A stretch of DNA of 64,000 nt from Candidatus Marinacidobacterium sp. (GTDB lineage Bacteria > Acidobacteriota > Vicinamibacteria > Marinacidobacterales > Marinacidobacteraceae). The notes under the pieces were generated by a model. That model worked only from the letters and a program-made list of their open reading frames with translations, ran no database searches and had not been told where the DNA came from. The stretch spans positions 2,870,317 through 2,934,316 of the forward strand of contig OZ252286.1 in NCBI GenBank assembly GCA_965250045.1, in the 5' to 3' direction. Both the position numbers and the translations under genes were made by a program. This document shows positions 1 through 64,000 of the stretch, piece by piece; position 1 is the stretch's first letter, and each line of letters begins with the position of its first letter.

Positions 1-397
1 CCTCACCGAGCAGAACACCGTCTGGAGCTATCGCCGGCGCGTCCCGCAGCTTCCCTCGCCCCTGCTCTATGGCGGCGTCCTCTACATGGTCAGTGACGGA
101 GGGATCGTCACCGCTCTCGACCCGGGCACCGGCGAGATGCTCTCCCAGGGACGGCTCACCGGAGCGGTGGATGCCTACTACGCCTCTCCGGTGGCCGCGG
201 ACGGCAAGATCTACTTCGTGAGCGAGTTGGGGATGGCTGCGGTGGTAAATCCGCTCGACCCGGGAGAGAAGTCGCCGGAACTCGACGTGATCCGGGTGAA
301 TCCGCTGGGAGAATCGGTGTACGCCACTCCGGCGATCGCACCCTCGCGCCTCTACATCCGGACCGTCGAAGCCCTCTACGCTTTCGGGCCGGAGTAG
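1..397 (+). CDS. PQQ-like beta-propeller repeat protein, C-terminal fragment (5' end outside window)
   Basis: ORF ends 397; the 'DGKIYFVS...LYIRTVEALYAFGP' repeat motifs match the two downstream propeller genes. Confidence 0.5.
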   Translation, partial: LTEQNTVWSYRRRVPQLPSPLLYGGVLYMVSDGGIVTALDPGTGEMLSQGRLTGAVDAYYASPVAADGKIYFVSELGMAAVVNPLDPGEKSPELDVIRVNPLGESVYATPAIAPSRLYIRTVEALYAFGPE

Positions 398-463
398 TCG
401 AGCGCCGTTACCACCCGGGTCGGTGGCCGGGCGATTCCGGCCGGAGGACGGGTGGGCCCTTCC

Positions 464-1192
464 TCATCTCGTGGCGGTGTAGGCGATCACTGGCGGATTG
501 TTGAGGAAATCGTCCCAGAAGGGGTTGCCCCGCTCGGCCGGGTGGAGCGAGACGCCGAGCCAGCGGAAATCGTGGAATCCCGCCTCCGCGAACGCTTCCG
601 CGTAAGTCTCCGGTCTCAGGAAGTAGTTTTCGAACCCGAATTGCCGGCCGTCGTTGTTGGTGAACCGGTAGCGGATGGGAGCCCCCTCGCGAAGGACGGG
701 AGGTCCCGTCTTCTCGATGCCGTACTTCTGCAGGGAAACTGTGCCCCGCGGGGGCTTCAGCACGTTGTCGTTGAATCCGACGAGCCGCCCCCCGGGCCGG
801 AGCGCCCCGTGACAGACGCCGAGGAAGCGGCCGAGTTTTTCCGCGCTCCCCGCGTAGTGCAGCAGATACATCGCCACCACCAGGTCCACCGGCCCGGCGG
901 GTCGGTAGTCGGCCGCGTCGGAACAGACGTAGCGGCATCCCAGCGGGTTCTCGTTCTCCTGCCGCTCGGCCAATCGGATCATCGCTTCGGAGATGTCCAC
1001 TCCCGCGACCTCCGCGGCGCCTCGGCGCTTCAGTAGCCGGGTGTAGAAACCCTCGCCGCAGGCGAGGTCCAGCACGGTCTGGCCGTGCACCTCCCCAAGG
1101 GCCTCGAACAGCGTGTAACGCTCGATGTACTTCCGGAAAGGAAGCTGTTTCGAGTCCCGGTAGGCGTCGGCGATCGCGTCGTACTGAGCCAT
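464..1192 (-). CDS. Class I SAM-dependent methyltransferase
   Basis: Start trimmed to the ATG at 1190-1192 (MAQYDAIADAY...); 'VLDLACGEGFYT' SAM-binding motif I; the upstream 130 aa of the ORF look like non-coding GC-rich translation. Confidence 0.7.
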   Translation of the reverse strand: MAQYDAIADAYRDSKQLPFRKYIERYTLFEALGEVHGQTVLDLACGEGFYTRLLKRRGAAEVAGVDISEAMIRLAERQENENPLGCRYVCSDAADYRPAGPVDLVVAMYLLHYAGSAEKLGRFLGVCHGALRPGGRLVGFNDNVLKPPRGTVSLQKYGIEKTGPPVLREGAPIRYRFTNNDGRQFGFENYFLRPETYAEAFAEAGFHDFRWLGVSLHPAERGNPFWDDFLNNPPVIAYTATR

Positions 1193-1279
1193 GGCGGGCC
1201 GAGGATATCCACGGAAGGGATAATGGGGAACGCAGTGGCGGGTCCGACTACAACCCGCCCAGCACGCGGAGGATCCGGT

Positions 1280-3472
1280 GTGAAGTCCCTTCCTTTCCTT
1301 GCAGCCACGCTCGCGCTTCTCGTCGCGCCAGTCGTCGGAGCCCAGGAGGACCCCGGAGAGGCCCTCCGGAGCGCCGCCCGGGAGGGCGACCTGGGGCGGG
1401 TCGAAGAGTTGCTCGCCGGGGGCGCATCCGTTGATGCCCCCAACCGCTACGGAGCGACCGCCCTCTTCTTCGCCGCCGACCGGGGACACCTGGAGGTCGT
1501 CAGGCGCCTCGCCGACGCCGGGGCCGATATTGACCTCTCCGACCGGTTCTACCAGATGACCGCGCTCAGCCGGGCGGCGGGTTCCGGACATCGCGAGGTG
1601 GTGCTCTTTCTCCTGGGAAGGGGCGCGGCGGGTGCGGGGTCGGTCCTCCTCCGGGCGGCGCGCGGGGGTGACGAGGGGTTGCTACGCGCGGTCCTCGAGA
1701 ACGGGAACTTCGACGAGGACGCGCTGTCCGCCGCCCGAGAAGCTGCCGCCTCGGATGATGTGTCGGCGCTGCTCCGGGGGCGCACCGCACGCGCGGTCGC
1801 CGCTCCGGAGCTGACCGAGGAGGCCCGGCGGCGACTCGCCGGCAGCTACTGGAACGAGACCATCGAGCGGGGGGTCCTGGTCACCGCCGAGGATGGAATG
1901 CTTCGGGCGCAGCACTTCGAGCGGGATGCTGATTCCGGGAATGACCGCTTCGCCGCGCCGGCGGTGGTGCTCACCCCACGCGGGGGGCCTCGCTCGTTCG
2001 TGACCGACGAAGGGGGGGATCGCTACGGGTTTCAGGGCCGCGGCGGGATGGTCGAGAACCTGATCGTGGAACGGGGCGGCGAGCCCGTCACCTACCCGCC
2101 GGAGGGGGAGACGGAGGGCCGCGCTGCGGCGAGGGAGACCGCGGAAGCTCCGGTCGAAGCGGACTTGGCCCCCGGGGATCTGGCGCCGATACGGGCGCGC
2201 CCGTGGCCGCAGTTCCGAGGCCCCGGCGGCTCCGGAATCGCGGATGAGCAAGGGGTACCGCTCCGTTGGAACGCCTCCGAGGGCACGGGGATCGCTTGGG
2301 AGGCGCCCCTGCCGGGGCTCGGCATCTCGAGTCCGATCGTGTGGGGCGACCGGGTGTTCGTGGTCGTGGCGGCAAGCCTCACGGAGGACTCGGAGTTCCG
2401 TATCGGCCTTTACGGCGATGTCGCCCCGGTACAGAACGACAGCGAACACCGCTGGGAACTCCGGGCGTACGACGTCTCGACCGGTGAGCCGGTCTGGACC
2501 AGGGAACTCCGGCGAGGCGTGCCCAAAACGCGTCGCCACACGAAGTCCAGCCAGGCGAACGCGACCCCGGTAACCGACGGCGAACGGATCGTGACCCTGA
2601 TCGGCAGCATGGGCGTGTTGATGTGTCACGACCTCGAAGGGAACCTGCTATGGGAGCGAGAAGTGGGCGTCCTGAACAGCGGCTGGTTCTACGACCCCGA
2701 CTACCAGTGGGGGCACGCCTCCTCGCCGGTCATCCACGACGGCGCGGTGATTGTGCTTGCCGACGTTCACGGCGAAGCTTTCCTCGGCGCGTTTGAGCTC
2801 GACACGGGGGAGCCCCGGTGGCGGGCGGCCCGGGACGAGGTCTCCACCTTCTCGACCCCGCTGGTCCACGAGATTTCCGGGGGCGCCGAAATCGTGGTGA
2901 ACGGCACGGTGATCCGCGGGTACGACGCGGCGACCGGCGCCGAGCGCTGGCGCCTCGGTCCCAATTCGGAAATCCCGATCGGCGTCCCGCTGCTTGGAGA
3001 CGGACTCCTGTTCTTACAGGCGGGTTATCCGCCGATCCGGCCCATCTACGCGATCCGCCCCGGCTCGGAAGGGGACCTGAGCCTCACTCCAGGCGAGGAC
3101 TCGAGCGAGGCGATCGCCTGGAGCAAGAACCGGGGTGGGGTCTACATCCCCTCGCCACTCTTCTACCGCGGCGTTCTCTATCTGAACGCCAACAACGGCC
3201 GGCTCTCAGCCTACGACGGCGAGACCGGAGAACGTCTCTACCGGGCCCGGATCGGAGGGGTAGGGGGTTCGTATGCGGCTTCCCCGATCGCCGCGGACGG
3301 CCGGCTCTACTTCACGTCGGAGGAGGGGGAGACGTTCGTGGTCCGCGCTGGGCGCGATTACGAACTCCTCGCGCGGAACAGCGTGGACCGGATCGTGATG
3401 GCCTCTCCGGCAGCGAGCGGCGGCGTGCTGGTCGTCCGCGCGATCGACCGGCTCTACGGGATCGTCCGCTAA
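1280..3472 (+). CDS. Secreted ankyrin-repeat plus PQQ-like beta-propeller (BamB-like) protein
   Basis: GTG start gives signal peptide KSLPFLAATLALLVAPVVGAQE; ankyrin repeats (GATALFFAADRGHLEVVRRLADAGADID); C-terminal half has repeated 'DG.LY' propeller blades. Start choice is uncertain. Confidence 0.6.
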   Translation: MKSLPFLAATLALLVAPVVGAQEDPGEALRSAAREGDLGRVEELLAGGASVDAPNRYGATALFFAADRGHLEVVRRLADAGADIDLSDRFYQMTALSRAAGSGHREVVLFLLGRGAAGAGSVLLRAARGGDEGLLRAVLENGNFDEDALSAAREAAASDDVSALLRGRTARAVAAPELTEEARRRLAGSYWNETIERGVLVTAEDGMLRAQHFERDADSGNDRFAAPAVVLTPRGGPRSFVTDEGGDRYGFQGRGGMVENLIVERGGEPVTYPPEGETEGRAAARETAEAPVEADLAPGDLAPIRARPWPQFRGPGGSGIADEQGVPLRWNASEGTGIAWEAPLPGLGISSPIVWGDRVFVVVAASLTEDSEFRIGLYGDVAPVQNDSEHRWELRAYDVSTGEPVWTRELRRGVPKTRRHTKSSQANATPVTDGERIVTLIGSMGVLMCHDLEGNLLWEREVGVLNSGWFYDPDYQWGHASSPVIHDGAVIVLADVHGEAFLGAFELDTGEPRWRAARDEVSTFSTPLVHEISGGAEIVVNGTVIRGYDAATGAERWRLGPNSEIPIGVPLLGDGLLFLQAGYPPIRPIYAIRPGSEGDLSLTPGEDSSEAIAWSKNRGGVYIPSPLFYRGVLYLNANNGRLSAYDGETGERLYRARIGGVGGSYAASPIAADGRLYFTSEEGETFVVRAGRDYELLARNSVDRIVMASPAASGGVLVVRAIDRLYGIVR

Positions 3473-3593
3473 CAGCCTGTGGTGGAACCCGGGTGAGCGC
3501 CGAGAGCGGGGAGGCGCCCGGCTGACAAGGCGCGTGAGGGAGGAGCCCCCACCGGGAGAACTGGGCCGTCTGGGTTTCACCACAGGCTGCTAA
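3469..3593. repeat. MITE copy a (short deletion variant), TIR CAGCCTGTGGTG / CACCACAGGCTG, flanked by CTAA
   Basis: Inverted termini at 3473-3486 and 3576-3589; internal segments match copies at 35508, 37399 and 45554. The left CTAA overlaps the TAA stop of the upstream gene. Confidence 0.75.
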
Positions 3594-3657
3594 CGGTCGT
3601 GGATGCGGCGCGCCGCTTCTCCGCCTTCTACAATTGAGCCTTTCCGGAGGTACCGCC

Positions 3658-5025
3658 ATGCGCCGCCAGTCTTTTCGTGTTCTCCTGGTCCTGCTGGCCG
3701 CCGGCCTGCTGCCGGCCGGGGTCGTCCTTGGCGAGGACTGGCCGCACTGGCGGGGGCCGACGCATGACGGCGTCAGCGATGAAGTGGGACTCCCGGTGGA
3801 GTGGGACACCGAAAGCGGCATCGTCTGGAAAATCGAGCTGCCCGCCTGGAGCGGGGCGACCCCGATCATTTCCGGCGACACCATCTTTCTGAACGTCTCC
3901 ATCCCCGCCGACCCATCCGGCGTTCCGGCGAATCCCTCCGAGGGCTACGGCCGGGGCCGCCGGGGCGGCGGGGCCGTCTCCGGCCGGGGGAACGTCGCCT
4001 ACTCGGGGCACATCGAGCTCTGGGCGCTCGATCGGAACGACGGTTCGGTCCGCTGGATCCGGCACCTGAGCGACCGGGACCGGCGCGGGCGGAAGCAGAA
4101 CATGTCCTCGCCCTCTCCGGTCACCGACGGGGAGCACGTCTTCGTCCTGACCGGCACCGGAGTCCTCAAGGCCTTCGACTTCGACGGAACGGAACTCTGG
4201 TCCCGCAACATTCCGGCGGACTACGGCGATTTCGGCCTCAACTGGGGCTACGCGAGCAGCCCGCTCCTGTTCGGGGACGGGATCTACGTGCAGGTGCTTC
4301 ACGGAATGAAGACCGACGATCCGTCCTACGTGCTTCGGATTGATCCCGCTTCGGGCGCAACCGTCTGGCGGATGGAGCGGCCCACGGAGGCGATCCGGGA
4401 ATCGCCCGATTCCTATACGACTCCCTTCGTGCACGAGGTGAACGGGCGCTCCGAACTCGTGATCACCGGCGGCGACGTCGTGACCGGGCACGATCTCGAT
4501 ACCGGCCGGGAGCGCTGGCGCTCCCGCGGCCTGAACCCCAAGAACAACGGCGCCTACCGCATCATCGCGTCACCGGTCGTCAAGGACGGGATCATCTACG
4601 CGCCGACCCGGGTGAAGCCGCTGCTCGCGCTCCGTGCCGGCGGGGAAGGGGACATCACCGATTCGCACCGCATCTGGTCGTTCGACCGGGGCCCCGATGT
4701 TCCGAGCCCGGTGACCGACGGCAAGCGCTTCTACGTGGTCACCGACAACGGGGTGCTGTACGCGCTGGATGCCAAGACCGGGGAAGTCCTCCTGGGCCCG
4801 ACACGCCTGCCGTCCGGAACCTACAGCGCTTCACCCGTGCTGGCCGAGGGCCGGCTCTACGTCATCAACGAGGACGGGGTGGCCTCGGTCGTGGGGCTCG
4901 GTGACGACGAACTCGAGATTCTGGCCACGAACGACATGGGCGCCTACACGCTCAGTTCGATGGCGATGTCGAACGGACAGATCTTCCTGAGGACCGCGGA
5001 AGCGCTCTACTGCATCGGGCAGTAG
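3658..5025 (+). CDS. Secreted PQQ-like beta-propeller (BamB family) protein
   Basis: Signal peptide MRRQSFRVLLVLLAAGLLPAGVVLG followed by a W..WRGP motif, repeated blades and C-terminal 'LRTAEALYCIGQ'. It is a paralog of the preceding gene. Confidence 0.65.
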   Translation: MRRQSFRVLLVLLAAGLLPAGVVLGEDWPHWRGPTHDGVSDEVGLPVEWDTESGIVWKIELPAWSGATPIISGDTIFLNVSIPADPSGVPANPSEGYGRGRRGGGAVSGRGNVAYSGHIELWALDRNDGSVRWIRHLSDRDRRGRKQNMSSPSPVTDGEHVFVLTGTGVLKAFDFDGTELWSRNIPADYGDFGLNWGYASSPLLFGDGIYVQVLHGMKTDDPSYVLRIDPASGATVWRMERPTEAIRESPDSYTTPFVHEVNGRSELVITGGDVVTGHDLDTGRERWRSRGLNPKNNGAYRIIASPVVKDGIIYAPTRVKPLLALRAGGEGDITDSHRIWSFDRGPDVPSPVTDGKRFYVVTDNGVLYALDAKTGEVLLGPTRLPSGTYSASPVLAEGRLYVINEDGVASVVGLGDDELEILATNDMGAYTLSSMAMSNGQIFLRTAEALYCIGQ

Positions 5026-5026
5026 A

Positions 5027-5485
5027 TTGTTGCGGCGGCGCGAGGCCGATATCCGTCGGGACAACCGGTCGATCTCGGGATCCTGGCTACGAAGAATCTG
5101 GACCCCCAACGCACTGATTCGATTCGCGCTCGCCAGCGCCCTGCTGCTCACTTCGTGTAGCGGCGACAGCGGCGCCGGTAACCTGACGGCGCCGGCGCTC
5201 TCGCCCCGTGCGCAGCGACTGACCGGCCTCTCGGTGGTCGCTCCACAGACGTCGATCCGGGTGGGCCAGTCGGTCGGGCCGCTCGTGGCCCGCGGCACTT
5301 ACGACGACGGCCCCTCGGCAACGGTCGATGTGACCTGGGCGTCCACGGATCCCGCAGTCTTGACGGTGGACCAGAACGGAGTGGTGACCGGCGTCGGCGT
5401 CGGAGCGGCCAAAGTGACCGCCACCTTCGGGCCGTGGACGGCGGAAGCGGCGTTCACGGTGCTCCCCCGAGCGCCCGGAATCTGA
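5027..5485 (+). CDS. Big_2 (bacterial Ig-like) domain lipoprotein
   Basis: Lipobox-like 'ALLLTSCSG'; Big_2-like 'VDVTWASTDPAVLTVDQNGVVTGVGVGAAKVTATFG'. True start is probably internal (non-ATG). Confidence 0.45.
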   Translation: MLRRREADIRRDNRSISGSWLRRIWTPNALIRFALASALLLTSCSGDSGAGNLTAPALSPRAQRLTGLSVVAPQTSIRVGQSVGPLVARGTYDDGPSATVDVTWASTDPAVLTVDQNGVVTGVGVGAAKVTATFGPWTAEAAFTVLPRAPGI

Positions 5486-7445
5486 CGGATCCGCCGGACG
5501 GCTTCGGGGGCCCGCCGGTGGCGCCCACCACCGCGCGCCGCCTGCCCTTGGACGCGAAGACGAGCAGCGCCGCCAGGGCCGCGAGTCCGAGGAAGTTCGC
5601 GAGGGCGAACAGTTCGTCAGGGGCCGGCGGCCACAGGAGGAGCGCCGCCGCCCCCAGGGCCAGGCTCCGGAATCCAGCGCTCAAAGGACCGAACAGCCAG
5701 CCCACGATGCCCACGGAGAGGAGCAGGACCACCGCGCCCCCAAGCAGGAAAGCGACGATCGCTCCGGGTACGCCCCGTCCGCCGTCCAGAATCAGCAACA
5801 GTTCGGGACGGAAGACGAAGAAATAGGGCAGGGCAAACCCAGCCAGCGCGAAGCGGAAGGCGGTGAGCGCGACGGGCAGGATCGGGGTGCCTGCAATTCC
5901 GGCTGTCGTGTACGCCGCGAGGGCCACCGGGGGAGTCACCATGGACATCATTCCGAAATAGAAGATGAAGAAATGGACCGACAGCGGCGGAACCCCGAGC
6001 TGGCCAATCACCGGGCCGATCAGGATCGCCATCAGGAGGTAACAGACGGCCGAGGGCAGTCCCATCCCCAAGACTATGGACCCAACCATAATGAGGAGGA
6101 GGGCGGGGAGCAGGCCCTCACCGGCAACGGAGAGCACCGTCGCTGGAAAGCGGGTGCCGAGCCCGGTCAGGGTGACCATCCCGAGGATGATTCCAACCGA
6201 GCCGGCGGCCGCCACCAGGGGCGCCGCACCCGCCGCGATGCGGCCCAGCCCTTCCCAGAGCTTCTTGAGATCCGGACGAGTAGCGGGGTGCCAAACGGAA
6301 GTCGCCACGACGATTGCGAGGGCGATGCTGACCGCCCGGAACACCGTCCGGCCCGCCACCAGTGCGACGATGAGGGCTATGAGACCGACACAGAAGACGA
6401 TTCCCGCCTGAATCGGGACGGAGCCGCTTTCTTCCCGCGGCGGCGCTTCGCCATGAGCCCGGCCCAGATAGCGGCGTGCATAAAGATGGACCATGGCGAT
6501 CAGCGCCGCGTAATAGAGGAGCGCCGGCAGGATGGCCGCCCGCACGACCTGCAGGTAACTGACCGGAGGATCCACGAGCTCCAGCATCATGTAGGCGCCG
6601 GCGCCCATTACCGGCGGGACCAGCGCCGCACCGGAACTGGCCGCCGCGGTGATCGCGGCGGCGGCCCGCGCGCTGAACCCGGTGCTCTGCATCAATGGGA
6701 TGGTCAGCGTCCCGGTGGTGGCGGCGCCCGCCACCGCGCTCCCGGAAAGCGAACCCATCATGGCGTTCGCGACCACAGAAACCTTGGCCGCTCCGCCCAC
6801 GGTCCCGCGAAACACCCGGCGCGCCGAAGTGGTGATGAAGCGGATGGCTCCCGTCTGCTGCAGCGCCGCGCCAAAAACGACGAACAGGAACACATAGGCG
6901 AACATCACCTTCATCGCGATCCCGAAGACGCCTTGGCTCTGCAAGAAGCCCTGGGATGCGATGCGGGCGAGGGAATAGCCGCGATGGGGGAAGAGCAATT
7001 CTGGGAGATAGGGGCCAAGGACTGCGTGGAGCAGAAAAAGGCCGGTGAGAATGGGCAGGGCCGGACCGATCACCCGCCAGGTGGCGGCAAGCACGCCGGC
7101 GAGGCCCACAAGGCCCACCGCGATGTCGAGCGAACTCTCGCCGCCGGCACGATCTCCGAGCGTCGTGGGGCCGAAGCCGCTCCAGTAGAGAACGAAGGCG
7201 CACCCGGCAACCGCCGCTACCAGGCCACAAACGTCAACCCCGCGTCGCCACCAGGGATCATCCGCTTTCATTCGAAGGAGAAAGCAGAGCGGCAACCCGA
7301 ACAGCGCGAACGCGGCCAACTGAGCCTGAGGGGTCAGCACCGGCCGATTCACCTCGACCAGCACAAAGGCGGTGAGCAGTAGCGTGAGGATCCCGATCAC
7401 GGCGCTGCGAACGCTCGCCGACGCCCGTGGACCCGATTCAGTCAC
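5454..7445 (-). CDS. TRAP transporter fused 4TM/12TM permease (TAXI-type)
   Basis: 663-aa polytopic membrane protein with the glycine-rich DctM-like core (GAGAYMMLELV..., FIFYFGMMSMVTPPVALAAY) and an N-terminal small-permease-like region. It sits directly upstream of the TAXI receptor. Confidence 0.75.
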   Translation of the reverse strand: MTESGPRASASVRSAVIGILTLLLTAFVLVEVNRPVLTPQAQLAAFALFGLPLCFLLRMKADDPWWRRGVDVCGLVAAVAGCAFVLYWSGFGPTTLGDRAGGESSLDIAVGLVGLAGVLAATWRVIGPALPILTGLFLLHAVLGPYLPELLFPHRGYSLARIASQGFLQSQGVFGIAMKVMFAYVFLFVVFGAALQQTGAIRFITTSARRVFRGTVGGAAKVSVVANAMMGSLSGSAVAGAATTGTLTIPLMQSTGFSARAAAAITAAASSGAALVPPVMGAGAYMMLELVDPPVSYLQVVRAAILPALLYYAALIAMVHLYARRYLGRAHGEAPPREESGSVPIQAGIVFCVGLIALIVALVAGRTVFRAVSIALAIVVATSVWHPATRPDLKKLWEGLGRIAAGAAPLVAAAGSVGIILGMVTLTGLGTRFPATVLSVAGEGLLPALLLIMVGSIVLGMGLPSAVCYLLMAILIGPVIGQLGVPPLSVHFFIFYFGMMSMVTPPVALAAYTTAGIAGTPILPVALTAFRFALAGFALPYFFVFRPELLLILDGGRGVPGAIVAFLLGGAVVLLLSVGIVGWLFGPLSAGFRSLALGAAALLLWPPAPDELFALANFLGLAALAALLVFASKGRRRAVVGATGGPPKPSGGSVRFRALGGAP

Positions 7446-7562
7446 CAGGAGCGCCGGCCAGTCTCCCGGTGGGGGCCTTCAGACCGGCATCGCCGCCCGC
7501 AGGGCGGCGAGATGCGAAGCCGGACTCCTTGAATATCCATCCAGGCCCGAAAGAGCGGCGGG

Positions 7563-8558
7563 CTAACGGCCGGGATTGGAATCCGGCCAGATCCCCGCTT
7601 CCCGATAAAAGCGCACGGCGCCGGGATGGAACGGGACGCCGGTGTTCCGGGAGGCGTTGTTCTCGTTGATGGCTCGGCCGGCGGGATGTTTTTCGACCAC
7701 CGATTCGCGCCGTTCCCACAGCGCGCGCGTCACCTGATAGATGGTTTCCTCATCGGCATCCGCCCGGGTGATGACGTGCATGGAGCCTACGTCGAGGCCC
7801 AGGTAGTCCTCGTCCTGCCCCCGGTAGGTTCCGGCCGGAATGATCGCCTCCCGATAGAACGGATACTGCTCGGCAAGCTGGCTGCGGATCTCCGGGTCCA
7901 ACGGGACGAGCAGCGATTCCATGCCGGCGGTCGCCTGCACGATGGATGCGGTGGGAATCGCACCCCCCAGAAAAGCAGCCACCGCCGAGTCGTCGCTCAG
8001 CATGTCCACGGCGCCCGCCTGGGTGTTGTAGAGCGGAATGAAGTCTTCGTAGGTAACGCCGTGCGCTTCCACGATCGGCCGGATGAAGTGCTCGAACCCG
8101 GCCCCGGCAACGCCAACGACGACCCGGTTGCCGGCGAGGTCCTGAATGCGGTTGATCTCATGCCGGCGGGGTGAAACGAAGGTTGCCACGTTGGGCGCCA
8201 GGGTCATGACCGCCTGAACCGGATAGGACCGGCCCCAGCCGTCCTCGCCGCGCGCCGCGAAGTAGGTGACGGCCGCGTTCGAGATCGCTAGATCCAGTTC
8301 CCCCGTAGCCAGCCGGCGGATGTTCTCGCCCGAACCCTTGGTCGCTTCGGCGGTGACTCGGAGACCTGACTCGCCGAGGACTTGCGCGAGTGCCCCGCCG
8401 ACGACGAAGAATGCCCCACCAGGCGGCGCGGTGCCGAGGCTCAGGAACCGCGGTCCCGCGCCGTCGCCTCCGCTTCCGCATCCCGGCAGAACCAGCAGCG
8501 GGAGAAGCCAGGGAGCCAGGGCACGGAGAATGACCGCGCCGCGGGAGCGGGAATGCAC
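7563..8558 (-). CDS. TAXI-family TRAP transporter solute receptor (lipoprotein)
   Basis: GTG start at 8556-8558 gives a signal peptide with lipobox LLVLPGCGSG. TAXI motifs: GTAPPGGAFFVVGGALAQV, LDLAISNAAVTYFA, PFHPGAVRFYREAG. Confidence 0.7.
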   Translation of the reverse strand: MHSRSRGAVILRALAPWLLPLLVLPGCGSGGDGAGPRFLSLGTAPPGGAFFVVGGALAQVLGESGLRVTAEATKGSGENIRRLATGELDLAISNAAVTYFAARGEDGWGRSYPVQAVMTLAPNVATFVSPRRHEINRIQDLAGNRVVVGVAGAGFEHFIRPIVEAHGVTYEDFIPLYNTQAGAVDMLSDDSAVAAFLGGAIPTASIVQATAGMESLLVPLDPEIRSQLAEQYPFYREAIIPAGTYRGQDEDYLGLDVGSMHVITRADADEETIYQVTRALWERRESVVEKHPAGRAINENNASRNTGVPFHPGAVRFYREAGIWPDSNPGR

Positions 8559-8568
8559 CGGGTACGAG

Positions 8569-9165
8569 CTATCGCGACAGGGCGGCCAGCGGACCGGAGA
8601 GCGCTTCCGCCAGGTCGTCCAGGGTGTCGAACCCTCCGCGCGCTCCGCCGGACTCCGAGAGGGCAAAACCCGGGAGAATCCGTTCCGTGCCGTCCTCATC
8701 GGTCCTCAGGTGCCTTTTCCCGGCCTCCCCGGCTGTCACCCGGGAAAGCCGCCCGCTCTCTCCGCTCAGGAAGACCAGCGCCCGTTCGCCCACCATGAAC
8801 TGGGCGGAGTGCGTAGCGATCATCCGGGTATCCCCGACCGTTCCGCCCGGAATCCGGAAGCGGACGAGATTCCGGACCGCGCCCTTGAAGCTGCGCTCCG
8901 TGCGGAGGGTCACAGTGGTGAAGATCTCGCGGCGGTCAGCCGTCCGGGCCGACCGCATGTCCAGCACCTCTCCGGCAACGATGGTGTCCGAGCGCTCGAG
9001 CAATTCAGAAAGCGCCGGCCATGCGTACGGATTCCGGAAGGGCTCCGGCGTCCGGCCGCGCTGCGCCGGCGCGGACAGCGCCGAGACCAGAACCCCGGCG
9101 GAAACGAGGAGGGCGAAGGCGCCGGCCCGTCTGGCCCACGCATCGTGCTTATGAATACCGCACAT
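8569..9165 (-). CDS. Hypothetical secreted protein
   Basis: ATG at 9163-9165 followed by a signal peptide (AFALLVSAGVLVSALSAPAQ). Protein-like composition starts only at this Met, so the longer ORF to 10518 is rejected. Confidence 0.5.
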   Translation of the reverse strand: MCGIHKHDAWARRAGAFALLVSAGVLVSALSAPAQRGRTPEPFRNPYAWPALSELLERSDTIVAGEVLDMRSARTADRREIFTTVTLRTERSFKGAVRNLVRFRIPGGTVGDTRMIATHSAQFMVGERALVFLSGESGRLSRVTAGEAGKRHLRTDEDGTERILPGFALSESGGARGGFDTLDDLAEALSGPLAALSR

Positions 9166-9279
9166 GGTCCAAGCATACCCACACGGCTTCGGCGCGCGCC
9201 ACCCTCGCGGGCAACCCCCGAAGCGCGTCCGCCGGAGCACGCGCTCCCGAGCGGGGTTGAACGGTGTCACAATTCCCGG

Positions 9280-10428
9280 GTGCGGTTTCTTTCGACATAC
9301 CTCGGGCAGACCGGAGCGTCCCGCGCCCGTCGGCCGCGACCCCGGCTCTATCGCTGCTTCAAGCCGACGGCCGCCGGGGCGGCGCTGGCGCTCCTGGGCG
9401 TTCTGCTTCCCGGCGGAGAGGCGCTTGGGTACCGGTTTTTCTGGCGAACCGCCGACGATCCCGCTGTCCCGATCGCGGCCGAAGGGTTGCGTTGGGACCC
9501 GGCAATTTGGGGTCCGGGGAGAACACTTCGGTGGGTCATCGCCGATTCCCCGGGATGGACGGAGCCGTGGGAGTACCGAGGGGAAACCCAGGAACCCCCG
9601 TTCGGAAGCCGGGAGGAAGTGCTCCCGTTCGTCCGCAAGGCGCTTGACGCCTGGTCTTCGCTCGCCAGCGCCGACATCGAATGGGCCGTTGCCGGTCTGG
9701 GCGGGGAACACCACGCGGAGCGCGACCACGTCAACGCCGTCCGCATGCACCCGCTGGGCCTTCGCGCGTCCTATGTCGACATCTGGGAGGTGAACGGCGA
9801 AATGGTGGAGTGCGACGTGTCTCTGACTCCCGTGCACACCGAGGAGCCGGACGGGCGCGGACTCGAGGTGCTGATACACGAGTTGGGCCACTGCATCGGC
9901 CTCGCCCATTCCGCGATGTTCCCGACCTGGGACACCTGGCCCTATCGGTACGGTTTCCAACCAGCGCTCTGGGACACGGATCCGGTCATGTCCTACGGAT
10001 ACCTGCCGGAGCCGGGACTGACTGCGGACGATGTCGCGGGGGCTTCCCTGCTCCGGCCGTCCCGCGGCTGGTTGGACCGGGTAGGGAGCATCACCGGTCG
10101 AGTGACCATGGCCGGCCGAGCCGCCCGCTACGTTCCGGTTTTTGCGATGCAGATTTCGGGCGAAGAGCTCGTCGCCTCCGCGGGAGCGTTCACGAACGGC
10201 GAGGGGTCCTTCGCGATCGAGGGATTGCCCCCCGGCGACTACCTGCTGGCCGCCGGCACCATGGGTGACATCAGCGGAAACACCTCGCTCGTGGACCGCG
10301 GCGCCACCCTCGGATCGACCGATCAGTACCGGCTGGATCCGGTGCGGGTGGCCGCCGGAGCGGAAACCGCAGTTCCACCGATTCCGTTGCGCGACGGGCG
10401 GGAAGCATCTCCGTGGAGGAACGAATGA
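9280..10428 (+). CDS. Secreted zinc metalloprotease (metzincin, HEXXHXXGXXH) with C-terminal beta-sandwich domain
   Basis: 'VLIHELGHCIGLAHS' zinc-binding motif; hydrophobic signal AAGAALALLGVLLPG. Start (GTG 9280) is uncertain; the upstream ORF extension overlaps genes on the other strand. Confidence 0.6.
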   Translation: MRFLSTYLGQTGASRARRPRPRLYRCFKPTAAGAALALLGVLLPGGEALGYRFFWRTADDPAVPIAAEGLRWDPAIWGPGRTLRWVIADSPGWTEPWEYRGETQEPPFGSREEVLPFVRKALDAWSSLASADIEWAVAGLGGEHHAERDHVNAVRMHPLGLRASYVDIWEVNGEMVECDVSLTPVHTEEPDGRGLEVLIHELGHCIGLAHSAMFPTWDTWPYRYGFQPALWDTDPVMSYGYLPEPGLTADDVAGASLLRPSRGWLDRVGSITGRVTMAGRAARYVPVFAMQISGEELVASAGAFTNGEGSFAIEGLPPGDYLLAAGTMGDISGNTSLVDRGATLGSTDQYRLDPVRVAAGAETAVPPIPLRDGREASPWRNE

Positions 10429-11273
10429 CCCGGCGGGTATTGCTCGCGGCCGCCGCGGCGACCGCGCTCGGATTGTTCGCGTGCGGCGGGGATGACAGCG
10501 CCGGTCCCACTGCGCCACCAGCGCCCGCCCCGCCCCCGCCGCCCGCGTTCGCCGTTTCTTTCGCGGAGGAGGAGCTTCAGGTCCGCGAAGGGGAGACCCT
10601 CGCCGTCAGTGTGCACTTTGAGGTCCGCGAACTCACCGCTCCGGTGCAGGTCCGGCTCAGCCCCGCCCACGACAGCGCCTCGGAAGCCGACTACGAGCTC
10701 TCGGCAGAGAGCGTCTCCGTTCCCGCGGGGCAGGACCTGGCGGGGGACACGGTCATTGAACTCGCCGCTCTCGCCGACCTCCTCTTCACCGAAGGCGCCG
10801 AAAACCTGCTGCTGAGTTTCGCCCCGCCTGCCGGGCCGGCGATTCTCGGGGACCCGGTCGAAATTGCGATCATCGAGACCGGTGCGTCGCCCTGCCCGGG
10901 GGTGACGCTCAGCGGGTTGCCGTGGAGCGAGCAGGAATCGTCCGAGGAGGATGTTCCGAACATGCTCGCAACCACGCTGAGTATCGAACTCGGGCCCGGC
11001 GCCGCCGGAACGCGAGTGGATCTCCTGGGCCCCTACGTCGACCTTGGCACCTACGGCCGGATCGCGGAGTCCGTGTCGGCGTTCGGCATCAATCGGTGGA
11101 GCCTGCGCACCCGGCCGGGCTTCCTCGTCCACGAACTCGACGTCAATTGGTCCGGGGAGGGCTGGTTCGAGGAAGAAGCGGACGAGCGGCTGGAACTGGG
11201 TTTTGCGGGCGGCGCCTGTTCCGGGCAGCCGGTCGCTTCCTGCACCAGCAACGGCTGCGAGGTCGTCCCGTAG
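10425..11273 (+). CDS. Lipoprotein with Calx-beta-like domain
   Basis: ATGA overlap with the protease stop; lipobox ALGLFACGG; proline-rich linker followed by Calx-beta-like repeats. Confidence 0.5.
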   Translation: MTRRVLLAAAAATALGLFACGGDDSAGPTAPPAPAPPPPPAFAVSFAEEELQVREGETLAVSVHFEVRELTAPVQVRLSPAHDSASEADYELSAESVSVPAGQDLAGDTVIELAALADLLFTEGAENLLLSFAPPAGPAILGDPVEIAIIETGASPCPGVTLSGLPWSEQESSEEDVPNMLATTLSIELGPGAAGTRVDLLGPYVDLGTYGRIAESVSAFGINRWSLRTRPGFLVHELDVNWSGEGWFEEEADERLELGFAGGACSGQPVASCTSNGCEVVP

Positions 11274-11292
11274 CCGTTCCACGCAAGACGGG

Positions 11293-12717
11293 TCAGATCG
11301 GCGGCAGCTCCTCGTGCCAGGCGGTGCGCTCCTGGTAGGCGTGGGCCACCTGGAGTAGCCGAGCCTCGGCGAAGGGCGGCCCGTAGATCTGGAGGGCCAG
11401 CGGCCGCGCCGGAGCCTCGGCGGAGAACCCGCAACCCATCGTGAGGCCGGGGTATCCGGTCATATTGCCGATAAAGGTGTTTCCAGGACGGCTGGTCACT
11501 TCGTCGGGGTTGGCGCCGGCGCGGACGTCGCTCCGTGCCGCTTCCTCCGAACGCAGCGGATCTGCAGGGGAGAAGGAGCTCGGCACGATCATCACATCGC
11601 ACTGTCGAAAGACCTCGGCCATCTCCTGTTGCAGGATGGTCCGTACCCGGAGCGCCTTGATGTAGTCGGTAGCCGGATAGAACTTGGCAACCTCCAGGCG
11701 TTCGCGCACCAACGGATCAAGGTCCTCGGGCTGCTCGGCGAGACGTTTTTCGTGGAACGTCGCCGCCTCCGCCATCGCGACGATCCAGCCGGCGCTTCCC
11801 GCCAGCTGGGCGTGCGGCACCGAAACCTCCACCGTTTCCGCGCCGTCGGCGCTGAGAAGTCCGATCGCGGTGTGGACGGCCTCCTGGACCTCTTCGGTGG
11901 CCGCCTCGACGAACCCGGAAACCGGAACCCCGATCCGAAGCCCGGCCACCTCCGGAGTAAGCGCCGCGAGGTAGTCCGGAACCGGCTCGTTCGCCGCCGT
12001 GGGGTCGCGGGGATCGGGACCCGCGATGGCCCCGAGCATCGCCGCAGCGTCCCACGCGGTCCGGGTCATGGGCCCGGCATGGTCCAGGGTCCAACTCAGG
12101 GTGGTGACCCCGAAGCGGCTGATGCGGCCGTAGGTCTGCTTGAGGCCGACGATGCCGCAGGCGGCTGCCGGCCCGCGGATCGAGCCGCCGGTGTCGGTAC
12201 CGATCGAGAGAGGCACCTGCCGGGCCGCGAGCGCCGCTCCGGAACCGGAAGAGGAGCCGGAGGGCGTGTAGTCGGTGGCCCAGGGGTTACGGGCCGGGCC
12301 GAATCCGGAGAGCACCCCACTTCCCATCGCGAACTCAAGGAGGTTGAGCTTGCCGACCAGAATGGCCCCGGCGTCATTCAGCCTTGCGGTGATCGTGGAT
12401 TCGTAGTCCGGCACCCAATCCGCGGTGGCCTTCGAACCGTTCGTGGTCAGGATGCCGGCCGTTGCCAGGATGTCCTTCGGGGCATATGGAATCCCGTGTA
12501 AGGGACCCCGCCACCTGCCGGCGGCGATCTCCGTCTCCGCTTCGCGGGCCCGTTCCCGGGCGTGGTCGCCGGTAACGGTGATGAAGGAGTTGATGGCGGG
12601 ATCCGTCGCCTCGATGTGGGCGAGGTGGGCATCCACCACTTCGACGGGTGAAAGCTCCTGGCGGCGGATGCGCTCCGAGAGCGCGCGGGCGCTGAGACGG
12701 CAGAGTTCAGGGATCAT
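11293..12717 (-). CDS. Amidase (amidase-signature family, GatA-like)
   Basis: Amidase-signature region GGSSSGSGAALAARQVPLSIGTDTGGSIRGPAAACGIVGLKQTYGRIS. Confidence 0.8.
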   Translation of the reverse strand: MIPELCRLSARALSERIRRQELSPVEVVDAHLAHIEATDPAINSFITVTGDHARERAREAETEIAAGRWRGPLHGIPYAPKDILATAGILTTNGSKATADWVPDYESTITARLNDAGAILVGKLNLLEFAMGSGVLSGFGPARNPWATDYTPSGSSSGSGAALAARQVPLSIGTDTGGSIRGPAAACGIVGLKQTYGRISRFGVTTLSWTLDHAGPMTRTAWDAAAMLGAIAGPDPRDPTAANEPVPDYLAALTPEVAGLRIGVPVSGFVEAATEEVQEAVHTAIGLLSADGAETVEVSVPHAQLAGSAGWIVAMAEAATFHEKRLAEQPEDLDPLVRERLEVAKFYPATDYIKALRVRTILQQEMAEVFRQCDVMIVPSSFSPADPLRSEEAARSDVRAGANPDEVTSRPGNTFIGNMTGYPGLTMGCGFSAEAPARPLALQIYGPPFAEARLLQVAHAYQERTAWHEELPPI

Positions 12718-13028
12718 TCTTCCTCCGGGCCGCGCGCCACGAACATCACGGACGGCTCGACCAGGTCCGGAATTTCGAGATCCCGGACCGCCCGGAAGAA
12801 CGCGCGGTTCATTCGTACCGCCGGGAGAATCGTTGAAAGACGCTCGAAGGGCAGGGGGTGATCGATCATGCTGTTCGCGTATTCGAGCGCCGTGACGGTG
12901 GGGCCGTCACCAGGTTCCGGTCCGGCTCCACAACCCGCCAGAAACAGCGGAGCGGCGACCGGAGCGGCCGCCGCGCTCCCGAGGAGGCGCCGGCGCGTGA
13001 TGGTCTTGGGCTTTGTCCGCTTGGTCAT
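12714..13028 (-). CDS. Small Tat-signal lipoprotein, hypothetical
   Basis: RRRLLGSAAAAPVAAPLFLAGCGAG (twin-arginine signal plus lipobox); 4-nt overlap with the amidase start. Confidence 0.45.
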   Translation of the reverse strand: MTKRTKPKTITRRRLLGSAAAAPVAAPLFLAGCGAGPEPGDGPTVTALEYANSMIDHPLPFERLSTILPAVRMNRAFFRAVRDLEIPDLVEPSVMFVARGPEEE

Positions 13029-13107
13029 GGCTGTTGACCTCCCGCTGGCAGTGGGTTTCGCATTCTATCGGCGGCTCGGAACGAATCTCTCCGCGGGCAC
13101 CGTGACG

Positions 13108-13200
13108 CCTGCAGGCGGTGCACAAAGTCACGCCGCCCAGTTCTCCCGGTGGAGTCCCGAGCGGAGCGGGGTCGTGAGCGCTCCGGAACCCGGTACCACG
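13108..13200. repeat. Truncated MITE copy (one terminus only)
   Basis: 'gcaggcggtgcacaaagtcacgccgcccagttctcccggtgg' matches the MITE terminus and internal 'ccaccgggagaactgg' module. Confidence 0.5.
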
Positions 13201-13243
13201 GGTAGGAAGGAAGTCACTGCCGGTCGGGGTATCCTTATGCCCC

Positions 13244-13969
13244 GTGCTGCTTCGAGAGGCGGATCGGACCGCGGTCCGGGAACATTTCGAGGCCCTCGCC
13301 GGGCTCGTCACTGCGACTCTTTATTCCCGGCAAGACAGCCCGCCGGCCGTGCCCGGTCGCACGCCCTGTCCGACCTGCGCCACCACCGAAGCCTTGCTGC
13401 GGGAGGTCGAAGCGCTGTCGGACAAACTCACCGTCGACGTACGGGACGTGGATGAAGCGCCGGATGCGGCCCGGAATGCCGGGATCGCCCGCCTTCCGGC
13501 GATCGAGCTGACCGGCGTGGCAAAGGGAAGAGTCCGCTTCGTGGGCCTGCCCGATGGCCACGAATTCGGGTCGTTAATCCGTGCAGCCGGGTGGGTCTCC
13601 GGAGCACCGCTGACTCTCTCCGCGGAAACCACGGAGCAGTTGTCGGCACTTCGCCGGCCTCTACACGTCAAGGTCTTCACCACCCCTACGTGACCTTGGT
13701 GTGCGCCGGCGGCCAGTCTGGCCGTCCAGTTCGCGGTCATTAGCCCCGAGGTGACCACCGACATCGTCATGGTTCAGGAATTTCCCGATCTGGCGCGGAC
13801 CTACGCGGTGGCTTCGGTGCCGCTGACCGTGGTCGAACCGCTGGAAGACGGCGCCGGATTGGTCGGGCAGGGGACTTCGGTGCTGGGCGCGCGAGGAGAG
13901 GAGGTCTTCCTCTCGGCAGTCGCTGAGGTGGGGGAGATCGGGAATTCGAATCAGGATCCGGGATCGTGA
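13244..13969 (+). CDS. Glutaredoxin-like protein-disulfide oxidoreductase (PDO family, two thioredoxin folds) with in-frame TGA 13691-13693 at the second CxxC; predicted selenoprotein (U-P-W-C)
   Basis: ORFs 13244-13693 and 13751-13969 are in the same frame and separated only by TGA. The protein aligns to the PDO pattern ...RFVGLPDGHEFGSLI...VKVFTTPT-[TGA]-PWCAPAASLAVQFAV...VMVQEFPDLARTYAVASVP, with the TGA exactly where the first Cys of CPxC lies. The first domain has an ordinary CPTC. A hairpin lies 15 nt downstream. Confidence 0.6.
13708..13726 (+). promoter_or_regulatory. Candidate bacterial SECIS hairpin downstream of UGA 13691
   Basis: GGCGGCC-AGUCU-GGCCGUC: 7-bp stem (one G-U pair), 5-nt loop containing GU, starting 15 nt after the UGA. 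Confidence 0.4.
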
Positions 13970-15471
13970 GCATTCATCGTCCTCGGTATCCCCGAGCCGA
14001 CTGGCGCCTCGACCGGCGCCGGGCGCTGCGCATTCTCTCTGGAGGAGCGGCGCTCGCCATTGGGGCTCCGGCCCTCGGAGGAGAAACGGCCCCACCCTTC
14101 TCCGAGGACGCGCTTGCCGACCTCAGCCGCCGACTCCACGCGGTTCGGAGGCGATTCGGTCTGCGCCGGGCCATCGGCATTCACGTGGAGGACCTCGAGA
14201 CCGGCGCACCGCTCTTCAGCCACAACGCGGACCGAACCTACGTGCCGGCCTCCGGGATGAAGCTGCCCATCATGGCGGCCTGCCTTCACTATCTGGGGCC
14301 TAGCTACCGCTTTCCGACGCGCCTTCTGGTGGACGCACCGCCGACCGAGACCGGGGTTATCGAAGGTCCGGTCTACGTTGTGGGTTCCGGCGACCCCAGC
14401 CTGAATCGGCACGACATGGACTTCATCGCGGACTCCCTGGCGGCGTTCGGGATTACCCAAGTCCGTGGGGACATCGTTCTGGACGACTCGTTTTTCGAAG
14501 CCCAGGAGACCGATCAGGCCCTGGTGAAGCGCCGGCTCCGATACAAGGAGCCCATTCAGAGCGCTCTCGGCTATCACTGGAACCAGGTCGAGGTGGCGGG
14601 GGTCCCGGGACAGGCCGACCGGCCCGACGTGCGCGATGAAGGGTATGGCTATTACACCGTCCAGAACCAGATGGTGCTCCGCAATTCCGGACGGCCCTAC
14701 ATCCTGGCCCAGCGCCGGGGAACGCGCCGGATCCGTCTGCAGGGACGAATCCTCAGAAACGGCAATGAGCGCGTCGCGCGTTTCACCGCTACCGAACCGA
14801 CCCTCTATTTCGGGTACGCCCTCAAGGGCAAACTCGTCGAGCGCGGAGTCTTGGTAGCCGGGGAACCACGGCGCGGTGCGATTCCGGCGTCGGGGGACAA
14901 ACTCCTTCTCTACCGAAACGAATCCGCCCCGCTGACCCAGGTCCTGGAGGCGCTCGGCAAATACAGCAACAACTGGTCCGCCGAGCAATTGCTCTTCGCC
15001 GTCGGCGCCCATCGATGGGGGCCTCCCGGGACCGGTGAGAAGGGGATTCGAGCCACCGAGGAGTACCTGGTGGGTCTCGGTTTCCCCGCCGACACGTTCA
15101 CGGTCGACGACGGCTCGGGGCTCTCGAGAAAGAACCGCGTGAGCGCCCGCCTCCTCGTTGCGGTTGTCCGCGACCTGTACAGCCAGCCGGAACTCCGGAC
15201 CGACTTCCTGTGCTCACTCGCCGTTTCCGGAGTGGACGGCACCCTCGCCCGCCGCCTCTGGGGAGAAGAAACCCTCGGCCGGGTGATGGCCAAGACGGGA
15301 ACGCTGAGCGGCGTCAGTTCGCTCTCGGGCGTAGCCTTCCCGCTGGCAGCCGAGAACCGGGCGCTCGGTTTTTCGGTGATGACGAACGGCATCCGCAACT
15401 CGTGGAATGGCGACGCGGTCGAAAACCTGATCGCCGCCGAGCTGGTCCGGTGGGACGGCGTTTCCACCTGA
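13966..15471 (+). CDS. dacB: D-alanyl-D-alanine carboxypeptidase/endopeptidase (PBP4, peptidase S13)
   Basis: ATGA overlap with the upstream gene; Tat-like signal RRRALRILSGGAALAIGAPA; S13 motifs (SGMKLP, GSGDPSL, KTGTLSGVSSLSG). Confidence 0.8.
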   Translation: MSIHRPRYPRADWRLDRRRALRILSGGAALAIGAPALGGETAPPFSEDALADLSRRLHAVRRRFGLRRAIGIHVEDLETGAPLFSHNADRTYVPASGMKLPIMAACLHYLGPSYRFPTRLLVDAPPTETGVIEGPVYVVGSGDPSLNRHDMDFIADSLAAFGITQVRGDIVLDDSFFEAQETDQALVKRRLRYKEPIQSALGYHWNQVEVAGVPGQADRPDVRDEGYGYYTVQNQMVLRNSGRPYILAQRRGTRRIRLQGRILRNGNERVARFTATEPTLYFGYALKGKLVERGVLVAGEPRRGAIPASGDKLLLYRNESAPLTQVLEALGKYSNNWSAEQLLFAVGAHRWGPPGTGEKGIRATEEYLVGLGFPADTFTVDDGSGLSRKNRVSARLLVAVVRDLYSQPELRTDFLCSLAVSGVDGTLARRLWGEETLGRVMAKTGTLSGVSSLSGVAFPLAAENRALGFSVMTNGIRNSWNGDAVENLIAAELVRWDGVST

Positions 15472-15492
15472 GTTGGCCCGGACGGGAGAGCG

Positions 15493-16590
15493 GTGAGGGG
15501 CGTCCCCGGACTCGATCCCCCGGAATACGTCGACTGGAGCGAGGATTCCGCACTCCTCCGTGAGTTCACGGCAGCGCTCCTGAACGACCCGGAGCGCGCT
15601 CCGATCGTGCGCAGCCTCGTCGAGTCGGTCCGGCTCCGGCTCTACGAAGGTCTCGTAAGGAACCGGCTACACGACCTTCAGCTGAAGCGCTGGGTCCGAT
15701 CCGGGGTGGTGTCCAAGGCGTGGCTCGGGCCGGGCGAAGAAGCCGTGACGGTGGGAGCTTGCCACGCGCTGGAGCCGGGCGACGTAGTCGGGCCCATGAT
15801 CCGGAACATAGGCGCCTGCCATGAACGCGGGATGAGTCTTGCTTCCATGTTCCGGGGGGCCCTCGGAACCGAGGACGGACCGGCGCGGGGCAGGGATCTG
15901 CACTTTGGAGACCTTTCGCGCGGCATCGTGGCGCCGATCAGCATGGTCGGTTCGCTGCTCCCGGTCTGCGCCGGCATGGCTCTCGCATTCCGGCTCCGGC
16001 GCGAGTCACGGGTCGCGCTGACCTGGGCGGGGGACGGCACAACCGGAACCGCGGCGTTCCACGAAGGTATGGTGTCGGCGGTCGCGCTCAAGGCTCCCCT
16101 GATCGTGGTCATCCAGAACAACCGGATCGCCCTGGGCACTCCGCTGGCGGATGGAGCTGACGAACGCCTCGCACGCCTCGGGGGCGGATACGGGATTTCC
16201 ACGTTGCGAGTGGATGGCAACAACGTGCTGGACGTTTTCGCGGCCACCGCGCTGGCCCGGAAGGAGGTCCTGCGGGATTCCCGGCCCGTGTTCGTGCTCG
16301 CTGACACCTTCCGGATGGGCGGCCACGCAACCCACGACGAGGGAGAAAGCCGGCGAATCCTGCCCGCCGAACTATTCGATCACTATGGGCGCCGCGATCC
16401 TCTCCGCACCTATCGAGCTTTTCTGCGGATGGGCGGGGCCGGGGGCGAACCCGTAGCCGAGTCCGTCCTGGAGGACATCGAGGCGCAGGTAGCGGCGGAA
16501 GTCGGGGTTGCCGAGCGCGAGGCGCTCTCCTCGCACCGGTCTGCGCGACCCGATCCCGCCGGGGCGGGGGAGGGAGTCTTCGCCCCCTGA
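15493..16590 (+). CDS. Thiamine-diphosphate-dependent 2-oxoacid dehydrogenase E1 component alpha subunit
   Basis: E1-alpha TPP-binding region (WAGDGTTGTAAFHEGMVSAVALKAPLIVVIQNNRIALGTP). No beta subunit gene is adjacent. Confidence 0.7.
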   Translation: MRGVPGLDPPEYVDWSEDSALLREFTAALLNDPERAPIVRSLVESVRLRLYEGLVRNRLHDLQLKRWVRSGVVSKAWLGPGEEAVTVGACHALEPGDVVGPMIRNIGACHERGMSLASMFRGALGTEDGPARGRDLHFGDLSRGIVAPISMVGSLLPVCAGMALAFRLRRESRVALTWAGDGTTGTAAFHEGMVSAVALKAPLIVVIQNNRIALGTPLADGADERLARLGGGYGISTLRVDGNNVLDVFAATALARKEVLRDSRPVFVLADTFRMGGHATHDEGESRRILPAELFDHYGRRDPLRTYRAFLRMGGAGGEPVAESVLEDIEAQVAAEVGVAEREALSSHRSARPDPAGAGEGVFAP

Positions 16591-16619
16591 CTTTCTAGAC
16601 TCTCTAACCTGGGAGGCTG

Positions 16620-17042
16620 TTAGAGCCGAATCTTGGCCGGGAAGTGGTTCAGCCCGAGGCGCGTCGCCGTGCGGTCCGTCTGGTCCACGATCGCGGCGGC
16701 GTTGATGCCGATCGCGATGACGATGGCTTCGCTGATCTCTTCCTTGGTGGCCCCGAGTTTGAGGGCCTTCTTCACATGACCGTCGAGGCATCCCTCGCAC
16801 TTGGCGATGAGCGAGCAGGCGAGGGCGATCAGCTCCTGGATCTTCGGATCCAGATGCTTGTTCTCCGAAAAATAGGTCTCTTTGTAGAACTGACCGTAGA
16901 TGGCCTTCATCCGCGGCTCGAGCATCGAATACGACGTCGGGGCCGAGCCATCCTGCTTTTGGTCCTTTTCCTGATCGCGCTGCCCCGGCTCGTGGTCGAT
17001 GCCGGGAATCCGCGCCTCGGGGGCCGCTACGTTGTCCGCCAT
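16620..17042 (-). CDS. Carboxymuconolactone decarboxylase family protein (AhpD-like, CxxC)
   Basis: 'ALACSLIAKCEGCLDGHVKKALKLGATKEEI' CMD/AhpD core. Start trimmed to the Met with an upstream GAGG. Confidence 0.65.
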   Translation of the reverse strand: MADNVAAPEARIPGIDHEPGQRDQEKDQKQDGSAPTSYSMLEPRMKAIYGQFYKETYFSENKHLDPKIQELIALACSLIAKCEGCLDGHVKKALKLGATKEEISEAIVIAIGINAAAIVDQTDRTATRLGLNHFPAKIRL

Positions 17043-17196
17043 GCCGAATGTTGCCTCGTGCCCGCCGCTTTTGGCCGGGACTTCGTCTCGGGGGACGGCG
17101 GGTGGGACGGCCACTTGTCTGGCGCCGCCCGCTCAGCGCGTCGAAAAGGGAGTAACCGGTGAAGGTTAGCATCAGGGAAACGATGCAGACCTTCCG

Positions 17197-17663
17197 ATGT
17201 TCCGTGGCTCTGGCCGATGTTCCGTAGCTCTGGCGGTTCCGCTCGACGCGGTCTTCCGGTTCTTTTCGGATGCCGGAAACCTGGAAGGCCTCACCCCGCC
17301 CTGGCTCCGTTTCCGGGTCGTCGAAGGAGACGTCCCGATGTTCCGCGGCCGGCGGATCGACTATCGGCTGCGGCTTCGCGGTCTGCCGCTCCGGTGGCAC
17401 AGCGAAATCACTGCGTGGGATCCCCGCATCGCTTTGTTGACGAGCAGGTAGTTGGCCCCTACCGGCGCTGGATTCATGAACACCGGTTCGAGGCCCGCGA
17501 GCGGCCGGGCAGGGGCCCGGTGGTGATCGCGAGCGATGAAGTGCAATACCAGGCCCCGGGTGGACGGCTCGTGAACCGGTTTCTGGTTGCGCCTGACCTG
17601 AAACGCATCTTCGCCTACCGCACGAAAAGGCTGAAGGAGCGGTTCGCAACGCCGGACGACTGA
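17197..17663 (+). pseudogene. SRPBCC-family (polyketide cyclase/dehydrase-like) gene with -1 frameshift in a C4 run near 17425
   Basis: Two overlapping ORFs in different frames together give an SRPBCC protein (...LRWHSEITAWDP | PHRFVDEQVVGPYRRWIHEHRFE...). Adding one C to 'gatccccgc' restores the frame. Confidence 0.5.
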
Positions 17664-17699
17664 CGGCTCTCGTGGAGTCGGCGGTCGGGAGGCCTGCCC

Positions 17700-17992
17700 G
17701 GACACCGCGGACGCGCTTATCGGCCAGGGTGCCGTGAGTGCCTTGAGAATTGGTGCTGTTCGCCGCCTGCGGCGGCGAGTGCCGGTCTGAATACCAGGTC
17801 TGAAGACCGGCGTTCCCAAGCCACGCCAGCGGCTTCGGATAGGCACCGCACCCTTATCGGACGTCGCAAAGGGCCGGCGCGCTTCCGGATTGAGGCTCAA
17901 TCCTTATCGAAAGTCGCCTTCGCGACAAACCGGGGCGCGCCTATCGGATGCCGCGAAGCGGCTTCGGATAGGCACCGCACCCTTATCGGACG
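17700..17992. repeat. Tandem array of ~125-bp repeat units (left part, interrupted by IS insertion)
   Basis: Units of form 'ggcttcggataggcaccgcacccttatcggacgtcgcRaaggg...atccttatcgaaagtcgccttcgcgac...tatcggatgccgcg', with YTTATCGGAYG sub-repeats every ~30 bp. The array continues at 32111. Confidence 0.7.
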
Positions 17993-19380
17993 GAGCTATG
18001 GTCGAAAGTGGGTGACGTCGGGAGAAAGGGGTGGCGTATCGTGGGAGTAACCAACCTTCCACATCTCCAAGGAGGAGTGATACGCCATGACGGAGAGTAC
18101 CGTTGTTTTCCTTCCCTCAGCAGAGGGAGTTGAGGATCCGCTGACGGAGGTTCTGCGAGCGGGAGCCCGCGAGCTGGTGAGGCACGCGGTGGAGGCGGAG
18201 GTGGCGGCGCTGCTGGTGGCGTATGAGGATCACCGGACCGGAGGCGGCCGTCGGCGCGTGGTGCGTCACGGGCATGGCCCGGAGCGGGCGATCCTGACGG
18301 GGATCGGTCCGGTACCGGTGCGTCGGCCGAAGGTTCGGGACCGGGGTGGCGCGGGAGAGGATCGTGTCCGGTTCTCTTCGCGGATCCTGCCGCGATTCGC
18401 GCGGCGGACGCGCTCGCTGGACGCGGCGCTGCCGACGCTGTATCTGCTGGGAGTATCGAGCGGGGACTTTGGGGAAGCGCTGTCGGAGCTGTTGGGTTGT
18501 GGGGCCTCGGGGCTGTCGCCGGGCGTGATCGGCCGTTTGAAGGCGGAGTGGGAGTCGGAACACGAGCGCTGGCGTCTGCGGGATCTGTCGGACCGGCGGT
18601 ATGTCTACGTGTGGGCGGACGGGATCTACCTTCAGGGCCGGCTGGAAGACGAAAAGCAGTGCGTTCTGGTGCTGATCGGGGCGACGCCGGAGGGCAAAAA
18701 GGAACTGCTGGGGTTCCAGACGGGGTTCCGGGAGAGCGCCCAGAGTTGGCGGGAACTGCTGGAGGATCTCAAGGGGCGTGGCCTCCAGATCCCCCCGGAG
18801 CTGGCGATCGGGGACGGAGCTCTCGGCTTCTGGAAGGCGCTGGACGAGGTCTTCCCCAAGACCCGCCGCCAGCGCTGCTGGGTCCACAAGACCGCGAACA
18901 TACTGAACGCGTTGCCCAAGTCCCGGCACCGGAACGCCAAGCAGGACCTGCATCAGATCTGGATGGCGGAGGGGCGCGCCGAGGCGGAGCAGGCGATGGA
19001 CACCTTCGAGGCCAAATACCAGGCCAAGTATGGGAAGGCGGTCACCTGCCTGACCAAGGACCGCGACGCCCTGCTGGCCTTCTACGACTTCCCGGCCGAG
19101 CATTGGCAGCACATCCGGACCACCAACCCCATCGAGAGCGTCTTCGCTACCGTCCGGCATCGGACCGTTCGTAGCAAGGGATGCCTCTCTCACAAGACCG
19201 CACTGGCGATGGTCTTCAAACTGGTCATCGCTGCCAGCAAGACCTGGCGCCGCCTCAACGGCTACGAGCAGTTGCCCCGGCTCATCCAGGGCGTCAAATT
19301 TACCGACGGCATTCAAGCCGACGAAACCGAAACCCGCGCCGCCGCCTGATCATGTTGTCACCCACTTTCGGCCATAGCTC
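17993..19380 (+). mobile_element. IS256-family insertion sequence, copy 1 (1388 bp)
   Basis: Terminal inverted repeats GAGCTATGGTCGAAAGTGGGTGACG / CGTCACCCACTTTCGRCCATAGCTC; encodes a 420-aa transposase. Confidence 0.85.
18087..19349 (+). CDS. IS256-family (mutator-type) transposase
   Basis: 420 aa; typical IS256 architecture with catalytic region ...VWADGIYLQ...CWVHKTANILNALPK... Confidence 0.85.
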   Translation: MTESTVVFLPSAEGVEDPLTEVLRAGARELVRHAVEAEVAALLVAYEDHRTGGGRRRVVRHGHGPERAILTGIGPVPVRRPKVRDRGGAGEDRVRFSSRILPRFARRTRSLDAALPTLYLLGVSSGDFGEALSELLGCGASGLSPGVIGRLKAEWESEHERWRLRDLSDRRYVYVWADGIYLQGRLEDEKQCVLVLIGATPEGKKELLGFQTGFRESAQSWRELLEDLKGRGLQIPPELAIGDGALGFWKALDEVFPKTRRQRCWVHKTANILNALPKSRHRNAKQDLHQIWMAEGRAEAEQAMDTFEAKYQAKYGKAVTCLTKDRDALLAFYDFPAEHWQHIRTTNPIESVFATVRHRTVRSKGCLSHKTALAMVFKLVIAASKTWRRLNGYEQLPRLIQGVKFTDGIQADETETRAAA

Positions 19381-19822
19381 GATTTCTTGAGCGCGAAGCC
19401 ATCAGCGGCTCGGCGGCCGTTCGGTCCGTTGTCCTTCCCGAATACGATCTGCCGAGCCACCCGGGGCGGCGGCTTGAACACGGGCTCCCAGTCCCGCACT
19501 TCGAGCTGTTCGATCCGCCCGTAATTCACCTCCTGCATCAGCTCGACGAGGCGTCGCCTGGCAGGAGTCAGGGCCGCCTTGGTCACATCCGTCATTTCCG
19601 GACCTCCTTTCGCGCTTTGGCGCATCAACGAAATCGCCCCCTCGGAGGCAGGTCCGACGAGGGTTCCTTCCAGGGAGCGTTGCCCGGACTTACCGGACGG
19701 AGCCGTCGGGGGAAGAGCTCTCGTCGGAGAGCTATGGTCGAAAGTGGGTGACGGCGAGAGAAGGGGGTGGCGTATCGTGGGAGTAACCAACCTTCCACAT
19801 CTCCAAAGAGGAGTGATACGCC

Positions 19823-20862
19823 ATGACGGAGAGTACCGTTGTTTTCCTTCCCTCAGCAGAGGGAGTTGAGGACCCGCTGACGGAGGTTCTGCGAGCGGGG
19901 GCCCGTCAGTTGGTGAGGCACGCCGTGGAAGCGGAGGTGGCGGCGCTGCTGGCGGCCTACGCCGATCATCGGACCGAGACGGGCCGTCGGCGACTGGTGC
20001 GTCACGGGCATGGCCCGGAGCGGGAGATCCTGACGGGGATCGGGCCGGTTCCGGTGCGGCGGCCGAAAGTACGGGACCGCGGAGGCGGGGGGGAGGATCG
20101 GATTCGGTTTTCCTCGACGATCCTGCCGCGTTTCGCGCGCCGGACGCGCTCGTTGGACGCGGCGCTGCCGACGCTGTATCTGCTGGGAGTGTCGAGCGGG
20201 GACTTCGGGGAGGCGCTGTCGGAGCTTGTGGGTCCGGGGGCCTCGGGGCTGTCGCCTGGTGTGATCGGTCGTTTGAAGGCGGAGTGGGAGGCTGAGCACC
20301 AGCGCTGGCGTGCGCGGGATCTCTCGGATCGGCGGCATGTGTATGTCTGGGCGGACGGGATCTACCTTCAGGGGCGTCTGGAGGACGAGAAGCAGTGCGT
20401 TCTGGTGCTGATCGGGGCAACGCCGGAGGGCCGGAAGGAGCTGTTGGGGTTCCAGACGGGGTTCCGGGAGAGCACCCAGAGCTGGCGGGAGCTGCTGGAG
20501 GACCTGAAGGGGCGCGGCCTCTCGATCCCCCCGGAGTTGGCGATTGGCGACGGGGCTCTCGGGTTCTGGAAGGCGCTGGATGAGGTCTTCCCGAAGACCC
20601 GCCGCCAGCGCTGCTGGGTTCACAAGACGGCGAACGTGTTGAACGTGTTGCCCAAGTCCCGGCAGCGGAATGCAAAGCAGGATCTGCATCAGATCTGGAT
20701 GGCGGCGAGCCGCGCCGAGGCGGAGCAGGCGATGGACACCTTCGAGGCCAAATACCACGCGAAGTATGCGAAGGCGGTCCCCTGCCTGACCAAGGACCGG
20801 GAGGCGTTGCTTGCGTTCTACGACTTTCCGGCCGAGCACTGGCAGCACATCCGGACCACGAA
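19823..20862 (+). pseudogene. IS256-family transposase of copy 2, interrupted (N-terminal 346 codons; C-terminal remnant 22635-22857)
   Basis: Collinear with the copy 1 transposase until the nested IS insertion point. Confidence 0.75.
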
Positions 20863-22625
20863 GGACTGTCAGAAATTCCGTGTGTAGGCCGGCGATTTTG
20901 GAAACTGGGCTTGGTTTGCTTCCCGGCATTGTATGACCGGGCCGATGGGGATCTGGCCGGCGCGCCCGAGGGGGCCAGCCGGGGGCGGGTAGGGACGCCG
21001 GGGGTTTTTGGAGTTCAAGGAGAGGGGCGGCGCCCGAGGCTCTCCACGGGCCAAACCTCTCCAGCAAACTCCAAGCTCCAAGGAGAGCCTGTGGGAAGGG
21101 TGGGAAACGCGTCCCGCTCCCCGAATCGTCCGGCAGCAAGGCGCGATGCGGTTCCAGCGTTTTCCAAGTCCTGGGGGAATCGCTCCGGACGAAGCGGTCC
21201 CTCGCGATCCGGTCGCCACGGGCGCCGCGATTTCCCCGGGACGGCGCTTTCCACGGGCTCAAGGCGGCGCTTTCGCGAACCCGCCGGGGGCCGTGAGGCG
21301 GACCGGCCGCCGCGCCCCGGGGGGCGGCACGCGGCGGGCTCACACGACCTCCACCGGGAATCGGTCCCCGAACAGGATGGCGAACTCGGCCCGCGCCTGG
21401 AACCAGTAGATCTGCGGCCGCTGCCACTTCCGCTCGATCTTCCGCAGCGTCAGGTAGATCAGCTTCGCCGCCGCCCGGTCGTTCGGAAAGTGGCCCCGCG
21501 TCCGTACCGCCCGCCGCACCGTGCTGTTCAGGCTCTCGATGGCGTTCGTCGTGTAGATCACCCGCCGGATCGGCGCCGAAAACGCGAAGTACGGGATCAC
21601 CTGCGTCCAGTTCCGCCGCCAACTCCGCACGATCGCCGGGAACTTCCGGCCCCAGGCACCCGCCTCGAACGCGTCCAGCGCCTCCTCCGCCTCCTCCAGC
21701 GTGTCCGCCCGGTAGATCGGACGCAGCGCCGACGCCAGCTCCTTGCGCTCCTTCCAGGACGCGTGCGCCAGCGAATACCGGATCAGGTGCACCACGCAGG
21801 TCTGCACCGTCGCCTCCGGAAACGCCGCCTCGATCGCCTCCGGAAACCCCTTCAGCCCGTCCACCACCACGATCAACACATCCCGAACGCCCCGCGCCTT
21901 CAGCTCGTTCATCACCCCCAGCCAGAACTTCGCCCCCTCGTTCGCCGCCGTCCACATCCCCAGGATCTCCTTCCGCCCCAGCGCCGTCACCCCGATCGCC
22001 AGGTGCACCGCCTTGTTCTGAACCAAACCCTCCTCCCGGATCTTCACCCGCAACGCGTCGAAATACACGATCGGATACACCGCCTCCAACGGCCGCGAAC
22101 GCCACTCCCGCAGCTCCTCGTGAACCTCGTCCGTCACCTTCGAGATCAACTCCCGAGACACCGTAACCCCATACAACTCCTCCACATGCGCCCGGATCTC
22201 CCGCGTCGTCATCCCCCGCGCATACAGCGAAATCACCTTCTCGTCGAACCCCGGTAGACGACGAACCCACTTCTCGATCAACTGCGGCTCAAAACGTCCC
22301 CCTCGATCCCGCGGAACCGCCAACTCCACCGATCCCGCCCCCGTCAACACCCGCTTCCGGTTGTGCCCGTTCCGGTGGTTCCCTGACCCCACCTCCTCCT
22401 CCCGCGAAAGGTGCAACTCCATCTCCACCTCCAGCGCACGCTCCGCCAGCGACTTCTGAAGCGCCGCAAACAACTCCCCGCTCCGGAGCGCCTCCCGTGG
22501 ATCCTCTCCCCCCAGAAGCTCGTCCAAAAGCTCTCCGCCGATCCGACTCTGCCGTCGCGTCATCTCTCTTCTCCTTAGCTCGTCTAGGTTACGCCCCTCC
22601 TACACACGGAATTTCTGACAGGCTC
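20863..22625 (-). mobile_element. Second, unrelated IS256-family IS nested inside copy 2; 9-bp TSD GACCACGAA
   Basis: TIRs GGACTGTCAGAAATTCCGTGTGTAGG / CCTACACACGGAATTTCTGACAGGCTC. GACCACGAA is duplicated at 20854-20862 and 22626-22634. Confidence 0.75.
21340..22563 (-). CDS. IS256-family transposase (second family)
   Basis: 407 aa; classic IS256 transposase (…VYPIVYFDALRVKIREEG…VDGLKGFPEAIEAAFPEATVQTCVVHLIRYSL…). Confidence 0.85.
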   Translation of the reverse strand: MTRRQSRIGGELLDELLGGEDPREALRSGELFAALQKSLAERALEVEMELHLSREEEVGSGNHRNGHNRKRVLTGAGSVELAVPRDRGGRFEPQLIEKWVRRLPGFDEKVISLYARGMTTREIRAHVEELYGVTVSRELISKVTDEVHEELREWRSRPLEAVYPIVYFDALRVKIREEGLVQNKAVHLAIGVTALGRKEILGMWTAANEGAKFWLGVMNELKARGVRDVLIVVVDGLKGFPEAIEAAFPEATVQTCVVHLIRYSLAHASWKERKELASALRPIYRADTLEEAEEALDAFEAGAWGRKFPAIVRSWRRNWTQVIPYFAFSAPIRRVIYTTNAIESLNSTVRRAVRTRGHFPNDRAAAKLIYLTLRKIERKWQRPQIYWFQARAEFAILFGDRFPVEVV

Positions 22626-23924
22626 GACCACGAACCCCATCGAGAGCGTCTTCGCCACCGTCCGGCATCGCACTGTTCGCAGCAAGGGATGCCTCTCCCA
22701 CAAGACGGCGCTGGCGATGGTCTTCAAGCTGGTCATGGCCGCCAGCAAGACCTGGCGCCGGCTCAACGGCTACCAACATTTGCCCCGGCTCATCCAGGGC
22801 GTCAAATTTACCGACGGCATTCAAGCCGACGAAACCGAAACCCGCGCCGCCGCCTGATCATGCCGTCACCCACTTTCGACCATAGCTCCTCGTCGGAGCC
22901 TTCACCCCTCAATGGCGAAATTTCGTTAAGCGGCAGGAGGCGCCACGAACAGCGGAAGCGCCCCCGGCGTGCGGTCCATCCGCCTCGCCGTCTCCGGGGC
23001 GTTAACTCGTGTCATGAATGAAGGCTTCGGTGGCCCGAACTATCAAGTCGTTTCTCCGTAACCACTTGGGAATGCTCGACTTTCTCGGCTTCACTCCCCG
23101 ATTCAGCCAGGATGCGGCGCCTCTTGCGGTGCCGGAGGTAGCCTTGGGCCAGGATCGAGGCGATCTCCGCGACGACCTCGTCGAGGGCGTCGGGGATGGG
23201 TGGGTTGCTCGGCATCCGGTTCTCCTCCTCGCGGGCGCCGCGAAAGAGGAGGCGTCGTGGATGCCGGACGGGACGGAATGGTCGTCAGGAGCCGTTGGAG
23301 TCCGCTCGACACCGCGCGCGGGCGATGTCGCCGGCACCCACAACGGGCTCCGTTCTCACGGCCGCTGCCGCTGTCTGGTGATCAGCCGGCCCCCCGTGGC
23401 CCGGCTTCCGCTGGATACCTACCGGCGCCGGTTAGGAAATGTCGAAACGCGGGGGCCCTTGGCAAAACGGGCTGTTAAACAACGCGGAGCGAAAAATGGA
23501 GAATCGGAGAATTCGGAAACGAAATCGCGGGGTCCCCATGCGCAACCCCCCTGGTTGCACGCGGCACCCCGCGTGGATCTTCCTAACCGGAGAATCGAGG
23601 AGAATGTGGGAATGGGCGTAACTGCTTGGAACAACGGTAGATACGACGAAGCCCCGGAGGGGTCACCCTCCGGGGCTTCGCGTTAACTATCGAGGCACTT
23701 TAGTTCGTCCTCGAAAAAATGGCTCCCCTTGCGCAACTTTCCCTTGTTCCGATCCAGCAATTTCGAGGCGGAAGCGTTGTCAAGCCCATTTCCGCCCCGC
23801 TGGTCAAAAAAGGCCCATCTCCAACGTCGGGACCAGGATATCTGGGTCGTCGTTCACCCTGGTGCTGACGGCGGGCCGCCCGTAGGGACCGGCAGGGGTT
23901 CACCCACTGCTCGGGGTCAGCTCC

Positions 23925-26900
23925 TCAGAAGGGGATCGACATTCGCACCATCACCGCTAGATCAGTCGGACCCGTTCTGTTCTTCCGCCTCGTGGCTTCC
24001 ATTTCCAACCTCAATGGCAGCGCCAGCTGCGAGCGTGGAGGCAGGCTACAAGCGGTCCCCCAGGCCAGCTCCCGGCCCTGTCCGGCCCAGCGCAGCCGGC
24101 TATAGGGCGTCAGCAGACACGGTAAGCCCAGCGCCTTCAGGCCGCCGTAGGCCACCTCGCTTTCCATCCGCGACTGCGAACCCATTCCCGCGGCATCCAT
24201 TCCCACCGGGTGCGTGACCATATTAGCGTTGTTCCATAGCGTCGTTCGGCCGCCTCCATCCTGGCCCCGCGAGGAGTTCACCGACACCCGCAACCCGCGC
24301 TGCTTCTCCCCCGGGTCCCAGCTCACCTGCAAGCCCGCACCCCAGTCCCGGTAGTCACTCTCATGCACCACCAGCACCCGCCCGTACAGCGCCGCGTCCA
24401 GGCCACTGTGCGCGTCCAGATACCCCAGACGGAAACCGGTTTCCATCCCAGCGCCCCGATCCGCGTCGCCCCGGTCAAAACGCCCGCCCGCTTCCGCCGT
24501 CAGGCTCAGTGACCGACCCGCCGACAGCGCCGCGTCATGCACCCACTCCAGCATCAACCGGCCCCGCTGGGCTTCACCGCGCACCGCCGCGATGTCCGCC
24601 AACGCGTCGGTCCCCAGTTGCGTCGTGAAGGCATCCGCGCGCACACCCCACTCATTGCTGCCCCGCCCCCCGAGCACCGCCCGCACGCCCCCGGCGAACA
24701 TCCGAAACTCGGCGCCGAAGTCGTGCGTCCGGCCCGGCTCTTCCACCTCCACTTGACCCTGTCCCAAGCCGCCAATGCCCCACACGCTCAACCGCGCGCT
24801 CGGCTGCCAGTACACATACGGGTGAACCGTGTTCATCCGACTCTCCAGCAACCCCGCCACCCCATCGTCCGTGTACTCCAGGTCCCCCCAGCTGCGCATG
24901 AACGACAGCCCCGCCAGAACCCGATCGTTGGCATACAGGTCCAGACCTACATGCGCGGCTTCGAGACCGCCGCCATAGTCCATACCCAGCCGCGTCAAGT
25001 CGCCGTTGAAGCGCTGCAGATCACCCTGGGCCCACATTACCGGCACCCAACTCGTCTCGCCCTCGCTCTCTCCCAGGGACATCTCGAACGACGCTCCAGA
25101 AAGGTTGAGCGCTTGCCCCACCATGGCCGAGTACCCAGCCGATCCCGCGTCCCTGGTCCCAGCACCCGGGATGAGCTCTTGATCCCGCATCCCGGAGAAG
25201 TCCCCCGAGCCCGGTCCCAGCCGCGCGTCTCCAAACCCGGAACCAAAGTGTCGATCCTGACCGGAGACTCGCCCGCCAGGCGCCGCACCGTAGCCGGAAG
25301 ACATGGCCGAGCCGCTCTGGGCGGCGCGCGCGAGGTTCTCAAACGAACCCAGCACCACATTGCGCAGCCACGAGACGGGCGTGCCGGTCTCCCGATGCTC
25401 CGAGTTCCAATCCGATCCCGTTGCCGCGCTGGTCCGGGCTGCGCCGGCCTGGTCTGCGCCCCGCGCGTGCTCAACCAAGGAGCCTTCTGCTCCTCTGCCG
25501 CCGCTGCCCTCACTGCCTACCCGCTCCGATTCGCCCGCGCCCAGAGCCGCCGCGCGATTGGCGCGCCCCGGCTGCAATGTCGATACCGCCCCACCCGACG
25601 ACCCCAGACGACTCCACTGCCGATGCCGCTCAAAGCGACCCTCTATCGCCGTCTGCGCGCTCGCTCCCATCGAGCGTCCCATCACCGCCAACATCGCCTC
25701 CAGCGAGGACGTGAACTGCTCCGCCGTCCGCCGCTGTCTGAAGCTCACTCTTGTCTCCGAGAGCTCTCCGCCGCTCACCGCCTCCGGCAATACGCCCAGG
25801 CTCAGCACGATCCCCTCCCCGGGATCGCTCACTTCATCCGTCAGCACCTCCACGGAAATCGTCCCCTCACGCTCGCCTTCCTCGAACACCAACGTCGACG
25901 GCACTTCCTGAAAGTCCTCGGGCGTCGTCCCGCCTTCGAGCGCCACCACGAGCGGTATCTCCAGCCGCCGGTCCGCGGCCGGGGAAACTGTCACCTTGAT
26001 CTCTGCCACCTCGCCTTCCTGCACTTCATACGCTGCCTGCCCAAAGCTCACCACGAGCTCCACCAGCCCCTTGTCTTCGAGCGTCACTATCGCCACGGCC
26101 GGTTCCCCGGCCAGCACGATCTCCGGCAGCTCCCCAAAGCCCAGCTCCACCGTCTCGTCGTCCCCATCCCCATCATGGTTGGCTGCAATCGTGAAGGTCT
26201 GTTCCGTCGCGCCGGCCCCGAAGGTAAGCGTTCCCGTGCCCGCCTCGGCATCCCAATCCTTCAACCCCTCGACCTGGTAGTCGCCTACTTCCGTCGTCTC
26301 CGGCCGCGTCACCCGGACCGGAATCGCCAACTCTTCGTCACCCGCCTTGCTCAGCTTCACCGTCACCGTCACCGACTCCCCACCTTCGGTTGCCGTGTAG
26401 CTCTCCGCCGCATAGCTCACCACAATGCCTGTCGCAATGACGAACGGCGCCGCCGCCTCATTGCCGTTGCTGGCGGCGTCCTCAGCCACATCCTCGGCAA
26501 CCTCCACCACCACCGGCTGTCCCACCACCGTCGGCTCGATTGTGGCTCGATACTCACTCGATGACACCGCGGTGAAGTCCGCTACCGTCCCGTTGGTGAC
26601 CTGAATATCGCTCTGCTCGAAACCCGTGACCGCCTCGCTAAAGGTGATCGTTACCTCGAACGCACCCCCCACCGGTCCCGCGGCCGCGCTGGTGATCTCC
26701 ACCTTCGGTGGGGCCGCCGCCTCGCTCGTGATCGCCACCGTGGGGCCGGCGCGGTCCCTCGCCGCGGCCCGGTGGACCTTGATGGTGTAGGTCTGAGTGG
26801 GCGTCCCGTCCGCGGCAGTCACCTGCACCGGGATGGAGGTTGCAGCACCCAAGGCCAGGGCAATCGCGTCACTGGCGCTCCGGCTCGCCACCACGCTGCC

Positions 26901-29900
26901 GTTCACCGTCACCGTCGCGCCGACTTCAGCCGTCGTCGGCGTCACTTTCACACTGTCTGTAGAGGCCTCCACGGCGACGGCGTAGCTCGTGGTCGTCGCG
27001 GCGAAGTCCGGTGTCAGCGTCCCCGGCGAGACGGTCAGGTTCAACAGGTTCGCGTTGGAGCCGCTCTCAAGGATCGCCACGCTCACCGGTACGTCGATCG
27101 TGACGATCCCGTCCGTGACGGCGTAGCGAAACATATCGGTGCCGGTGAAGCCGGCCTTGGGCGTATAGGTGACGGTGGTCCCGTTGGTGTTGATCTCGGC
27201 GGTCCCGTTGCTCGGGCCCGTTCCGGGTAAGCCCACCTCGACCACGCGGAGGATCGTCCCCGCGTCCACGTCCGAGTCGTTTTCCAACACGCCAATGACG
27301 ATTGGAATGTCTTGGCTGGTCTCGGCGGTGTCAGCCTTCGCCTCCGGCGGGTCGTTCACGGCATTCACGTTAATGGTGATGGTGTATGACGCCGCGCTGT
27401 CGAGCTCGCCGTCATTGACCTTGAAGTCGAACGTCGCGAAAGCGGCGCCGTTGGCATTGGCTGGCGGGGTGTACCTGAACTCGTCGGTGGCGGAGAACGT
27501 CACTTGCGGAGCCGTGTTGAGGTCGGTAATGTCCGTGCCATTGAACGACAGCGTCCCCCGGTCCGTCCCGGGCAGCGCGGTGATCTTCACATGGTCCAAC
27601 GTGGCGCCGTCGACGTCCGAGAAGCCAAAGTCCGCCTCACCAAACGTGTACGTCGTGTCCTCGTCCATGGACACCGTCTTGTCGGAACCCGTGAGGGAGT
27701 CGTCCACGGCATTCACGTTAATGGTGATGGTGTATGCCAACTCGCTGTCGGCCGCGCCGTCATTGACCTTGAAGTCGAACGTCGCGAAAGCGGCGCCGTT
27801 GGCATTGGCTGACGGGGTGTATGTGAGATTGCCGGCATCGAGCCCGGTCTTTGCCACCTGCCTGGGCGTCCTGACATCGGTAATGGGCGTGCCGCCAACC
27901 GACAGCGTTCCCCGGTTCTGCTCGGGCAGTGCAGTGATCTTCAAGCGGTTCAGCGTGGCGCCGGATTTGACGCTCGTGAAGCCGAAGTCCGCCACCTTAA
28001 AGGTGTACGTCGTGTCCTCGTCCGTGGACACTGTGTTGTGGGAAGCCGTGGGGGCGTCGTTCACCGGCGTGGCGGTCGTGGTGGATGCAGGGCCGCGACC
28101 GGAAGCGTTCTCGGCACGCACCGCAAACGTGTACTGGGTGCCGTTGGTCAGTCCGATCACGGTGGTGGTGGTAGTGCTCGCACCGCTGTCGCTGATGTCG
28201 GCGAAGGTCGTGCCACCGTCCTTGCTGACCTGGTACTTGGTGATCGTGTTGTTGCCCGGATCGTCCCAGGACAGAGTGACTTGGCCGTTACTCGGCGTGG
28301 CCGTGAGGTTCGTCGGGGGGGCCGGCGAGACCACCATCGGCGTGGCATCCACGGCGGCTGGCCAACTGCTGTCCGCGGAGTCCTGTGTCGCCAGCACCGT
28401 GAAGGTGTATTCGGTGCCGTTGTTCAACGAGTCAATGGCAGCGATCGTCTTCGACCCCGAACCGGCTGGCACGTCCACCGAATTGCCGTCCGAGATGTCT
28501 ACCCGATAATCGGTGATCCCGGGGTTCCTGTCCCACTCCAGGAAGACCCGGCTGCTGTCCGGCGTCGCCACCAAATTGGTCGGCGCGGGCCACAGTGGCG
28601 TGGCAGTCGCGGTGGATGCCGCGCCGTAACCCCACCAGTTCACCCCGCGCACCGCCAGCGTGTACTGGGTGCCGTTGGTCAGACCGGTCACGGTGGTGGT
28701 GGTAGTGCTCTTGCTGCTGCCGCTGATGTCGGTGAAGGTCGTGCCACCGTCCATGCTGATCTGGTACTTGTAGATCGTGTCGTTGTCCGGATCGCTCCAG
28801 GACAGAGTGGTCTGGCGGTCGTCACCCTCGGTGGCCGTAAGGTTCTCCGGGGCCGGCATGGATATCGGTCTGGCCGTCACGGTGGGTGATTCCTTACCGT
28901 TCAGCGCCCGCACACTGAAGGCGTACAGGGTGCCGTTGGTCAGTGGATAAACGGTGCGAGTCGTCGTCGAACCCGATCCGGGAGGAAGGAATATGGTGTT
29001 ACGCCGGACACCGTCTTCATAGACATAGATATAATAATCGTCGATGTCGTCGTGGCCGTTGTTCCACTCCACGGTAACCCGACCCTGGCCCGCCGTCGCC
29101 ACCAAACCGGTCGGCGCGGGCCACAGTGGCGTGGCGGTCACGGTGGATTCCGCGCCGTTACCGCCAGCGTTCACCGCCCGCACCGCAAACGTGTACTGGG
29201 TGCCGTTGGTCAGACCGGTCACGGTGTAGCTGGTCGTGGTGTCATCGCTGCCGCTGATGACGCTGAAGGAGCCACCGTCGGTGCTGTACTCGTACTCGTC
29301 GATTGTGCTGTCGCCCGGATCGTCCCAGGTAAGACCGATCTGTCTGTCACCCACCTCGGCCTCGAGATTCGTCGGGGCGGTCGGGGCCAGTGCCGGCGTG
29401 GCGGTCACGGTGGATTCCGCGCCGTTACCGCCAGCGTTCACCGCCCGCACCGCAAACGTGTACTGGGTGCCGTTGGTCAGGCCGGTCACGGTGTAGCTGG
29501 TCGTGGTGTCACCGCTGTTGGGGATGTCGGCCCAGCTGCTGTAGGTCCCCGTGTCGGTTTTCCGGCGATACTGGTATTTCGTGATGGTGTTGTTGGCCGG
29601 ATTGGCCCAGGACAGAGTGACCTGGCCGTCATCCGGCGTGGCCGAGAGGTTCATTGGGGCGGCCGGGGCGCGAATTTGCCCATTGACCCTGATTTGTAAC
29701 ACACTGAAATTAATCGAACTCCACCCGGTTGAGCCCGGGGTGCGCGCGTGGCGTTCATTCCTGATGCTCCACCCGATGGCCGAAGCGGAATCTTGGAGGT
29801 TAGATGTCGTATTGTCCCATTGGGGGTAACTAGCACTGCCGTTAGGCGCGAAAACCATTTGCACGAAGTATTGGGTGTTTGCACTCAGACTGGCACCGGC

Positions 29901-30290
29901 AGGGGCGGTGAACGTTCGGAGTCCCGCCGCCACGTTGGCCGGGTTGTTCAAGGTATATAATGTATTGCCCCCCGGATCGCCCGATCCGTCGTCACCCCTC
30001 ACCGTTACCGTCAGGGTTCCGCTACCCGAAGCCACGCCTACGCCCAATTCGATACTTGTCAAGGAGTAGCCCAGTGTATTCTGGCCCGTGGTGAACCCCT
30101 GAGCATGGTCACTGGGATTTACGGGTGTCTGACCGGCGTTAGATTGGCCCGTATTGCTCACGAGCACGGTCTGGGCGTGCGCTGGCGCCGGAAAGCCAAG
30201 CATCAGCATCGCGGCGGCGAGGAATAAGCCGATGATTCTCAGCCGCGGGTCTTTCCTCCGCATCACGCCCTGAATATCCGAGCGGTCCAA
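23925..30290 (-). CDS. Giant (2121 aa) autotransporter-like surface adhesin: signal peptide, multiple FN3, cadherin-like/Ig-like and Calx-beta domains, C-terminal outer-membrane beta-barrel
   Basis: N-terminal signal RIIGLFLAAAMLMLGFPAPAHA; repeated FN3 units (...TKYQY...TSYTVTGLTNGTQYTFAVRAVNAGGNG...); VNDAPTA/VNDPPEA cadherin-like units; Calx-beta-like blocks. The C-terminal ~600 aa is Gly/aromatic-rich with alternating pattern and ends ...VRMSIPF (terminal Phe). Near-identical intragenic DNA repeats. Confidence 0.7.
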   Translation of the reverse strand: MDRSDIQGVMRRKDPRLRIIGLFLAAAMLMLGFPAPAHAQTVLVSNTGQSNAGQTPVNPSDHAQGFTTGQNTLGYSLTSIELGVGVASGSGTLTVTVRGDDGSGDPGGNTLYTLNNPANVAAGLRTFTAPAGASLSANTQYFVQMVFAPNGSASYPQWDNTTSNLQDSASAIGWSIRNERHARTPGSTGWSSINFSVLQIRVNGQIRAPAAPMNLSATPDDGQVTLSWANPANNTITKYQYRRKTDTGTYSSWADIPNSGDTTTSYTVTGLTNGTQYTFAVRAVNAGGNGAESTVTATPALAPTAPTNLEAEVGDRQIGLTWDDPGDSTIDEYEYSTDGGSFSVISGSDDTTTSYTVTGLTNGTQYTFAVRAVNAGGNGAESTVTATPLWPAPTGLVATAGQGRVTVEWNNGHDDIDDYYIYVYEDGVRRNTIFLPPGSGSTTTRTVYPLTNGTLYAFSVRALNGKESPTVTARPISMPAPENLTATEGDDRQTTLSWSDPDNDTIYKYQISMDGGTTFTDISGSSKSTTTTTVTGLTNGTQYTLAVRGVNWWGYGAASTATATPLWPAPTNLVATPDSSRVFLEWDRNPGITDYRVDISDGNSVDVPAGSGSKTIAAIDSLNNGTEYTFTVLATQDSADSSWPAAVDATPMVVSPAPPTNLTATPSNGQVTLSWDDPGNNTITKYQVSKDGGTTFADISDSGASTTTTTVIGLTNGTQYTFAVRAENASGRGPASTTTATPVNDAPTASHNTVSTDEDTTYTFKVADFGFTSVKSGATLNRLKITALPEQNRGTLSVGGTPITDVRTPRQVAKTGLDAGNLTYTPSANANGAAFATFDFKVNDGAADSELAYTITINVNAVDDSLTGSDKTVSMDEDTTYTFGEADFGFSDVDGATLDHVKITALPGTDRGTLSFNGTDITDLNTAPQVTFSATDEFRYTPPANANGAAFATFDFKVNDGELDSAASYTITINVNAVNDPPEAKADTAETSQDIPIVIGVLENDSDVDAGTILRVVEVGLPGTGPSNGTAEINTNGTTVTYTPKAGFTGTDMFRYAVTDGIVTIDVPVSVAILESGSNANLLNLTVSPGTLTPDFAATTTSYAVAVEASTDSVKVTPTTAEVGATVTVNGSVVASRSASDAIALALGAATSIPVQVTAADGTPTQTYTIKVHRAAARDRAGPTVAITSEAAAPPKVEITSAAAGPVGGAFEVTITFSEAVTGFEQSDIQVTNGTVADFTAVSSSEYRATIEPTVVGQPVVVEVAEDVAEDAASNGNEAAAPFVIATGIVVSYAAESYTATEGGESVTVTVKLSKAGDEELAIPVRVTRPETTEVGDYQVEGLKDWDAEAGTGTLTFGAGATEQTFTIAANHDGDGDDETVELGFGELPEIVLAGEPAVAIVTLEDKGLVELVVSFGQAAYEVQEGEVAEIKVTVSPAADRRLEIPLVVALEGGTTPEDFQEVPSTLVFEEGEREGTISVEVLTDEVSDPGEGIVLSLGVLPEAVSGGELSETRVSFRQRRTAEQFTSSLEAMLAVMGRSMGASAQTAIEGRFERHRQWSRLGSSGGAVSTLQPGRANRAAALGAGESERVGSEGSGGRGAEGSLVEHARGADQAGAARTSAATGSDWNSEHRETGTPVSWLRNVVLGSFENLARAAQSGSAMSSGYGAAPGGRVSGQDRHFGSGFGDARLGPGSGDFSGMRDQELIPGAGTRDAGSAGYSAMVGQALNLSGASFEMSLGESEGETSWVPVMWAQGDLQRFNGDLTRLGMDYGGGLEAAHVGLDLYANDRVLAGLSFMRSWGDLEYTDDGVAGLLESRMNTVHPYVYWQPSARLSVWGIGGLGQGQVEVEEPGRTHDFGAEFRMFAGGVRAVLGGRGSNEWGVRADAFTTQLGTDALADIAAVRGEAQRGRLMLEWVHDAALSAGRSLSLTAEAGGRFDRGDADRGAGMETGFRLGYLDAHSGLDAALYGRVLVVHESDYRDWGAGLQVSWDPGEKQRGLRVSVNSSRGQDGGGRTTLWNNANMVTHPVGMDAAGMGSQSRMESEVAYGGLKALGLPCLLTPYSRLRWAGQGRELAWGTACSLPPRSQLALPLRLEMEATRRKNRTGPTDLAVMVRMSIPF

Positions 30291-30722
30291 TGCGTGACGA
30301 CCCCTACAATGAGCCGTCCGGTCAGGACTTTTCTTCGCAGGTTTGGCGCGTCAACAAAGTTGGGGACCCTCCTTGTTCTGTTTCAGCCATTGTACAGCGT
30401 TGTTGCATGGATCATCCCGAAGGATGCCTTATCATCGTGTTTTTCAACACAGGGGATAACCTTGGATGCCACATAAGTTCAACGTAGCGCGACGGCACAA
30501 GTTTGCTAAGGCGCAGTACCGGGTGTCAAGGGCGGACCAAAACTAGACCAGAGTGGCGGAGGGGAATTCGCTACCACCAACTCCACGAAGCGAAGCTCTT
30601 GCGCCTGATCGTCCTTCAGGATGCCCAAGAACCGCTCGAGCTGTCTGGCGTACGTAATCTGGCTCTCGTTCTCGTACTCGCAGGTCTTGCCGAAATATCG
30701 GGAGGCGAGGCGGTTGGCGATC

Positions 30723-32110
30723 GAGCTATGGTCGAAAGTGGGTGACGTCGGGAGAAAGGGGTGGCGTATCGTGGGAGTAACCAACCTTCCACATCTCCAA
30801 GGAGGAGTGATACGCCATGACGGAGAGTACCGTTGTTTTCCTTCCCTCAGCAGAGGGAGTTGAGGATCCGCTGACGGAGGTTCTGCGAGCGGGAGCCCGC
30901 GAGCTGGTGAGGCACGCGGTGGAGGCGGAGGTGGCGGCGCTGCTGGTGGCGTATGAGGATCACCGGACCGGAGGCGGCCGTCGGCGCGTGGTGCGTCACG
31001 GGCATGGCCCGGAGCGGGCGATCCTGACGGGGATCGGTCCGGTACCGGTGCGTCGGCCGAAGGTTCGGGACCGGGGTGGCGCGGGAGAGGATCGTGTCCG
31101 GTTCTCTTCGCGGATCCTGCCGCGATTCGCGCGGCGGACGCGCTCGCTGGACGCGGCGCTGCCGACGCTGTATCTGCTGGGAGTATCGAGCGGGGACTTT
31201 GGGGAAGCGCTGTCGGACCTGTTGGGTTGTGGGGCCTCGGGGCTGTCGCCGGGCGTGATCGGCCGTTTGAAGGCGGAGTGGGAGTCGGAACACGAGCGCT
31301 GGCGTCTGCGGGATCTGTCGGACCGGCGGTATGTCTACGTGTGGGCGGACGGGATCTACCTTCAGGGCCGGCTGGAAGACGAAAAGCAGTGCGTTCTGGT
31401 GCTGATCGGGGCGACGCCGGAGGGCAAAAAGGAACTGCTGGGGTTCCAGACGGGGTTCCGGGAGAGCGCCCAGAGTTGGCGGGAACTGCTGGAGGATCTC
31501 AAGGGGCGTGGCCTCCAGATCCCCCCGGAGCTGGCGATCGGGGACGGAGCTCTCGGCTTCTGGAAGGCGCTGGACGAGGTCTTCCCCAAGACCCGCCGCC
31601 AGCGCTGCTGGGTCCACAAGACCGCGAACATACTGAACGCGTTGCCCAAGTCCCGGCACCGGAACGCCAAGCAGGACCTGCATCAGATCTGGATGGCGGA
31701 GGGGCGCGCCGAGGCGGAGCAGGCGATGGACACCTTCGAGGCCAAATACCAGGCCAAGTATGGGAAGGCGGTCACCTGCCTGACCAAGGACCGCGACGCC
31801 CTGCTGGCCTTCTACGACTTCCCGGCCGAGCATTGGCAGCACATCCGGACCACCAACCCCATCGAGAGCGTCTTCGCTACCGTCCGGCATCGGACCGTTC
31901 GTAGCAAGGGATGCCTCTCTCACAAGACCGCACTGGCGATGGTCTTCAAACTGGTCATCGCTGCCAGCAAGACCTGGCGCCGCCTCAACGGCTACGAGCA
32001 GTTGCCCCGGCTCATCCAGGGCGTCAAATTTACCGACGGCATTCAAGCCGACGAAACCGAAACCCGCGCCGCCACCTGATCATGTCGTCACCCACTTTCG
32101 ACCATAGCTC
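30723..32110 (+). mobile_element. IS256-family IS, copy 3 (near-identical to copy 1)
   Basis: Same TIRs; transposase differs from copy 1 at only ~2 residues. Confidence 0.85.
30817..32079 (+). CDS. IS256-family transposase (copy 3)
   Basis: 420 aa, ~99.5% identical to 18087-19349. Confidence 0.85.
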   Translation: MTESTVVFLPSAEGVEDPLTEVLRAGARELVRHAVEAEVAALLVAYEDHRTGGGRRRVVRHGHGPERAILTGIGPVPVRRPKVRDRGGAGEDRVRFSSRILPRFARRTRSLDAALPTLYLLGVSSGDFGEALSDLLGCGASGLSPGVIGRLKAEWESEHERWRLRDLSDRRYVYVWADGIYLQGRLEDEKQCVLVLIGATPEGKKELLGFQTGFRESAQSWRELLEDLKGRGLQIPPELAIGDGALGFWKALDEVFPKTRRQRCWVHKTANILNALPKSRHRNAKQDLHQIWMAEGRAEAEQAMDTFEAKYQAKYGKAVTCLTKDRDALLAFYDFPAEHWQHIRTTNPIESVFATVRHRTVRSKGCLSHKTALAMVFKLVIAASKTWRRLNGYEQLPRLIQGVKFTDGIQADETETRAAT

Positions 32111-32335
32111 TATCGGACGTCGCGAAGGGCCGGCGCGGTTCCAGATTGAGGCTCAATCCTTATCGAAAGTCGCCTTCGCGACGAATCCGGGCGCGCTTAT
32201 CGGATGCCGCGCCAGCGGCTTCGGATAAGCACCGCCTCCTTATCGGACGTCGCGAAGGGGCCTCCGGGGTCCAAAACGTGGCTGCATCCTTATCGAAAGT
32301 CGCCTTCGCGACTTCCGATAAGGATGCTTATGTTA
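32111..32335. repeat. Tandem ~125-bp repeat array (right part)
   Basis: About two further units continuing the array interrupted at 17992. Confidence 0.7.
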
Positions 32336-32379
32336 AATAACGAGGTGCAGAGCCAATCGCCAGCCCAGAACGGCCGCCA

Positions 32380-33282
32380 CTAACCCTCCTCCCGAAACGC
32401 CGTCACGTCGCGATGGAAGACGAAAAGCGAATCCATGTTCCCCGACGGCGATTCGAAGTTGTAGGTTCGCCCGCGGAGCACTTTCACCCCCAGGTTGTTG
32501 TTCAGATAGTCCAGCTCGAAGCGCTCCACCTGTGCGAACGGCAATTGGAACGCATCCTTGTGATCCGTCTGGTAGTCGAACCCCTCGGGCGTCGCAACCA
32601 GCGTCCCTTCGCAGGACCCGAACCGATGTTTGTGTACCGCGGCCACCTTGACGTCCAGTGACGCCACCATGTCGCCGAAGTCCACTCGCACCGGCACCGC
32701 TTTCCTTTCGACCGCCACCCGACGGGAAACGACCTCGTACCCCTCGATGGACACCGTCAGGTTGTACTCCCCGGGCTGAAGATCCGCGATCGTGACCGGG
32801 GTGTTTCCCTTGAAGTTTCGGTCCACAAAGACGTTCGCTCCGGCGATGTCACTCTCCACGACGATGGACCCGAGCATTTCAGTGAGGTTCGCCGCCAGCG
32901 AGCGGATCCGGCCTCCGCGGATGGTGATGGTTGTCTCCAGGGAGTGATATCCCTCTTTTTCCACCCGAACCGGGTACTCGCCGACGCCCAATTCCTCCCA
33001 GGCCCCCGGAACCGTGCCAAGCAAACGGCCGTCCAGGAGAACACTGGCGCCCTCGGTGCCCTCTATCTGCAGGGTGCCGGTGGTGGGCGGCGCCGGGGGT
33101 GGAGGCGGTGGCGCTCTCTCTGCTTCGGGCGCCTTGGGCGGCGGCGCCTCTTCGGCCGGTGCGGTTTCTTCCGCTGGGGCCGCAGACTCCTCGCCTCCAC
33201 CACATCCTGCGAGGGAAGCGAGGCTGGCCAGGAGAGCGAGTGATCGAAAGAAGATGCGCGTCGACTCAGAGCGACGAATCAT
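32380..33282 (-). CDS. PEGA-domain lipoprotein
   Basis: Signal/lipobox LALLASLASLAGCGG; Pro/Ala-rich linker; PEGA-like repeats (LQIEGTEGASVLLDGRLLGTVPG..., ANVFVDRNFKGNTPVTIADLQPGEYNLTV). Confidence 0.6.
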   Translation of the reverse strand: MIRRSESTRIFFRSLALLASLASLAGCGGGEESAAPAEETAPAEEAPPPKAPEAERAPPPPPPAPPTTGTLQIEGTEGASVLLDGRLLGTVPGAWEELGVGEYPVRVEKEGYHSLETTITIRGGRIRSLAANLTEMLGSIVVESDIAGANVFVDRNFKGNTPVTIADLQPGEYNLTVSIEGYEVVSRRVAVERKAVPVRVDFGDMVASLDVKVAAVHKHRFGSCEGTLVATPEGFDYQTDHKDAFQLPFAQVERFELDYLNNNLGVKVLRGRTYNFESPSGNMDSLFVFHRDVTAFREEG

Positions 33283-33784
33283 CCGCAGAGCCTCCCACCT
33301 CACGGTAACCCCGGTCGTAGTAGAGAAGCGGTGCGGCGTCCTCCCGCTCTACCCTGCCCCCGGTCACCCGGCCGATGAACAGCGTGTGATCGCCCTCCGG
33401 GTGGGCGCCGACAGTGCTGCACTCGAGCCAACCGATACAGCCGGAGAGCTGCGGCGGATTCCCAGCCCCGCCGGCTCCCACCGCGGCGGCAAAAGACTCG
33501 CCGAACTGATCGGCCGAGTCGGACCCCGGCTTCGCGAAATGCCCCGAAACGTCAGCCTGATCAGCAGCGAGAAGGTGCACCCGAAACCCCCCGGCGGCGA
33601 TCGCAGAGTGCGCCCGGGCGGAGTTCACGATGGAGACGAGCACCAACGGCGGTTCGAGACTCACCGGAATGAACGAACTGACGGTGATCCCTCTCGGCCC
33701 CCCCGGACCGCTCGCGGTCACAACGGTCACAAGTTGCGGAGCGCGACGCATCAGCGCACGGATCGCCGAGGCCGCGTCGCTCAT
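33266..33784 (-). CDS. Flavin reductase-like (FMN-binding split-barrel) protein
   Basis: 'LVTVVTASGPGGPRGITVSSFIPVSLEPPLVLVSI' flavin reductase domain signature. ATGA overlap with the OsmC stop. Confidence 0.7.
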   Translation of the reverse strand: MSDAASAIRALMRRAPQLVTVVTASGPGGPRGITVSSFIPVSLEPPLVLVSIVNSARAHSAIAAGGFRVHLLAADQADVSGHFAKPGSDSADQFGESFAAAVGAGGAGNPPQLSGCIGWLECSTVGAHPEGDHTLFIGRVTGGRVEREDAAPLLYYDRGYREVGGSADDSSL

Positions 33785-34266
33785 CCAGCTACGCCTGCGT
33801 CGTCCAGTTCCTCGAAATCGGCTGTATAGCTGACGTCCACGGCACCCTTCAGGGTGTTCGCGAGAGGGCAGCCGCGCTCATGGAAACGCAGCGCCCGTTC
33901 CGCTTCTTCGCGTTTGCCGGCTGGCAACGCCACGCGGTACCGAATCCGGATGGCGCGCAGGGCCATGACGCCGCCCTCGTCCACGATGTCGCCTTCGATT
34001 TCTGCCGAGAGCCGGTCCGGCTGACTCGGGATGCCGCGTACTTCGAGCGCCCGCCCGAACGTCCCCACCATTCAACCACCGGTGGCGGCCACCACGTAGT
34101 CAAGGGTCGCCGGCAACTCTTCTGCCGGAGTTACCCCATAGAAGGCGGCGATTCCGCTGTGGACGCCGAAACGGACCGGCTGGTCGAAGTCCTCCAGGAA
34201 GGCCTGCCGGACCGGGCCGGCCTGCTTGACTATCCGGGCGTGGCAGGTATGGACGACTTTGCTCAT
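33781..34266 (-). CDS. OsmC/Ohr-family peroxiredoxin with in-frame TGA 34072-34074 at the peroxidatic Cys position; predicted selenoprotein
   Basis: ORFs 34072-34368 and 33781-34071 are contiguous in the same frame: ...PAEELPATLDYVVAATGG-[TGA]-MVGTFGRALEVRG... The second conserved OsmC Cys is present (ERGCPLANTL). Start taken at MSKVV (34266), overlapping the upstream gene stop. Confidence 0.55.
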
Positions 34267-34808
34267 CGCGACTCTACGAAGATCTCGGAATGGAGCATCT
34301 TCACCGGGGCCCCGGGCTTCGCCGTCGGCAGGGACAGTTCCAGGGTGGTGTTCGTAGGAGCACTGCAAGCGTTGTCCGTGCAGAGCTGGTAGCGGACCAG
34401 CACTTCAGCGTCCGCCGAACGTCCACTCTTGAGGATGGAAGTAACGGGAATGCGGATCGCCACCGTCCCCTCATAGAGATCGTATTCGCCAAGACCGGAA
34501 AGGTCCCGCCGGATCGGGTCGGGATAGAACGGGTGTCCGCTTTCGAAAGCTCCACCCTCGACCAGTTCCACGACCGTGGCGGTGGGGAATGCCTCCTCGG
34601 GTCCGTAGAGGTGATACCCCTCTTCAAGTTCGGCGACCACTGCGACTTCGAAGCTGTCGCCGGGACGCACCGGGGACTGGGAGGCCACCAATTCGAATTT
34701 CGCCGCGTTCTCCCAGTCGGGAATCATCGGCGGTTGGGCGGCGAGGGTGGCAGCAAGACCGCCGGACACGGTCAGGGCGAGACCGGACAGCAGGAGAGGG
34801 TGTTTCAT
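34263..34808 (-). CDS. Periplasmic DsbD N-terminal-domain-like thiol-disulfide relay protein
   Basis: Signal peptide MKHPLLLSGLALTVSGGLAATLAAQ; nDsbD-like beta-sandwich with the 'YQLCTDNAC' Cys pair. Confidence 0.5.
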   Translation of the reverse strand: MKHPLLLSGLALTVSGGLAATLAAQPPMIPDWENAAKFELVASQSPVRPGDSFEVAVVAELEEGYHLYGPEEAFPTATVVELVEGGAFESGHPFYPDPIRRDLSGLGEYDLYEGTVAIRIPVTSILKSGRSADAEVLVRYQLCTDNACSAPTNTTLELSLPTAKPGAPVKMLHSEIFVESR

Positions 34809-34839
34809 GGGTCGAAACTCCTTGGGATTGGACTCGCGG

Positions 34840-35421
34840 TCAGGATCCGGCGAGACGGGAGATCTCGGACAGGATCTCCTTGGGGGAGGTTCGGTCGCGG
34901 TAGTTCACCCACACGTTGACGAACCGAACTACGCCGTCACCATCCACGATGATGGTTGCCGGATGGGGAATTCCTTCCCGTTCCGTGCCGTTGTGGTCCG
35001 GATTGGGGATTCCATATTCGCTGATGACCGGACCTCCGTCCACCATGATGGGGAACGTCCAGGCATTCTTCGAGAGCCACATCAGGGTGTCTCCCACCCC
35101 GTATTTGGAAATGCCGAGCACCGTGGCGCTCTGCGCCTCGAACTGATCCAGGGACTCTTGCAACTCGCCGAGTTGCGCAATGCAGAATGGTCACCAACCG
35201 CCACTGCGGAAGAACTCAAGAACGACCGGCCCTCGCTTCACGAGTTCGGAAAGTCGGTAGGAGGCGCCGTGGGCGTCCTTGAGTTCGAAATCGGGCGCCC
35301 GATCCCCGACCTTCACCGTCGGGATGTCGGTGTCCTGTGCGGATCCGCTGGAAGGGGCGAGGCCCGTGGCCAAGCCGACGACCAGCAATGCAGAGACGGG
35401 AAGTCGAGACATGCGGGCCAT
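34840..35421 (-). CDS. Secreted thioredoxin-fold peroxiredoxin-like (AhpC/TSA-redoxin) protein with in-frame TGA 35191-35193 in the CxxC motif (W-U-P-F-C); predicted selenoprotein
   Basis: ORFs 35191-35421 and 34840-35163 share a frame; read through the TGA gives ...GDRAPDFELKDAHGASYRLSELVKRGPVVLEFFRSGGW-U-PFCIAQLGELQ...PATIIVDGDGVVRF... N-terminal signal peptide. A perfect 7-bp stem hairpin lies 14 nt downstream of the UGA. Confidence 0.6.
35160..35176 (-). promoter_or_regulatory. Candidate bacterial SECIS hairpin downstream of UGA 35191-35193
   Basis: mRNA GCAACUC-GGC-GAGUUGC: perfect 7-bp stem, G-containing apical loop, beginning 14 nt 3' of the UGA. Confidence 0.4.
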
Positions 35422-35507
35422 TTTAGCCCGGCTGTTTCGATGCCAAAGAGACGGCCAAGGCCGAAAGGAACGATTCGTCTCCCACGGGTTTCTTGGTCGA
35501 TCACCGG

Positions 35508-35694
35508 CTAACAGCCTGTGGTGAAACCCACGCGGCGTTCGAGCGGCGATGCATCCCGCCTGAACCGCGCCGCTTTGCGGCGCTCTGCGTTGCGTTTCGG
35601 TCGAAATACACTCGGTATTCCTCCCTCACGCGCCTTGTCAGCCGGGCGCCTCGCCGCTCTCGGCGCTCACCTGGGTTCCACCACAGGCTGCTAA
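35508..35694. repeat. MITE copy b (187 bp) with TIRs and CTAA flanks
   Basis: CTAA-CAGCCTGTGGTG...CACCACAGGCTG-CTAA; the internal sequence is highly similar to copy d. Lies in the promoter region of the Prx-like selenoprotein operon. Confidence 0.8.
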
Positions 35695-35773
35695 CCACGA
35701 TTTGCGGCGCACAACGGGCCGCCCCACCAGCACTGGCCGCCGGCATTCCCCCTCGAGGACCCTGTCGATCTGT

Positions 35774-36649
35774 CTATCCTGTTGATTCACCATCGCTTGT
35801 GTCCGATGTCGGCACGCCGACATCCTCACGTTGTTCTTCAAGTTGGCGTAACAGCGTGCGGAGTGCCTCCACCACTTCCGCCTCCTCGACCTCACTGCGC
35901 CGGAAGGTCAACTGGAGGCGAAAGGGGCCGCCCTTGGGGGCGTATCGGAAGACAAACGGCCGCGCTCGTTCTCCCTTGGACTTTCTGCGCTTCGGGGCCG
36001 GTTCGGCCAGTCCCTGGGTGAGGCGTTGGACGCACACCAGCATGGCCTCGACATCCGGTTCGCGGGCCACTCGCAGCAACTGTCGGCGAGACACGATCCC
36101 CGATGCCCAACAGACCTCGCGGATCTCTTCCGGAATGTTGAGTAGGGCAAGCGTCTCCGTGATCGAGGTGCGCCCTTTGCCCACCCGGCGGGCGAGGGAG
36201 TCGTGAGTATGTCCGTGCTCCCTGATGAGCCCCTCGTACGCGGTTGCCTCCTCAAAGGGAGACAGGTCATCCCGGAGCAAGTTCTCCACCAGAGCCAGCT
36301 CGAGGGCATCCCCTTCCCCGGCCTCCCTCTCGACGCAAGGCACTTCGCGCAATCCAGCCAGCAACGCCGCCCGGTAGCGGCGCTCGCCGGCGATGATCTG
36401 AAAATCCTTCGAGCCCAGTCGGCGCACCAGGATCGGCTGCAGGATTCCCTGGTCCCGGATCGAGGTGGCGAGCGGCTCCAGCGCTCCGATTCGCTGGCGC
36501 GGCTGATCGGGATTGGGGTGGATCTGAGCGATTGGGATCATCCGTTGATGGGCGCCCGGCTCATCGGGGGTCAGCCCCGCCACATAGTGGCTGTCACGCG
36601 GTTTCAAGCTGACTTTTTCAGGAAGACCGGTTCGCTTGGACACGGGCAA
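35774..36649 (-). CDS. parB: ParB/Spo0J chromosome partitioning protein
   Basis: ParB box motifs (QPRQRIGALEPLATSIRDQGILQPILVRR..., IIAGERRYRAALLAGL) and C-terminal HTH. Confidence 0.8.
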   Translation of the reverse strand: MPVSKRTGLPEKVSLKPRDSHYVAGLTPDEPGAHQRMIPIAQIHPNPDQPRQRIGALEPLATSIRDQGILQPILVRRLGSKDFQIIAGERRYRAALLAGLREVPCVEREAGEGDALELALVENLLRDDLSPFEEATAYEGLIREHGHTHDSLARRVGKGRTSITETLALLNIPEEIREVCWASGIVSRRQLLRVAREPDVEAMLVCVQRLTQGLAEPAPKRRKSKGERARPFVFRYAPKGGPFRLQLTFRRSEVEEAEVVEALRTLLRQLEEQREDVGVPTSDTSDGESTG

Positions 36650-37394
36650 GCACCTCCTGAGACAGACCTCGGTAGTCCTCCGCTCCTCGAGAGTTGGGGG
36701 CGAACGCGAAGATGGACTCCTTGTACGCCGGGCTCTCCTCGAGTCGGACGTTGCGGCTGATCAGCGTTCGGAACACTGCTTTCCCGAAATGCCCGCGGAT
36801 CTTGCGGATTGCGTCCCGTGCAATCCGCGTGCGCTGATCGGCCATGGTGATCACCACCCCGAGGAGGGACAGATCCGGATTGGGGCGCCGGCGGACCTGC
36901 TCGAGCGTGTCGAGGAGATCGTCGGCCCCTTCGAGGGCGTAGTACGTCGGCGGCAGCGGCAACAGCAGGTAGTCGCTGGCAACCATCGCATTCACCGTGA
37001 TGAGCCCCAGCGTGGGAGGGGTGTCGATCACCATGAAATCGAACTGCTCCCGGACATGCTGGATCCGATCGCGGAGCCGGTAATGGGCGTCGATGTCGCC
37101 AAAAAGCTGTCGTTCCAATTTGGCCAGCGAGATGCGCGCCTCGGCCACCGACAGGCGTTCGACCGATGTGGGGCTGATGATGTCCGCAAACCGCACCTCA
37201 CCGGTCAGAGCCTCGAGCATCGAGGCTCGGGATGGATCAGGGTCGATGACGCTTACCGAGGCGTTTGCCTGCGGGTCCACATCAACGAGCAGCGTGCGGT
37301 GTCCGGCGTCCGCGAACGCCGCCGCAAGGTTGACCGCGGTCGTGGTCTTGGCCACCCCGCCCTTCTGATTGGCGATTGTGATGGTGGCGCACAT
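36618..37394 (-). CDS. parA: ParA/Soj partitioning ATPase
   Basis: Deviant Walker A 'IANQKGGVAKTTTAVNLAAAFA'. Start trimmed to MCATITIAN; the longer upstream extension is rejected. Confidence 0.8.
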   Translation of the reverse strand: MCATITIANQKGGVAKTTTAVNLAAAFADAGHRTLLVDVDPQANASVSVIDPDPSRASMLEALTGEVRFADIISPTSVERLSVAEARISLAKLERQLFGDIDAHYRLRDRIQHVREQFDFMVIDTPPTLGLITVNAMVASDYLLLPLPPTYYALEGADDLLDTLEQVRRRPNPDLSLLGVVITMADQRTRIARDAIRKIRGHFGKAVFRTLISRNVRLEESPAYKESIFAFAPNSRGAEDYRGLSQEVLARVQANRSS

Positions 37395-37398
37395 CCTG

Positions 37399-37648
37399 CT
37401 AGCAGCCGGTGGACAAAGTGGAGTGGCCGCCGAGGCTGGCCAATCTCCCGGTGGGGGCGAGGCGCCCGGCTGACCCAATTCTCCCGGTGGGGGCGGCGCG
37501 ATTTGGGAGGAGCCCCCAGCGAGAGAACTGGCCCGGGTGTATTCCGACCGAATCGGAACAGAGAGCGTAGCGGTTCAGCCTGGATGCATCGCCAGCCGAG
37601 CCCCCACGGGGAGAACCGGGCCAGGTGACTTTGTTCACAGGCTGCTTG
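37399..37648. repeat. MITE copy c (250 bp, inverted orientation, degenerate TIRs)
   Basis: The reverse complement aligns to copy d across its length. Sits immediately upstream of the parA start. Confidence 0.7.
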
Positions 37649-37652
37649 GTGC

Positions 37653-38153
37653 TCAGTGCGCGTCGCCGAGATCATCCTCGTCGAGGGCTTCAAGCCAGTC
37701 GCCGAGCGCCTCGCTGTCCTCTGGCGGTTCCACGTCCTCTGCCATGAGTTCTTCGGCCCGCCGCGCCCCGCGTTCGATGACGCGCGAATGGACGAAGATG
37801 GGTGCCCGGGTTCTGAGCGCCAGCGCTATCGCGTCGCTCGGGCGGGCATCCACCGCGAGCCGTTGCCGTTTTCGCTCCAGATGAACATGCGCATAGAAGG
37901 TGTTGTCCTGAACATCATGGATCACCACCTTGGTAACCCGGGCATCCAGTTCCCTCAGGAGTTCCCGGATCAGGTCGTGCGTGAACGGGCGCGGGGGTTC
38001 GTAGTTCTCGATCTGAAGGCCGATCGCGCGCACCTCCATGGGTCCCACCCAGATGGGAACTTCGCGATCTCCGGATTCCTCCTTGAGCATCACCACTGCG
38101 GCGCTGGTCCGCGGCACCATCAGGATCGCCTTGATGCTTACCTCAATCTCCAC
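37653..38153 (-). CDS. Bifunctional nuclease (BFN/DUF151) domain protein
   Basis: 'AVVMLKEESGDREVPIWVGPMEVRAIGLQIENYEPPRPFTHDLI' matches the BFN domain; acidic C-terminus. Confidence 0.6.
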   Translation of the reverse strand: MEIEVSIKAILMVPRTSAAVVMLKEESGDREVPIWVGPMEVRAIGLQIENYEPPRPFTHDLIRELLRELDARVTKVVIHDVQDNTFYAHVHLERKRQRLAVDARPSDAIALALRTRAPIFVHSRVIERGARRAEELMAEDVEPPEDSEALGDWLEALDEDDLGDAH

Positions 38154-38174
38154 GGTCAGCTCCTTGTTGGTTCT

Positions 38175-39704
38175 TCATCCGGGCAGTATCTGCTGGCGAA
38201 CTCCGCTGCCGGAGACCGCCTGTACTACCGGAAGAGGGATTTCGGATGCCCACGCGTCCGGACCCGCCGCGGGAGCCGGAGATTCGCGGGCGGACCGGCG
38301 TTGCTTCGGTGAACTCACAAGCTCTCCGATCAGGCTGTTCGGGCCGTATCCCGTAATCATGACCTCGCCGAAGCCTCCGGTGGCTTCCACCGGACCGTCG
38401 AAATTCACAATCCGGTTGTCGGGGCCGCGTCCCGCGAGCTCGCTGCCTTTGCGGCTGGGTCCTTCAATCAGGACTTCGACCTTGCGACCCACGAGATCCC
38501 GGTGAAGAGATAGCTGGATCTCCCGCTGTCTCGTGTGCAATTCGATGAGCCGTTCGGTTTTTTGGGTGTCCGGGACATCGTTCGGCAGACGCTTCGACGC
38601 GAGCGTGTGTGGACGCTCGGAGTACTTGAAGGAATACACCGACGAAAAGCCCACCTCGTCGAGGAGGGTCAACGTGTCTTCGAACTCGCCCGCGGTTTCA
38701 CCGCAGAACCCGACGATGAGGTCCGTGGAGAGCGCAAGTTCGGGAGCCCTCTCGCGCGCCCGGCGGACGAGTTCCAGGAATTCCTCGCGGCTGTAACCGC
38801 GGCGCATGCGCTCCAGCACACTCGTGGAACCCGACTGCGCGGGCAGATGCATGTGCGGCATCAACGGTCCCCCGGCCGCAAAGCGATCCATGAGATCTTC
38901 GCTGAAATCCTTGGGATGAGGACTCGTAAAGCGGATCCGGCGGATTCCCGGAACTGCCCCCACCGCGTCGGTCAACTCGGCAAAGCCGCGTCCGTCCTCC
39001 GGGTTCCGATAGGAATTCACGTTCTGGCCCAGTAGCTGAACCTCCTGGAACCCCGACGCTGCGAGGGATTCGGCTTCCCGCACGATCGACGCTACGGTCC
39101 GGCATCGCTCACGTCCCCTGGTGAAGGGCACAACACAGAAGGAGCAGAAGTTGTCGCAGCCCTCCATGATGGTGATGTACGCTTTTACCCCGGGAATCCG
39201 ATCGATCTGCTCCGGCGGGATGTCGAGGTTGTCCGGGTGCCGCCCGATTTCGACAATCCGGGATTCGCCATCGAGTAGCCGGCGCACGACATCCGGAAGA
39301 CACACGAGGCTCTGGGTGCCGAGGACGAAGTCGACTGCGGGCGCCCGGCCGAAGATGGCTGCCCCTTCCTGCTGGGCTACGCATCCTGCCACGCCGATCA
39401 GTTGGGGGCGCTTCCGGCCCCGACCCACGAGCTGGTCCACGCGGGCAAAGACCTTTTCCTGCGCCTTCTCGCGAACCGAACAAGTGTTCAGGACGACGAC
39501 CTCCGCGGGTTCGGCTCCCGCCGGACGGCAGCCCAGGGTTCCGAGCGCGGCGGCCATCTTTTCCGAGTCGTGGACGTTCATCTGGCATCCCCAGGTCTCG
39601 ATCCGGAACCGGAGGGGAGAGCGCGATCCCCGGCCGGAGCGATCGCTGGCTGAACCGGGAAGGGCGACGGGACCAGCCAAGGGGTCTGTTGTACAGACGG
39701 TCAT
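38175..39704 (-). CDS. miaB: tRNA methylthiotransferase (radical SAM MTTase, MiaB-like)
   Basis: N-terminal MTTase motif ETWGCQMNVHDSE, radical-SAM CDNFCSFCVVP, C-terminal TRAM. Exact start and C-terminal extent are uncertain. Confidence 0.75.
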   Translation of the reverse strand: MTVCTTDPLAGPVALPGSASDRSGRGSRSPLRFRIETWGCQMNVHDSEKMAAALGTLGCRPAGAEPAEVVVLNTCSVREKAQEKVFARVDQLVGRGRKRPQLIGVAGCVAQQEGAAIFGRAPAVDFVLGTQSLVCLPDVVRRLLDGESRIVEIGRHPDNLDIPPEQIDRIPGVKAYITIMEGCDNFCSFCVVPFTRGRERCRTVASIVREAESLAASGFQEVQLLGQNVNSYRNPEDGRGFAELTDAVGAVPGIRRIRFTSPHPKDFSEDLMDRFAAGGPLMPHMHLPAQSGSTSVLERMRRGYSREEFLELVRRARERAPELALSTDLIVGFCGETAGEFEDTLTLLDEVGFSSVYSFKYSERPHTLASKRLPNDVPDTQKTERLIELHTRQREIQLSLHRDLVGRKVEVLIEGPSRKGSELAGRGPDNRIVNFDGPVEATGGFGEVMITGYGPNSLIGELVSSPKQRRSARESPAPAAGPDAWASEIPLPVVQAVSGSGVRQQILPG

Positions 39705-41492
39705 TCAGGAACCCGCAAGCGCCCCCGGAAACCCTGGACGCTCGCCGCCGGAAGACTCGGTATTCGCGCCGGCGAGCAATTGCGACGCATGCTCCCGGGC
39801 GCTGTGGGTAATCTGGGGACCAGCGAGCATACGGGCGATTTCTTCGATCCGGGCGCTGTCGCCGAGACAGCGAACGCGAACCGCATCGCCGGATTCTAGT
39901 TTCTCGACGACCAGATGAGTTCGGCCGAGGGCAGCCACCTGCGGAAGATGCGTGACCGAGACGACCTGGCGCGACACGGCAAGACGACGAAGGCGCCGCC
40001 CCACGGCATCGGCAATGCGCCCGGAGGTGCCGGTGTCCGCTTCGTCGAAGATCAGGGTGTCCGCGCCTCCCTCCCCCGCCCCGGCCGCTTTGAGCGCCAG
40101 GAAGAAACGTGAGGACTCACCGCCCGATGCGACCTCGCCAATGGGCGCGGGCGTCATTTCGCGGCTGGCGCTGAAGAGAAAGTGGACGCGATCCAACCCG
40201 TGCTCGGTGAAGTGCTCCGTGCCCCCGTCCGCTTCCGGTTCAGACCGTCCTCGTAGAGCCTCGATCCCAATTGAGAACCGCGCGCGTGGAATGCCCAGCC
40301 CGACGAGTTCGTGCTGTACCTTGCGAGCGAGCGCCTCGGCAGCGGTCTCGCGGGCAGCGTGGAGCGATGCGGCCAGGTCCCGATAGCGGACGGCGCCAGC
40401 CTCGGCGGCCGTCACCGCCCTTCGGCGCTCCTGGGCCTGGTCGGTGAGTGCGGAGAGCGCGACCCGAATCTCTTTCGCGCGCTCGAGCAGGGCGTCCGTG
40501 CCGCCTGTTCCACCCGCGTGGCGGCGCTCGAGACCGCGTAGCACGACGAGGCGGTCTTCGATCTCCGCGAGCCGCTCGGGCGCCGCCCGGACGCTGTCCC
40601 GCCGATCCCGCACGGCAGCAGCCAGATCCTCCACTTCAACAAGCAGATCCGGACGTCCGTCGAATAGCCGGGCGGTCTCCGGGTCCACCGCGGCCGCATC
40701 CTCAAGCGCACGAAGCGCGACCGCCAACTGCGCACCCGCCGCCGTTTCTGACCCGTAAAGCGCCTGATACGCACTCTCGAGACGGCCGGCGAGCTGGTCC
40801 GCGTGCCCGAGTGCACGCCGCTCAACCAGGAGGGACTCCGTCTCGCCCGGTTCCGGCGCAGCACGCTCGATCTCCTCAAGAGCGCGTTCCATTGCGGCGC
40901 GATGAATCTCCGCCTGGCGGAGGCGGTCTTCCAGAGCGTCACGCTCTTCCTCGGCAGCACGAAGGACCCGGAGGGCCACCGCCACCTCCCGCCGCAAGGC
41001 GGCATGGCCGCCCACCGCATCCACCGTTTCCCGCGCGGCCCCGGGCTGGAGCAGGGCCAGATATTCTCCTTGGCTGTACACCTCGGCGAGGAGAATTCCC
41101 ACCGCCCGGAGCGCGGCCACCGGGACCGCCGCGCCGTTCAGCGCAATCCGATTGGCAACCGAGCGCCGCCCTGGCGCGAAACGCAATTCCCGCCGCACCA
41201 CGAGTTCGCCGTCCTCCGTCGAAACGCCAGCATCTTCACATAGCGCCCGCAGCCGCTCGCCGGCTGGTGACGCCTCCTCCGACAGGGTGAACCCCGCCTC
41301 CACAACGGCGCGATCTCCGGCAGGTCCTATGAGCTGGGAACGGCCGCGCCCGCCGAGGATGAGGCCCAACGCCTGCAGGAGAATGCTCTTTCCGACGCCG
41401 GTCTCGCCGGTAACGACGTTCAGGCCTTCCCCGAACTCGAGAGAGACGTCCTTGAGGAGGGCGACGTTTCGCGCCCGCAGCCAGTGCAGCAT
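39705..41492 (-). CDS. recN: DNA repair protein RecN
   Basis: SMC-like N-terminal Walker A (GETGVGKSILLQALGLILGGR), coiled coil, C-terminal signature/Walker B. Start trimmed to MLHWLRARN. Confidence 0.8.
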   Translation of the reverse strand: MLHWLRARNVALLKDVSLEFGEGLNVVTGETGVGKSILLQALGLILGGRGRSQLIGPAGDRAVVEAGFTLSEEASPAGERLRALCEDAGVSTEDGELVVRRELRFAPGRRSVANRIALNGAAVPVAALRAVGILLAEVYSQGEYLALLQPGAARETVDAVGGHAALRREVAVALRVLRAAEEERDALEDRLRQAEIHRAAMERALEEIERAAPEPGETESLLVERRALGHADQLAGRLESAYQALYGSETAAGAQLAVALRALEDAAAVDPETARLFDGRPDLLVEVEDLAAAVRDRRDSVRAAPERLAEIEDRLVVLRGLERRHAGGTGGTDALLERAKEIRVALSALTDQAQERRRAVTAAEAGAVRYRDLAASLHAARETAAEALARKVQHELVGLGIPRARFSIGIEALRGRSEPEADGGTEHFTEHGLDRVHFLFSASREMTPAPIGEVASGGESSRFFLALKAAGAGEGGADTLIFDEADTGTSGRIADAVGRRLRRLAVSRQVVSVTHLPQVAALGRTHLVVEKLESGDAVRVRCLGDSARIEEIARMLAGPQITHSAREHASQLLAGANTESSGGERPGFPGALAGS

Positions 41493-41614
41493 CGTGGCCA
41501 GTACGAGGTTCGAGTGCGCTACAACGATGTGCGGGCGGCTTCGGCCCTGCCGCCCCCCGGGAAGCGCATCCCGGGGGGTCCACACCCCGAAATGAACGAG
41601 AACCCCAACGGGTA

Positions 41615-42508
41615 GTGGTTGAGCATGGGTTAGGCTACTATATGTTGGGTATCCTGGTTCCTCGCCGCTTCTACGTGTTCGCCCGGTTCACGGCTTCGTG
41701 CAACGCTGTTCTCCGGGCCGGGGTCTCGCTGCTGGTGGCCCAGGGAGCATGGGCGGCACAGCAGCCACCCGAGCCGCAGGCCGCCGGTGAGACGGTAACC
41801 GCGGTTGACATCGCTTCCTCCGGGGGATTCTTCGAAGAGGGCGGTTTTCTGGCGCTGGTGCTGGGGGCGGGGCCGGTCTCGTGGTTCGTGCTGGCGACGC
41901 TGGTCTTCTTCAGCCTCGTTTCCTGGGCCATCATCCTGAACAAGTCACGACGGCTCCGCCAGGCCGAGCGGGACTCGGCCGCCTTCCTGAACCACTTCCG
42001 GTCCGCCAAGCGGTTCGCCGACGTCGTGACCTGGGCCCGGAAACATCCGGGCAGCCCCTTGGCCCGGTTGTTCAACGCCGGCTATCAGGAGGTCCGCTAT
42101 CAATCCCGGCAGGAAGACGAAGAATCCATGCGGCTCCAGGTATCCAACATGGAAGCCGTGGCGCGATCCTTGCTCCGTACATCCTCGGCCGAAACGGCCG
42201 CACTCGAGCACCGGATGATCTTTCTCGCCACGACCGGCAGCGCCACTCCGTTCATCGGTCTCTTCGGGACCGTCTGGGGCATCATGAGCGCATTTCAGGA
42301 CATCGCCCTCACTCAGGCCGCGAACATCAGCGTCGTCGCCCCGGGAGTTTCTGAGGCCCTCGTCGCTACCGCCGCCGGTCTGGGCGCGGCGATTCCGGCC
42401 GTCATCGCCTATAACGCCTTCCTCGCCCAGATCCGCCGGATCACAAACACCATGGACGATTTCTCGATGGAGTACGTGGCTATGCTGGAACGGCGCCTGG
42501 CCCGCTGA
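41615..42508 (+). CDS. tolQ: TolQ/ExbB-family proton channel
   Basis: MotA/TolQ/ExbB motifs (...FLATTGSATPFIGLFGTVWGIMSAF...); first gene of the tol-pal cluster. True start may be downstream. Confidence 0.7.
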   Translation: MVEHGLGYYMLGILVPRRFYVFARFTASCNAVLRAGVSLLVAQGAWAAQQPPEPQAAGETVTAVDIASSGGFFEEGGFLALVLGAGPVSWFVLATLVFFSLVSWAIILNKSRRLRQAERDSAAFLNHFRSAKRFADVVTWARKHPGSPLARLFNAGYQEVRYQSRQEDEESMRLQVSNMEAVARSLLRTSSAETAALEHRMIFLATTGSATPFIGLFGTVWGIMSAFQDIALTQAANISVVAPGVSEALVATAAGLGAAIPAVIAYNAFLAQIRRITNTMDDFSMEYVAMLERRLAR

Positions 42509-42512
42509 CGGC

Positions 42513-43004
42513 ATGGCGATGGGGACCGCTGGCGGCTCTGCCGGGGGCTCAGGTTCGGGTTCCGGTTCTGCGCTGGCCCAGCTCGGCGCCCGCCGGAGAG
42601 CTACTGCGGGGAGTGCTCTCTCCGAGATCAACGTGACCCCGTTCGTGGATGTCGTGCTCGTGCTGCTGATCATCTTCATGGTGACCGCTCCGCTCCTCGT
42701 GCGGTCGCTGGAGGTGAGCCTTCCCACCGCCCGGATGCGTTCCGCCGAGGCAACCGAGCGCGTCATCGTCACCGTCGACGCTGAAGGCCGGACATTCGTT
42801 GGCGAGCGGGCGGTGAATCCGTTGCTATTGGAGGAGCGGCTCCGCGAAATCGTCGCTATCGAGGGAGCTCGCGAAGGCTATCTGCAGGGGGATGTCTCGC
42901 TAGAATACGGACAGGTCATCGAAGTGATCGACACGATGAAACGAGCGGGTTTTGACCGTGTCGGTCTCGTGTATGCCTACCCGGGCGAACAACGGCGGAG
43001 GTAA
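42513..43004 (+). CDS. tolR: TolR/ExbD-family protein
   Basis: 'EINVTPFVDVVLVLLIIFMVTAPL' ExbD/TolR TM plus periplasmic domain. Confidence 0.75.
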   Translation: MAMGTAGGSAGGSGSGSGSALAQLGARRRATAGSALSEINVTPFVDVVLVLLIIFMVTAPLLVRSLEVSLPTARMRSAEATERVIVTVDAEGRTFVGERAVNPLLLEERLREIVAIEGAREGYLQGDVSLEYGQVIEVIDTMKRAGFDRVGLVYAYPGEQRRR

Positions 43005-43061
43005 GCCGGTGCCGGATCCACCCCGGAGTCCATCGGCTTCGCAATCGCCGATGGCAACCTC

Positions 43062-43126
43062 CCGATCAAGTCGGACCCGATCGAGTCGGACCCGATCAAG
43101 TCGGACCCGATCAAGTCCGACCGAGG
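43062..43126 (+). repeat. 15-bp tandem repeat x4 (GATCAAGTCGGACCC-like)
   Basis: gatcaagtcggacccgatcgagtcggacccgatcaagtcggacccgatcaagtccgacc, between tolR and the probable tolA start. Confidence 0.7.
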
Positions 43127-43146
43127 ATACGTTTCGGCGCAATCTG

Positions 43147-43995
43147 ATGTGGTCGGCGACGGCGCACCTCGTCTTGCTGGGAGGCGCGGCCGTGGGCCTG
43201 GACCTCGATCAGGGTCCTGATCTCGCTCTCCCCTCGGCGGCCTTCATCGAACTCGGGATGTCCGGTCCAAACCCAACCCCCAATCTCGGCAGCGCCGCAG
43301 CACCGAGTCCGACGCCGCCCCCGGAACCCGAGCCGGAACCGCCCGCTCCCGAGCCTCCGGAGCCGGAGCCGCCCGCACCCGAAGCTCCGGAGTCCCGTCC
43401 GGAAGTGGTTCGGCCGACAGTGGAAAACCGCGACCGAATGCCGGTTCCCGACGCCCGGGAACGCCAGCGGGCCGCTCGGCCCCAGCGTCCGGAGTCGGGT
43501 CTCAGAGGCCGCGATGCGGCCTGGGCTGACTCCGCGCAACTCGAAACCCGCCGCCCTGTCGATACGAAATCACGCCCCACCAGAAGGGCGGCCCCCAATG
43601 CTTCGAACCAGGGGGCTGCCGGCAACACCGGGATCGGCCTCGGAGGTAGACCGGGGGGCACCCGCTTCGATCAGGATTTCGAGTACGCCTTCTATCAGCG
43701 CCAGATGGTCGCCCGGATCCAGGCGAACTGGCAACAGATCCCCGTTCGCGGGCGGGCCACCGTGGTGGTCAAGTTCACCATTTCCCGCGACGGCGCCATC
43801 AGCGGCGCCGAGGTGGAGACTTCAAGCGGACAGTCGCTCCTTGACCGGGCGGCGCTCCGGGCCGTCGTTCTGGCGGAGCCCCTGCCGCGGCTTCCGGACA
43901 GCTATCCGAGAGACCGGGTCGGGGTACACCTTCTCTTCACGTACTCGCAGGAAGCGAACGGCAACCCGGACGGACCTCCAGCCGAGGCTCCATGA
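43147..43995 (+). CDS. tolA: TolA (TonB-family C-terminal domain) protein
   Basis: N-terminal TM (MWSATAHLVLLGGAAVGL), Pro/Glu-rich spacer (PEPEPEPPAPEPPEPEPP), TonB_C-like end (...RGRATVVVKFTISRDGAISGAEVETSSG...). Confidence 0.6.
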   Translation: MWSATAHLVLLGGAAVGLDLDQGPDLALPSAAFIELGMSGPNPTPNLGSAAAPSPTPPPEPEPEPPAPEPPEPEPPAPEAPESRPEVVRPTVENRDRMPVPDARERQRAARPQRPESGLRGRDAAWADSAQLETRRPVDTKSRPTRRAAPNASNQGAAGNTGIGLGGRPGGTRFDQDFEYAFYQRQMVARIQANWQQIPVRGRATVVVKFTISRDGAISGAEVETSSGQSLLDRAALRAVVLAEPLPRLPDSYPRDRVGVHLLFTYSQEANGNPDGPPAEAP

Positions 43996-45518
43996 GACAT
44001 CTTCCCCTGCCCCGCTTCGGTCCAGCACTGGCCCTCCTCGGCGCCGCGCTGGCCACTGGAGCCGCGGCCGGTTTGGCGCCCAAGTCCGTCGTCCACTCCG
44101 GAGCCACGCGACATCCGGCGTCAGTCGAAGTTGCGAAGCTTCTCCCGGAGTCTGGCGCAACTGACTCCCGCGTGGCCAGTGCGCCCGCGGCACTCCCTCA
44201 AGAAGCCGGCGATTGGTACCTCGACATCACCCGTCCCGGTGCTCCGGTCCGGATGGCCGTTCCCGATTTCGAGGTGCTTCCGAGCGACTCGGCGCCCGAG
44301 GCCGGTTCCGGGGAGTCTCCCGGCGACGACGGGGACCCGCTGGGCCAAGAGGCGACGGAGGCTGCGTCCGTGGCCAGTGCCGTGTTGTGGGATGACATCG
44401 AGTACGCCGGGGTGTACCGGATGCTTCCCAAGCGCTTTTATCGGATCGCGGAAGCCGGGTCCGCCGAAGGAGTCCTGGACTATTACCAGTGGGAGTCCAT
44501 CGGAGCCGACATCCTGATCGATGCGAAGCTCTGGATCGAGGGAGACTTGCTCCTCGCCGAAGTGCGCATGCACGCCGTACGGGCGCAGGAAAACGTCTTC
44601 GGACGGCGGTACACGGCTGCGCGCGGGGCCGCCCGGACGCTGGCCCACCGGATCGCCGACGACATCCTGCAGCATGCCGGGAACTACCAGGGAGTCGCCC
44701 GAACTCGTATCGCTTTCTCCACCAGCCGATCGCAGCCGCGCAGCAAAGAGATCTACCTGATGGACTACGACGGACACGGACAGCGCCCGGTGACCGCCAA
44801 CGGTTCACTGAACATCACCCCGAGCTGGTCGCCGGATGGACGAGCGCTCAGTTATATCTCCTACCGCGAAGGCGCGCCTTCCCTCTATCTCGCCTTTCTC
44901 TATCAGGGCCGCGGGGAAAAACTGGTCGGAGAGTTCCAATCATTCACTCCGGCCTGGTCTCCGGATGGGCAGTGGATCGCGTTCACTTCGAATCGTGACG
45001 GCCAGTCCGAGATCTACCTGGCAGCGGTGGACGGCAGCGAGTTGCGACGGATCACCGACAACCGCGCCATTGATGTCGCACCCACCTGGTCCCCGAACGG
45101 GCGCACGATCGCCTTTACCTCCGACCGCACCGGAGCCCCGCAGATCTACACCATGGACCGGGACGGATTGAACCTGAGGCGGATTTCCTTTGAAGGCTCG
45201 TACAATGATTCGCCGGCGTGGTCTCCCTCGCGGCAGCACAGTGAGATCGCCTATGCCTCGCGGATCGAACGCGGCCCCTTCGACATCGTAGTACACGACT
45301 TCGAGACCCGGCAGACCCGGCAACTCACAACGGGACGCGGCAGCAACGAGAGTCCCTCCTGGGCTCCGAACGGCCTGCATATTGCGTTCACATCCAACCG
45401 GGCCGGCAACGACCAGGTGTTCACCATGCACCGGGACGGCTCCAATCTGAAGCAGCTCACCCGAGAAGGGAGCAATACCACCCCCCGTTGGGGTAACCCC
45501 CCTGGGGGTCCGCAATGA
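43992..45518 (+). CDS. tolB: Tol-Pal system beta-propeller protein TolB
   Basis: TolB N-domain plus repeated WD40-like 'SPSWSPDG...' blades; ATGA overlap with tolA. Confidence 0.85.
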   Translation: MRHLPLPRFGPALALLGAALATGAAAGLAPKSVVHSGATRHPASVEVAKLLPESGATDSRVASAPAALPQEAGDWYLDITRPGAPVRMAVPDFEVLPSDSAPEAGSGESPGDDGDPLGQEATEAASVASAVLWDDIEYAGVYRMLPKRFYRIAEAGSAEGVLDYYQWESIGADILIDAKLWIEGDLLLAEVRMHAVRAQENVFGRRYTAARGAARTLAHRIADDILQHAGNYQGVARTRIAFSTSRSQPRSKEIYLMDYDGHGQRPVTANGSLNITPSWSPDGRALSYISYREGAPSLYLAFLYQGRGEKLVGEFQSFTPAWSPDGQWIAFTSNRDGQSEIYLAAVDGSELRRITDNRAIDVAPTWSPNGRTIAFTSDRTGAPQIYTMDRDGLNLRRISFEGSYNDSPAWSPSRQHSEIAYASRIERGPFDIVVHDFETRQTRQLTTGRGSNESPSWAPNGLHIAFTSNRAGNDQVFTMHRDGSNLKQLTREGSNTTPRWGNPPGGPQ

Positions 45519-45553
45519 GGTCGCGTTGATGAGACTCCATTCGGCCTGCCGGG

Positions 45554-45778
45554 CTACAGCAGCCTGTGCACAAAGTCACGCGGCGTTCGGCTGGCGATGC
45601 ATCCCGGCTGAACCGCGCCTCTGCGAGGCGCTCATCGTTGCGCTTCGGTCGAAATACACTCGGTATTTCTCCCTCGCGCGCCTTGTCAGCCGGGTCCCCA
45701 CCGGGAGAACTGGCCCCACCGGGAGAACTGGGCCTCGTCAGCCTCGGCGCTCACGCCACTTTGTCCACAGGCTGCTAA
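45554..45778. repeat. MITE copy d (225 bp; long TIRs CAGCCTGTGSACAAAGT...)
   Basis: TIR cagcctgtgcacaaagtcacgcggcg / cgtcagcctcggcgctcacgccactttgtccacaggctg, flanked by CTAC / CTAA. Overlaps the 5' end of the pal ORF. Confidence 0.8.
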
Positions 45779-45834
45779 CAGCCCACGGCCCTTTCTTCGC
45801 CATCCTCCCGGCCGCCCTGCTCGCTCTGTCGCTG

Positions 45835-46416
45835 ATGGGGACGTCCTGTTCTTCCGTCTCTCGCAGCCCGGCGACCGGAGGCGATCCGGTGGCTGCGCCC
45901 GTAGCCGCTCCCGCCCAGCCTGTGGATTCAGCAGCAGACCCGGAGCCGGAACCCGAGCCGGAGCCTGCGAGTTCCGGCGGACTGACCGAAGACGAGATCC
46001 TCGCGATCCCGCCAGAGGTCGGAGGAGAAACCGACCTTCTGGACATCGGATCAAGGAGCCTTGAGGACTTGAATACCGAGGAGCACCTCAAGGACGTGCT
46101 TTTCGAGTACGACAGCGCTGAACTCAGTGCCACCATCCGGGCCACTCTGGAGGAAAACGCTGATTGGTTGTCCCGCTATCCCTCGGTCCGAATTCTGGTC
46201 GAAGGGCACTGCGACGAACGCGGCACCGTGGAATACAACCTGGCCCTCGGCGAAGAACGTGCCCGGGCTGTCCGCGATTACCTGCGGGACCTCGGCGTCG
46301 GTTCCGGCCGGATGCGGATCATTAGCTACGGGAAGGAATTCCCTCTCGATCCGGCTCACAACGAGGCTTCCTGGCGGCGGAACCGCCGCGCCCATCTGGA
46401 GATCATCGCCAAGTGA
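45835..46416 (+). CDS. pal: Peptidoglycan-associated lipoprotein Pal (OmpA-like)
   Basis: OmpA_C motifs (VLFEYDSAELS...RILVEGHCDERGTVEYNLALGEERARAVRDYL). The start is uncertain: the in-frame upstream ORF continues into MITE d, and 'FFAILPAALLALSLMGTSC' looks like a signal peptide lacking a canonical start codon. Confidence 0.7.
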   Translation: MGTSCSSVSRSPATGGDPVAAPVAAPAQPVDSAADPEPEPEPEPASSGGLTEDEILAIPPEVGGETDLLDIGSRSLEDLNTEEHLKDVLFEYDSAELSATIRATLEENADWLSRYPSVRILVEGHCDERGTVEYNLALGEERARAVRDYLRDLGVGSGRMRIISYGKEFPLDPAHNEASWRRNRRAHLEIIAK

Positions 46417-47321
46417 AATCTTCCCGAACCGCATTCCCGTCCGTGCCGCTTTTCGCCGGAACCCTCTTTCTTTCCCTTTCTCTGGTTCCGGCCGTTCCGG
46501 AAGCACGCACCGTCACCCAGCGGGACCAGAACCGCGTCGTGTCCGAAATTCGGCAGATTCAGGTGCAACTGGCCACCCTGGTCGAGACGCAGACGGCTCT
46601 TTCTCAGGCAGTGGAACGCCTTCTCGAGGATCGGGAGGAACAACTGACCGCCGATCGCCGAAGCCGTGCCGAAACCCTGAACACCCTGAACCGGATGGAG
46701 CGGAGTGTCGCCACCCTGAGCGAGGCGTTTCGGGAGGTGGGCGAGCGCCTTTCGGCCCTCATGGTGGAAGTGGAGTCGGTGCGGGAGGCGCAACGCCGTG
46801 CGGCGCTTCGCGGGGACCCTCCGGGAACGGCGGACGACACGGAGCCCTCCGAGGAAGATGTCGCAGCGGAGGAAGCTGCCGGCGAGGGGGAAACTCCTGC
46901 GGAGGAGGACGAGGGAGCGACGGTGCTCGACGAACCGAGCGTTGCCGAAACCTATTACGAAGCGGAGTCCGACTACCACCGGGAACGCTACGACCTCGCC
47001 TTTGCCAGCTTCCAGCGGGTTGCGGACCAAGGGGGAGAACTGGCGGACAACGCCCGCTTCTGGATGGGGGAATGCCGCCTGGCCGAGGATCGGCTCGACG
47101 ACGCCCTCGAACAGTTCGAGATCGTGATCCGCGACTTCGCGGATAGCAGCAAGATTGGCGAGGCCTGGTACAAGAAGGGTCTCATTCTCGGGCGGATGGG
47201 CCATGAGTCCGACGCCCGCGAAATCTTTGAGGACATCTTGAATGTTTTTGCCGGCACCCCGGCGGCGCGTCTGGCGAAGAGAGAGCTGGACGCCATGCCC
47301 CCGAGGGATCCCGGCTGCTGA
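46413..47321 (+). CDS. cpoB: Tol-Pal system protein CpoB/YbgF (coiled coil plus TPR)
   Basis: Signal peptide; long coiled coil; C-terminal TPR-like segment (YYEAESDYHRERYDLAFASFQRVADQ...AWYKKGLILGRMGHESDAREIF). ATGA overlap with pal. Confidence 0.7.
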   Translation: MKSSRTAFPSVPLFAGTLFLSLSLVPAVPEARTVTQRDQNRVVSEIRQIQVQLATLVETQTALSQAVERLLEDREEQLTADRRSRAETLNTLNRMERSVATLSEAFREVGERLSALMVEVESVREAQRRAALRGDPPGTADDTEPSEEDVAAEEAAGEGETPAEEDEGATVLDEPSVAETYYEAESDYHRERYDLAFASFQRVADQGGELADNARFWMGECRLAEDRLDDALEQFEIVIRDFADSSKIGEAWYKKGLILGRMGHESDAREIFEDILNVFAGTPAARLAKRELDAMPPRDPGC

Positions 47322-47356
47322 GAGCCGGCCGCGCCACGCGGCCGGAAGGAGTAGAT

Positions 47357-48163
47357 GTGATGCGAGATGTGAACAAGGTCGTGCTGCGCGGTGTGATTTC
47401 CGACGCTCCGCGGACGAAGGTCTTCGAGGACGGGCGCAAGCTGGTCAACCTGAACGTCAAGACCGTGACCATCGAGAACGACGATACGGGGGCGATGCGG
47501 GAACGCCCAGCCTGGCACCAGGTCGTCGTGCGCGGCGAGCGGAACGTGGAGGTTGCGGAGCGGGTGGCGCCGGATAGTCCGATCTACGTGGAAGGACAAC
47601 TCCGGACCCGCAAATACCAGAACAAGCAGGGTGAAGACGTGTACTTCACGGAAGTTCGCGCCGACATCGTGCGCACGACCGAGAGCGCCGATCCTCACGT
47701 CAACCGTTCGATCGTCCTGGGAAATCTGGGGCGGACACCGGAACTGCGGAAGTTCGATTCCTTCATGGTGATGAACCTCACGGTAGCCACCAGCGAAAGC
47801 TGGACCCGACGGGGCGGGGAAACGAACGAAGAGACCGAATGGCACCAGGTCGCGGTGTTCGGAGAGGCTGCCCAGCGTCTGGAGGGCCAGCTCGAGAAGG
47901 GGCAGCGGGTCCTCGTGGAAGGCCGAGTGCAGACCCGGAAGTACACGGACCGGAGTGGTCGGGAACGCCGGAGCACCGAAACTCAGGCTCACTCGGTATT
48001 CGGAAGCGGGAACACGCAGCGCGACGGTTATCAATCTCCGGGGCGTTCCGCCACCGAGAGAAGCGCGCCAGACGCCGGGACGCGCGAGAACCGGAACCGG
48101 CAGGACGCCTGGGGATCCAGCGGAGTCGATACCAAGGACGACGTGGACGACGTCCCGTTCTGA
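47357..48163 (+). CDS. ssb: Single-stranded DNA-binding protein with two OB folds
   Basis: Two tandem SSB OB domains (KVVLRGVIS...VYFTEVRADIV and IVLGNLGRTPELR...HQVAVFGEAAQRL...), Gly/Ser/Arg-rich tail and acidic C-terminus ...DDVDDVPF. Confidence 0.75.
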   Translation: MMRDVNKVVLRGVISDAPRTKVFEDGRKLVNLNVKTVTIENDDTGAMRERPAWHQVVVRGERNVEVAERVAPDSPIYVEGQLRTRKYQNKQGEDVYFTEVRADIVRTTESADPHVNRSIVLGNLGRTPELRKFDSFMVMNLTVATSESWTRRGGETNEETEWHQVAVFGEAAQRLEGQLEKGQRVLVEGRVQTRKYTDRSGRERRSTETQAHSVFGSGNTQRDGYQSPGRSATERSAPDAGTRENRNRQDAWGSSGVDTKDDVDDVPF

Positions 48164-48450
48164 CGACGAGCGTTCCGGGAACGGGGCACGAGAAAGGCAT
48201 GGCGTAGCGATAACCAAGGGAACAAAGTAGGGGCCCCGTTCCCGAAACGCCCGGCGCTCCGCGCCGGGATCGCAACTCCCTTGCGCGCCCTCGGCGCGCG
48301 GCGGCGAGTTCCGATTCGATGTCGTCTTTTTGTGAAAGAGGGAGTTCCCCCTTTCACACTTTCCCCCTGATCTCGCGGTCAGCGAACAAAGTTCGCTGCC
48401 ATCAGTCTTTGCTGCTTGCTTGGTGCTGCGCCGTTCGCCCTCACGGGATG

Positions 48451-48620
48451 CAGGCACGGGAACGCCGACCTCCGGTCGGCACAGCGGCGCGGAGCGCCGC
48501 GGACGGCGTGGACGCGGAGTGGCGTCATGGTGCCCATCTCGGCAATGACTCCATCAGGCGTAATGGTGTGCAGGCACGGGAACGCCAACTTCAGACCGGC
48601 ACCGCGGCCCGCAGGGCCGC
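48451..48620 (+). repeat. Two ~45-bp direct repeats (TGCAGGCACGGGAACGCCRACYTC...CGGCAC.GCGGC) separated by ~75 bp in the ssb-lexA intergenic region
   Basis: Copies at ~48451-48497 and ~48572-48620, each with an internal short hairpin (gccgacctccggtcggc). Confidence 0.55.
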
Positions 48621-48701
48621 GAGAGCCTCGCTATCCATCCTCTATCGTCGCCACCTGACGGCGTGGTCCAATCCAGGAAAGCTCCACCCCCTTCAATCTG
48701 G

Positions 48702-48725
48702 CATAGCAGACAAATGTCTGCTATG
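48702..48725 (+). promoter_or_regulatory. Candidate LexA operator: perfect 10-bp inverted repeat CATAGCAGAC-AAAT-GTCTGCTATG
   Basis: Ends 8 bp upstream of the lexA ATG, where a self-regulating SOS box is expected. Confidence 0.5.
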
Positions 48726-48733
48726 CTGCGTGC

Positions 48734-49369
48734 ATGCCCAAAACGCCGCCGGGGCAGACCCGGAACCGGATCTTTCACTTCGTCCGCGACCGCCTGCTTC
48801 AGGGCGACTCTCCTTCCCTTCGTGAGGTACAGCGGCATTTCGGTTTCCGGGCCGTCGAGACCGTCCGGGCCCATCTCACCGCTCTCGTGGGAGAAGGACG
48901 ACTGGTCAAGGAATCAGGTCGTTCCCGCGGCTATCGGTTGCCTTCCCCAGCGTCAGGCCAAGCGTGGGGATGGTCTCCCAACCGCCTTCAGCCGGTTCCC
49001 CTCCTGGGCGAAGTCGCCGCCGGCGGTTTCGAAGAGGCCATCGAGAACCCGGAGGGGAATCTCCCGGTAGAGATCCCCGATTCCCGGGATCTCTCGGACT
49101 ACTTCGCACTCCGGGTGCGGGGGGAAAGCATGTCCGGGGCCGGCATCCTGCCCGGCGACACAGTCATCGTCGAACGCCAAGGGGCGCCAGTTTCCGGTCA
49201 GATCGTAGTGGCGCTCCTCGAAGAGGAAGCCACGGTGAAGCGACTCTACCTGGGGCAAGACGGAATGGAACTGCGTCCGGAGAACCCCGCCTTCAAAGCG
49301 CTCCGTCCACCTCCCGGGTCTTGTCGGATTCTCGGGAGAGTCGTGGAATTGCGCCGCCAGCTCCGCTGA
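48734..49369 (+). CDS. lexA: LexA repressor (S24 peptidase)
   Basis: N-terminal wHTH; Ala-Gly cleavage site (EVAAGGFEE); catalytic Ser/Lys region (ALRVRGESMSGAGILPGDTVIVERQ...KRL). Confidence 0.85.
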   Translation: MPKTPPGQTRNRIFHFVRDRLLQGDSPSLREVQRHFGFRAVETVRAHLTALVGEGRLVKESGRSRGYRLPSPASGQAWGWSPNRLQPVPLLGEVAAGGFEEAIENPEGNLPVEIPDSRDLSDYFALRVRGESMSGAGILPGDTVIVERQGAPVSGQIVVALLEEEATVKRLYLGQDGMELRPENPAFKALRPPPGSCRILGRVVELRRQLR

Positions 49370-49492
49370 TATCCAATGTCCCGCTGAATATCCGATGTCC
49401 CGCTGAATATCCAATGTCCCGCTGAATATCCGATGTCCCGCTGAATATCCAATGTCCCGCTGAATATCCGATGTTCGCTGAATACCCGGTGC
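49366..49492 (+). repeat. 19-bp tandem repeat x~6.5 (TATCCRATGTCCCGCTGAA) in the lexA-imuA intergenic region
   Basis: Begins 3 bp upstream of the lexA stop; near-perfect copies alternating A/G at position 6. Confidence 0.8.
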
Positions 49493-49511
49493 CCCCCGAA
49501 AGAGAACCCTG

Positions 49512-50471
49512 ATGCAGCAAACCCTCGCCCCTGCCCTGCACCAACAGCAGACATCCCTTCCCCAACTCGGCTTTCCCCAACTCGGCCGGTCGCCTGCCTC
49601 CCACAAACTTCCCCATAAACCCCCAAGTCCCCGGATCTCCCACCCTGCCCTGTCGACCCCTGACTCAGGATTTGTGAAATGGGGGCTGGCCCGGCTTGCC
49701 GGCAGTCTGGTGGAAATCTCTGGAACGGCTGATTCCGGAGTCCTGTCCTCAGCGCTGGCGCTTGTTGCCGAGGCCCAGCATCATCAGGCTCGACACCACA
49801 AAAAGCGTCATGGCCTGCATCCCGGTTCACATCCGGATCCTGCTGCAGGTTCTGCTCTGATCGCCTGGGTAGCGACAACCCACAGCCTCTTCTTCCCTCC
49901 GGACGCGGTGGAGTCCGGAATCGCTCTGGAGCGATTGGTTCTTCTTCGACTGGAAACGCCGGCGGCGCAGATCCGCGCCGCTACCCGGATTGTCCACTCA
50001 GGAGCTTTTGGGCTGGTGGTCGTGGACCTTGCCGATTCTGTTCAGCCGGAGAGTCCGGCCCGGAGACCGACCCCGGGATCCGTCGTGACATCCCCGCGAC
50101 TTCAAAGCCCGAGAACCCGAAGTCCGAGAGCCCAGAGCCCGAGAACCCTGGAAACCCGAAACCTGATGTCCCGCCCGAGCACCCCCCTCGGGATCCCTCC
50201 CCTGTCACGGCTTGCCGGACTCGCGCACAAATATCGAACCGCTGTCGTCCTGCTGACCGACAAGCCGCCGGCCGCCCCATCGATCGACCCCCGGGTGGGG
50301 AAGCGTTTCGACGCGAGCCGCAGGGAAAACGACATCGTCATCACCGTTCTCAAGGACAAGGGGAGCGGAGGTTCTTCCTCTACGGAATTTCCGCCGGTCC
50401 GCGGCAGGGATCGCCTTTTCCCCGGATTCCGTTTCGAAAGGAAATGCCGTGAGCCGGCTGGCATGTGTTGA
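49512..50471 (+). CDS. imuA: ImuA-like (RecA-fold, SulA/ImuA') SOS mutagenesis protein
   Basis: Position between lexA and imuB; RecA-like core (LVEISGTADSGVLSSALALVAEAQ...GAFGLVVVDL). The start is uncertain; 23-nt overlap with imuB. Confidence 0.5.
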   Translation: MQQTLAPALHQQQTSLPQLGFPQLGRSPASHKLPHKPPSPRISHPALSTPDSGFVKWGLARLAGSLVEISGTADSGVLSSALALVAEAQHHQARHHKKRHGLHPGSHPDPAAGSALIAWVATTHSLFFPPDAVESGIALERLVLLRLETPAAQIRAATRIVHSGAFGLVVVDLADSVQPESPARRPTPGSVVTSPRLQSPRTRSPRAQSPRTLETRNLMSRPSTPLGIPPLSRLAGLAHKYRTAVVLLTDKPPAAPSIDPRVGKRFDASRRENDIVITVLKDKGSGGSSSTEFPPVRGRDRLFPGFRFERKCREPAGMC

Positions 50472-52071
50472 CGTTCCGGCGCTGCCGCTACAGATCTTGC
50501 TCCGGCGTCACCCCGAATGGCGGCAGGAACCGGTGGCGGTGGTCACCGAAGACAAAACGCAGGCGCGAATTCACTGGGCAAACCGTCGGGCGGTCACTCA
50601 CGGGGTGCGTCCGGGTATGCGGCAAGCCGCTGCAGTCGCCTGCTGCCCCGCGCTCCGGATCGACCATGTCCGCTCTTCGGAAGTAGAACAGGAAGTCCGC
50701 CGACTGGCAGAGCGACTCCATCGCTGGAGTCCTCAGGTCGAATCGGCTTCATCCCTTGATCCGCACCTTTCCGGATTCGGTGCTGCCGGGACTTTCTGGC
50801 TTCGGGCATCCGGCCTGGCCGGATTGTTTGGTCCGCTTTCAGATTGGACCGACGCGCTACACCAGGATCTCGTGGAAGAGGGTTTTCATGTCTCGATCGC
50901 AGTGGGTTTCAACCGGTTCGGAACCTTTGCGGCGGCGCGGGCCATCTTCGGGCTGCAGATCTTTGAGAGTCCCACCGAGGAAAGAACCGCTGCCCTCAGG
51001 GCGCCGCTCGTCCGCTTTGGACTGTCGGAGAAGACTCTCGCCAGTCTGGGAAAGCTCGGCATCTCATCTCTTCGAGACTTGCTGCGCTTGGCCGGGAATG
51101 GACTGTCCGGGAAAGGACTGGCGAGCCGCTTTGGGAAAGAAGTTCTGGAACTCCATCGCCTTGCATCCGGAGGGAGTCCCGCGCCGGTTTGCGACGCCTT
51201 CCGCCCGGAAACACCGATCGAACAACGGATTTCCTTCGAGCCGCCCGAGATCGACATCGAACGGCTCATCTTCCACGCGAAGCGCCTCCTTGATCAGATC
51301 CTCGCCGATCTCGGCAAACGGGGCCTCGCGCTTGTCGAGCTCGCTTACGAAGTGAAATGCGAGGACGCTCCGCCAATTTCCGGATCGGTCCGCCCCGCCC
51401 TTCCCACCGAAGACAGCGTGAAGCTTCTTTCCCTGCTCCGCCTGCGGCTCAGAGCCATCTCCCCGGAAAACAGGGCCATCGCCAGGGGGCAGGAAGGTGA
51501 ACCCGGAAGAAGGATCCTCGCCCTCGTTCTCCGTGCTCTCGGCGGCCTTTACGTCTCTGAACAGCCCGGCCTGTACCAAAGCCCCGGCGAGGCTCTTTCC
51601 CGGGGTCCGAAAAAGGCGTCGGAAGCGCTGGCCCAGATTCAGGCCGAGTTCGGCGAGGACTCTCTGGTCCGGTTGGAAACCCGGGATGCGCACCTTCCCC
51701 GGGGGCGCTATCGCTGCCGGCCGGTCTCTCCAGAAAAGGCCGTCTCTCGCAGTCGCTCAGGCGAAAGCTTCCCGAAGGAATTTTTCGAGACCCGAGCGCC
51801 TCGCCTGATTCGCCGCATTTACGACCAGCCGCTCATCCTTCCCCATCGGGGTTCGGACGAACCGGACGGCTGGCTGCTTCGGGGAATCGAACACGGCCCC
51901 GTTCAGAGTTTCACCGGGCCCTATCGCATCTCCGGAGGCTGGTGGCGCCTCCTTTCGGGACGGCCGATCTCTCGCGACTACTTTTTTGTCCGCCTGAAGC
52001 GCGGCGATGTCTGCTGGGTTTTCTTCGACCGGGAGCGACGCTCATGGTTCCTCGAAGGCCGCGTTGAATGA
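50449..52071 (+). CDS. imuB: ImuB, Y-family DNA polymerase-like accessory protein
   Basis: N-terminus MSRLACVDVPALPLQILLRR is typical of ImuB; degenerate Y-family catalytic residues; located upstream of dnaE2. Confidence 0.75.
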   Translation: MSRLACVDVPALPLQILLRRHPEWRQEPVAVVTEDKTQARIHWANRRAVTHGVRPGMRQAAAVACCPALRIDHVRSSEVEQEVRRLAERLHRWSPQVESASSLDPHLSGFGAAGTFWLRASGLAGLFGPLSDWTDALHQDLVEEGFHVSIAVGFNRFGTFAAARAIFGLQIFESPTEERTAALRAPLVRFGLSEKTLASLGKLGISSLRDLLRLAGNGLSGKGLASRFGKEVLELHRLASGGSPAPVCDAFRPETPIEQRISFEPPEIDIERLIFHAKRLLDQILADLGKRGLALVELAYEVKCEDAPPISGSVRPALPTEDSVKLLSLLRLRLRAISPENRAIARGQEGEPGRRILALVLRALGGLYVSEQPGLYQSPGEALSRGPKKASEALAQIQAEFGEDSLVRLETRDAHLPRGRYRCRPVSPEKAVSRSRSGESFPKEFFETRAPRLIRRIYDQPLILPHRGSDEPDGWLLRGIEHGPVQSFTGPYRISGGWWRLLSGRPISRDYFFVRLKRGDVCWVFFDRERRSWFLEGRVE

Positions 52072-55000
52072 CACCTTGTACTTTCCTCTTTTCTGCAAGA
52101 GCAACGCTTCCTTCCTGGAAGGGGCGAGTCATCCTGAAGAACTGATCGAGGAGGCCCACGCCCTCGGCCTTCCCGGGATTGCACTCACCGACCGGAACGG
52201 CCTGTACGGGGCCGTCAAGGCCCATGTCGCGGCACGGGAGCGGGGTATCCGCTTGATACTCGGCGCTGAAACATCGGTGGCCGCAGCCGCAACCGGAAGA
52301 GGCAGGCCAGGCGAACAGGGAAGCATCCTCCTGCTCGCCCGGAACCGGACCGGTTACCGGAATCTGTGCCGGCTCCTGACCCGGGGGCTGTTACGAGGCC
52401 CCGGCGCCGTCTCTGACAAAGACCCCGAGGGGAATTCCCCGGGCATCCGATCCGGAACGGGCGGACGACCATCCCGCAAGGGAACCGCCGGTGTTTCCTG
52501 GGAAGAAATCGCTTCTCATGCCGAAGGGCTTCACGCACTCTGGGGAGGAGGCGTCTCTGCCCTCAAGCAGGAAACCCCTCCCGAGAAGCCGGCGCACCTG
52601 CTCCGGGAGGCTTTCGGGGAAAACATCCATGTCCTCATTACCCGGCACCGGGCTGACAACGACGTTCCCGAAGAGGCCCTTCTCCGCCAGCGGGCGAAGC
52701 AGTACCGGATCCCGATAACCGCCGCTACCGAGGTGCTCTACCACCGTCCGGGACGCCGGGAACTGCAGGATGTGCTCACCGCCATCCGTCACGGCGTGCC
52801 ACTTCAGGGTGCCGGACGACGTCTTCGTCCGAACGCGGAGCACTACCTGCTTTCCCCTGCCCTGTTCGCGGAACTCTTCGCCGACGATCCGATCGCGGTT
52901 GCCCGAACCCTGGAAATTGCCGAAACCTGCCGCTTCTCGCTCGACGAACTCCGTTACCGCTACCCCGCCGAGGATCTTCCCGGGGGCATGGATTCTTCAG
53001 CGCGACTCCGGGAACTGACGTTCAAAGGCGCAGCCGAGCGTTATCCCAGCGGCATTCCACCGGCTGTCCGACAGCAACTGGAAAAGGAACTGGCGCTGAT
53101 CCGTGAACTCGACTACGGCGGTTACTTCCTCACCATGGTCGAGATCGTGCGTTTTTGTCATGAGCAGGAAATCCTCTGTCAGGGACGGGGCTCGGCAGCA
53201 AACTCCGCAGTCTGCTACTGCCTCGGCATCACTGCGGTGGACCCGGTGCGAATGGGACTCTTGTTTGAGCGGTTCCTGTCCCGCGAACGCGCCGAGCCAC
53301 CCGATATTGACCTGGACATCATGCATTCCCGCCGGGAGGAGGTCATCCAGTTCCTGTACCGCAAGTACGGTGAGGGACGCGCCGCCATGGTGGCCAACAC
53401 CGTCTGTTATCGGACCCGGTCGGCAATCCGGGAGGTGGGGAAGACGCTCGGGTTTTCCGAGCGATCCGTGGATCGCCTGGCCCGCGCTTTTTCTCATCAC
53501 GAACCACTCTCGAGTGACCGGTTGTCGGCTGCCGGCTGGTCTTCTGAGGGAGCAGCAGCCCACCATCTCCTCCGTCTCGCGAACGAGATCCAGGGGTTTC
53601 CGCGACACCTCTCGATTCATCCCGGCGGATTCCTGCTCGGAGAAGAGCCGGTCTCTCACATCGTGCCCGTCGAAAACGCCGCGATGGAGGGAAGAACGGT
53701 CATCCAGTGGAACAAGGACGACATCGAGGAACTGGGCCTTTTCAAGGTGGATCTGCTGGGACTCGGAGCCCTGACCCAACTGGATCTCTGTTTCCGGATG
53801 CTCCGGAACTCACGGGGGCTCGATCTCTCCATGGCCAGCGTCCCCGCCAACGATCCGGAAACTTTTGCGATGATCCGGAAAGCCGCAACCATCGGTGTTT
53901 TCCAGATCGAAAGCCGAGCCCAAATGGCCATGCTGCCGCGACTTCTGCCCCGCAACTACTACGACCTGGTGATCGAAGTGAGCATCGTTCGGCCCGGGCC
54001 CATCGCCGGAGGAATGGTGCATCCCTACCTCCGCCGCCGTCGGGGAGAAGAAGCGGTGGAATACCCTCACCCGTCCCTCCGGCCCGTTCTGGAAAAGACC
54101 CTTGGGGTGCCGCTGTTTCAGGAACAGGTGATGCGGCTCGCGGTGGTCGCCGCCGACTACACCGCCGGCGAGGCCGATCAACTCCGCCGCGACATGGCGG
54201 CCTGGCGGCGCACCGGCCGGATGGAACGACATCGGAGCCGCCTGCTTTCCCGGATGTGCGCCAAGGGGATCGCTCCCGAGTTCGCGAAACGCGTATTCGA
54301 GCAGATTCAGGGATTTGGCGAGTACGGCTTTCCCGAAAGCCACGCCGCCAGTTTCGCTCTCATCAGCTATGCCGGCGCTTTCCTGCTCTGTCACTACCCG
54401 GCGGAGTTCGCATGCGCGCTGCTGAATGCGCAACCGATGGGTTTTTATGCTCCGGCAACAATCATCGAGGACGCCAAACGACGGGGAGTGCGCTTTCTTC
54501 CGGTGGATCTGACTGCGAGTAGCTGGGACTGTTCTCTGGTTACCGGCTCCGCATCCTCCCAAGAAGCCGGGAAACCGGACGTCCGCATAGGCCTCCGCTA
54601 CGTGAAGGGGCTCGGTTCCGTCGATGGAGAGAAGATCGTGGCGGCTCGCCGGGAGTCGCCCTTTTCTTCCATCGCCGCCTTGGCGCGTCGTACCGGTCTT
54701 GGGAAAAAGGTGATGGTTGCACTTGCCGAGGCGGATGCACTCCAGAACCTCGGACCGAAAAACCGACGCGATGCGATTTGGCAGGCGCTTGCCGCGACAC
54801 CGGAAGACCCGCCCCTCCTGCGGGAAACCGTTCCCGGCTTTGCCTCGCTGGACAGTTTCGAATCCATCGTCTGGGACCATCGGACAACGGGCAGCAGCAC
54901 CCGAGGACATCCTCTGCTGCCGCTACGAAGCCAGCTAACCGCCGCCGGACTGCCCACCGCCCTCGAGGTAACGAAGCTTCGAAACGGGACGCGAGCGCGT

Positions 55001-55276
55001 TACGCGGGGATTGTGATCTGCCGCCAACGGCCGGGAACTGCTTCCGGGGTGGTGTTCATGACCCTAGAAGACGAAACCGGATTCGTGAATCTCATCCTCT
55101 GGCCGGACGTCTTCGAAGAACACCGCCACCTGGCTCAGACCCTGTCGTTCCTCGGAGCCGCCGGGCGGATTCAGGCGGAACAGGGCGCCACCCACATCGT
55201 GGTGGACCAACTCTTCCGGCCCCAGATTTCAAGGATGCCGAAACCGCCGGAGGTTCCGAGCCGCGATTTCCATTGA
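52007..55276 (+). CDS. dnaE2: Error-prone DNA polymerase DnaE2 (ImuC)
   Basis: N-terminal PHP domain (FPLFCKSNASFLEGASHPEEL...GIALTDRNGLYG), Pol III alpha catalytic core, C-terminal OB. Start may be the TTG at 52064, overlapping the imuB stop. Confidence 0.85.
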   Translation: MSAGFSSTGSDAHGSSKAALNDTLYFPLFCKSNASFLEGASHPEELIEEAHALGLPGIALTDRNGLYGAVKAHVAARERGIRLILGAETSVAAAATGRGRPGEQGSILLLARNRTGYRNLCRLLTRGLLRGPGAVSDKDPEGNSPGIRSGTGGRPSRKGTAGVSWEEIASHAEGLHALWGGGVSALKQETPPEKPAHLLREAFGENIHVLITRHRADNDVPEEALLRQRAKQYRIPITAATEVLYHRPGRRELQDVLTAIRHGVPLQGAGRRLRPNAEHYLLSPALFAELFADDPIAVARTLEIAETCRFSLDELRYRYPAEDLPGGMDSSARLRELTFKGAAERYPSGIPPAVRQQLEKELALIRELDYGGYFLTMVEIVRFCHEQEILCQGRGSAANSAVCYCLGITAVDPVRMGLLFERFLSRERAEPPDIDLDIMHSRREEVIQFLYRKYGEGRAAMVANTVCYRTRSAIREVGKTLGFSERSVDRLARAFSHHEPLSSDRLSAAGWSSEGAAAHHLLRLANEIQGFPRHLSIHPGGFLLGEEPVSHIVPVENAAMEGRTVIQWNKDDIEELGLFKVDLLGLGALTQLDLCFRMLRNSRGLDLSMASVPANDPETFAMIRKAATIGVFQIESRAQMAMLPRLLPRNYYDLVIEVSIVRPGPIAGGMVHPYLRRRRGEEAVEYPHPSLRPVLEKTLGVPLFQEQVMRLAVVAADYTAGEADQLRRDMAAWRRTGRMERHRSRLLSRMCAKGIAPEFAKRVFEQIQGFGEYGFPESHAASFALISYAGAFLLCHYPAEFACALLNAQPMGFYAPATIIEDAKRRGVRFLPVDLTASSWDCSLVTGSASSQEAGKPDVRIGLRYVKGLGSVDGEKIVAARRESPFSSIAALARRTGLGKKVMVALAEADALQNLGPKNRRDAIWQALAATPEDPPLLRETVPGFASLDSFESIVWDHRTTGSSTRGHPLLPLRSQLTAAGLPTALEVTKLRNGTRARYAGIVICRQRPGTASGVVFMTLEDETGFVNLILWPDVFEEHRHLAQTLSFLGAAGRIQAEQGATHIVVDQLFRPQISRMPKPPEVPSRDFH

Positions 55277-55308
55277 ACCGGGAGAGGGGATCTGCAGATG
55301 GGAGACTG

Positions 55309-57075
55309 CTAATTCCCTGCGTCGCTCCGTTCCCGAACCGCCCGGAGCACCCGGGCCCGGACCCGGCGCGAAGTCGTCAGCCGGACGCTCTGCTGGGCGA
55401 TGTCTTCGGCTTTTTTGGTGTCCTGAAGGGCGATCAGGCGCTTCATTTCGGGAATCGCGTTCGGGCTCATCGAGAACGTCCGCACTCCGAAGCCAAGCAG
55501 CAGGGGAATCATCAGCGGCTCGGCGGCTACCTCGCCGCAGACCGCGAGCGGCAGGCCGCTGCGGCGGCAGACCCGGGTTACGAAACGGAGCGTGCGCAGG
55601 AGCGCCGGATGGAACGGATCGCTGAAGTGCGCCACCCGTTCGTTCGCCCGGTCCACGCCAAACAGATACTGCATCAGGTCGTTCGTTCCGATGCTGAGGA
55701 ATTCCGCCTCCTGCCCTAGCAGATCCGCGGTCGCTGCCGCCGAGGGCACTTCCAGCATGGCTCCCACCGGCACTTCGCGGAACGGAACATCCCGGTAGCG
55801 GAGCGCCCGGATCGCCGCCCGGACATGGGTCCTCGCGGCCCTGAATTCCTCAAGTCCCCCCACCATCGGGAACATCAACTGGACCTTTCCGTGGACGGCG
55901 GCACGCAGTATGGCCCGGATCTGCGTCTCGAAGATCCCCGACGCCAGCACGAGCAGCCGGGTGCCGCGGAGGCCGAGCGCCGGATTGAGTTCAGGCGCGC
56001 GACCGATGTCCGTAGCGCTCAGATCGAAGGCCCGGATCACCAAAGGATGCGGATCGAGAGCCTGGGCGAGATCCCGGTAGATGCGGAACTGTGCCTCCTC
56101 GGACGGGATCTCCTGGACCGCAATCCGTTCGGTGCGGAAGAGGCCGACCCCCTCGGCGCCATTGCGGCGGACGAGCCCGATTTCCCCCGGTTCGTCCATG
56201 TTCGCCATCAGGACAACGCGCTCGCCGTTCGCGGTTCGGGCCTGCGCCGCGGTGGCGGCGAGCAGACGACGGCGGCGCTCACGCTTCCTCTCCCGCTTCC
56301 TCCGGTACTCGACAACGGTTTCCGGCGCGGGATTCACCACCACGATGCCCTCGGAACCGTCGACGACGACTGGCAGGTCGGTGTGGATATGGTCGAGAAG
56401 ACCAGGGATCCCGGTGACGCACGGAACATCGTGGGTCCTCGCCAGGATGGCCGTGTGGTACGTCGGCCCGCCTGCCTCCATGACGACTCCCAGGATCTTG
56501 CTCCAGTCCAGCTCCGCGGTATCCGACGGGCGAAGGTCGTCGGCTGCGACCACGTGCCGACGTTCCCAGCGCTCCAGGGCAGGCCTCGTGGCCCCACCAA
56601 GGTTTTGGAGCAACCGCCCGCCTACATCCGCGATGTCTCCCTTCCGCTGACGCAGATACTCGTCGGCCAACCCGTCGAACACCGCCTCGAGCTCCCTCAG
56701 CACGGTGCGCACCGCCCATTCCGCATTCACGCGCTCTGACCGGATCACCTCCTCCACCCGCTCGACCAGCAGCGGGTCGGCGAGCATGAGGCGCTGCGCT
56801 TCAAAAAGATACGCCGGGTCCTGCCCCAGGGCGCGGCGGGTGGATTCGCGGATTTCGCGGAGCTGCTCCGCCGCGCGGTCGCGGGCCTTTTGGAAACGGC
56901 GGAGCTCGCGACCGATCTCCCTTTGGCTGATTTCCACCCGGAACACCGGAACGGCGCGTCGCTCGAACACGATCGTCGGCGCCACACAAATCCCGGGCGC
57001 TGCGGGTTCTCCGCGCAGTACGGTCTCTCCCGCAGATACCCGCAAGGAGTCGCTCCGGGACGCGGACACCATCAT
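55309..57075 (-). CDS. ptsI: Phosphoenolpyruvate-protein phosphotransferase (PTS enzyme I)
   Basis: PEP-utilising enzyme motifs (GGPTYHTAILARTHDVPCVTG; GTNDLMQYLFGVDRANE). Convergent with dnaE2. Confidence 0.85.
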   Translation of the reverse strand: MMVSASRSDSLRVSAGETVLRGEPAAPGICVAPTIVFERRAVPVFRVEISQREIGRELRRFQKARDRAAEQLREIRESTRRALGQDPAYLFEAQRLMLADPLLVERVEEVIRSERVNAEWAVRTVLRELEAVFDGLADEYLRQRKGDIADVGGRLLQNLGGATRPALERWERRHVVAADDLRPSDTAELDWSKILGVVMEAGGPTYHTAILARTHDVPCVTGIPGLLDHIHTDLPVVVDGSEGIVVVNPAPETVVEYRRKRERKRERRRRLLAATAAQARTANGERVVLMANMDEPGEIGLVRRNGAEGVGLFRTERIAVQEIPSEEAQFRIYRDLAQALDPHPLVIRAFDLSATDIGRAPELNPALGLRGTRLLVLASGIFETQIRAILRAAVHGKVQLMFPMVGGLEEFRAARTHVRAAIRALRYRDVPFREVPVGAMLEVPSAAATADLLGQEAEFLSIGTNDLMQYLFGVDRANERVAHFSDPFHPALLRTLRFVTRVCRRSGLPLAVCGEVAAEPLMIPLLLGFGVRTFSMSPNAIPEMKRLIALQDTKKAEDIAQQSVRLTTSRRVRARVLRAVRERSDAGN

Positions 57076-57380
57076 GGCGCAACACCAGGCCGATGTCCGT
57101 CGGATCCGGGGTGCGGAGGATCCCCGATTCCGTCCCTGACCAGTCGCACCAAGGCTTCGAGCGCCGCCCTTGCTTCACGCCCGGAAGTGTGAATCCGCAG
57201 CCGGCTCCCCTTCGCGGCAGCGAGAAACAGGAGACCCAGGATGCTCTTCCCATCAATGGTGGTCTCGCCCCGGGTTACCGTCACCACGGCGTCGTAGCGC
57301 GTCGCCGTCTTCACAAAGCGGGCTGCCGCGCGCGCGTGTATGCCTAGCGGGTTCGTGACCAGGACCACCCGCTCCGGCAC
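57072..57380 (-). CDS. ptsH: HPr-family phosphocarrier protein
   Basis: 'LGIHARAAARFV' with the His15-type active site; 4-nt overlap with ptsI. Confidence 0.7.
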   Translation of the reverse strand: MPERVVLVTNPLGIHARAAARFVKTATRYDAVVTVTRGETTIDGKSILGLLFLAAAKGSRLRIHTSGREARAALEALVRLVRDGIGDPPHPGSDGHRPGVAP

Positions 57381-57407
57381 GGTCCCTCCTCGAAGATTCC
57401 CCTGGAA

Positions 57408-57899
57408 TCAGCCCTGGCTCGAGCCGGTCTGATCCTGCGGATCCGCTTCGGCCGCTTCCTCTGATTCCTCGCGCGCGGGCGCCGGGCCCGGCCCGCCGCC
57501 AAGCAATTCGGAAGCGAGATAGATGTTCTCCTTGCCCTGATAAAGAGCCGCCCGCGCTGCCTCCGCTGGACCCACCTGTTCTTCCTCACGGATCGAAATG
57601 AGGCGAATGAGCATGGGAAGGTTCACTCCCGTCACCACTTCCACCCGGTCTTCCTCAAGTAGGCTGAGTGCCAGGTTGGAGGGCGTCCCCCCGAACATGT
57701 CCGTCAGGATTACCGAACCTTCATCTCCGGAAACCCGGCCGACCGCGGTCACGATGGCCCGCTGCGCATCCTCCGGGGAATCGTGCCAACCGATCGAAAC
57801 GCTGGTGGCGTTCGGAATGTCCTCCCCCGTAATCATCTCCGCCGCGGCTACCAGCTCCCGCGCCAACTGACCGTGCGTAACCACGACAATCCCTATCAT
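57408..57899 (-). CDS. PTS EIIA component, mannose/fructose (EIIA-Man) family
   Basis: 'MIGIVVVTHGQLARELVAAAEMI' N-terminus with the active-site His of the EIIA-Man fold. Confidence 0.7.
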   Translation of the reverse strand: MIGIVVVTHGQLARELVAAAEMITGEDIPNATSVSIGWHDSPEDAQRAIVTAVGRVSGDEGSVILTDMFGGTPSNLALSLLEEDRVEVVTGVNLPMLIRLISIREEEQVGPAEAARAALYQGKENIYLASELLGGGPGPAPAREESEEAAEADPQDQTGSSQG

Positions 57900-57932
57900 C
57901 GGAAGCGAGTATCCGGGAGCCGCCGCGGCGGG

Positions 57933-59429
57933 TCAACTCCCGGGAGACGCGGGTGGCCGGTTCCGGTAGCGGGCCCGTCGCTCGTTGGAAGACGGAATGC
58001 GAAGCGATTTCCGGTACTTGGCCACCGTGCGGCGCGCGATGATGACCCCTTCCCGGTCGAGAAGCTGCACGATCTGATCATCGGTCAGCGGGTACTGCGG
58101 ATCCTCGCGCGCCACGATCTTCTGGACCCGCGCCCGGACAGCCTCCGAAGACACCTGACGCCCATCCCGCAGCGACAGCGCGCTGTGAAAAAACCGGCGG
58201 AACGGGATGACGCCGCGTGGGGTTTCCAGATACTTGTTACTGACGACCCGCGAGACGGTGGACTCCGCACGCCCGATGTCCTGTGCTACATCATTCAGGA
58301 CCAGCGGTCGGATGTGGGCGATCCCGCGAGTCAGAAACTCGGACTGCTTGTGCACGATGTCTTCAGCGACAAGACGAACGGTTTCCTGGCGCTGCTGAAC
58401 CGACCGCTGGAACCCCTTCGCGCGGACCCATGCATCCCGCGCGAACGCCTGTTCCGCGGGCGTGTGCCGGTTGGGACTCCTGATGACCTCCCGGTAGACC
58501 CGGCTGGCGCGAAGCTTGGGGATCCCATCGCTCATCTCGACGCGCCATTCCCCATTGAAGAGGTAGACCCGGGCATCCGGCACCACAATCTGGTCTGGAC
58601 TCAGTGAAAACCGGCTCCCCGGGCGGAAGTCCAGCTCTCCGATCCGCCGGACCCAGCGCATTACGACGGTCACCTCGGTGGACATCGCACGAGCCAGCTC
58701 TCTGAACCGCTCCCGGATGATTAGATCCAGGTGCTCCCGCACGATTTTCCCCAGTGGCCCCGCGGCCTGGTTCGCCGCTTCCAACTGGACGAGCAAACAC
58801 TCGGCAAGGTCCAGGCAGGCCACTCCGGTCGGGTCGAAACGCAGGATCCGCCTCCTTACCGACTCCACTTCTTCTTCCGTCACCCCGACCGACGCCGCAA
58901 TCTCCGCTACGGAGCCGTCCAGGTACCCGCGTTCGTCCAGGTTGCCGATGATCTGCAGGCCTATCGTTCGCTCGAGTTCCGTATCGACGGACAGACCGAG
59001 TTGCTCGATGAGATGCTGGGCCAGAGTACGCCCCGCGGCGAGCGTTCGCTCAAGAGCGGGGGGCTCCTCTCCGAGGGCCAGTCCGCCGGTGTTCTCCTGG
59101 TTCTCGAAAAAGAAATCCTCGGGCTCGATTTCCGTCATCGGGTCGGGCTCGCTGTCCGACCCGGCGTCGTCGCTTTCGCTCCCCTCCGACTTCTCCGGCG
59201 CGGCCTCGATGGATTCGGAGTCTTCTTCCTCTTCTTCCTCTTCTTCCGTCAACTCTTCGAGCGCCGGATTCTGGAGCAGTTCCTGCTGGACCCGGACCCG
59301 CAATTCGGTGAGGGGCAGCACCAGCATCTCGATCGTCTGCCGCACCTGCGGCGTCAGCGTCAGCCGCTGCTGCTGGCGAACGCCGACCCGAAGCTCCGTT
59401 CGGGTTCCGGACCTCGTGCTCACTGCCAC
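57933..59429 (-). CDS. rpoN: RNA polymerase sigma-54 factor
   Basis: Gln/Leu-rich region I, acidic region II, C-terminal RpoN box ARRTVAKYR. Confidence 0.85.
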   Translation of the reverse strand: MAVSTRSGTRTELRVGVRQQQRLTLTPQVRQTIEMLVLPLTELRVRVQQELLQNPALEELTEEEEEEEEDSESIEAAPEKSEGSESDDAGSDSEPDPMTEIEPEDFFFENQENTGGLALGEEPPALERTLAAGRTLAQHLIEQLGLSVDTELERTIGLQIIGNLDERGYLDGSVAEIAASVGVTEEEVESVRRRILRFDPTGVACLDLAECLLVQLEAANQAAGPLGKIVREHLDLIIRERFRELARAMSTEVTVVMRWVRRIGELDFRPGSRFSLSPDQIVVPDARVYLFNGEWRVEMSDGIPKLRASRVYREVIRSPNRHTPAEQAFARDAWVRAKGFQRSVQQRQETVRLVAEDIVHKQSEFLTRGIAHIRPLVLNDVAQDIGRAESTVSRVVSNKYLETPRGVIPFRRFFHSALSLRDGRQVSSEAVRARVQKIVAREDPQYPLTDDQIVQLLDREGVIIARRTVAKYRKSLRIPSSNERRARYRNRPPASPGS

Positions 59430-60277
59430 TCGAAGTCCTGCCCGAGATACGCACGCCGCACTTCCGAACTGCGGACCAACTCAGCGGGGGTACCTTCAAA
59501 GAGGATTCGACCCTCCTCGATGATGTAGGCGCGATCGGTCACCCGGAGAGTCTCGCGGACGCTGTGGTCCGTCACGAGGACCCCGAGGCCACGGTCGCGA
59601 AGCCGTCCGACGATCCTCTGCAGTTCGGATACCGCGATCGGGTCGATGGCGGCGAAAGGCTCGTCGAGCAGCAGGAATCGCGGATCCGGAGCGAGCGCGC
59701 GGGCGATCTCCGCACGCCGCCGCTCTCCGCCGGAAAGAGAGTGCCCCAGGTTGCGCCGGCGTTCCACGAGCCCAAACTCGGCCAGGAGCGCCTCCGCTCG
59801 CTCGCGCCGCTCCCGGCGGCCCAATCGGGGGACCTGCTCGAGAATGGCCAGTACGTTTTCCTCGACGGTGAGACCCCGGAAGATGGACGGTTCCTGCGCG
59901 AGGTACCCGATCCCGTGACGCGCGCGCTTGTGCATGGCAAGGCCGGTGAGATCCCGATCATCAAGGGATACGGCCCCCTGATCCGGCTGGATCAATCCGA
60001 CGATCATGCGAAACGTCGTCGTCTTGCCCGCGCCGTTGGGCCCAAGCAGACCCACAACCTCGCCGCTCCCGACCTGGACTGTTACCTGATCCACCACCCG
60101 GCGCTGTCCATAGCTTTTGACCAGGTCGTGACAGGCGAGCAGGTGACTCCCGGCAGTATCTTGATCCTTGTTGGCCGGTTGCCCGTTCGCGGTCGGGAGG
60201 CGCCCTTGCCGTTGGTCCTCCACCTCCGCGGCGACGTTTCCGGACGCGGCATCGGCACCGGAGGAGGAGACGTTCAC
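59420..60277 (-). CDS. lptB: LPS export ABC transporter ATP-binding protein LptB
   Basis: Walker A GPNGAGKTTTF, signature LSGGERRR, Walker B LLLDEPF; conserved lptB-rpoN synteny. Start set to the GTG at 60275-60277 just after the upstream gene stop; the longer Arg-rich ORF extension is rejected. Confidence 0.75.
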   Translation of the reverse strand: MNVSSSGADAASGNVAAEVEDQRQGRLPTANGQPANKDQDTAGSHLLACHDLVKSYGQRRVVDQVTVQVGSGEVVGLLGPNGAGKTTTFRMIVGLIQPDQGAVSLDDRDLTGLAMHKRARHGIGYLAQEPSIFRGLTVEENVLAILEQVPRLGRRERRERAEALLAEFGLVERRRNLGHSLSGGERRRAEIARALAPDPRFLLLDEPFAAIDPIAVSELQRIVGRLRDRGLGVLVTDHSVRETLRVTDRAYIIEEGRILFEGTPAELVRSSEVRRAYLGQDFEWQ

Positions 60278-60284
60278 GACGTGC

Positions 60285-62420
60285 TCACCGGCGGGCCTCG
60301 GCCCCCCTGTTCGCGATACGGCTCCGGGTGACGGCCCGTCTGATCCTGGTTGGGTGGATTTCGGTCCGATTGTCCGCGAGCGCCAGTTCCACAAGGCCTC
60401 CCTCCGAACTCCTTCCGTCCACTTCCACAACCGCCGGAGAGCCCCACGCGACGAGGAGATCGGCGCCGGGTTCATAGCGGATCCGCGATCCGCGCACCAG
60501 ATTCCTCCCCCGCTCGAACCGGGCGCCCTGAATGCCCCGCACCGCTCCCAGGGACCCGTCCGTCGTGAGGTCCGCTTCGATGCGACCCGCGAGGAGTCTG
60601 CTGACCTCGCCAGCTGGCCCCCGGTGTTCGAGACTGGGGGCACCGCCGTAGGAAAGCTGTCCCTCCTTGGCCGCATAGCGGAAGCGCTCCGCCTGCGCCG
60701 TGAAGACAAATGGCGACGCCGGCGAGGCCTCACCGGCCGGAGGCACCCCGCCTTCCGCCACGGGCGTCCCGCCCCCCGCCCCGCCCGGCGCGCCGCTCAG
60801 TCCCGACGCCGTCTCATCCGGTTCCGTCGGATTGGGGACCGGCATGTCGAGTTCCAGCGAGGTAGCGACGCCACCCATAGCTTCGAGGGCTCTGCCATCA
60901 GCATCCACTTTCACTTCGTCCGCGAGAAGCCGGTTCTTGCCGAAAAGCAGCCGTACCCCACCCGTGAACACCCCCTGACCGCGCCCGGTCTCGATGACGG
61001 CGGAGTTCCCGGTCAGAACCACCCCTTCGAACCGGCCCGGCAGCCAGTCCAGCCGGGCCGGCAGGAAACGGGCCGTTACCGCCCCGCCAGCCTCGACGCG
61101 GCTCGGTTCCGCGATCACCAGCCGTAGATCGCGACCCTCCAGTTCGAGGAGCGACGAATCCACGACCCGCGGATTGCCCTCGAGCACCAAGGTGTCGGAG
61201 CCGTTCCAGTGGGCACCCTCCGCGGTCGCCGACGCCCGGCCGTAACGGGCCCTGACTCCCTCTCCGAACACGGCCATCGCGATGTTTCCCTGCGGATCGA
61301 AGGTGACCTCCAGTTGCGACGAGTCCACGGAAATCAACTGGCGCCGCCCATCCCCCGCGGGGAGACGGGAAGTCACCGCGCCGGTCATGCTGAGCCGCTC
61401 CGGTGTTCCCTCGGGATCCAGCGCGAAGCTTCCCTCGTCTCCCCGAAGTTCGGCTCCCGAGCTCCCGAAAAACGACGGGTTTTCCGTCACCCGCACCAAG
61501 CGCGGGATCCGTCCGTGCTCCAGCCTGATTTCGAGTGCGTCGCCGCGAAGCCTCGCAGCCTCTCGGTTCGTCTCCTCCAAGGGAGCCGCGCCCTCCTCGC
61601 CGGTAGCGCCGACCAGAGTCAGTTCCGTTCCAAACCCCGCCTCAATCGAGCGCATCTGGTTCCGCTCCCGATCCCGGCGGGCAATCACGGACTCTTTGGA
61701 GAAGAGCTCGATCTGGTCCGAGGAAATTTCCACTTTCCCGAAGAGCGTGGTGTCGGCTGTTTCCCGATCGAAGCGCACCCGCTCGGCGACCACTGAAAAG
61801 CCGTCTTCCTCCACCGGCCCCGCGACGACGCCGTGCAGGGAGACGTCTCCAGCTTCGATGTCGAACTGCATCGAAGCAGCGATTCCGACGAAATCCTCAC
61901 TACGAAACTGCACCGGGTCGCGCGACCAGAGACGATCCGGCGCGCGCCGGAAGTGCAGGTGGGGCCCCGAGAGTTCGAGGCCTTCGACGCTGAGGAGAGC
62001 GTTGCCGATGAACTCGACCGCCGGAGTCTGCGGATCGAGGAGGAGTTCGTCGGCGGTTACCACGGCATCTTCGCCGGCATACACCCCAATCAGACGCAAC
62101 TCGACTTCCAAAAAGCGCTGCTGGCCGTCACTGCGCCCGAGCGCTTGCTCCGCGCGGCCCTGCAGCAGCGGGCGGCCCTGCTCGTCGAACCACGTGAACT
62201 CCGGCTCTTCGGAGACCACTTCGTCCCGTTCTTCGGGGACCTCATCGGCCGATTCGAACCACTCCGTGGCCCGCCTCTCAAAACCCTCCTGGAGACGAAG
62301 GACCAAGAACACCGTGAAACCCGCGAACAAGAGCACGGTAACTGCCGTGCCGATCCATCTCGAAGAGCGCGCGGCGCGCCGCCGGGGGGCGCCGGGCCCG
62401 GCGCGAGGCAGTGTGGGCAC
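60285..62420 (-). CDS. LptC/LptA-like (OstA-N family) periplasmic LPS transport protein, elongated
   Basis: N-terminal TM anchor (WIGTAVTVLLFAGFTVFLVL) followed by repeated OstA-like beta-jellyroll segments. Position upstream of lptB. Confidence 0.5.
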   Translation of the reverse strand: MPTLPRAGPGAPRRRAARSSRWIGTAVTVLLFAGFTVFLVLRLQEGFERRATEWFESADEVPEERDEVVSEEPEFTWFDEQGRPLLQGRAEQALGRSDGQQRFLEVELRLIGVYAGEDAVVTADELLLDPQTPAVEFIGNALLSVEGLELSGPHLHFRRAPDRLWSRDPVQFRSEDFVGIAASMQFDIEAGDVSLHGVVAGPVEEDGFSVVAERVRFDRETADTTLFGKVEISSDQIELFSKESVIARRDRERNQMRSIEAGFGTELTLVGATGEEGAAPLEETNREAARLRGDALEIRLEHGRIPRLVRVTENPSFFGSSGAELRGDEGSFALDPEGTPERLSMTGAVTSRLPAGDGRRQLISVDSSQLEVTFDPQGNIAMAVFGEGVRARYGRASATAEGAHWNGSDTLVLEGNPRVVDSSLLELEGRDLRLVIAEPSRVEAGGAVTARFLPARLDWLPGRFEGVVLTGNSAVIETGRGQGVFTGGVRLLFGKNRLLADEVKVDADGRALEAMGGVATSLELDMPVPNPTEPDETASGLSGAPGGAGGGTPVAEGGVPPAGEASPASPFVFTAQAERFRYAAKEGQLSYGGAPSLEHRGPAGEVSRLLAGRIEADLTTDGSLGAVRGIQGARFERGRNLVRGSRIRYEPGADLLVAWGSPAVVEVDGRSSEGGLVELALADNRTEIHPTRIRRAVTRSRIANRGAEARR

Positions 62421-62425
62421 TGGGG

Positions 62426-63481
62426 TCAGCTCGTGCCGGCCGGTCCGTAGCCGACGGCCTCTCTTGCCGCGGCCCCCTTGCCCGCCGGGGAAGACACCGC
62501 TTGGGGCCGCGGGGAGGGCGCTTCCTCCAGTCCCACGTTTCCCATTTCTCGAAACTTCCGGTAGCGCGCTTCCCGCCGGTCCGCCGGAGCGACTTCCTCG
62601 AGGGAACGAATGGCAAGGCGCAAGCTCTCACCCAGGATCGCCGCCGCCCCGTCGTGGTCGGAGTGCGCTCCCCCCGGTGGTTCCGGCACGATTTCGTCAA
62701 TCAGTCCGTTCCGAAGGTGCTCGGGGGCCGTGATGCGCATCCGCGCCGCCGCCTCCTCCGTCGCCGCGTACGCCCTTTCCGGGTCTTTCCACAGAATGGC
62801 CGCACATCCTTCGGGAGAAATCACCGAATAGATGGCGTTCTCCATCATCAGAATCCGGTCACCGACCGCGATGCCGAGCGCCCCTCCGCTGCCTCCCTCG
62901 CCGATGATCGCCACCACGACCGGCACCTCGAGACGAGCCATTTCGCGCAGATTCCGCGCGATGGCCTCGGCCTGGCCGCGCTCTTCCGCTTCGATGCCGG
63001 GAAACGCTCCCGGGGTATCCACCAGCGCAATGATCGGTCTGCCGAACTTTTCGGCCATTTTCATGAGCCGCAGCGCCTTCCGGTATCCCTCGGGGCGCGG
63101 CATTCCGTAGTTGCGATGGATCCGCTCCGCCGTGTCGCGACCCTTCTGCTGCCCAATCACCATCACCGGCTTTCCCGAAAGCCAGGCGGGACCTCCTACT
63201 ACGGCCGGATCGTCCGCGTAACTCCGGTCTCCGTGAATCTCCGTGAACCCGGTGAAGATGCGCTGCACATGGTCGAGCGTGTAGGGCCGTTCCGGATGGC
63301 GGGCCACCCGAACCCGCTGCCAGGGCGTCAGTCCGGCGTAGATCCGCCGGCGGCGCCGCAGCAGTTCGCGCTGCAGCCCGGCGATCTCCGCCCGGTGGCT
63401 GTCGGGATATCCGGTGAGTGCTTCGATGCGCTGAACAATTGCCTGAATGTCAGCTTCGAAGTCGAGAAACTCGCGCTGCAC
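62426..63481 (-). CDS. accA: Acetyl-CoA carboxylase carboxyltransferase alpha subunit
   Basis: '[22 protein letters not shown]' N-terminus, '...[40 protein letters not shown]' motif; Ala/Pro-rich C-terminal tail. Confidence 0.85.
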
Positions 63482-63567
63482 GATGTGAAGTGTAGCGAGC
63501 GCCGCTCAGGCAAATCCCGTACCACCGTGGTGACGGTTTTGAACGTAAGGGCCCGAAGTCCGGCCCG

Positions 63568-64000
63568 TTAGCGCGCGAAAGAAGGTGGCAACTTTCCATC
63601 GAGGCGGACGCTGTCCGGCCCCAGGAGCTCTGCGGCGGCTCGCGCCAGACTGCGGCAGGCGTGCACCGGAGTCGCCGTCTCCAGGATGAATTCGACCCCC
63701 GGGACGCGCAGCCTGAGCACCAGAGGTTTCTCGCCAGGGTGATGAGCGAGCAGATCCCGCAACGGGGTCTCGATGTTCTCCGGCTCGGTCACGAACAATT
63801 CCAACCGCCGGGCGAGTCGGAACGGAACCTCGTCGGCAAGCAGGATTTGCGAAGCGGCGAGTTCACCCCGCTGGGCGCTACGGCCGCTCCCTCCAGATCC
63901 GCCGGTCCCGCTCTTGAGCCGCCCTCGGACGACGACCACCGGCTCGCTCTCCAGAGGGGGACACGTCTCCCACAGGTCCGGGAACACCACCACCCCGATC
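63568..64000 (-). CDS. dnaE: DNA polymerase III alpha subunit, C-terminal fragment (gene continues beyond window)
   Basis: ORF runs off the window end. C-terminal DnaE pattern (…VVVVRGRL…LADEVPF…); dnaE-accA adjacency is common. Confidence 0.6.
   Translation of the reverse strand, partial: IGVVVFPDLWETCPPLESEPVVVVRGRLKSGTGGSGGSGRSAQRGELAASQILLADEVPFRLARRLELFVTEPENIETPLRDLLAHHPGEKPLVLRLRVPGVEFILETATPVHACRSLARAAAELLGPDSVRLDGKLPPSFAR

Follow-up and report, generated by a model that had tools for sequence, protein, structure and literature searches.

Bacterial MITEs can have nothing in common with an autonomous insertion sequence except their terminal inverted repeats. Like them, the repeats found in the window (the whole 64-kb stretch of DNA that was analysed) are small, non-coding and palindromic overall, have the same ends as a full-length element, are flanked by a target-site duplication, reach a high copy number and are polymorphic in their insertions among relatives. 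They depart from the class in having ends that bound at least five unrelated interiors in different phyla, in changing length by steps of 18 nt, and in an interior that is unrelated to the full-length element.

The IS5 group of the IS5 family is characterized by a 4-bp YTAR duplication (ISfinder, reviews). A YTAR target, a 4-bp duplication and a transposase with DUF772 and DDE_Tnp_1 domains were also found here; unlike in IS5, however, the partner transposase has about 475 aa and matches IS1182 better than IS5, with scores below the cut-offs of all these models. The ends of IS5 elements typically start with GG or GA, whereas the ends described here start with CAGCC. Rickettsia palindromic elements (RPEs) insert in frame into protein-coding genes. 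Similarly, the window copy c4 and an independent copy in the relative L098 lie inside the pal frame, which is kept open, but most copies of the present family are intergenic, and the family has a clear duplication and a partner that encodes a transposase. IS630-linked MITEs, such as the Correia elements of Neisseria, are hairpins of about 100-200 bp that lie at gene borders and have a TA duplication. Hairpin formation, position at gene borders and a TA-centred target are shared with them, although the duplication here is of 4 bp and the partner is of the IS1182/IS5 type. The window repeats are real non-coding MITEs of marine Acidobacteria, elements of an ordinary kind that show a few unusual features. 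The family of short elements is apparently undescribed; nothing was found in Rfam or in a full-text literature search.

Copies in the window and their family

One repeat family, with termini CAGCCTGTG.../...CACAGGCTG, is represented in the window by four full copies, of 117, 179, 242 and 215 bp, and by two decayed fragments.

3469-3593, minus strand: c1, body 3473-3589 (117 bp), short form with one 18-nt module
7419-7480, plus strand: decayed fragment; an end is kept in degenerate form (GCCCGTGGAC) and a single 18-nt module lies at 7458-7476
13108-13160, plus strand: truncated old copy; the left end, of type B, is degenerate (CAGGCGGTGCACAAAGTCACG), a single 18-nt module is kept and the right end is missing
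35508-35694, plus strand: c2, body 35512-35690 (179 bp), canonical form with a CTAA/CTAA duplication
37399-37648, minus strand: c3, body 37403-37644 (242 bp), type-B inverted ends, four 18-nt modules, CTAG/CTTG flanks
45554-45778, plus strand: c4, body 45560-45774 (215 bp), type-B inverted ends, two tandem 18-nt modules

All copies reported in the initial annotation were recovered at their coordinates, and their flanks are as it described them: CTAA on both sides of c1 (3469-3472 and 3590-3593) and of c2, CTAG and CTTG at c3, and at c4 a degenerate left flank (CTACAG) with CTAA on the right. The fragment at 7419 was absent from that list; its positions 7423-7476 match c3 positions 3-56 at 73%. 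The module context of this fragment is also found in other places, where it forms a small repeat of its own. The 13108 fragment is conserved in the relative L096, at about 19435. The exact 9-mer CAGCCTGTG occurs nine times in the window, seven of them element ends, and the left end of c3, CAGCCGGTG, has one mismatch to it. The inverted ends are 18-21 nt long and are of two subtypes, GTGRAACCC in c1 and c2 versus VACAAAGTS in c3, c4 and the 13108 fragment. All window copies are linked by pairwise BLAST; c2 and c4, for example, align over 135 nt with 87% identity (E 4e-37). When 20 copies from outside the window were used to build a profile, it recovered c2 (E 2e-58), c4, c3 and the arm of c1, with E values up to 4e-15; the c1 arm, 3473-3544, aligns on its minus strand to positions 108-179 of the profile.

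In genomes of Vicinamibacteria (Acidobacteriota), the family is abundant. A genome scan gave at least 95 tiles with matches, mostly from Vicinamibacteria, and among the matches listed 70 had paired ends, with sizes of 179, 197, 215, 233 and 251 bp that rise in 18-nt steps through the internal module. A profile search of the matched tiles yielded 158 hits, including 103 of full length, while 15 non-Acidobacteria or odd tiles checked with the profile gave no match. The first 10 terminal pairs are invariant across 20 copies, and sequence identity is high between species. With bodies of 117-251 bp the copies stay under the roughly 600 bp of a MITE, and ORFs crossing them had no Pfam match, which leaves the element without coding capacity of its own. 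As in other MITEs, inverted ends, a variable duplication, many copies, presence/absence polymorphism and an autonomous element with the same ends were all found. The organization is modular and mosaic, with a short unit in variable number and tandem arrays that share flanks; the 18-nt unit CCCCACCGGGAGAACTGG occupies at least five positions in the element and also occurs within other small repeats. Unrelated interiors, in forms of 76, 90, 158 and 160 bp, are enclosed by the same ends in genomes of Myxococcota and Deltaproteobacteria as well as in other metagenomes, and at least five such interiors are in use in different phyla.

Target-site duplication and empty sites

It had been proposed from the window that the CTAA flanks are a 4-bp YTAR duplication of the target site, a proposal that would fall if CTAA belonged to the element. 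The flanks were found to vary between copies (TTAA, CTAG, TTAG or CTAA), and empty sites hold one tetramer, so the duplication stands; clean non-palindromic CTAA...CTAA at c1 and c2, together with proximal flank bases that are not inherited, set its length at 4 bp. Since close relatives without the copies hold a single NTAR tetramer at the exact sites, c1 to c4 are recent insertions. The first of these is absent in L223-L225, where each orthologous site has one (G/T)TAG, which coincides with the stop codon. Copy c2 is absent in L096-L099; its empty site in L097 and L098 reads gcggCTAAccacg, with a single CTAA, and in L096 (ParB 98% identical), which has no c2, a different copy lies at a distance of 20 bp. 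Copy c3 is present in L096 and absent in L097-L099, and in L097 and L098 the site is an 11-nt intergenic spacer with one CTAG. Copy c4 is absent in L096, L097 and L099, in which tolB and pal are 10 nt apart; the empty site of L097 reads ccTTTAAcagccc, with TTAA as the tetramer, and the independent L098 copy (215 bp, type-A inverted ends) occupies the same pal site. Further filled and empty pairs are L070/L045 and L006/L082, the latter with an empty-site CTAG in L082 that mismatches the tetramer predicted from its filled partner (TTAG/CTAG). The left flank of c4 and the "empty" c4 site of L096 are irregular as well.

After copies with common flanks had been collapsed, identical YTAR was found on both sides in 32 of 55 copies, including the non-palindromic CTAA and TTAG. 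The remaining 23 have non-identical flanks in a non-random pattern, which a plain 4-bp duplication does not predict without an added process. Of the 62 copies that have YTAR at either end, 55 show complementary element-proximal bases, while the outer bases are uncorrelated, and complementarity of the proximal bases is kept in 22 of the 23 non-identical flank pairs. Such a pattern would be expected if only TA were duplicated, as in IS630/Tc1-mariner and Stowaway-like elements, the true ends being R-CAGCC...GGCTG-Y and the outer Y/R a target preference; a young insertion in L096, at an A(T/C)AA site with TTAA on its right side, fits this as well. We nevertheless consider a TA-only duplication of the IS630 type very improbable and largely refuted, by the non-inherited proximal bases and by the clean 4-bp duplications. 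The proximal bases were shared by nearest neighbours in 21/55 and 20/55 cases against 27 expected, which indicates no inheritance, unlike the internal polymorphic sites, 14 of 24 of which were inherited at p<=0.001. Non-palindromic 4-bp duplications are clean in c1, c2, the full-length element of L176 and a plasmid relative (both described below), two other short copies have TTAG/TTAG, and the element with matching ends encodes a transposase of the IS1182/IS5 type, not of the IS630 type.

Partner elements, mobilisation and gene context

The initial annotation had predicted an IS5/IS1182-type cognate encoded outside the window. Metagenomes indeed yielded 1.5-kb elements that have YTAR flanks and share the 18-20-bp inverted ends.

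L176, 8009-9532: full-length element with CTAA/CTAA flanks
L197, 6-1500: full-length element
L215, 359-1862: full-length element

Their transposases, of 474-477 aa, have DUF772 and DDE_Tnp_1 domains (and DDE_Tnp_1_6), with the DUF772 and DDE_Tnp_1 scores exceeding the Pfam cut-offs. The best NCBIfam match is IS1182 (NF033551) with 161-164 bits, below the curated cut-off of 270, followed by IS5_4 (NF033581) with 92-94 bits, below the cut-off of 140; because both scores are under their curated cut-offs, assignment of the transposase to either family is tentative. The MITEs and the full-length elements have their ends in common and nothing past about 20 nt. A relative on plasmid pLB1 (AB244976.1, 39.6-41.0 kb, 1457 bp, annotated "IS5 family transposase") has type-B-like ends, CAGGCCGTTGACGAAGTCGG and CAGCGCGGTGACGAAGTCGG, a CTAA/CTAA duplication and a transposase with about 50% amino-acid identity over about 90% of the length. 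Copies of this element are also found on Sphingobium and Rhizorhabdus plasmids; it differs from the elements studied here in that its hosts are plasmids of Alphaproteobacteria and in several positions of the ends.

As predicted, no IS1182/IS5-type transposase was found in the window, where the only elements of transposase type are IS256/Mutator-like, nor was one found in about 0.8 Mb of Vicinamibacteria sequence searched. Judging from the matching ends, the transposase of the full-length elements or a close relative would mobilise the Vicinamibacteria copies, and such an enzyme is presumably present in the genomes that have them. We put at roughly 85% the reading that unites the family with its ends and size classes, the exact-site polymorphism, the 4-bp duplication and the full-length IS1182/IS5-type elements with the same ends: a MITE family moved into YTAR, with a 4-bp duplication, by an IS1182/IS5-type transposase encoded elsewhere. 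According to this model the DDE transposase, from a 1.5-kb insertion sequence elsewhere, would recognise the 18-20-bp ends CAGCC(T/C)GTGGTG(A/G)AACC and insert the element, itself without coding function, at YTAR tetramers, so that 4 bp would be duplicated.

The mosaic, modular build with variable unit number and flank-sharing tandem arrays, in intergenic and hairpin-forming copies, also recalls REP/BIME-type extragenic palindromes, which are spread by RAYT, an IS200/IS605-like tyrosine transposase. Both the target duplication and the full-length partners, which have a DDE transposase between the same ends, refute an origin of that kind, which seems to us next to impossible; the elements are also longer (117-250 versus 20-40 bp), they end in terminal inverted repeats of 18-20 bp, their empty sites are exact, and the GTAG or CGTC tag is missing from their ends.

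For the MITE family, the choice of target may explain where copies lie. YTAR is about seven-fold under-represented in these genomes of 66% G+C (0.98 per kb observed versus 6.8 expected), and the rare tetramer often overlaps TAA or TAG stop codons; its scarcity and this overlap would direct insertions to the ends of genes, to very short intergenic spacers and, occasionally, into genes in frame. The left CTAA of c1 includes the TAA stop of an ankyrin/PQQ-propeller gene (1085-3472), c2 lies between the parB stop codon and an AhpC-like operon, both on the minus strand, and c3 lies between the stop of a bifunctional-nuclease-domain gene and the parA start, also both on the minus strand. The earlier description of all copies as lying at gene 5' ends is only roughly right, with the exception of c4, which had been placed in front of pal and sits 11 codons into the pal reading frame, in frame and open throughout in translation. 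The ORF at 34747-35511 on the plus strand, apparently ending at the c2 flank, is probably spurious, since the genes called in orthologous loci are on the other strand. The summed length of element and duplication is divisible by 3 in 41 of 55 copies, and two forward frames are stop-free in about 90% of copies; at the consensus level, open frames do not exceed chance. Copies had also been suggested as sources of promoters or terminators, a role for which simple scans gave no signal above chance in any copy.

Hairpin structure, covariation and implications

The element is a long imperfect palindrome with a predicted three-way junction of -65 to -134 kcal/mol. Predicted RNA folds are -72 / -65 kcal/mol for c1 (z -4.5 / -5.3), -122 for c2 (z -10.6), -134 for c3 (z -5.9) and -115 for c4 (z -7.1); the 13108 fragment folds no better than shuffled sequence (z +0.6). 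In the arm alignment pairing holds for 97% of cells, and both sides have changed in 15 pairs, a level reached in 0 of 500 shuffles. Three U-G pairs are conserved and one A-U has changed to G-U, pairings possible on one strand only. Stability, compensatory changes and strand-specific pairs could be taken to mean that, besides its mobility, the element is kept for a structured transcript, such as an mRNA-stabilising or processing hairpin at the ends of genes, under RNA selection. High identity between species and a possible excess of sense orientation downstream of genes (17 versus 4 and 15 versus 7, by crude gene calls) point the same way. We consider this unlikely. The orientation counts rest on weak gene calling, with third-codon-position G+C of only about 0.75, a better-principled test gave 5 versus 2, too few cases, and in the window two copies are sense and two antisense to transcription. 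No terminator-like U-tract was found, and Rfam 15 at gathering score gave no match in the whole window. Moreover, one-base "compensation" also occurs at target-derived flank bases, suggesting a DNA-level correction that mimics covariation.

We tentatively propose, as a minority possibility, that the complementarity of the arms, and even of the first base of target origin on either side, is maintained by hairpin-templated correction of DNA (template switching on a quasi-palindrome) in place of RNA selection. Non-palindromic duplications (CTAA, TTAG) beside the element do appear "palindromised"; if the proposal is true, this would happen systematically after insertion, compensatory changes in the stem would arise by mutation, and the 18-nt unit would spread by a related copying mechanism. 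The flank pattern is in this respect a natural experiment, suggesting that palindromic elements gain "compensatory" changes without structural selection, and it calls for caution in reading covariation in repeat-derived hairpins.

Many metagenome contigs end at the inverted repeat, showing that copies break assemblies, and the spurious long ORFs that they generate are a problem for annotation. Copies lie within operons (tolB-pal, nuclease-parA) and even in the signal-peptide region of pal. They document a recently active mobile element in uncultured and poorly known marine and sponge-associated Vicinamibacteria, and tie several unrelated miniature elements across phyla to a single widespread transposase family of the IS1182/IS5 type.

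Copies in the window and the wider family

The coordinates that the initial annotation gave for four full MITE copies (c1 to c4) and a truncated one were confirmed, and a decayed fragment was added to its list.

MITE copies and fragments in the window
3473-3589, c1, body of 117 bp after a stop codon, flanked as CTAA[c1]CTAA
~7419-7480, decayed fragment, additional
~13108-13160, truncated copy
35512-35690, c2, body of 179 bp between parB and the AhpC-like operon, flanks CTAA/CTAA
37403-37644, c3, inverted, body of 242 bp, splitting an 11-nt spacer
45560-45774, c4, body of 215 bp, 11 codons inside pal

The MITE family, new but of a familiar kind, is real and recently active; it duplicates 4 bp at YTAR and has a partner of IS1182/IS5 type. 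This supports the overall reading of the initial annotation, apart from the position of c4 and the proposed promoter and terminator roles, for which no evidence was obtained. Exact matches to the 9-mer CAGCCTGTG number nine within the window, seven of these being element ends, and the left end of c3 (CAGCCGGTG) has one mismatch to it. Significant pairwise matches connect the window copies, which are also recovered by a profile made from copies of other genomes alone. The inverted ends fall into two subtypes, GTGRAACCC and VACAAAGTS, and both ends within one copy are of like subtype. Rfam gave no matches across the whole window.

A scan of species-representative genomes with the 18-nt end yielded at least 95 sequence tiles, most of them from Vicinamibacteria, including "Candidatus Marinacidobacterium" and sponge-derived bins. 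In the 15 tiles of other phyla that were checked the element profile had no match, and some of these carried a family end on a different short interior. The profile search of the tiles gave at least 158 matches, at least 103 of them full length. Copies in other species-level genomes match parts of the window copies at up to 96-100% identity, and the ParB proteins of those lineages diverge by 2-15%. Two matches were found in the viral contigs searched. A literature search on the end sequence and on MITEs of Acidobacteria or sponges found nothing relevant. A composite sub-family, in which one element is nested within another at the host position ggcTGAAccg with flanks CAAA/TTCA, was also seen in three loci from other genomes (L002 5343-5611, L089 6683-6924 and L050 6431-6626) and has apparently multiplied in this composite form.

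Pairing of ends in the tiles listed shows elements of 179 (the commonest), 197, 215, 233 and 251 bp. These steps of 18 nt are due to a module, CCCCACCGGGAGAACTGG, which occupies five or more positions inside the element, in either orientation and in some cases as tandem units. Of 240 occurrences of the module, 23 are embedded in small repeats other than the element. Occurrences outside it are seen at 7458-7476 and 13137-13153 of the window and in loci of other genomes (L004 2295, L024 2995, L079 7891, L007 1900, L012 3127 and L095 3218), where at least two contexts recur, GGTCTGAAGGCC-unit-CCGGCGCTCC and GGCTTGGAGCC-unit-GCCGGCCTCCGGCCGGCA, which may represent further small repeat families. 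Elsewhere in the window, a 53-nt direct repeat (TGCAGGCACGGGAACGCCGACCTCCGGTCGGCAC...) occurs twice at 48449-48621, 120 nt apart, and resembles the "ccggaggtcggcgttccc" context that adjoins the 18-nt unit in other genomes. About seven 19-nt tandem units (ATATCCRATGTCCCGCTGA), unusually A+T-rich for the genome, were seen at 49350-49493.

Empty sites and the target-site duplication

Orthologous loci of relatives were retrieved via ParB and BamB-like homologs. The c2 site is empty in two of these loci, L097 and L098, which read gcggCTAAccacg where the window reads ccggCTAA[c2]CTAAccacg. Copy c2 is also missing from L096, whose ParB is 98% identical to that of the window and which carries a different 179-bp copy 20 bp away; the site of that copy reads A(T/C)AA in the others. 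Copy c3 is shared by the window and L096 and is absent from L097 and L098, in which the nuclease-parA spacer is 11 nt around one CTAG. The tolB-pal spacing is 10 nt in L096, L097 and a further relative, L099; the c4 site is one TTAA in L097, and in L098 it holds an independent copy of the opposite end subtype. At the c1 site, CTAA[c1]CTAA in the window, three relatives have one (G/T)TAG, which is the stop codon of the ankyrin/PQQ gene, and the genome tiles yielded additional filled and empty pairs. Since orthologous loci are empty with single tetramers, the copies are recent, site-exact insertions. Two empty sites were not clean: L027 1968-1972 reads cttCTGttga as against ctta[element]ttga in L013 5832-6028, CTG being the final three bases of the element, and L096 at ~1100-1130 reads gggctCCAGTAGccc as against gggCTACAG[c4]CTAAcagccc at window 45540-45790. 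These may be excision footprints. Following c2, the first gene (window ~34900-35450, minus strand; ortholog in L096 at 11223-11804) is called in all relatives as two short AhpC-TSA fragments of 76 and 93 aa, a split that fits an in-frame TGA, i.e. selenocysteine, as had been assumed from the sequence.

Of 62 copies flanked by YTAR at both ends, 55 have complementary element-adjacent bases, and the outer bases are uncorrelated. These statistics made a duplication of TA only attractive at first, the inner bases then belonging to the element. In that case they would be inherited with it, and such inheritance was not seen: nearest-neighbour copies have the inner flank bases in common in 21/55 and 20/55 cases, against 27 expected by chance. 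Nearest neighbours do agree at most internal polymorphic columns, 14 of 24 at p<=0.001. Clean non-palindromic CTAA...CTAA flanks surround c1, c2, the full-length metagenomic element L176 and a relative on plasmid pLB1, and two other short elements have TTAG...TTAG. As the inner bases are not inherited, young insertions have clean 4-bp flanks and the partner is not of IS630 type, the TA-only duplication was rejected, and the 4-bp YTAR duplication proposed earlier is borne out.

Flanks are unequal in 23 of 55 copies (copies with common flanks collapsed), and 22 of these 23 pairs show a single-base difference that makes the two element-proximal bases pair (p = 6e-6). Recombination between copies was rejected as the cause, given this inner complementarity and the rarity of double differences. 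The unequal flanks are what one would see if CTAA/CTAA or TTAG/TTAG had been altered at one inner base, lengthening the palindrome. The pattern is evidence, though not proof, of a hairpin-templated correcting process acting on DNA.

The probable partner transposase

As was noted from the sequence, a cognate transposase is absent from the window, where only IS256/Mutator-family transposases are present, including a nested one at 20862-22626; the ends of these elements (GAGCTATGGTCGAAAGTGGGTGAC) do not match. Three IS256/Mutator copies (17993-19380, 19729-22888 and 30723-32110) belong to a ~15-kb segment, 17100-32400, which L096, the closest relative, lacks; there the PEGA-domain and CMD genes lie ~1 kb apart. 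Two copies at its edges are 99.7% identical and in direct orientation, and a third is interrupted by another IS256-type element (20862-22626). A large minus-strand ORF of the segment (23925-30290) encodes a 2121-aa protein composed of ~265-nt repeats. The segment as a whole resembles an IS-flanked island or a composite transposon.

In 95 listed tiles, neither a search for matching ends spaced 600-3000 bp nor one for generic inverted repeats found anything except composites of short copies; the transposase-like ORF at L033 2998-4581 is unrelated. Clustering of multi-copy proteins across the tiles gave IS256-type proteins only, and no transposase with matching ends was found in the ~0.8 Mb of Vicinamibacteria sequence searched. 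From solo ends, short elements with the family ends and unrelated interiors were traced in genome bins of Myxococcota and Deltaproteobacteria. A metagenome scan returned three elements of 1495-1524 bp with the family ends and YTAR (L176, L197 and L215), L176 having CTAA/CTAA flanks and a frameshifted gene. All three encode a single protein, 474-477 aa long, in which DUF772 and DDE_Tnp_1 exceed the Pfam cut-offs; DDE_Tnp_1_6 passed its cut-off in the C-terminal fragment of L176 only. The top NCBIfam match is IS1182, at 161-164 bits (cut-off 270), followed by IS5 at 92-94 bits (cut-off 140). These matches bear out the earlier guess of IS1182/IS5 type, the scores lying below both formal family cut-offs. 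Similarity between full-length and short elements ends after ~20 nt. Metagenomes contain more than 8000 homologs of the transposase, most of them on contigs ~1.5-2 kb long. Its nearest annotated relatives, at ~50% identity, come from plasmids, namely those of Sphingobium and Rhizorhabdus and pLB1. On pLB1 the element measures 1457 bp; its ends read CAGGCCGTTGACGAAGTCGG and its duplication is CTAA/CTAA.

Placement, folding and the pal gene

In ~0.8 Mb of Vicinamibacteria loci YTAR tetramers are ~7-fold rarer than expected from composition (0.98 versus 6.8 per kb), and a sizeable fraction of those present are flanks of the MITE itself. In about half of the copies the TAA or TAG of one flank terminates a long ORF; no stop-codon enrichment beyond the YTAR background was seen (~30% per side versus 25% of all YTAR sites). 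Copy orientation relative to genes, by three crude approaches with unreliable gene calls, was 17:4, 15:7 and 5:2. It had been suggested that the copies might supply promoters or terminators; simple scans found neither sigma-70-like promoters nor intrinsic terminators above chance in or beside them.

For all full copies, in-silico folding predicts a long hairpin of very high stability (-65 to -134 kcal/mol, z -4.5 to -10.6). The consensus of 20 canonical copies is a long stem with two internal hairpins, with pairing in 97% of cells and changes on both sides in 15 of 59 pairs. None of 500 shuffles equalled the observed covariation, and slid controls collapsed. Alone, this covariation would suggest selection on a structure. 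A mutational origin is at least as likely, because the target-derived flank bases behave in parallel.

Copy c4 had been placed in front of pal and lies inside it. With its duplication it adds 215 + 4 = 219 nt, and the pal frame stays open, gaining 73 residues before the signal-peptide core (window 45526-46416). In L098 (502-1389) the independent copy at the same TTAA has this effect too. Between the c4 interior and the hydrophobic core there is no in-frame ATG, GTG or TTG, and neither the window gene nor that of L098 offers another canonical start codon upstream of the signal-peptide core. About 90% of copies have two open frames; selection for open reading frames was rejected as an explanation, consensus-level openness being within chance. 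Separately, four 15-nt tandem units (CCCGATCRAGTCGGA) lie at 43061-43120 within a TonB-like gene, the length of which varies among relatives (267 versus 316-318 aa in L096, L097 and L099).

The recurrent in-frame insertion into pal, the "palindromised" duplications, the putatively mobile 18-nt module and the one end set common to unrelated miniature elements across phyla merit specialist attention.

Follow-up and report, generated by a model that had tools for sequence, protein, structure and literature searches.

A Probable Selenocysteine-Containing Protein-Disulfide Oxidoreductase Encoded by a Gene Annotated in Two Pieces in the Vicinamibacteria

1. One Gene Recorded as Two

The region from 13244 to 13969 in the 64-kb stretch of DNA analysed here (the window) is, very probably, one gene for a two-domain protein-disulfide oxidoreductase (PDO) in which, judging from its sequence, selenocysteine (Sec) takes the place of the active-site cysteine of the second site. 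Every public record examined annotates this gene as two ORFs, of 149 aa and 66-72 aa, and for a whole clade within the Vicinamibacteria the protein databases have therefore lost the half of a conserved redox enzyme that holds its active site. An exact protein lookup with the window’s 149-aa ORF found no identical sequence on record. The gene is a real but unsurprising new entry in a selenoprotein family. Knowledge of Sec decoding is unchanged by it, the mechanism and the family both being established; what it does is to add the Vicinamibacteria to the lineages in which selenoproteins of the TIGR02187 family are found. Many of the metagenome-assembled genomes (MAGs) concerned are sponge-derived according to their record titles. 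It also offers a concrete selenoprotein to set beside the retention of SelA and SelB reported earlier in sponge symbionts.

The features to which the text refers, all on the forward (+) strand, are as follows:

13244-13969, +, complete CDS of a predicted Sec-containing homologue of PDOs, glutaredoxin-like proteins and the AhpF N-terminal domain; 241 residues, GTG start, Sec150, true stop TGA 13967-13969
13367-13378, +, N-terminal active site C-P-T-C (Cys42-Cys45) in the first thioredoxin fold; aligns with CQYC of the Pyrococcus PDO
13691-13693, +, UGA codon, predicted Sec, residue 150; nucleophilic leading residue of the second redox motif
13691-13702, +, second redox motif, predicted U-P-W-C; aligns with C-P-H/Y-C
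13708-13726, +, candidate bacterial SECIS (bSECIS-type) hairpin GGCGGCC-AGUCU-GGCCGUC, with the apex sequence CCAGUCUGG; GU in the apical loop, which begins 21-22 nt past the UGA
13751-13753, +, internal Val codon GTG, from which ORF finders and gene callers begin a spurious 72-aa ORF; not conserved as a start in the orthologues
13966-15471, +, Peptidase_S13 gene (PBP4/DacB-type D-Ala-D-Ala carboxypeptidase; Pfam PF02113, E 2.8e-78); its GTG start overlaps the PDO stop

2. Reading Frame and Family

A check of the ORFs and their translations found a single frame over the whole of 13244-13969, with the TGA at 13691-13693 as its sole interruption. The first ORF (13244-13693) has 149 codons from its GTG start, and the same frame then runs on to the stop at 13967-13969; the original prediction, which had placed the ORFs 13244-13693 and 13751-13969 in one frame and an ordinary CPTC in the N-terminal unit, was right on both counts. 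The context of the internal TGA is ...HVKVFTTPT-[TGA]-PWCAPAASLAVQFAV....

When U was modelled as C in a profile search, the product matched TIGR02187 (“PDO_seleno_TRX”) from end to end (E 6.6e-51, 172.6 bits), with residues 5-228 aligned to positions 2-208 of the 209 in the model. This score falls some 12 bits short of the NCBIfam curated cutoff of 185 bits, so an automated rescue of selenoproteins would also fail on the merged protein; since the product lies below the equivalog cutoff and is nevertheless clearly homologous over its full length, it is best described as a divergent member of a subfamily. Pfam found Thioredoxin_3 twice, and Thioredoxin_3 and Thioredoxin in two stretches, which gives two tandem thioredoxin-fold units. 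The solved PDOs 1J08, 1A8L, and 2AYT match at E ~1e-20, and 2HLS also matches; the alignment to 1J08 and 1A8L extends over residues 37-199 and brings into register both units and both redox motifs. These matches bear out the earlier assignment to PDO/glutaredoxin-like proteins with two thioredoxin folds. The N-terminal domain of AhpF is matched as well (TIGR03140, E 2.5e-14; 1HYU and 1ZYN).

The alignments also fix the position of the TGA within the second site. VFTTPT[TGA]PWC of the window lies over VFTTPTCPHCP of full-length Cys homologues, so that the TGA occupies the column of the first Cys of the motif, exactly where it had been predicted to lie, and the context VFTTPT[U]PWC likewise aligns with FVTPTCPYC of the PDOs in the PDB. 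The context characteristic of the family, VF(V/T)TPTCPxC, with C/U-x-x-C opening helix 1 in the second unit, is thus present in the window protein. Selenoproteins with UxxC have already been catalogued in this PDO/glutaredoxin-like family: the TIGR02187 type was first listed by Kryukov and Gladyshev, and examples are known from Carboxydothermus hydrogenoformans (ABB15282.1), Symbiobacterium thermophilum, and Asgard archaea.

3. Orthologues and the Hairpin Downstream of the UGA

Orthologues were collected as 20 distinct CDS from at least 16 genomes of Vicinamibacteria (Acidobacteriota), with protein identities of 58-91%. They come from MAGs of independent assemblies and projects, some of them at chromosome level, and largely of sponge or marine origin by record titles. 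The orthologue is carried at chromosome level by OZ244986.1, CBDHFO010000017.1, CAXXLQ010000004.1, OZ220713.1, OZ219816.1 (which has a sister replicon), and OZ246946.1. The codon for residue 150 is TGA in all 20, with the frame continuing beyond it, and is never TAA or TAG; among the close homologues in the databases, 27 are annotated as ending at this same residue. The N-terminal CxxC is kept across the clade as CPTC, CQTC, or CATC. One orthologue, L015, has an extra in-frame TAG at codon 217.

The hairpin at 13708-13726 has either 7 bp and the 5-nt loop AGUCU, as originally described, or, if the A-U pair is counted, 8 bp and the 3-nt loop GUC, and its free energy is -12.6 kcal/mol. The published bSECIS model (PMC13188914) has a loop of 3-9 nt, a stem of 4-16 bp, a spacing of 16-37 nt, and a free energy of -7.5 kcal/mol or lower, together with a G within the first two nucleotides of the loop, according to the pattern N1-G-[G|U]-N-N2. 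The hairpin falls within this model in every respect, its spacing being 21 (or 22) nt.

Such a fit is not rare in itself. Among the 1399 TGA trinucleotides in the window, 196 are accompanied by some bSECIS-like hairpin and 40 (~3%) by one as strong; a shuffle test of the fold gave z = -1.06, and a search of the window for look-alikes (GGCCAGTCTGGCC, at most 2 mismatches) returned 6 matches against 3.8 expected. The hairpin alone is therefore within chance for DNA of 66% GC, and it is its conservation that exceeds chance. Six hairpin codons (13709-13726) are invariant at the nucleotide level in 20/20 orthologues, compared with 4 of the 71 comparable codons elsewhere (p=8.9e-7). These invariant codons are four- or six-fold degenerate and include the rare Ser codon AGT, which accounts for 8% of the Ser codons in the window genes. 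RNAalifold recovers the hairpin from 17 sequences and finds in them no compensatory pairs, because the stem never varies; the argument for the hairpin consequently rests on the invariance of synonymous sites.

No such hairpin was found in the Cys-type homologues. Rfam contributed no SECIS family, either over the whole window at gathering thresholds or over 13600-13850 at E≤10, the only matches being the chance ones to WT1-AS_1 and sR44; this silence is not counted against the hairpin because bacterial SECIS elements are too short and too diverse. The possibility that the hairpin is an intrinsic terminator was rejected, since no U-run lies behind it (…GUCCAGUUCGCGG).

4. Which Residue Is Inserted?

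Pfam scans of the ~40 ORFs covering the window revealed no selA, selB, or selD, and ARAGORN found no tRNA, selC included, anywhere in its 64 kb. For a relative, there is an indication from the work of Slaby et al. (2017), whose Table S4, a table of COGs, lists two copies of SelA, one of SelB, and none of SelD for the sponge-symbiont bin61, which is ~70% complete; bin61 is the MAG that carries our orthologue L013. SelA and SelB have been reported as enriched or retained in sponge symbionts. A search of the literature on selenocysteine in Vicinamibacteria, and on Marinacidobacterium, found nothing relevant.

A reading that would do without Sec is that the UGA is read through by a suppressor or Sec-like tRNA that inserts Cys or another residue, giving a full-length PDO of the Cys type. 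Candidates for this role would be the acidobacterial “allo-tRNAs”, tRNA-Cys of the selC* type, or near-cognate decoding by the tRNAs for Trp or Cys. Mukai et al. (PMC5389517) have indeed described, from Acidobacteria, allo-tRNAs that resemble tRNA(Sec) and may work as nonsense suppressors, and, from other phyla, selC* tRNA-Cys with a possible role in opal suppression, and the absence of SelD from the list for the incomplete bin61 would accord with this reading. A suppressor that acts generally would depend on no RNA signal nearby, yet the stretch 15-35 nt past the UGA is frozen at its synonymous sites and fits a SECIS model of the SelB type. Moreover, UGA is the most frequent normal stop in the window, and to suppress it generally and efficiently would do harm; a member of the clade has SelA and SelB on record; elsewhere in the TIGR02187 family, Sec is known from this position; and a Cys codon is a single mutation away, yet none of the 20 orthologues has made that change. 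We consider such a read-through very unlikely, and Sec the far better candidate for residue 150.

The code as a whole is not at issue. Of the genes in the window that Pfam confirms, most terminate at TGA, for them an ordinary stop, and the genetic code has therefore not been globally reassigned. A second selenoprotein gene was also looked for in the window: the 11 pairs of same-frame ORFs separated by a TGA all proved to be antisense shadows or adjacent genes, with no redox motif in a real gene.

5. Coding Selection across the UGA

The annotation itself amounts to another reading, namely that the TGA is a true stop and that a 149-residue N-terminal protein is made together with a separate C-terminal fragment of ~72 residues that starts at GTG 13751. 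It has the two-ORF annotation by gene callers in every public record on its side; besides, in any bacterium, some termination at a Sec-UGA is expected when selenium is scarce. The pattern of substitution points the other way. The dN/dS ratio is 0.20 upstream of the UGA and 0.25 downstream, values that show comparable purifying selection on its two sides. Between the UGA and GTG 13751 lie 19 codons that hold the P-W-C of the redox motif and have accumulated synonymous changes under purifying selection, with a dN/dS of 0.21, or of 0.15 if the hairpin codons are left out. The supposed start is GTG in 15 of the 20 orthologues, GTC in 3, and GTA in 2, and is therefore not a conserved start; in L004, the gene callers put the downstream start at another place. 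Nor do TAA or TAG ever occur at the TGA codon. Finally, the alignment to 1A8L shows that the thioredoxin fold would be cut ahead of its CxxC helix and left with no active site. Termination at this codon as the normal fate of the message is thus even less probable than read-through by another tRNA.

The last reading, that the gene is a pseudogene or that an assembly or sequencing error has put TGA in place of TGC or TGT, could appeal to the additional TAG of L015, which indicates that decay or errors can occur in MAGs, but it is effectively refuted by the absence of frameshifts, by a dN/dS well below 1 on both sides, and by the recurrence of the TGA in 20 distinct sequences, which stem from assemblies and projects independent of one another, chromosome-level MAGs included, a recurrence that excludes sequencing error.

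6. A Possible Mechanism and the Gene Downstream

What we infer for Sec insertion, SelB binding, redox partners, and substrates is as follows. During translation, the UGA at 13691 would be recoded, with the hairpin at 13708-13726 acting as a bacterial SECIS that brings SelB·GTP·Sec-tRNA(Sec) to the ribosome, and Sec would be inserted where translation would otherwise terminate. The product would be a cytoplasmic PDO of 241 residues with two thioredoxin-fold units, the first having an ordinary CPTC and the second U-P-W-C, in which Sec would be the N-terminal, attacking residue. Once mature, the enzyme would alternate between selenolate/thiol and selenenylsulfide states. On the analogy of PDOs and of the N-terminal domain of AhpF, it may be re-reduced by a flavoprotein of the thioredoxin-reductase type and may itself reduce or isomerise the disulfides of partner proteins. 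No thioredoxin reductase gene was seen adjoining the PDO locus.

The synteny of the PDO gene and the peptidase gene is conserved among the orthologues. A dacB gene with an ATGA overlap had been predicted downstream; the gene is there, as Peptidase_S13 (PF02113), but the junction in the window is GTGA, in which GTG 13966 overlaps the TGA stop. ATGA is found instead in L004 and L013. In most members of the clade, the PDO stop overlaps the start of the peptidase gene in one of these two forms, while L019 and L020 have no overlap. Ribosomes that end at UGA150 never reach this junction. An idea that goes beyond a routine swap of Cys for Sec is that, with the Sec-PDO fixed in a mostly sponge-associated clade of Vicinamibacteria, selenium supply, acting through the efficiency of Sec insertion, could gate the translation of the peptidase and possibly that of an E1 dehydrogenase, and that the PDO gene could also be one of the unnamed selenoproteins to which sponge symbionts owe their reported enrichment in SelA and SelB. 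We regard this proposal as speculative and improbable.

7. Comparison with Known Systems

AhpF resembles the window protein in its N-terminal domain, which is homologous to it, and its redox-active CxxC is in the second thioredoxin fold, that is, in the place of the Sec motif. The proteins differ in that AhpF has ~520 residues and includes an FAD/NADH portion resembling thioredoxin reductase, whereas the window protein has 241 residues, lacks that portion, and, unlike AhpF, keeps a CxxC in the first fold too. On these grounds, the window protein is not AhpF. This identity was also rejected on the score for TIGR03140, which at 52.7 bits falls below the cutoff of 502.9 and comes from the N-terminal-domain part only; the next gene is Peptidase_S13.

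The solved PDOs (Pyrococcus furiosus 1A8L, P. horikoshii 1J08, Aquifex aeolicus 2AYT/2YWM, and Aeropyrum pernix 2HLS) share with the window protein the tandem thioredoxin folds with a CxxC in each, so that CPTC lies over CQYC and the predicted UPWC over CPYC. Identity is ~30%. The solved proteins have Cys at both sites, whereas the window protein has a predicted Sec at the second, and the thermophilic context of the former is absent for the latter.

The archetypal bacterial SECIS is that of E. coli fdhF, which has a bulged U. Like it, the window hairpin lies within the CDS on the 3' side of the UGA and has a small apical loop with GU. In fdhF the apex reads GCA-GGUC-UGC, and in the window CCA-GUC-UGG, the likeness being between CAGGUCUG of the former and CAGUCUG of the latter, and the loop starts 18 nt after the UGA in fdhF and 22 nt after it in the window. 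The upper stem in the window is a perfect, GC-rich helix of 7-8 bp, a putative target for SelB, in which no equivalent of the fdhF bulged U was found.

The nearest relatives are the known TIGR02187 selenoproteins, with which the comparison was made via the HMM and their described features. They belong to the same HMM family, carry a UxxC motif whose leading residue is the only Sec, and are stand-alone proteins of ~210-240 residues with two thioredoxin folds. Their hosts are Firmicutes, Symbiobacterium, and Asgard archaea, whereas that of the window gene belongs to the Vicinamibacteria (Acidobacteriota). The window protein differs from them in its lineage-specific insertions, PPAVPGRTP and, following the cis-Pro strand, EPLEDGAGLVGQGTS, in having a predicted UPWC rather than CP[YH]C, and in the conserved linkage of its gene to that of a PBP4-type peptidase. 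It is, in sum, a lineage-specific and mis-annotated addition to a known selenoprotein family and not a new kind of system.

The Interrupted Reading Frame

The gene encoding the putative selenocysteine (Sec) protein disulfide oxidoreductase (PDO) has the following features:

13244–13969, +, PDO gene; one frame of 241 sense codons and a stop, from a GTG start at 13244 to a TGA at 13967–13969
13367–13378, +, CPTC motif of the ordinary Cys type; first redox site of PDO
13691–13693, +, in-frame TGA (...RRPLHVKVFTTPT-[TGA]-PWCAPAASLAVQFAVISPEV...); sole interruption of the frame

ORF finders split this frame into a 149-aa ORF (13244–13693) and a 72-aa ORF (13751–13969). The original prediction that the two share one frame, separated by the TGA, is borne out by reading through to the terminal stop, and the normal CPTC that it placed in the N-terminal unit is present. 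A reassigned genetic code was ruled out because UGA, the usual stop, terminates most Pfam-confirmed genes of the window.

For profile matching, the TGA of the merged product was translated as Cys. The product then matched NCBIfam TIGR02187 ("PDO_seleno_TRX: protein disulfide oxidoreductase") with E 6.6e-51 over residues 5–228 (model positions 2–208 of 209). Since it scored 172.6 bits against a curated cutoff of 185 bits, the predicted protein is clearly a full-length homologue slightly under the equivalog threshold. Pfam finds two thioredoxin-type units. The top solved-structure matches are the PDOs of Pyrococcus horikoshii and P. furiosus (1J08, 1A8L; E ~1e-20), followed by those of Aquifex aeolicus (2AYT, 2YWM) and Aeropyrum pernix (2HLS), with the N-terminal domain of AhpF (1ZYN, 1HYU) as a weaker match. 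In the alignment to the solved PDOs, CPTC lies opposite the first site, CQYC, and [TGA]-P-W-C opposite the second, CPYC. Seven full-length database homologues (35–41% identity) have VFTTPTCPHCPRAV aligned to VFTTPT[TGA]PWCAPAA; the TGA therefore occupies the first Cys position in the second CxxC, as had been proposed. In thioredoxin-fold enzymes, this first Cys is the attacking one. A signal peptide is absent, and the product is therefore presumably located in the cytoplasm.

Conservation of the TGA

Searching 5.8 billion proteins gave 27 close homologues (72–98% identity), almost all with an annotated length of exactly 149 aa; they stop at the same residue and cover just 62% of the query. In their contigs, gene callers put a second gene of 66–72 aa directly behind the 149-aa gene. 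An orthologue scan that sampled one genome per GTDB species gave 16 loci with essentially full-length coverage and 58–91% identity, all in MAGs labelled Acidobacteriota, Vicinamibacteria or "Candidatus Marinacidobacterium". In these 16 loci, and in five extra contigs from protein look-ups, the aligned codon is always TGA and the frame runs on past it into the conserved C-terminal half. The codon is TGA in 20/20 distinct coding sequences, and TAA, TAG or a sense codon in 0/20. More distant relatives, from Kryptonia- and Bacteroidota-labelled MAGs, have TGC or TGT (CPYC) there. On this comparative evidence, the TGA is conserved and is no sequencing error.

One orthologue, L015 (JAPPGX010000081.1, RHO1_bin_67), has an additional in-frame TAG at codon 217 (…VLGA*AEEVF…), which is Gln or Arg in every other orthologue. 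It may reflect an error in the MAG consensus or recent inactivation, or the protein may be a truncated variant without the last ~25 residues.

The Hairpin Downstream of the UGA

The hairpin predicted to follow the UGA was found at 13708–13726 (GGCGGCC-AGUCU-GGCCGUC), either as a 7-bp stem with a 5-nt loop or, alternatively, as 8 bp with 3 nt. It agrees in every respect with a published consensus model of the bacterial SECIS (bSECIS) hairpin (PMC13188914).

Window hairpin compared with the bSECIS model
Apical loop: model 3–9 nt; window 5 nt (or 3 nt)
Upper stem: model 4–16 bp; window 7 bp (or 8 bp)
Loop sequence: model G in first two positions, N1-G-[G|U]-N-N2, N1 pairs N2; window A-G-U-C-U
Spacing from UGA: model 16–37 nt; window 21 nt (or 22 nt)
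Free energy: model ≤ −7.5 kcal/mol; window −12.6 kcal/mol

Taken on its own, this hairpin is weak evidence for a bSECIS because, in the 66% GC window, 196 of the 1399 TGA trinucleotides have a model-passing hairpin (40 of them equally strong) and the fold is no better than shuffled sequence (z about −1); the evolutionary evidence is strong. The hairpin codons GCG GCC AGT CTG GCC GTC (Ala-Ala-Ser-Leu-Ala-Val) are all four- or six-fold degenerate, and all six are nucleotide-identical in 20/20 sequences, as against 4/71 other invariant-amino-acid codons of the same degeneracy classes (Fisher p = 8.9e-7). The loop Ser is encoded by AGT, a codon used for just 8% of the Ser residues in window genes. 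RNAalifold returns the identical helix with no compensatory change, because the stem sequence never varies. No corresponding hairpin was seen in the Cys-type homologues, and no Rfam family matches. These comparisons show that a putative bSECIS-type hairpin, at the right distance from the UGA, is selected beyond coding constraint.

Decoding of the UGA

The 64-kb window has no tRNA, and Pfam scans of about 40 ORFs found no SelA, SelB or SelD. Evidence of the machinery is indirect and comes from orthologue L013 on MPMW01000037.1 ("Acidobacteria bacterium bin61"), a symbiont bin of the sponge Aplysina aerophoba (Slaby et al. 2017). Slaby et al. reported SelA and SelB together in most symbiont bins; their Table S4 gives COG1921 (SelA) = 2, COG3276 (SelB) = 1 and COG0709 (SelD) = 0 for bin61, a bin of about 70% completeness. 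For the phylum Acidobacteria, a 2006 survey documented Sec decoding and counted 4 selenoproteins and 3 families. By analogy with established bacterial Sec decoding, SelB·GTP·Sec-tRNA(Sec) would bind the hairpin apex, and would bring Sec to the UGA positioned in the A site of the ribosome.

Could the UGA instead be read through by a non-Sec suppressor? The tRNA(Sec)-like "allo-tRNAs" of Acidobacteria may suppress nonsense codons (PMC5389517). However, a general suppressor would not depend on a local hairpin, UGA serves as the main stop codon in the window, and SelA and SelB are on record for a clade member, which makes such a suppressor improbable.

Selection across the UGA

Segment-to-segment comparison of dN/dS is fair because all segments have one common tree.

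Pooled Nei–Gojobori dN/dS over 20 sequences, not phylogeny-corrected
Upstream of UGA: 0.20
19 codons from UGA to GTG 13751: 0.21
Those 19 codons minus hairpin codons: 0.15
Downstream, 13751–13966: 0.25
Conserved downstream core, 13751–13900: 0.16

Changes between the UGA and 13751 include synonymous ones in Pro (CCC/CCG/CCT), Cys (TGC/TGT) and Ala (GCG/GCC/GCT/GCA). This pattern is the signature of a single translated polypeptide, unlike two ORFs or a pseudogene. True termination at 13691–13693, with two separate peptides, is very improbable: the gap codons are under selection, the supposed start at 13751 varies (GTG 15, GTC 3, GTA 2 among the 20 sequences), and TGA is used exclusively, without TAA or TAG. 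That the locus is a pseudogene or an error is scarcely credible, given the TGA in 20 independent sequences. The comparisons show a single gene whose UGA occupies the position of the catalytic Cys.

If Sec is inserted there, homology to PDOs and the AhpF N-terminal domain suggests that the U150–C153 pair would alternate between selenolate/thiol and selenenylsulfide, and that electrons would pass from a thioredoxin-reductase-like flavoprotein via U150–C153 to disulfide substrates. As in Pyrococcus PDO, the CPTC of the first domain may provide a second site.

Neighbouring Genes and the Rest of the Window

The gene directly downstream is, as predicted for dacB, a Peptidase_S13 (PBP4/DacB-type) gene, followed by an E1-dehydrogenase-component gene. 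The predicted ATGA overlap proved to be GTGA in the window (GTG 13966 over TGA 13967–13969). As for the proposed translational coupling, a 4-nt overlap occurs in most of the clade but the GTGA/ATGA stop/start is missing (…ggcTGAg…) in L019 and L020, the most divergent Sec-type orthologues, so any PDO–peptidase coupling is not clade-universal.

Upstream, and divergent, a 104-aa ORF at 12714–13028 (−) with a twin-arginine/lipoprotein-like N-terminus (…RRRLLGSAAAAPVAAPLFLAGCG…) and no Pfam family overlaps the start of an amidase gene (11293–12717, −) by 4 nt; this pair is kept in all relatives. A CMD/AhpD-family gene at 16620–17114 (−), in conserved synteny, lies convergent to the operon and encodes a C-E-G-C motif. 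Sec forms are also known from the AhpD-like family, but the protein of the window has Cys.

An IS256/Mutator-family insertion sequence has four copies or relatives, with terminal inverted repeats of about 45–50 nt (GAGCTATGGTCGAAAGTGGGTGAC...):

17993–19380; transposase ORF 18087–19349
19729–~21100; transposase ORF 19823–20887
~21300–22895, inverted; transposase ORF 21340–22563 (−)
30723–32110; transposase ORF 30817–32079

Over the stretches compared, the first copy matches the last at 100% identity, and the two flank a giant adhesin gene in a composite-transposon-like arrangement. Two families of short repeat units, D8 and D9 (~45 nt and ~101 nt), at 17828–18001 and 32084–32341, adjoin the outer ends of these two copies, with 91–93% identity between sites. 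A 2121-aa protein (23925–30290, −) has fn3, cadherin-like, Big and Calx-beta domains, and its DNA contains internal repeats of about 267 and 531 nt; a 795-aa protein (1085–3472, +) combines ankyrin repeats with a PQQ/BamB-like beta-propeller. Both are eukaryote-like or adhesion proteins such as have been reported for sponge symbionts, in keeping with the sponge-MAG relatives of the window.

What looks like a LexA-regulated mutagenesis cassette occupies 48734–55276 (+):

48734–49369, +, LexA
49512–50471, +, unassigned 319-aa ORF, possibly imuA
50449–52071, +, impB/mucB/samB-family Y-polymerase-like ORF
52007–55276, +, second DNA polymerase III alpha, DnaE2-like

A Tol-Pal-type envelope cluster (41615–47321, +) comprises MotA/TolQ/ExbB, a TonB/TolA C-terminal domain protein, a PD40 beta-propeller (TolB-like), an OmpA-family protein (Pal-like) and a TPR protein. 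In the 268-aa SSB ORF (47357–48163, +), the SSB domain begins only at residue 115, so the true start probably lies downstream of the listed one.

Relation to Known Selenoproteins

The putative Sec-PDO belongs to an already known selenoprotein family, as the "seleno" in the NCBIfam model name reflects. What is new is limited to a Vicinamibacteria clade with the putative Sec form fixed (largely sponge/marine MAGs, according to record titles and one paper), its UPWC motif and lineage-specific insertions, its score just below the TIGR02187 cutoff, and its uniform mis-annotation in public data as two ORFs. The apex of the hairpin, CCA-GUC-UGG, is like that of E. coli fdhF, GCA-GGUC-UGC, with the loop 22 nt after the UGA in the window as against 18 nt in fdhF.

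Follow-up and report, generated by a model that had tools for sequence, protein, structure and literature searches.

Composite transposons of the Tn4001 and Tn5281 type, found in Staphylococcus and Enterococcus, consist of two copies of an IS256-family element around a resistance gene. Members of the IS256 family encode a transposase of the Mutator/IS256 type in a single open reading frame (ORF), have a length of approximately 1.2 to 1.5 kb, carry terminal inverted repeats (TIRs), and generate target site duplications (TSDs) of 8 to 9 bp. The literature documents composite transposons of IS256 (Tn4001) as well as its copy-paste movement through circular intermediates (PMC10266640).

A 64-kb stretch of DNA, hereafter the window, contains a 14,118-bp block (17993-32110) that has in common with Tn4001 and Tn5281 two IS256-family copies around a cargo, a Mutator/IS256 transposase, and an 8- to 9-bp duplication around the unit. 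Unlike these transposons, the block resides in an uncultured Vicinamibacteria acidobacterium, has its IS copies in direct orientation, and is known from sequence alone; its cargo of 11.3 kb comprises an adhesin gene and decayed mobile-element fragments, whereas the Tn4001/Tn5281 type carries a resistance gene. It is probable that the block is a Tn4001-type composite transposon of two direct IS256-family copies that was inserted as one unit.

The flanking IS copies

The two flanking copies, designated IS-A (17993-19380) and IS-C (30723-32110), are both 1,388 bp and lie on the plus strand, each with an intact gene for a 420-aa transposase (18087-19349 and 30817-32079, respectively). In a pairwise comparison these direct repeats were 99.7% identical, with one of the four differing positions near IS position 496 and the other three in the last 50 bp. 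IS-A has TIRs of 24 bp, and this terminal repeat, GAGCTATGGTCGAAAGTGGGTGAC, was found with no more than one mismatch at six of six IS ends in the window (chance expectation of 0); the outer terminal repeats of the composite are perfect over 24 bp and extend to approximately 44 bp at 77 to 82% complementarity. The transposase encoded within IS-A matched PF00872 in Pfam (E value, 5.6e-64) and NF033543 in NCBIfam (321.6 bits; curated cut-off, 150). Size, a single transposase ORF, TIRs, and 9-bp duplications are common to this element and the ISfinder family IS256, and on these features, together with the transposase type, IS-A and IS-C belong to that family.

The nearest IS256-family element in a plasmid collection shared only approximately 70% DNA identity with the IS-A type, the best database proteins (96 to 97% identical) came solely from metagenome contigs, and exact-protein look-ups with the transposase gave no match. 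By the usual identity criteria, the IS of the composite is a new, previously undescribed member of the IS256 family. Its generation of 9-bp duplications is a habit of the element, also seen at an older copy within the cargo (IS-B; CTCGTCGGA) and around a single 96.6%-identical copy in another metagenome (L019; TCTGGTGGA); a copy in L020 has no TSD around its ends. The duplications CTCGTCGGA, TCTGGTGGA, and that of the composite, TATCGGACG, have no strict target sequence in common. A point difference at the cargo-facing end of IS-A (GGCC for GTCG; TTTCGGCC) was considered as an inactivating mutation that favored use of the outer ends. This was rejected, as the L020 copy shows the same variant at its right end, and the L019 copy, around which the duplication is regular, shows it at its ends.

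The target site and its empty counterparts

One copy of TATCGGACG abuts the outer end of IS-A (17984-17992) and another abuts the outer end of IS-C (32111-32119). The inner flanks, GATTTCTTG at 19381 and TTGGCGATC at 30714, differ from the outer 9-mers and from each other. The duplication surrounds the whole block, and neither IS-A nor IS-C has one of its own.

All four occurrences of TATCGGACG in the window (17855, 17984, 32111, and 32241) are inside a repeat array, and as the 9-mer is found once per array unit, the objection that tandem periodicity alone explains the flanking copies needed testing. When 17993-32119 was removed, Tandem Repeats Finder reported an array with a period of 129 bp (2.8 copies, 89% matches, score of 562), and the reconstructed middle unit aligned without gaps to both of its neighbors. 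With both 9-mers retained, the array was no longer reported. Since the array is restored only when one 9-mer is removed, the second TATCGGACG is an extra copy and not the motif of the next unit. The claim of an earlier note on this DNA, that this deletion recreates an uninterrupted unit, thereby stands, with the unit length of approximately 125 bp given there corrected to 129 to 130 bp.

As delimited by Tandem Repeats Finder after excision, the left part of the array (17820-17992) comprises unit 1 plus 36 nt from the start of unit 2, and the array is conserved at this intergenic site in L002, L003, L007, and L011; the right part (32120-32340) comprises the rest of unit 2 followed by unit 3 and ends in a conserved hairpin (ATCCTTATCGAAAGTCGC..GCGACTTCCGATAAGGAT). 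The left part is downstream of an SRPBCC-like gene ending at 17663, and the right part is downstream of a PEGA-domain gene on the minus strand (32380-33303). What had been described as a tandem-repeat array is indeed tandem and can be refined to a set of locus-specific imperfect palindromes (motifs CTTATCGGA/CTTATCGAAAG) that are retained in related species, again between convergent genes. The stems are preserved by paired changes across species, for example GCCGC/GCGGC in the window versus GTTGC/GCAAC in L003, and the number of units differs among species.

Palindromic repeats of the REP/BIME type are present in many copies dispersed through a genome. The array resembles these repeats in consisting of tandem imperfect palindromes between convergent genes; unlike them, its motif is restricted to one locus within the 64-kb window, and no associated REP transposase was seen. 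As an RNA family, the array had no Rfam match. Its recurrent GGA motifs raised the possibility of a CsrB-like protein-sponge RNA, which was not supported because GGA is in the stems of palindromes that, in predicted folds, fold equally on both strands.

Comparison of the empty site with related genomes, a check named in the earlier note, placed the flanks next to each other in six related Vicinamibacteria MAGs (L002, L003, L007, L011, L004, and L010), in which the flanking PEGA protein has 68 to 88% amino acid identity to that of the window. In these six loci the segments corresponding to 13.2-17.66 kb and 32.15-35.4 kb of the window are brought together, 120 to 400 bp apart, without IS or cargo. 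The IS end was absent from all 15 fetched loci, and the array of L002 carries an uninterrupted TATCGGACG. Given an empty site in six relatives, the whole block is a derived insertion. An exact-protein look-up with the flanking PEGA protein gave no match.

A mosaic cargo with a large adhesin gene

The cargo is a mosaic that begins, next to IS-A, with a phage-derived fragment on the minus strand (19381-19728). This fragment holds the promoter-proximal region and the first 71 to 72 codons, from 19595 to 19383, of a gene for a 109-aa protein, cut by IS-A, and has 91% identity to P0029 over residues 1 to 74. The family of the 109-aa protein is represented in six IMG/VR viral contigs, and L017 has a phage-like replication module. 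At the other end of the cargo, a second truncated gene on the minus strand (30506-30721) retains its last 71 codons and stop, is cut by IS-C, and gave a weak match to the phage family phrog_21102. This gene is outside the 109-aa family, the homologues of which are 109 aa long and match the first fragment only. The inner gene fragments join in frame, which raised the possibility that a small circle, its one IS inserted in a single gene, had formed a cointegrate; this was rejected because the second fragment is unrelated to the 109-aa homologues.

Between these fragments is IS-B (19729-22888, plus strand), the older copy of the composite's IS, which is split into two pieces (19729-20862 and 22626-22888) and shares 92 to 94% identity with IS-A and IS-C. 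It is flanked by a separate 9-bp duplication, CTCGTCGGA (19720-19728 and 22889-22897), and the corresponding site is uninterrupted, and so empty, in L017. The transposase gene of IS-B is destroyed by IS-D (20863-22625, minus strand), a distinct member of the IS256 family (1,763 bp) with a 407-aa transposase gene on the minus strand (21340-22563; PF00872, E value of 5e-129; NF033543, 411.4 bits), a 23-bp perfect inverted repeat near its ends (CTGTCAGAAATTCCGTGTGTAGG), and a 9-bp duplication, GACCACGAA, at 20854-20862 and 22626-22634. The older, diverged copy split by a second IS that had been proposed for the cargo was thus recovered, with a separate 9-bp duplication for each element. A spacer (22898-23924) follows, containing a 67-aa ORF on the minus strand (23015-23215, preceded by GGAGGAG) and a dispersed repeat (approximately 23304-23819) with multiple copies in a related contig (L018, at 1874-2218 and 9274-9753). 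The spacer matched no Rfam family, neither the 67-aa ORF nor the second truncated gene had a tblastn match in any fetched locus, and a megablast search of the plasmid collection with the cargo returned no match.

The largest component is an intact gene for a putative surface protein, the adhesin, on the minus strand (23925-30263), with an ORF uninterrupted over 6.3 kb. A product of 2,121 aa from TTG at 30290 had been proposed; the most likely start is ATG at 30263, giving 2,112 aa. In order, the protein has a signal peptide (MRRKDPRLRIIGLFLAAAMLMLGFPAPAHA/Q at the N terminus, judged by inspection), a choice-of-anchor R domain (about 29676-30158), six FN3 domains, cadherin-like/Big and Calx-beta domains, a Gly/Ser/Ala-rich linker, and a predicted C-terminal outer-membrane beta-barrel (23928-25091). 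We infer that it is expressed and surface-exposed.

Type Va autotransporters have a Sec signal peptide, an extracellular passenger, and a PF03797 beta-domain that forms a 12-stranded barrel with a helix in its pore. The adhesin has in common with the type Va adhesins AIDA-I, EspP, and BrkA a layout of signal peptide, long repetitive passenger, linker, and C-terminal barrel ending in Phe. The best Foldseek matches of the modeled barrel were autotransporter beta domains (E value of about 1e-5; TM of 0.6 normalized to the target). Its last 499 aa had no Pfam match at E values up to 1, PF03797 included, the hhalign probability against a PF03797 protein was 0.1, and no PDB sequence was matched; 28 homologues of the domain were found, without a Pfam family. 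Of the autotransporter-type adhesin described in the earlier note, the predicted outer-membrane barrel is retained, whereas the type assignment is weakened by the lack of an autotransporter sequence signature and by a barrel of about 18 predicted strands whose best fold matches are 14-stranded.

An AT-richer region upstream of the adhesin gene (30264-30505, minus strand), which shares its conserved first 130 bp with the L016 homologue of the gene, agrees with the AT-richer 5' region noted previously, and the 459 bp upstream of the gene (GC content of 0.553) were the only such stretch. The cargo as a whole does not have the visibly lower GC content that had been ascribed to it: the cargo (0.647) and the adhesin gene (0.648) compare with flanks of 0.676 (left) and 0.649 (right), and the adhesin GC3 of 0.80 is within the host ORF range of 0.72 to 0.86. 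With GC and GC3 host-like, a foreign origin based on base composition was rejected.

Origin of the arrangement and its significance

The insertion of an IS256-family composite as one unit with a 9-bp TSD, as put forward in the earlier note, is supported by the empty sites, the lack of individual duplications, and the 9-bp habit of the IS elsewhere. A contrasting arrangement is present in L027, where an adhesin remnant has around it another IS256-family element in three copies, each with its own 8- to 9-bp duplication. Under the composite transposon reading, two IS copies would have been inserted independently at a donor locus with abundant DNA of phages and mobile elements, one into the 109-aa phage-type gene and the other into the second gene, with the dead older IS copy and the adhesin gene lying between them. 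The two unrelated genes cut at the inner junctions fit two such independent insertions and not a circle with a single normally inserted IS. The DDE transposase would then have used the outermost ends (left of IS-A and right of IS-C), and the whole block would have integrated into TATCGGACG of the palindromic array between the two convergent chromosomal genes, with repair of a 9-bp staggered cut giving the flanking duplication. By analogy with IS256, the route may have been copy-out/paste-in through a circular intermediate; we infer both this intermediate and the order of events in the donor. On the donor side, codons 72 to 109, which the 109-aa gene has lost, would be expected after an IS copy or the 9-mer CAAGAAATC, and the N-terminal part lost from the gene that ends abruptly at 30721 would be expected next to GATCGCCAA. 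No second composite copy, donor site, or circular junction was found in a limited search space, so that whole-unit transposition is deduced from one insertion; in JGI metagenomes, neither the inner junction nor the array with its 9-mer had an exact match.

From sequence alone, direct transposition of the composite looks no different from homologous recombination of an IS-cargo circle into a resident single IS. On the latter route, a single IS would have made the TATCGGACG duplication in the array, and a circle of IS plus cargo, released by recombination between both IS copies of a donor composite, would later have recombined into it. Exactly the observed IS-cargo-IS order within an old duplication would result, and the four differences between the IS copies, three of them clustered in the right end, fit different histories. 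This two-step origin is less economical, as it still needs a donor IS-cargo-IS composite; the single-IS allele was not found at the site in any fetched locus, and, as the inner flanks are from two unrelated genes, the circle cannot have been a small replicon into which one IS had inserted in the normal way. We regard it as unlikely.

An assembly artefact, in which the genome has one IS at the array and the IS-flanked cargo at another place but the assembler threaded the cargo between collapsed IS copies, is very improbable. A 1.4-kb repeat is a classic misjoin site and the window may be metagenome-assembled, the related sequences all are, several adhesin homologues are broken in a manner suggestive of error-prone long-read assemblies, and the left flanking gene in the window has frameshifts. 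Such an artefact would nevertheless need two switching errors, in a region where the IS copies are resolved with four distinct differences, the 6.3-kb adhesin ORF is unbroken, and the third, diverged copy and its nested IS are cleanly resolved with exact 9-bp duplications each. More improbable still are two IS insertions at equivalent positions of adjacent array units, after which double recombination with an IS-flanked segment would have put the cargo in place of the array between them. As TATCGGACG is found once per unit and unit number varies among species, the loss of a unit would go unnoticed, but this history needs hits at the same nucleotide in adjacent units, a double crossover, and a donor composite, and the three other duplications of this IS have no strict target sequence that would make repeat hits likely.

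A broader joint reading is quite unlikely. It would see in the adhesin C-terminal domain a new type of outer-membrane anchor or translocator that is limited to this lineage and differs from the type V barrels. IS256-family elements would have shuffled the adhesin family time and again in Vicinamibacteria that are marine and possibly host-associated, and the conserved array between the SRPBCC-like and PEGA genes would be a site where mobile DNA lands recurrently (the composite here and an NsnABC defense system in L001).

As a composite transposon, the block is clean and essentially ordinary and leaves knowledge of the IS256-family mechanism unchanged. It would be a clear case of an IS composite moving a very large surface-adhesin gene, not a resistance gene, in a poorly known uncultured phylum, with three nested layers of 9-bp duplications as a record of the order of events. 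The array site is flagged as a variable spot of the chromosome, and the composite would offer such genomes a concrete means of copying or relocating repeat-rich proteins of the cell surface.

The flanking insertion sequence and its target-site duplication

A repeat search of 15-35 kb of the window recovered three copies of one element, with two essentially identical outer copies, IS-A (17993-19380) and IS-C (30723-32110), and a third, IS-B, which is 92-94% identical and lies in two pieces (19729-20862 and 22626-22888). When aligned with each other, the 1,388-bp outer copies differ at four positions: three fall within the last 50 bp and the fourth is near IS position 496. The 24-mer GAGCTATGGTCGAAAGTGGGTGAC was found at all six IS ends of the window with no more than one mismatch; a shuffled-sequence control gave zero matches. 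Both IS-A and IS-C code for an intact 420-aa protein that matches Pfam Transposase_mut (E 5.6e-64) and the NCBIfam IS256 family transposase model (321.6 bits versus a curated cut-off of 150 bits). The nearest proteins, at 96-97% identity, are metagenome entries, and the best DNA match to IS256-family elements of the plasmid collection reached only about 70% identity. The sequence marks the flanking element as a new member of the known IS256 family.

By direct reading, TATCGGACG abuts the left end of IS-A (17984-17992) and the right end of IS-C (32111-32119), and the inner flanks read GATTTCTTG (19381) and TTGGCGATC (30714). Neither outer copy thus has a duplication of its own, whereas the pair has one, which is the hallmark of transfer as a single unit, as the earlier note had claimed for the block (17993-32110). 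The 9-mer occurs four times in the window (17855, 17984, 32111, and 32241), all within the tandem array into which the block is inserted, and the same note had cautioned that repeat periodicity might account for the flanking copies. With 17993-32119 deleted, Tandem Repeats Finder reported a period of 129 bp (2.8 copies, 89% matches, score 562), and the rebuilt middle unit aligned without gaps to both neighboring units; when both 9-mers were kept after excision, the array was no longer reported by this program. The second 9-mer is therefore an additional copy that arose when the block inserted, and does not belong to the following unit. The 9-bp target-site duplication is therefore real, and the deletion does rebuild an array unit, albeit one of 129 bp and not the ~125 bp first proposed.

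The older, diverged IS copy split by a second IS was also recognized, each with its own duplication. IS-B (19729-22888) is bordered by CTCGTCGGA at 19720-19728 and 22889-22897, and locus L017 is contiguous across the insertion point and so represents the empty site for IS-B. The element splitting it, IS-D (20863-22625; 1,763 bp), is a different IS256-family element with a 407-aa transposase (PF00872, E 5e-129), bordered by GACCACGAA. Beyond its transposase gene, IS-D has about 480 bp of GC-rich noncoding sequence (20863-21340), partly similar (76%) to L020 8691-8999, which lies beside a partial IS copy. Elsewhere, L019, from another metagenome, carries one 96.6%-identical copy of the window IS bordered by TCTGGTGGA, and the copy in L020 lacks a duplication and adjoins a partial inverted copy. 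L027 served as a contrasting control: there, a further IS256-family element is present in three 100%-identical copies, every one with its own 8-9-bp duplication, and a decayed adhesin homolog lies among them (L027:5700-18400). This homolog corresponds to the 3' part of the adhesin and comprises a Calx-beta fragment, an IS3-type insertion, and then the barrel. In addition, an OmpA-like gene (682 bp) and a 101-bp segment are each duplicated perfectly in inverted orientation in L027, suggesting IS-mediated rearrangement or an assembly problem.

The empty site and the target array

Using the flanking PEGA-domain protein as a query against one genome per species, eleven related loci were identified, all in Acidobacteriota/Vicinamibacteria metagenome-assembled genomes (68-88% amino acid identity; some labeled Candidatus Marinacidobacterium). 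These matches place the window in this lineage and, by synteny, on a chromosome. In six loci (L002, L003, L007, L011, L004, and L010), BLASTN found window 13.2-17.66 kb and window 32.15-35.4 kb to be separated by only 120-400 bp, and the IS end was absent from all 15 loci searched. The short intergenic region of the relatives contains the same kind of CTTATCGGA/CTTATCGAAAG palindromes, and L002 holds an uninterrupted TATCGGACG. By this empty-site comparison, which the earlier note had proposed as a check, the 14-kb block is a derived insertion.

The array (17820-17992 and 32120-32340) is made up of imperfect palindromes based on CTTATCGGA/TCCGATAAG, which are conserved between the convergent genes across species (intergenic regions of L002, L003, L007, and L011). 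Stem changes look compensatory, e.g., GCCGC/GCGGC versus GTTGC/GCAAC, and the final hairpin, after which comes GCTTATGTTAAATA, is strictly conserved. The array might serve as a terminator, a REP-like element, or a protein-binding site. At the same position in L001 (11024-14472), only the last palindrome is kept, the array being largely replaced by three genes of an NsnABC defense system (matches to the anti-phage proteins NsnA, NsnB, and NsnC with E 1e-128, 1e-99, and 2e-54, respectively); L004 has yet another small ORF there. This position, with the SRPBCC-like gene on one side and the PEGA gene on the other, thus appears to be a variable hotspot. The gene immediately left of the array, 17160-17663 (+), resembles an SRPBCC/cyclase-like protein (162 aa in the L001 ortholog); compared with L001 and L002, 20 bp of it are duplicated in tandem (17194-17234) and the frame changes a second time farther along, and it is either a pseudogene or affected by assembly errors. 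A dispersed element, ~190 bp long and bounded by the inverted repeats AGCCTGTGGTGAAACCCA ... TGGGTTCCACCACAGGCT, which looks like a miniature inverted-repeat element, has several copies in the window (35510-35700, 45560-45694, 3470-3544, and 37495-37622) and in related genomes (L001 about 18900-19250; L020 20782-20986).

A mosaic cargo and its adhesin

The cargo is a mosaic. Adjoining IS-A are the upstream region and first 71-72 codons of a gene for a 109-aa protein (91% identity to P0029, a homologous protein), which in L017 belongs to a phage-like replication module (LexA-like repressor, PD-(D/E)XK nuclease, AAA_24, DUF669, ERCC4, RecD-like helicase, and primase) and whose family is present in six IMG/VR viral contigs. 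Homology to L017 ends about 45 bp past IS-B. The next 1 kb is a spacer that contains a 67-aa ORF and a repeat present several times in contig L018. This noncoding repeat (23304-23819), downstream of the adhesin gene, is 82-88% identical to L018 1874-2218, 2868-2933, and 9274-9753, one L018 copy lying upstream, not downstream, of a barrel-domain gene; an Rfam search matched no family. The adhesin gene lies between the spacer and the last 71 codons of another gene, which adjoin IS-C and weakly match a phage protein family.

The adhesin was described earlier as a giant 2121-aa FN3/cadherin-like/Calx-beta protein of autotransporter type. Its gene most likely begins at the ATG at 30263, and the resulting protein of 2,112 aa opens with what looks, by inspection, like a typical signal peptide. 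An N-terminal choice-of-anchor R domain is followed by six FN3 repeats, cadherin-like/Big domains, and Calx-beta, and a Gly/Ser/Ala-rich linker precedes the final 388 aa, which had no Pfam or PDB sequence match. A search of 5.8 billion proteins yielded only 28 homologs of this last domain, each of them from this lineage. The AlphaFold model based on 20 of these was all-beta, with about 18 long strands (mean pLDDT 70.9), supporting a predicted C-terminal outer membrane barrel; membership in the classical autotransporter family is not supported. A 90%-identical homolog in L016 has a different context, with homology to the window stopping at 30395, and upstream of it (L016:1438-2146) are an IS5-like transposase C-terminal fragment and an excisionase-like helix-turn-helix ORF, placing the adhesin family in mobile-element-rich DNA in another genome too.

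The lower GC content reported for the adhesin did not hold (0.648, with 0.647 for the cargo, versus 0.676 and 0.649 for the left and right flanks), and its GC3 of 0.80 is host-like (ORF range 0.72-0.86). The AT-richer 5' region was borne out, confined to 459 bp upstream (GC 0.553). Base composition thus gives no hint that the cargo came from a distant source, consistent with its having moved within the lineage.

Routes to the composite structure

The best explanation is a Tn4001-like composite transposon. As the two truncated genes at the inner junctions join in frame, it was examined whether they are halves of one gene, as a small-circle cointegrate would leave; this was ruled out, as the genes are unrelated. 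A pair of unrelated gene fragments is compatible with the IS having inserted twice, independently, in a donor locus before the unit transposed by its outer ends. For IS256, both composite transposons and circular intermediates of copy-paste transposition have been described (PMC10266640). Direct transposition of the unit would leave the same sequence as homologous recombination of a circle of IS plus cargo with a single IS already resident at the site. A misjoin at the 1.4-kb repeat during assembly, though possible, is unlikely, as the differences between the IS copies are resolved and the nested duplications are clean. Two insertions at equivalent positions of adjacent array units, combined with a double crossover, is the least economical route.

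In its mobile part, the composite transposon conforms throughout to known IS256-family biology; its novelty lies in the element, the host phylum, and the type of cargo. Two features are less ordinary: the barrel domain of these adhesins, which is uncharacterized, and the intergenic position, which is variable and filled with palindromes.
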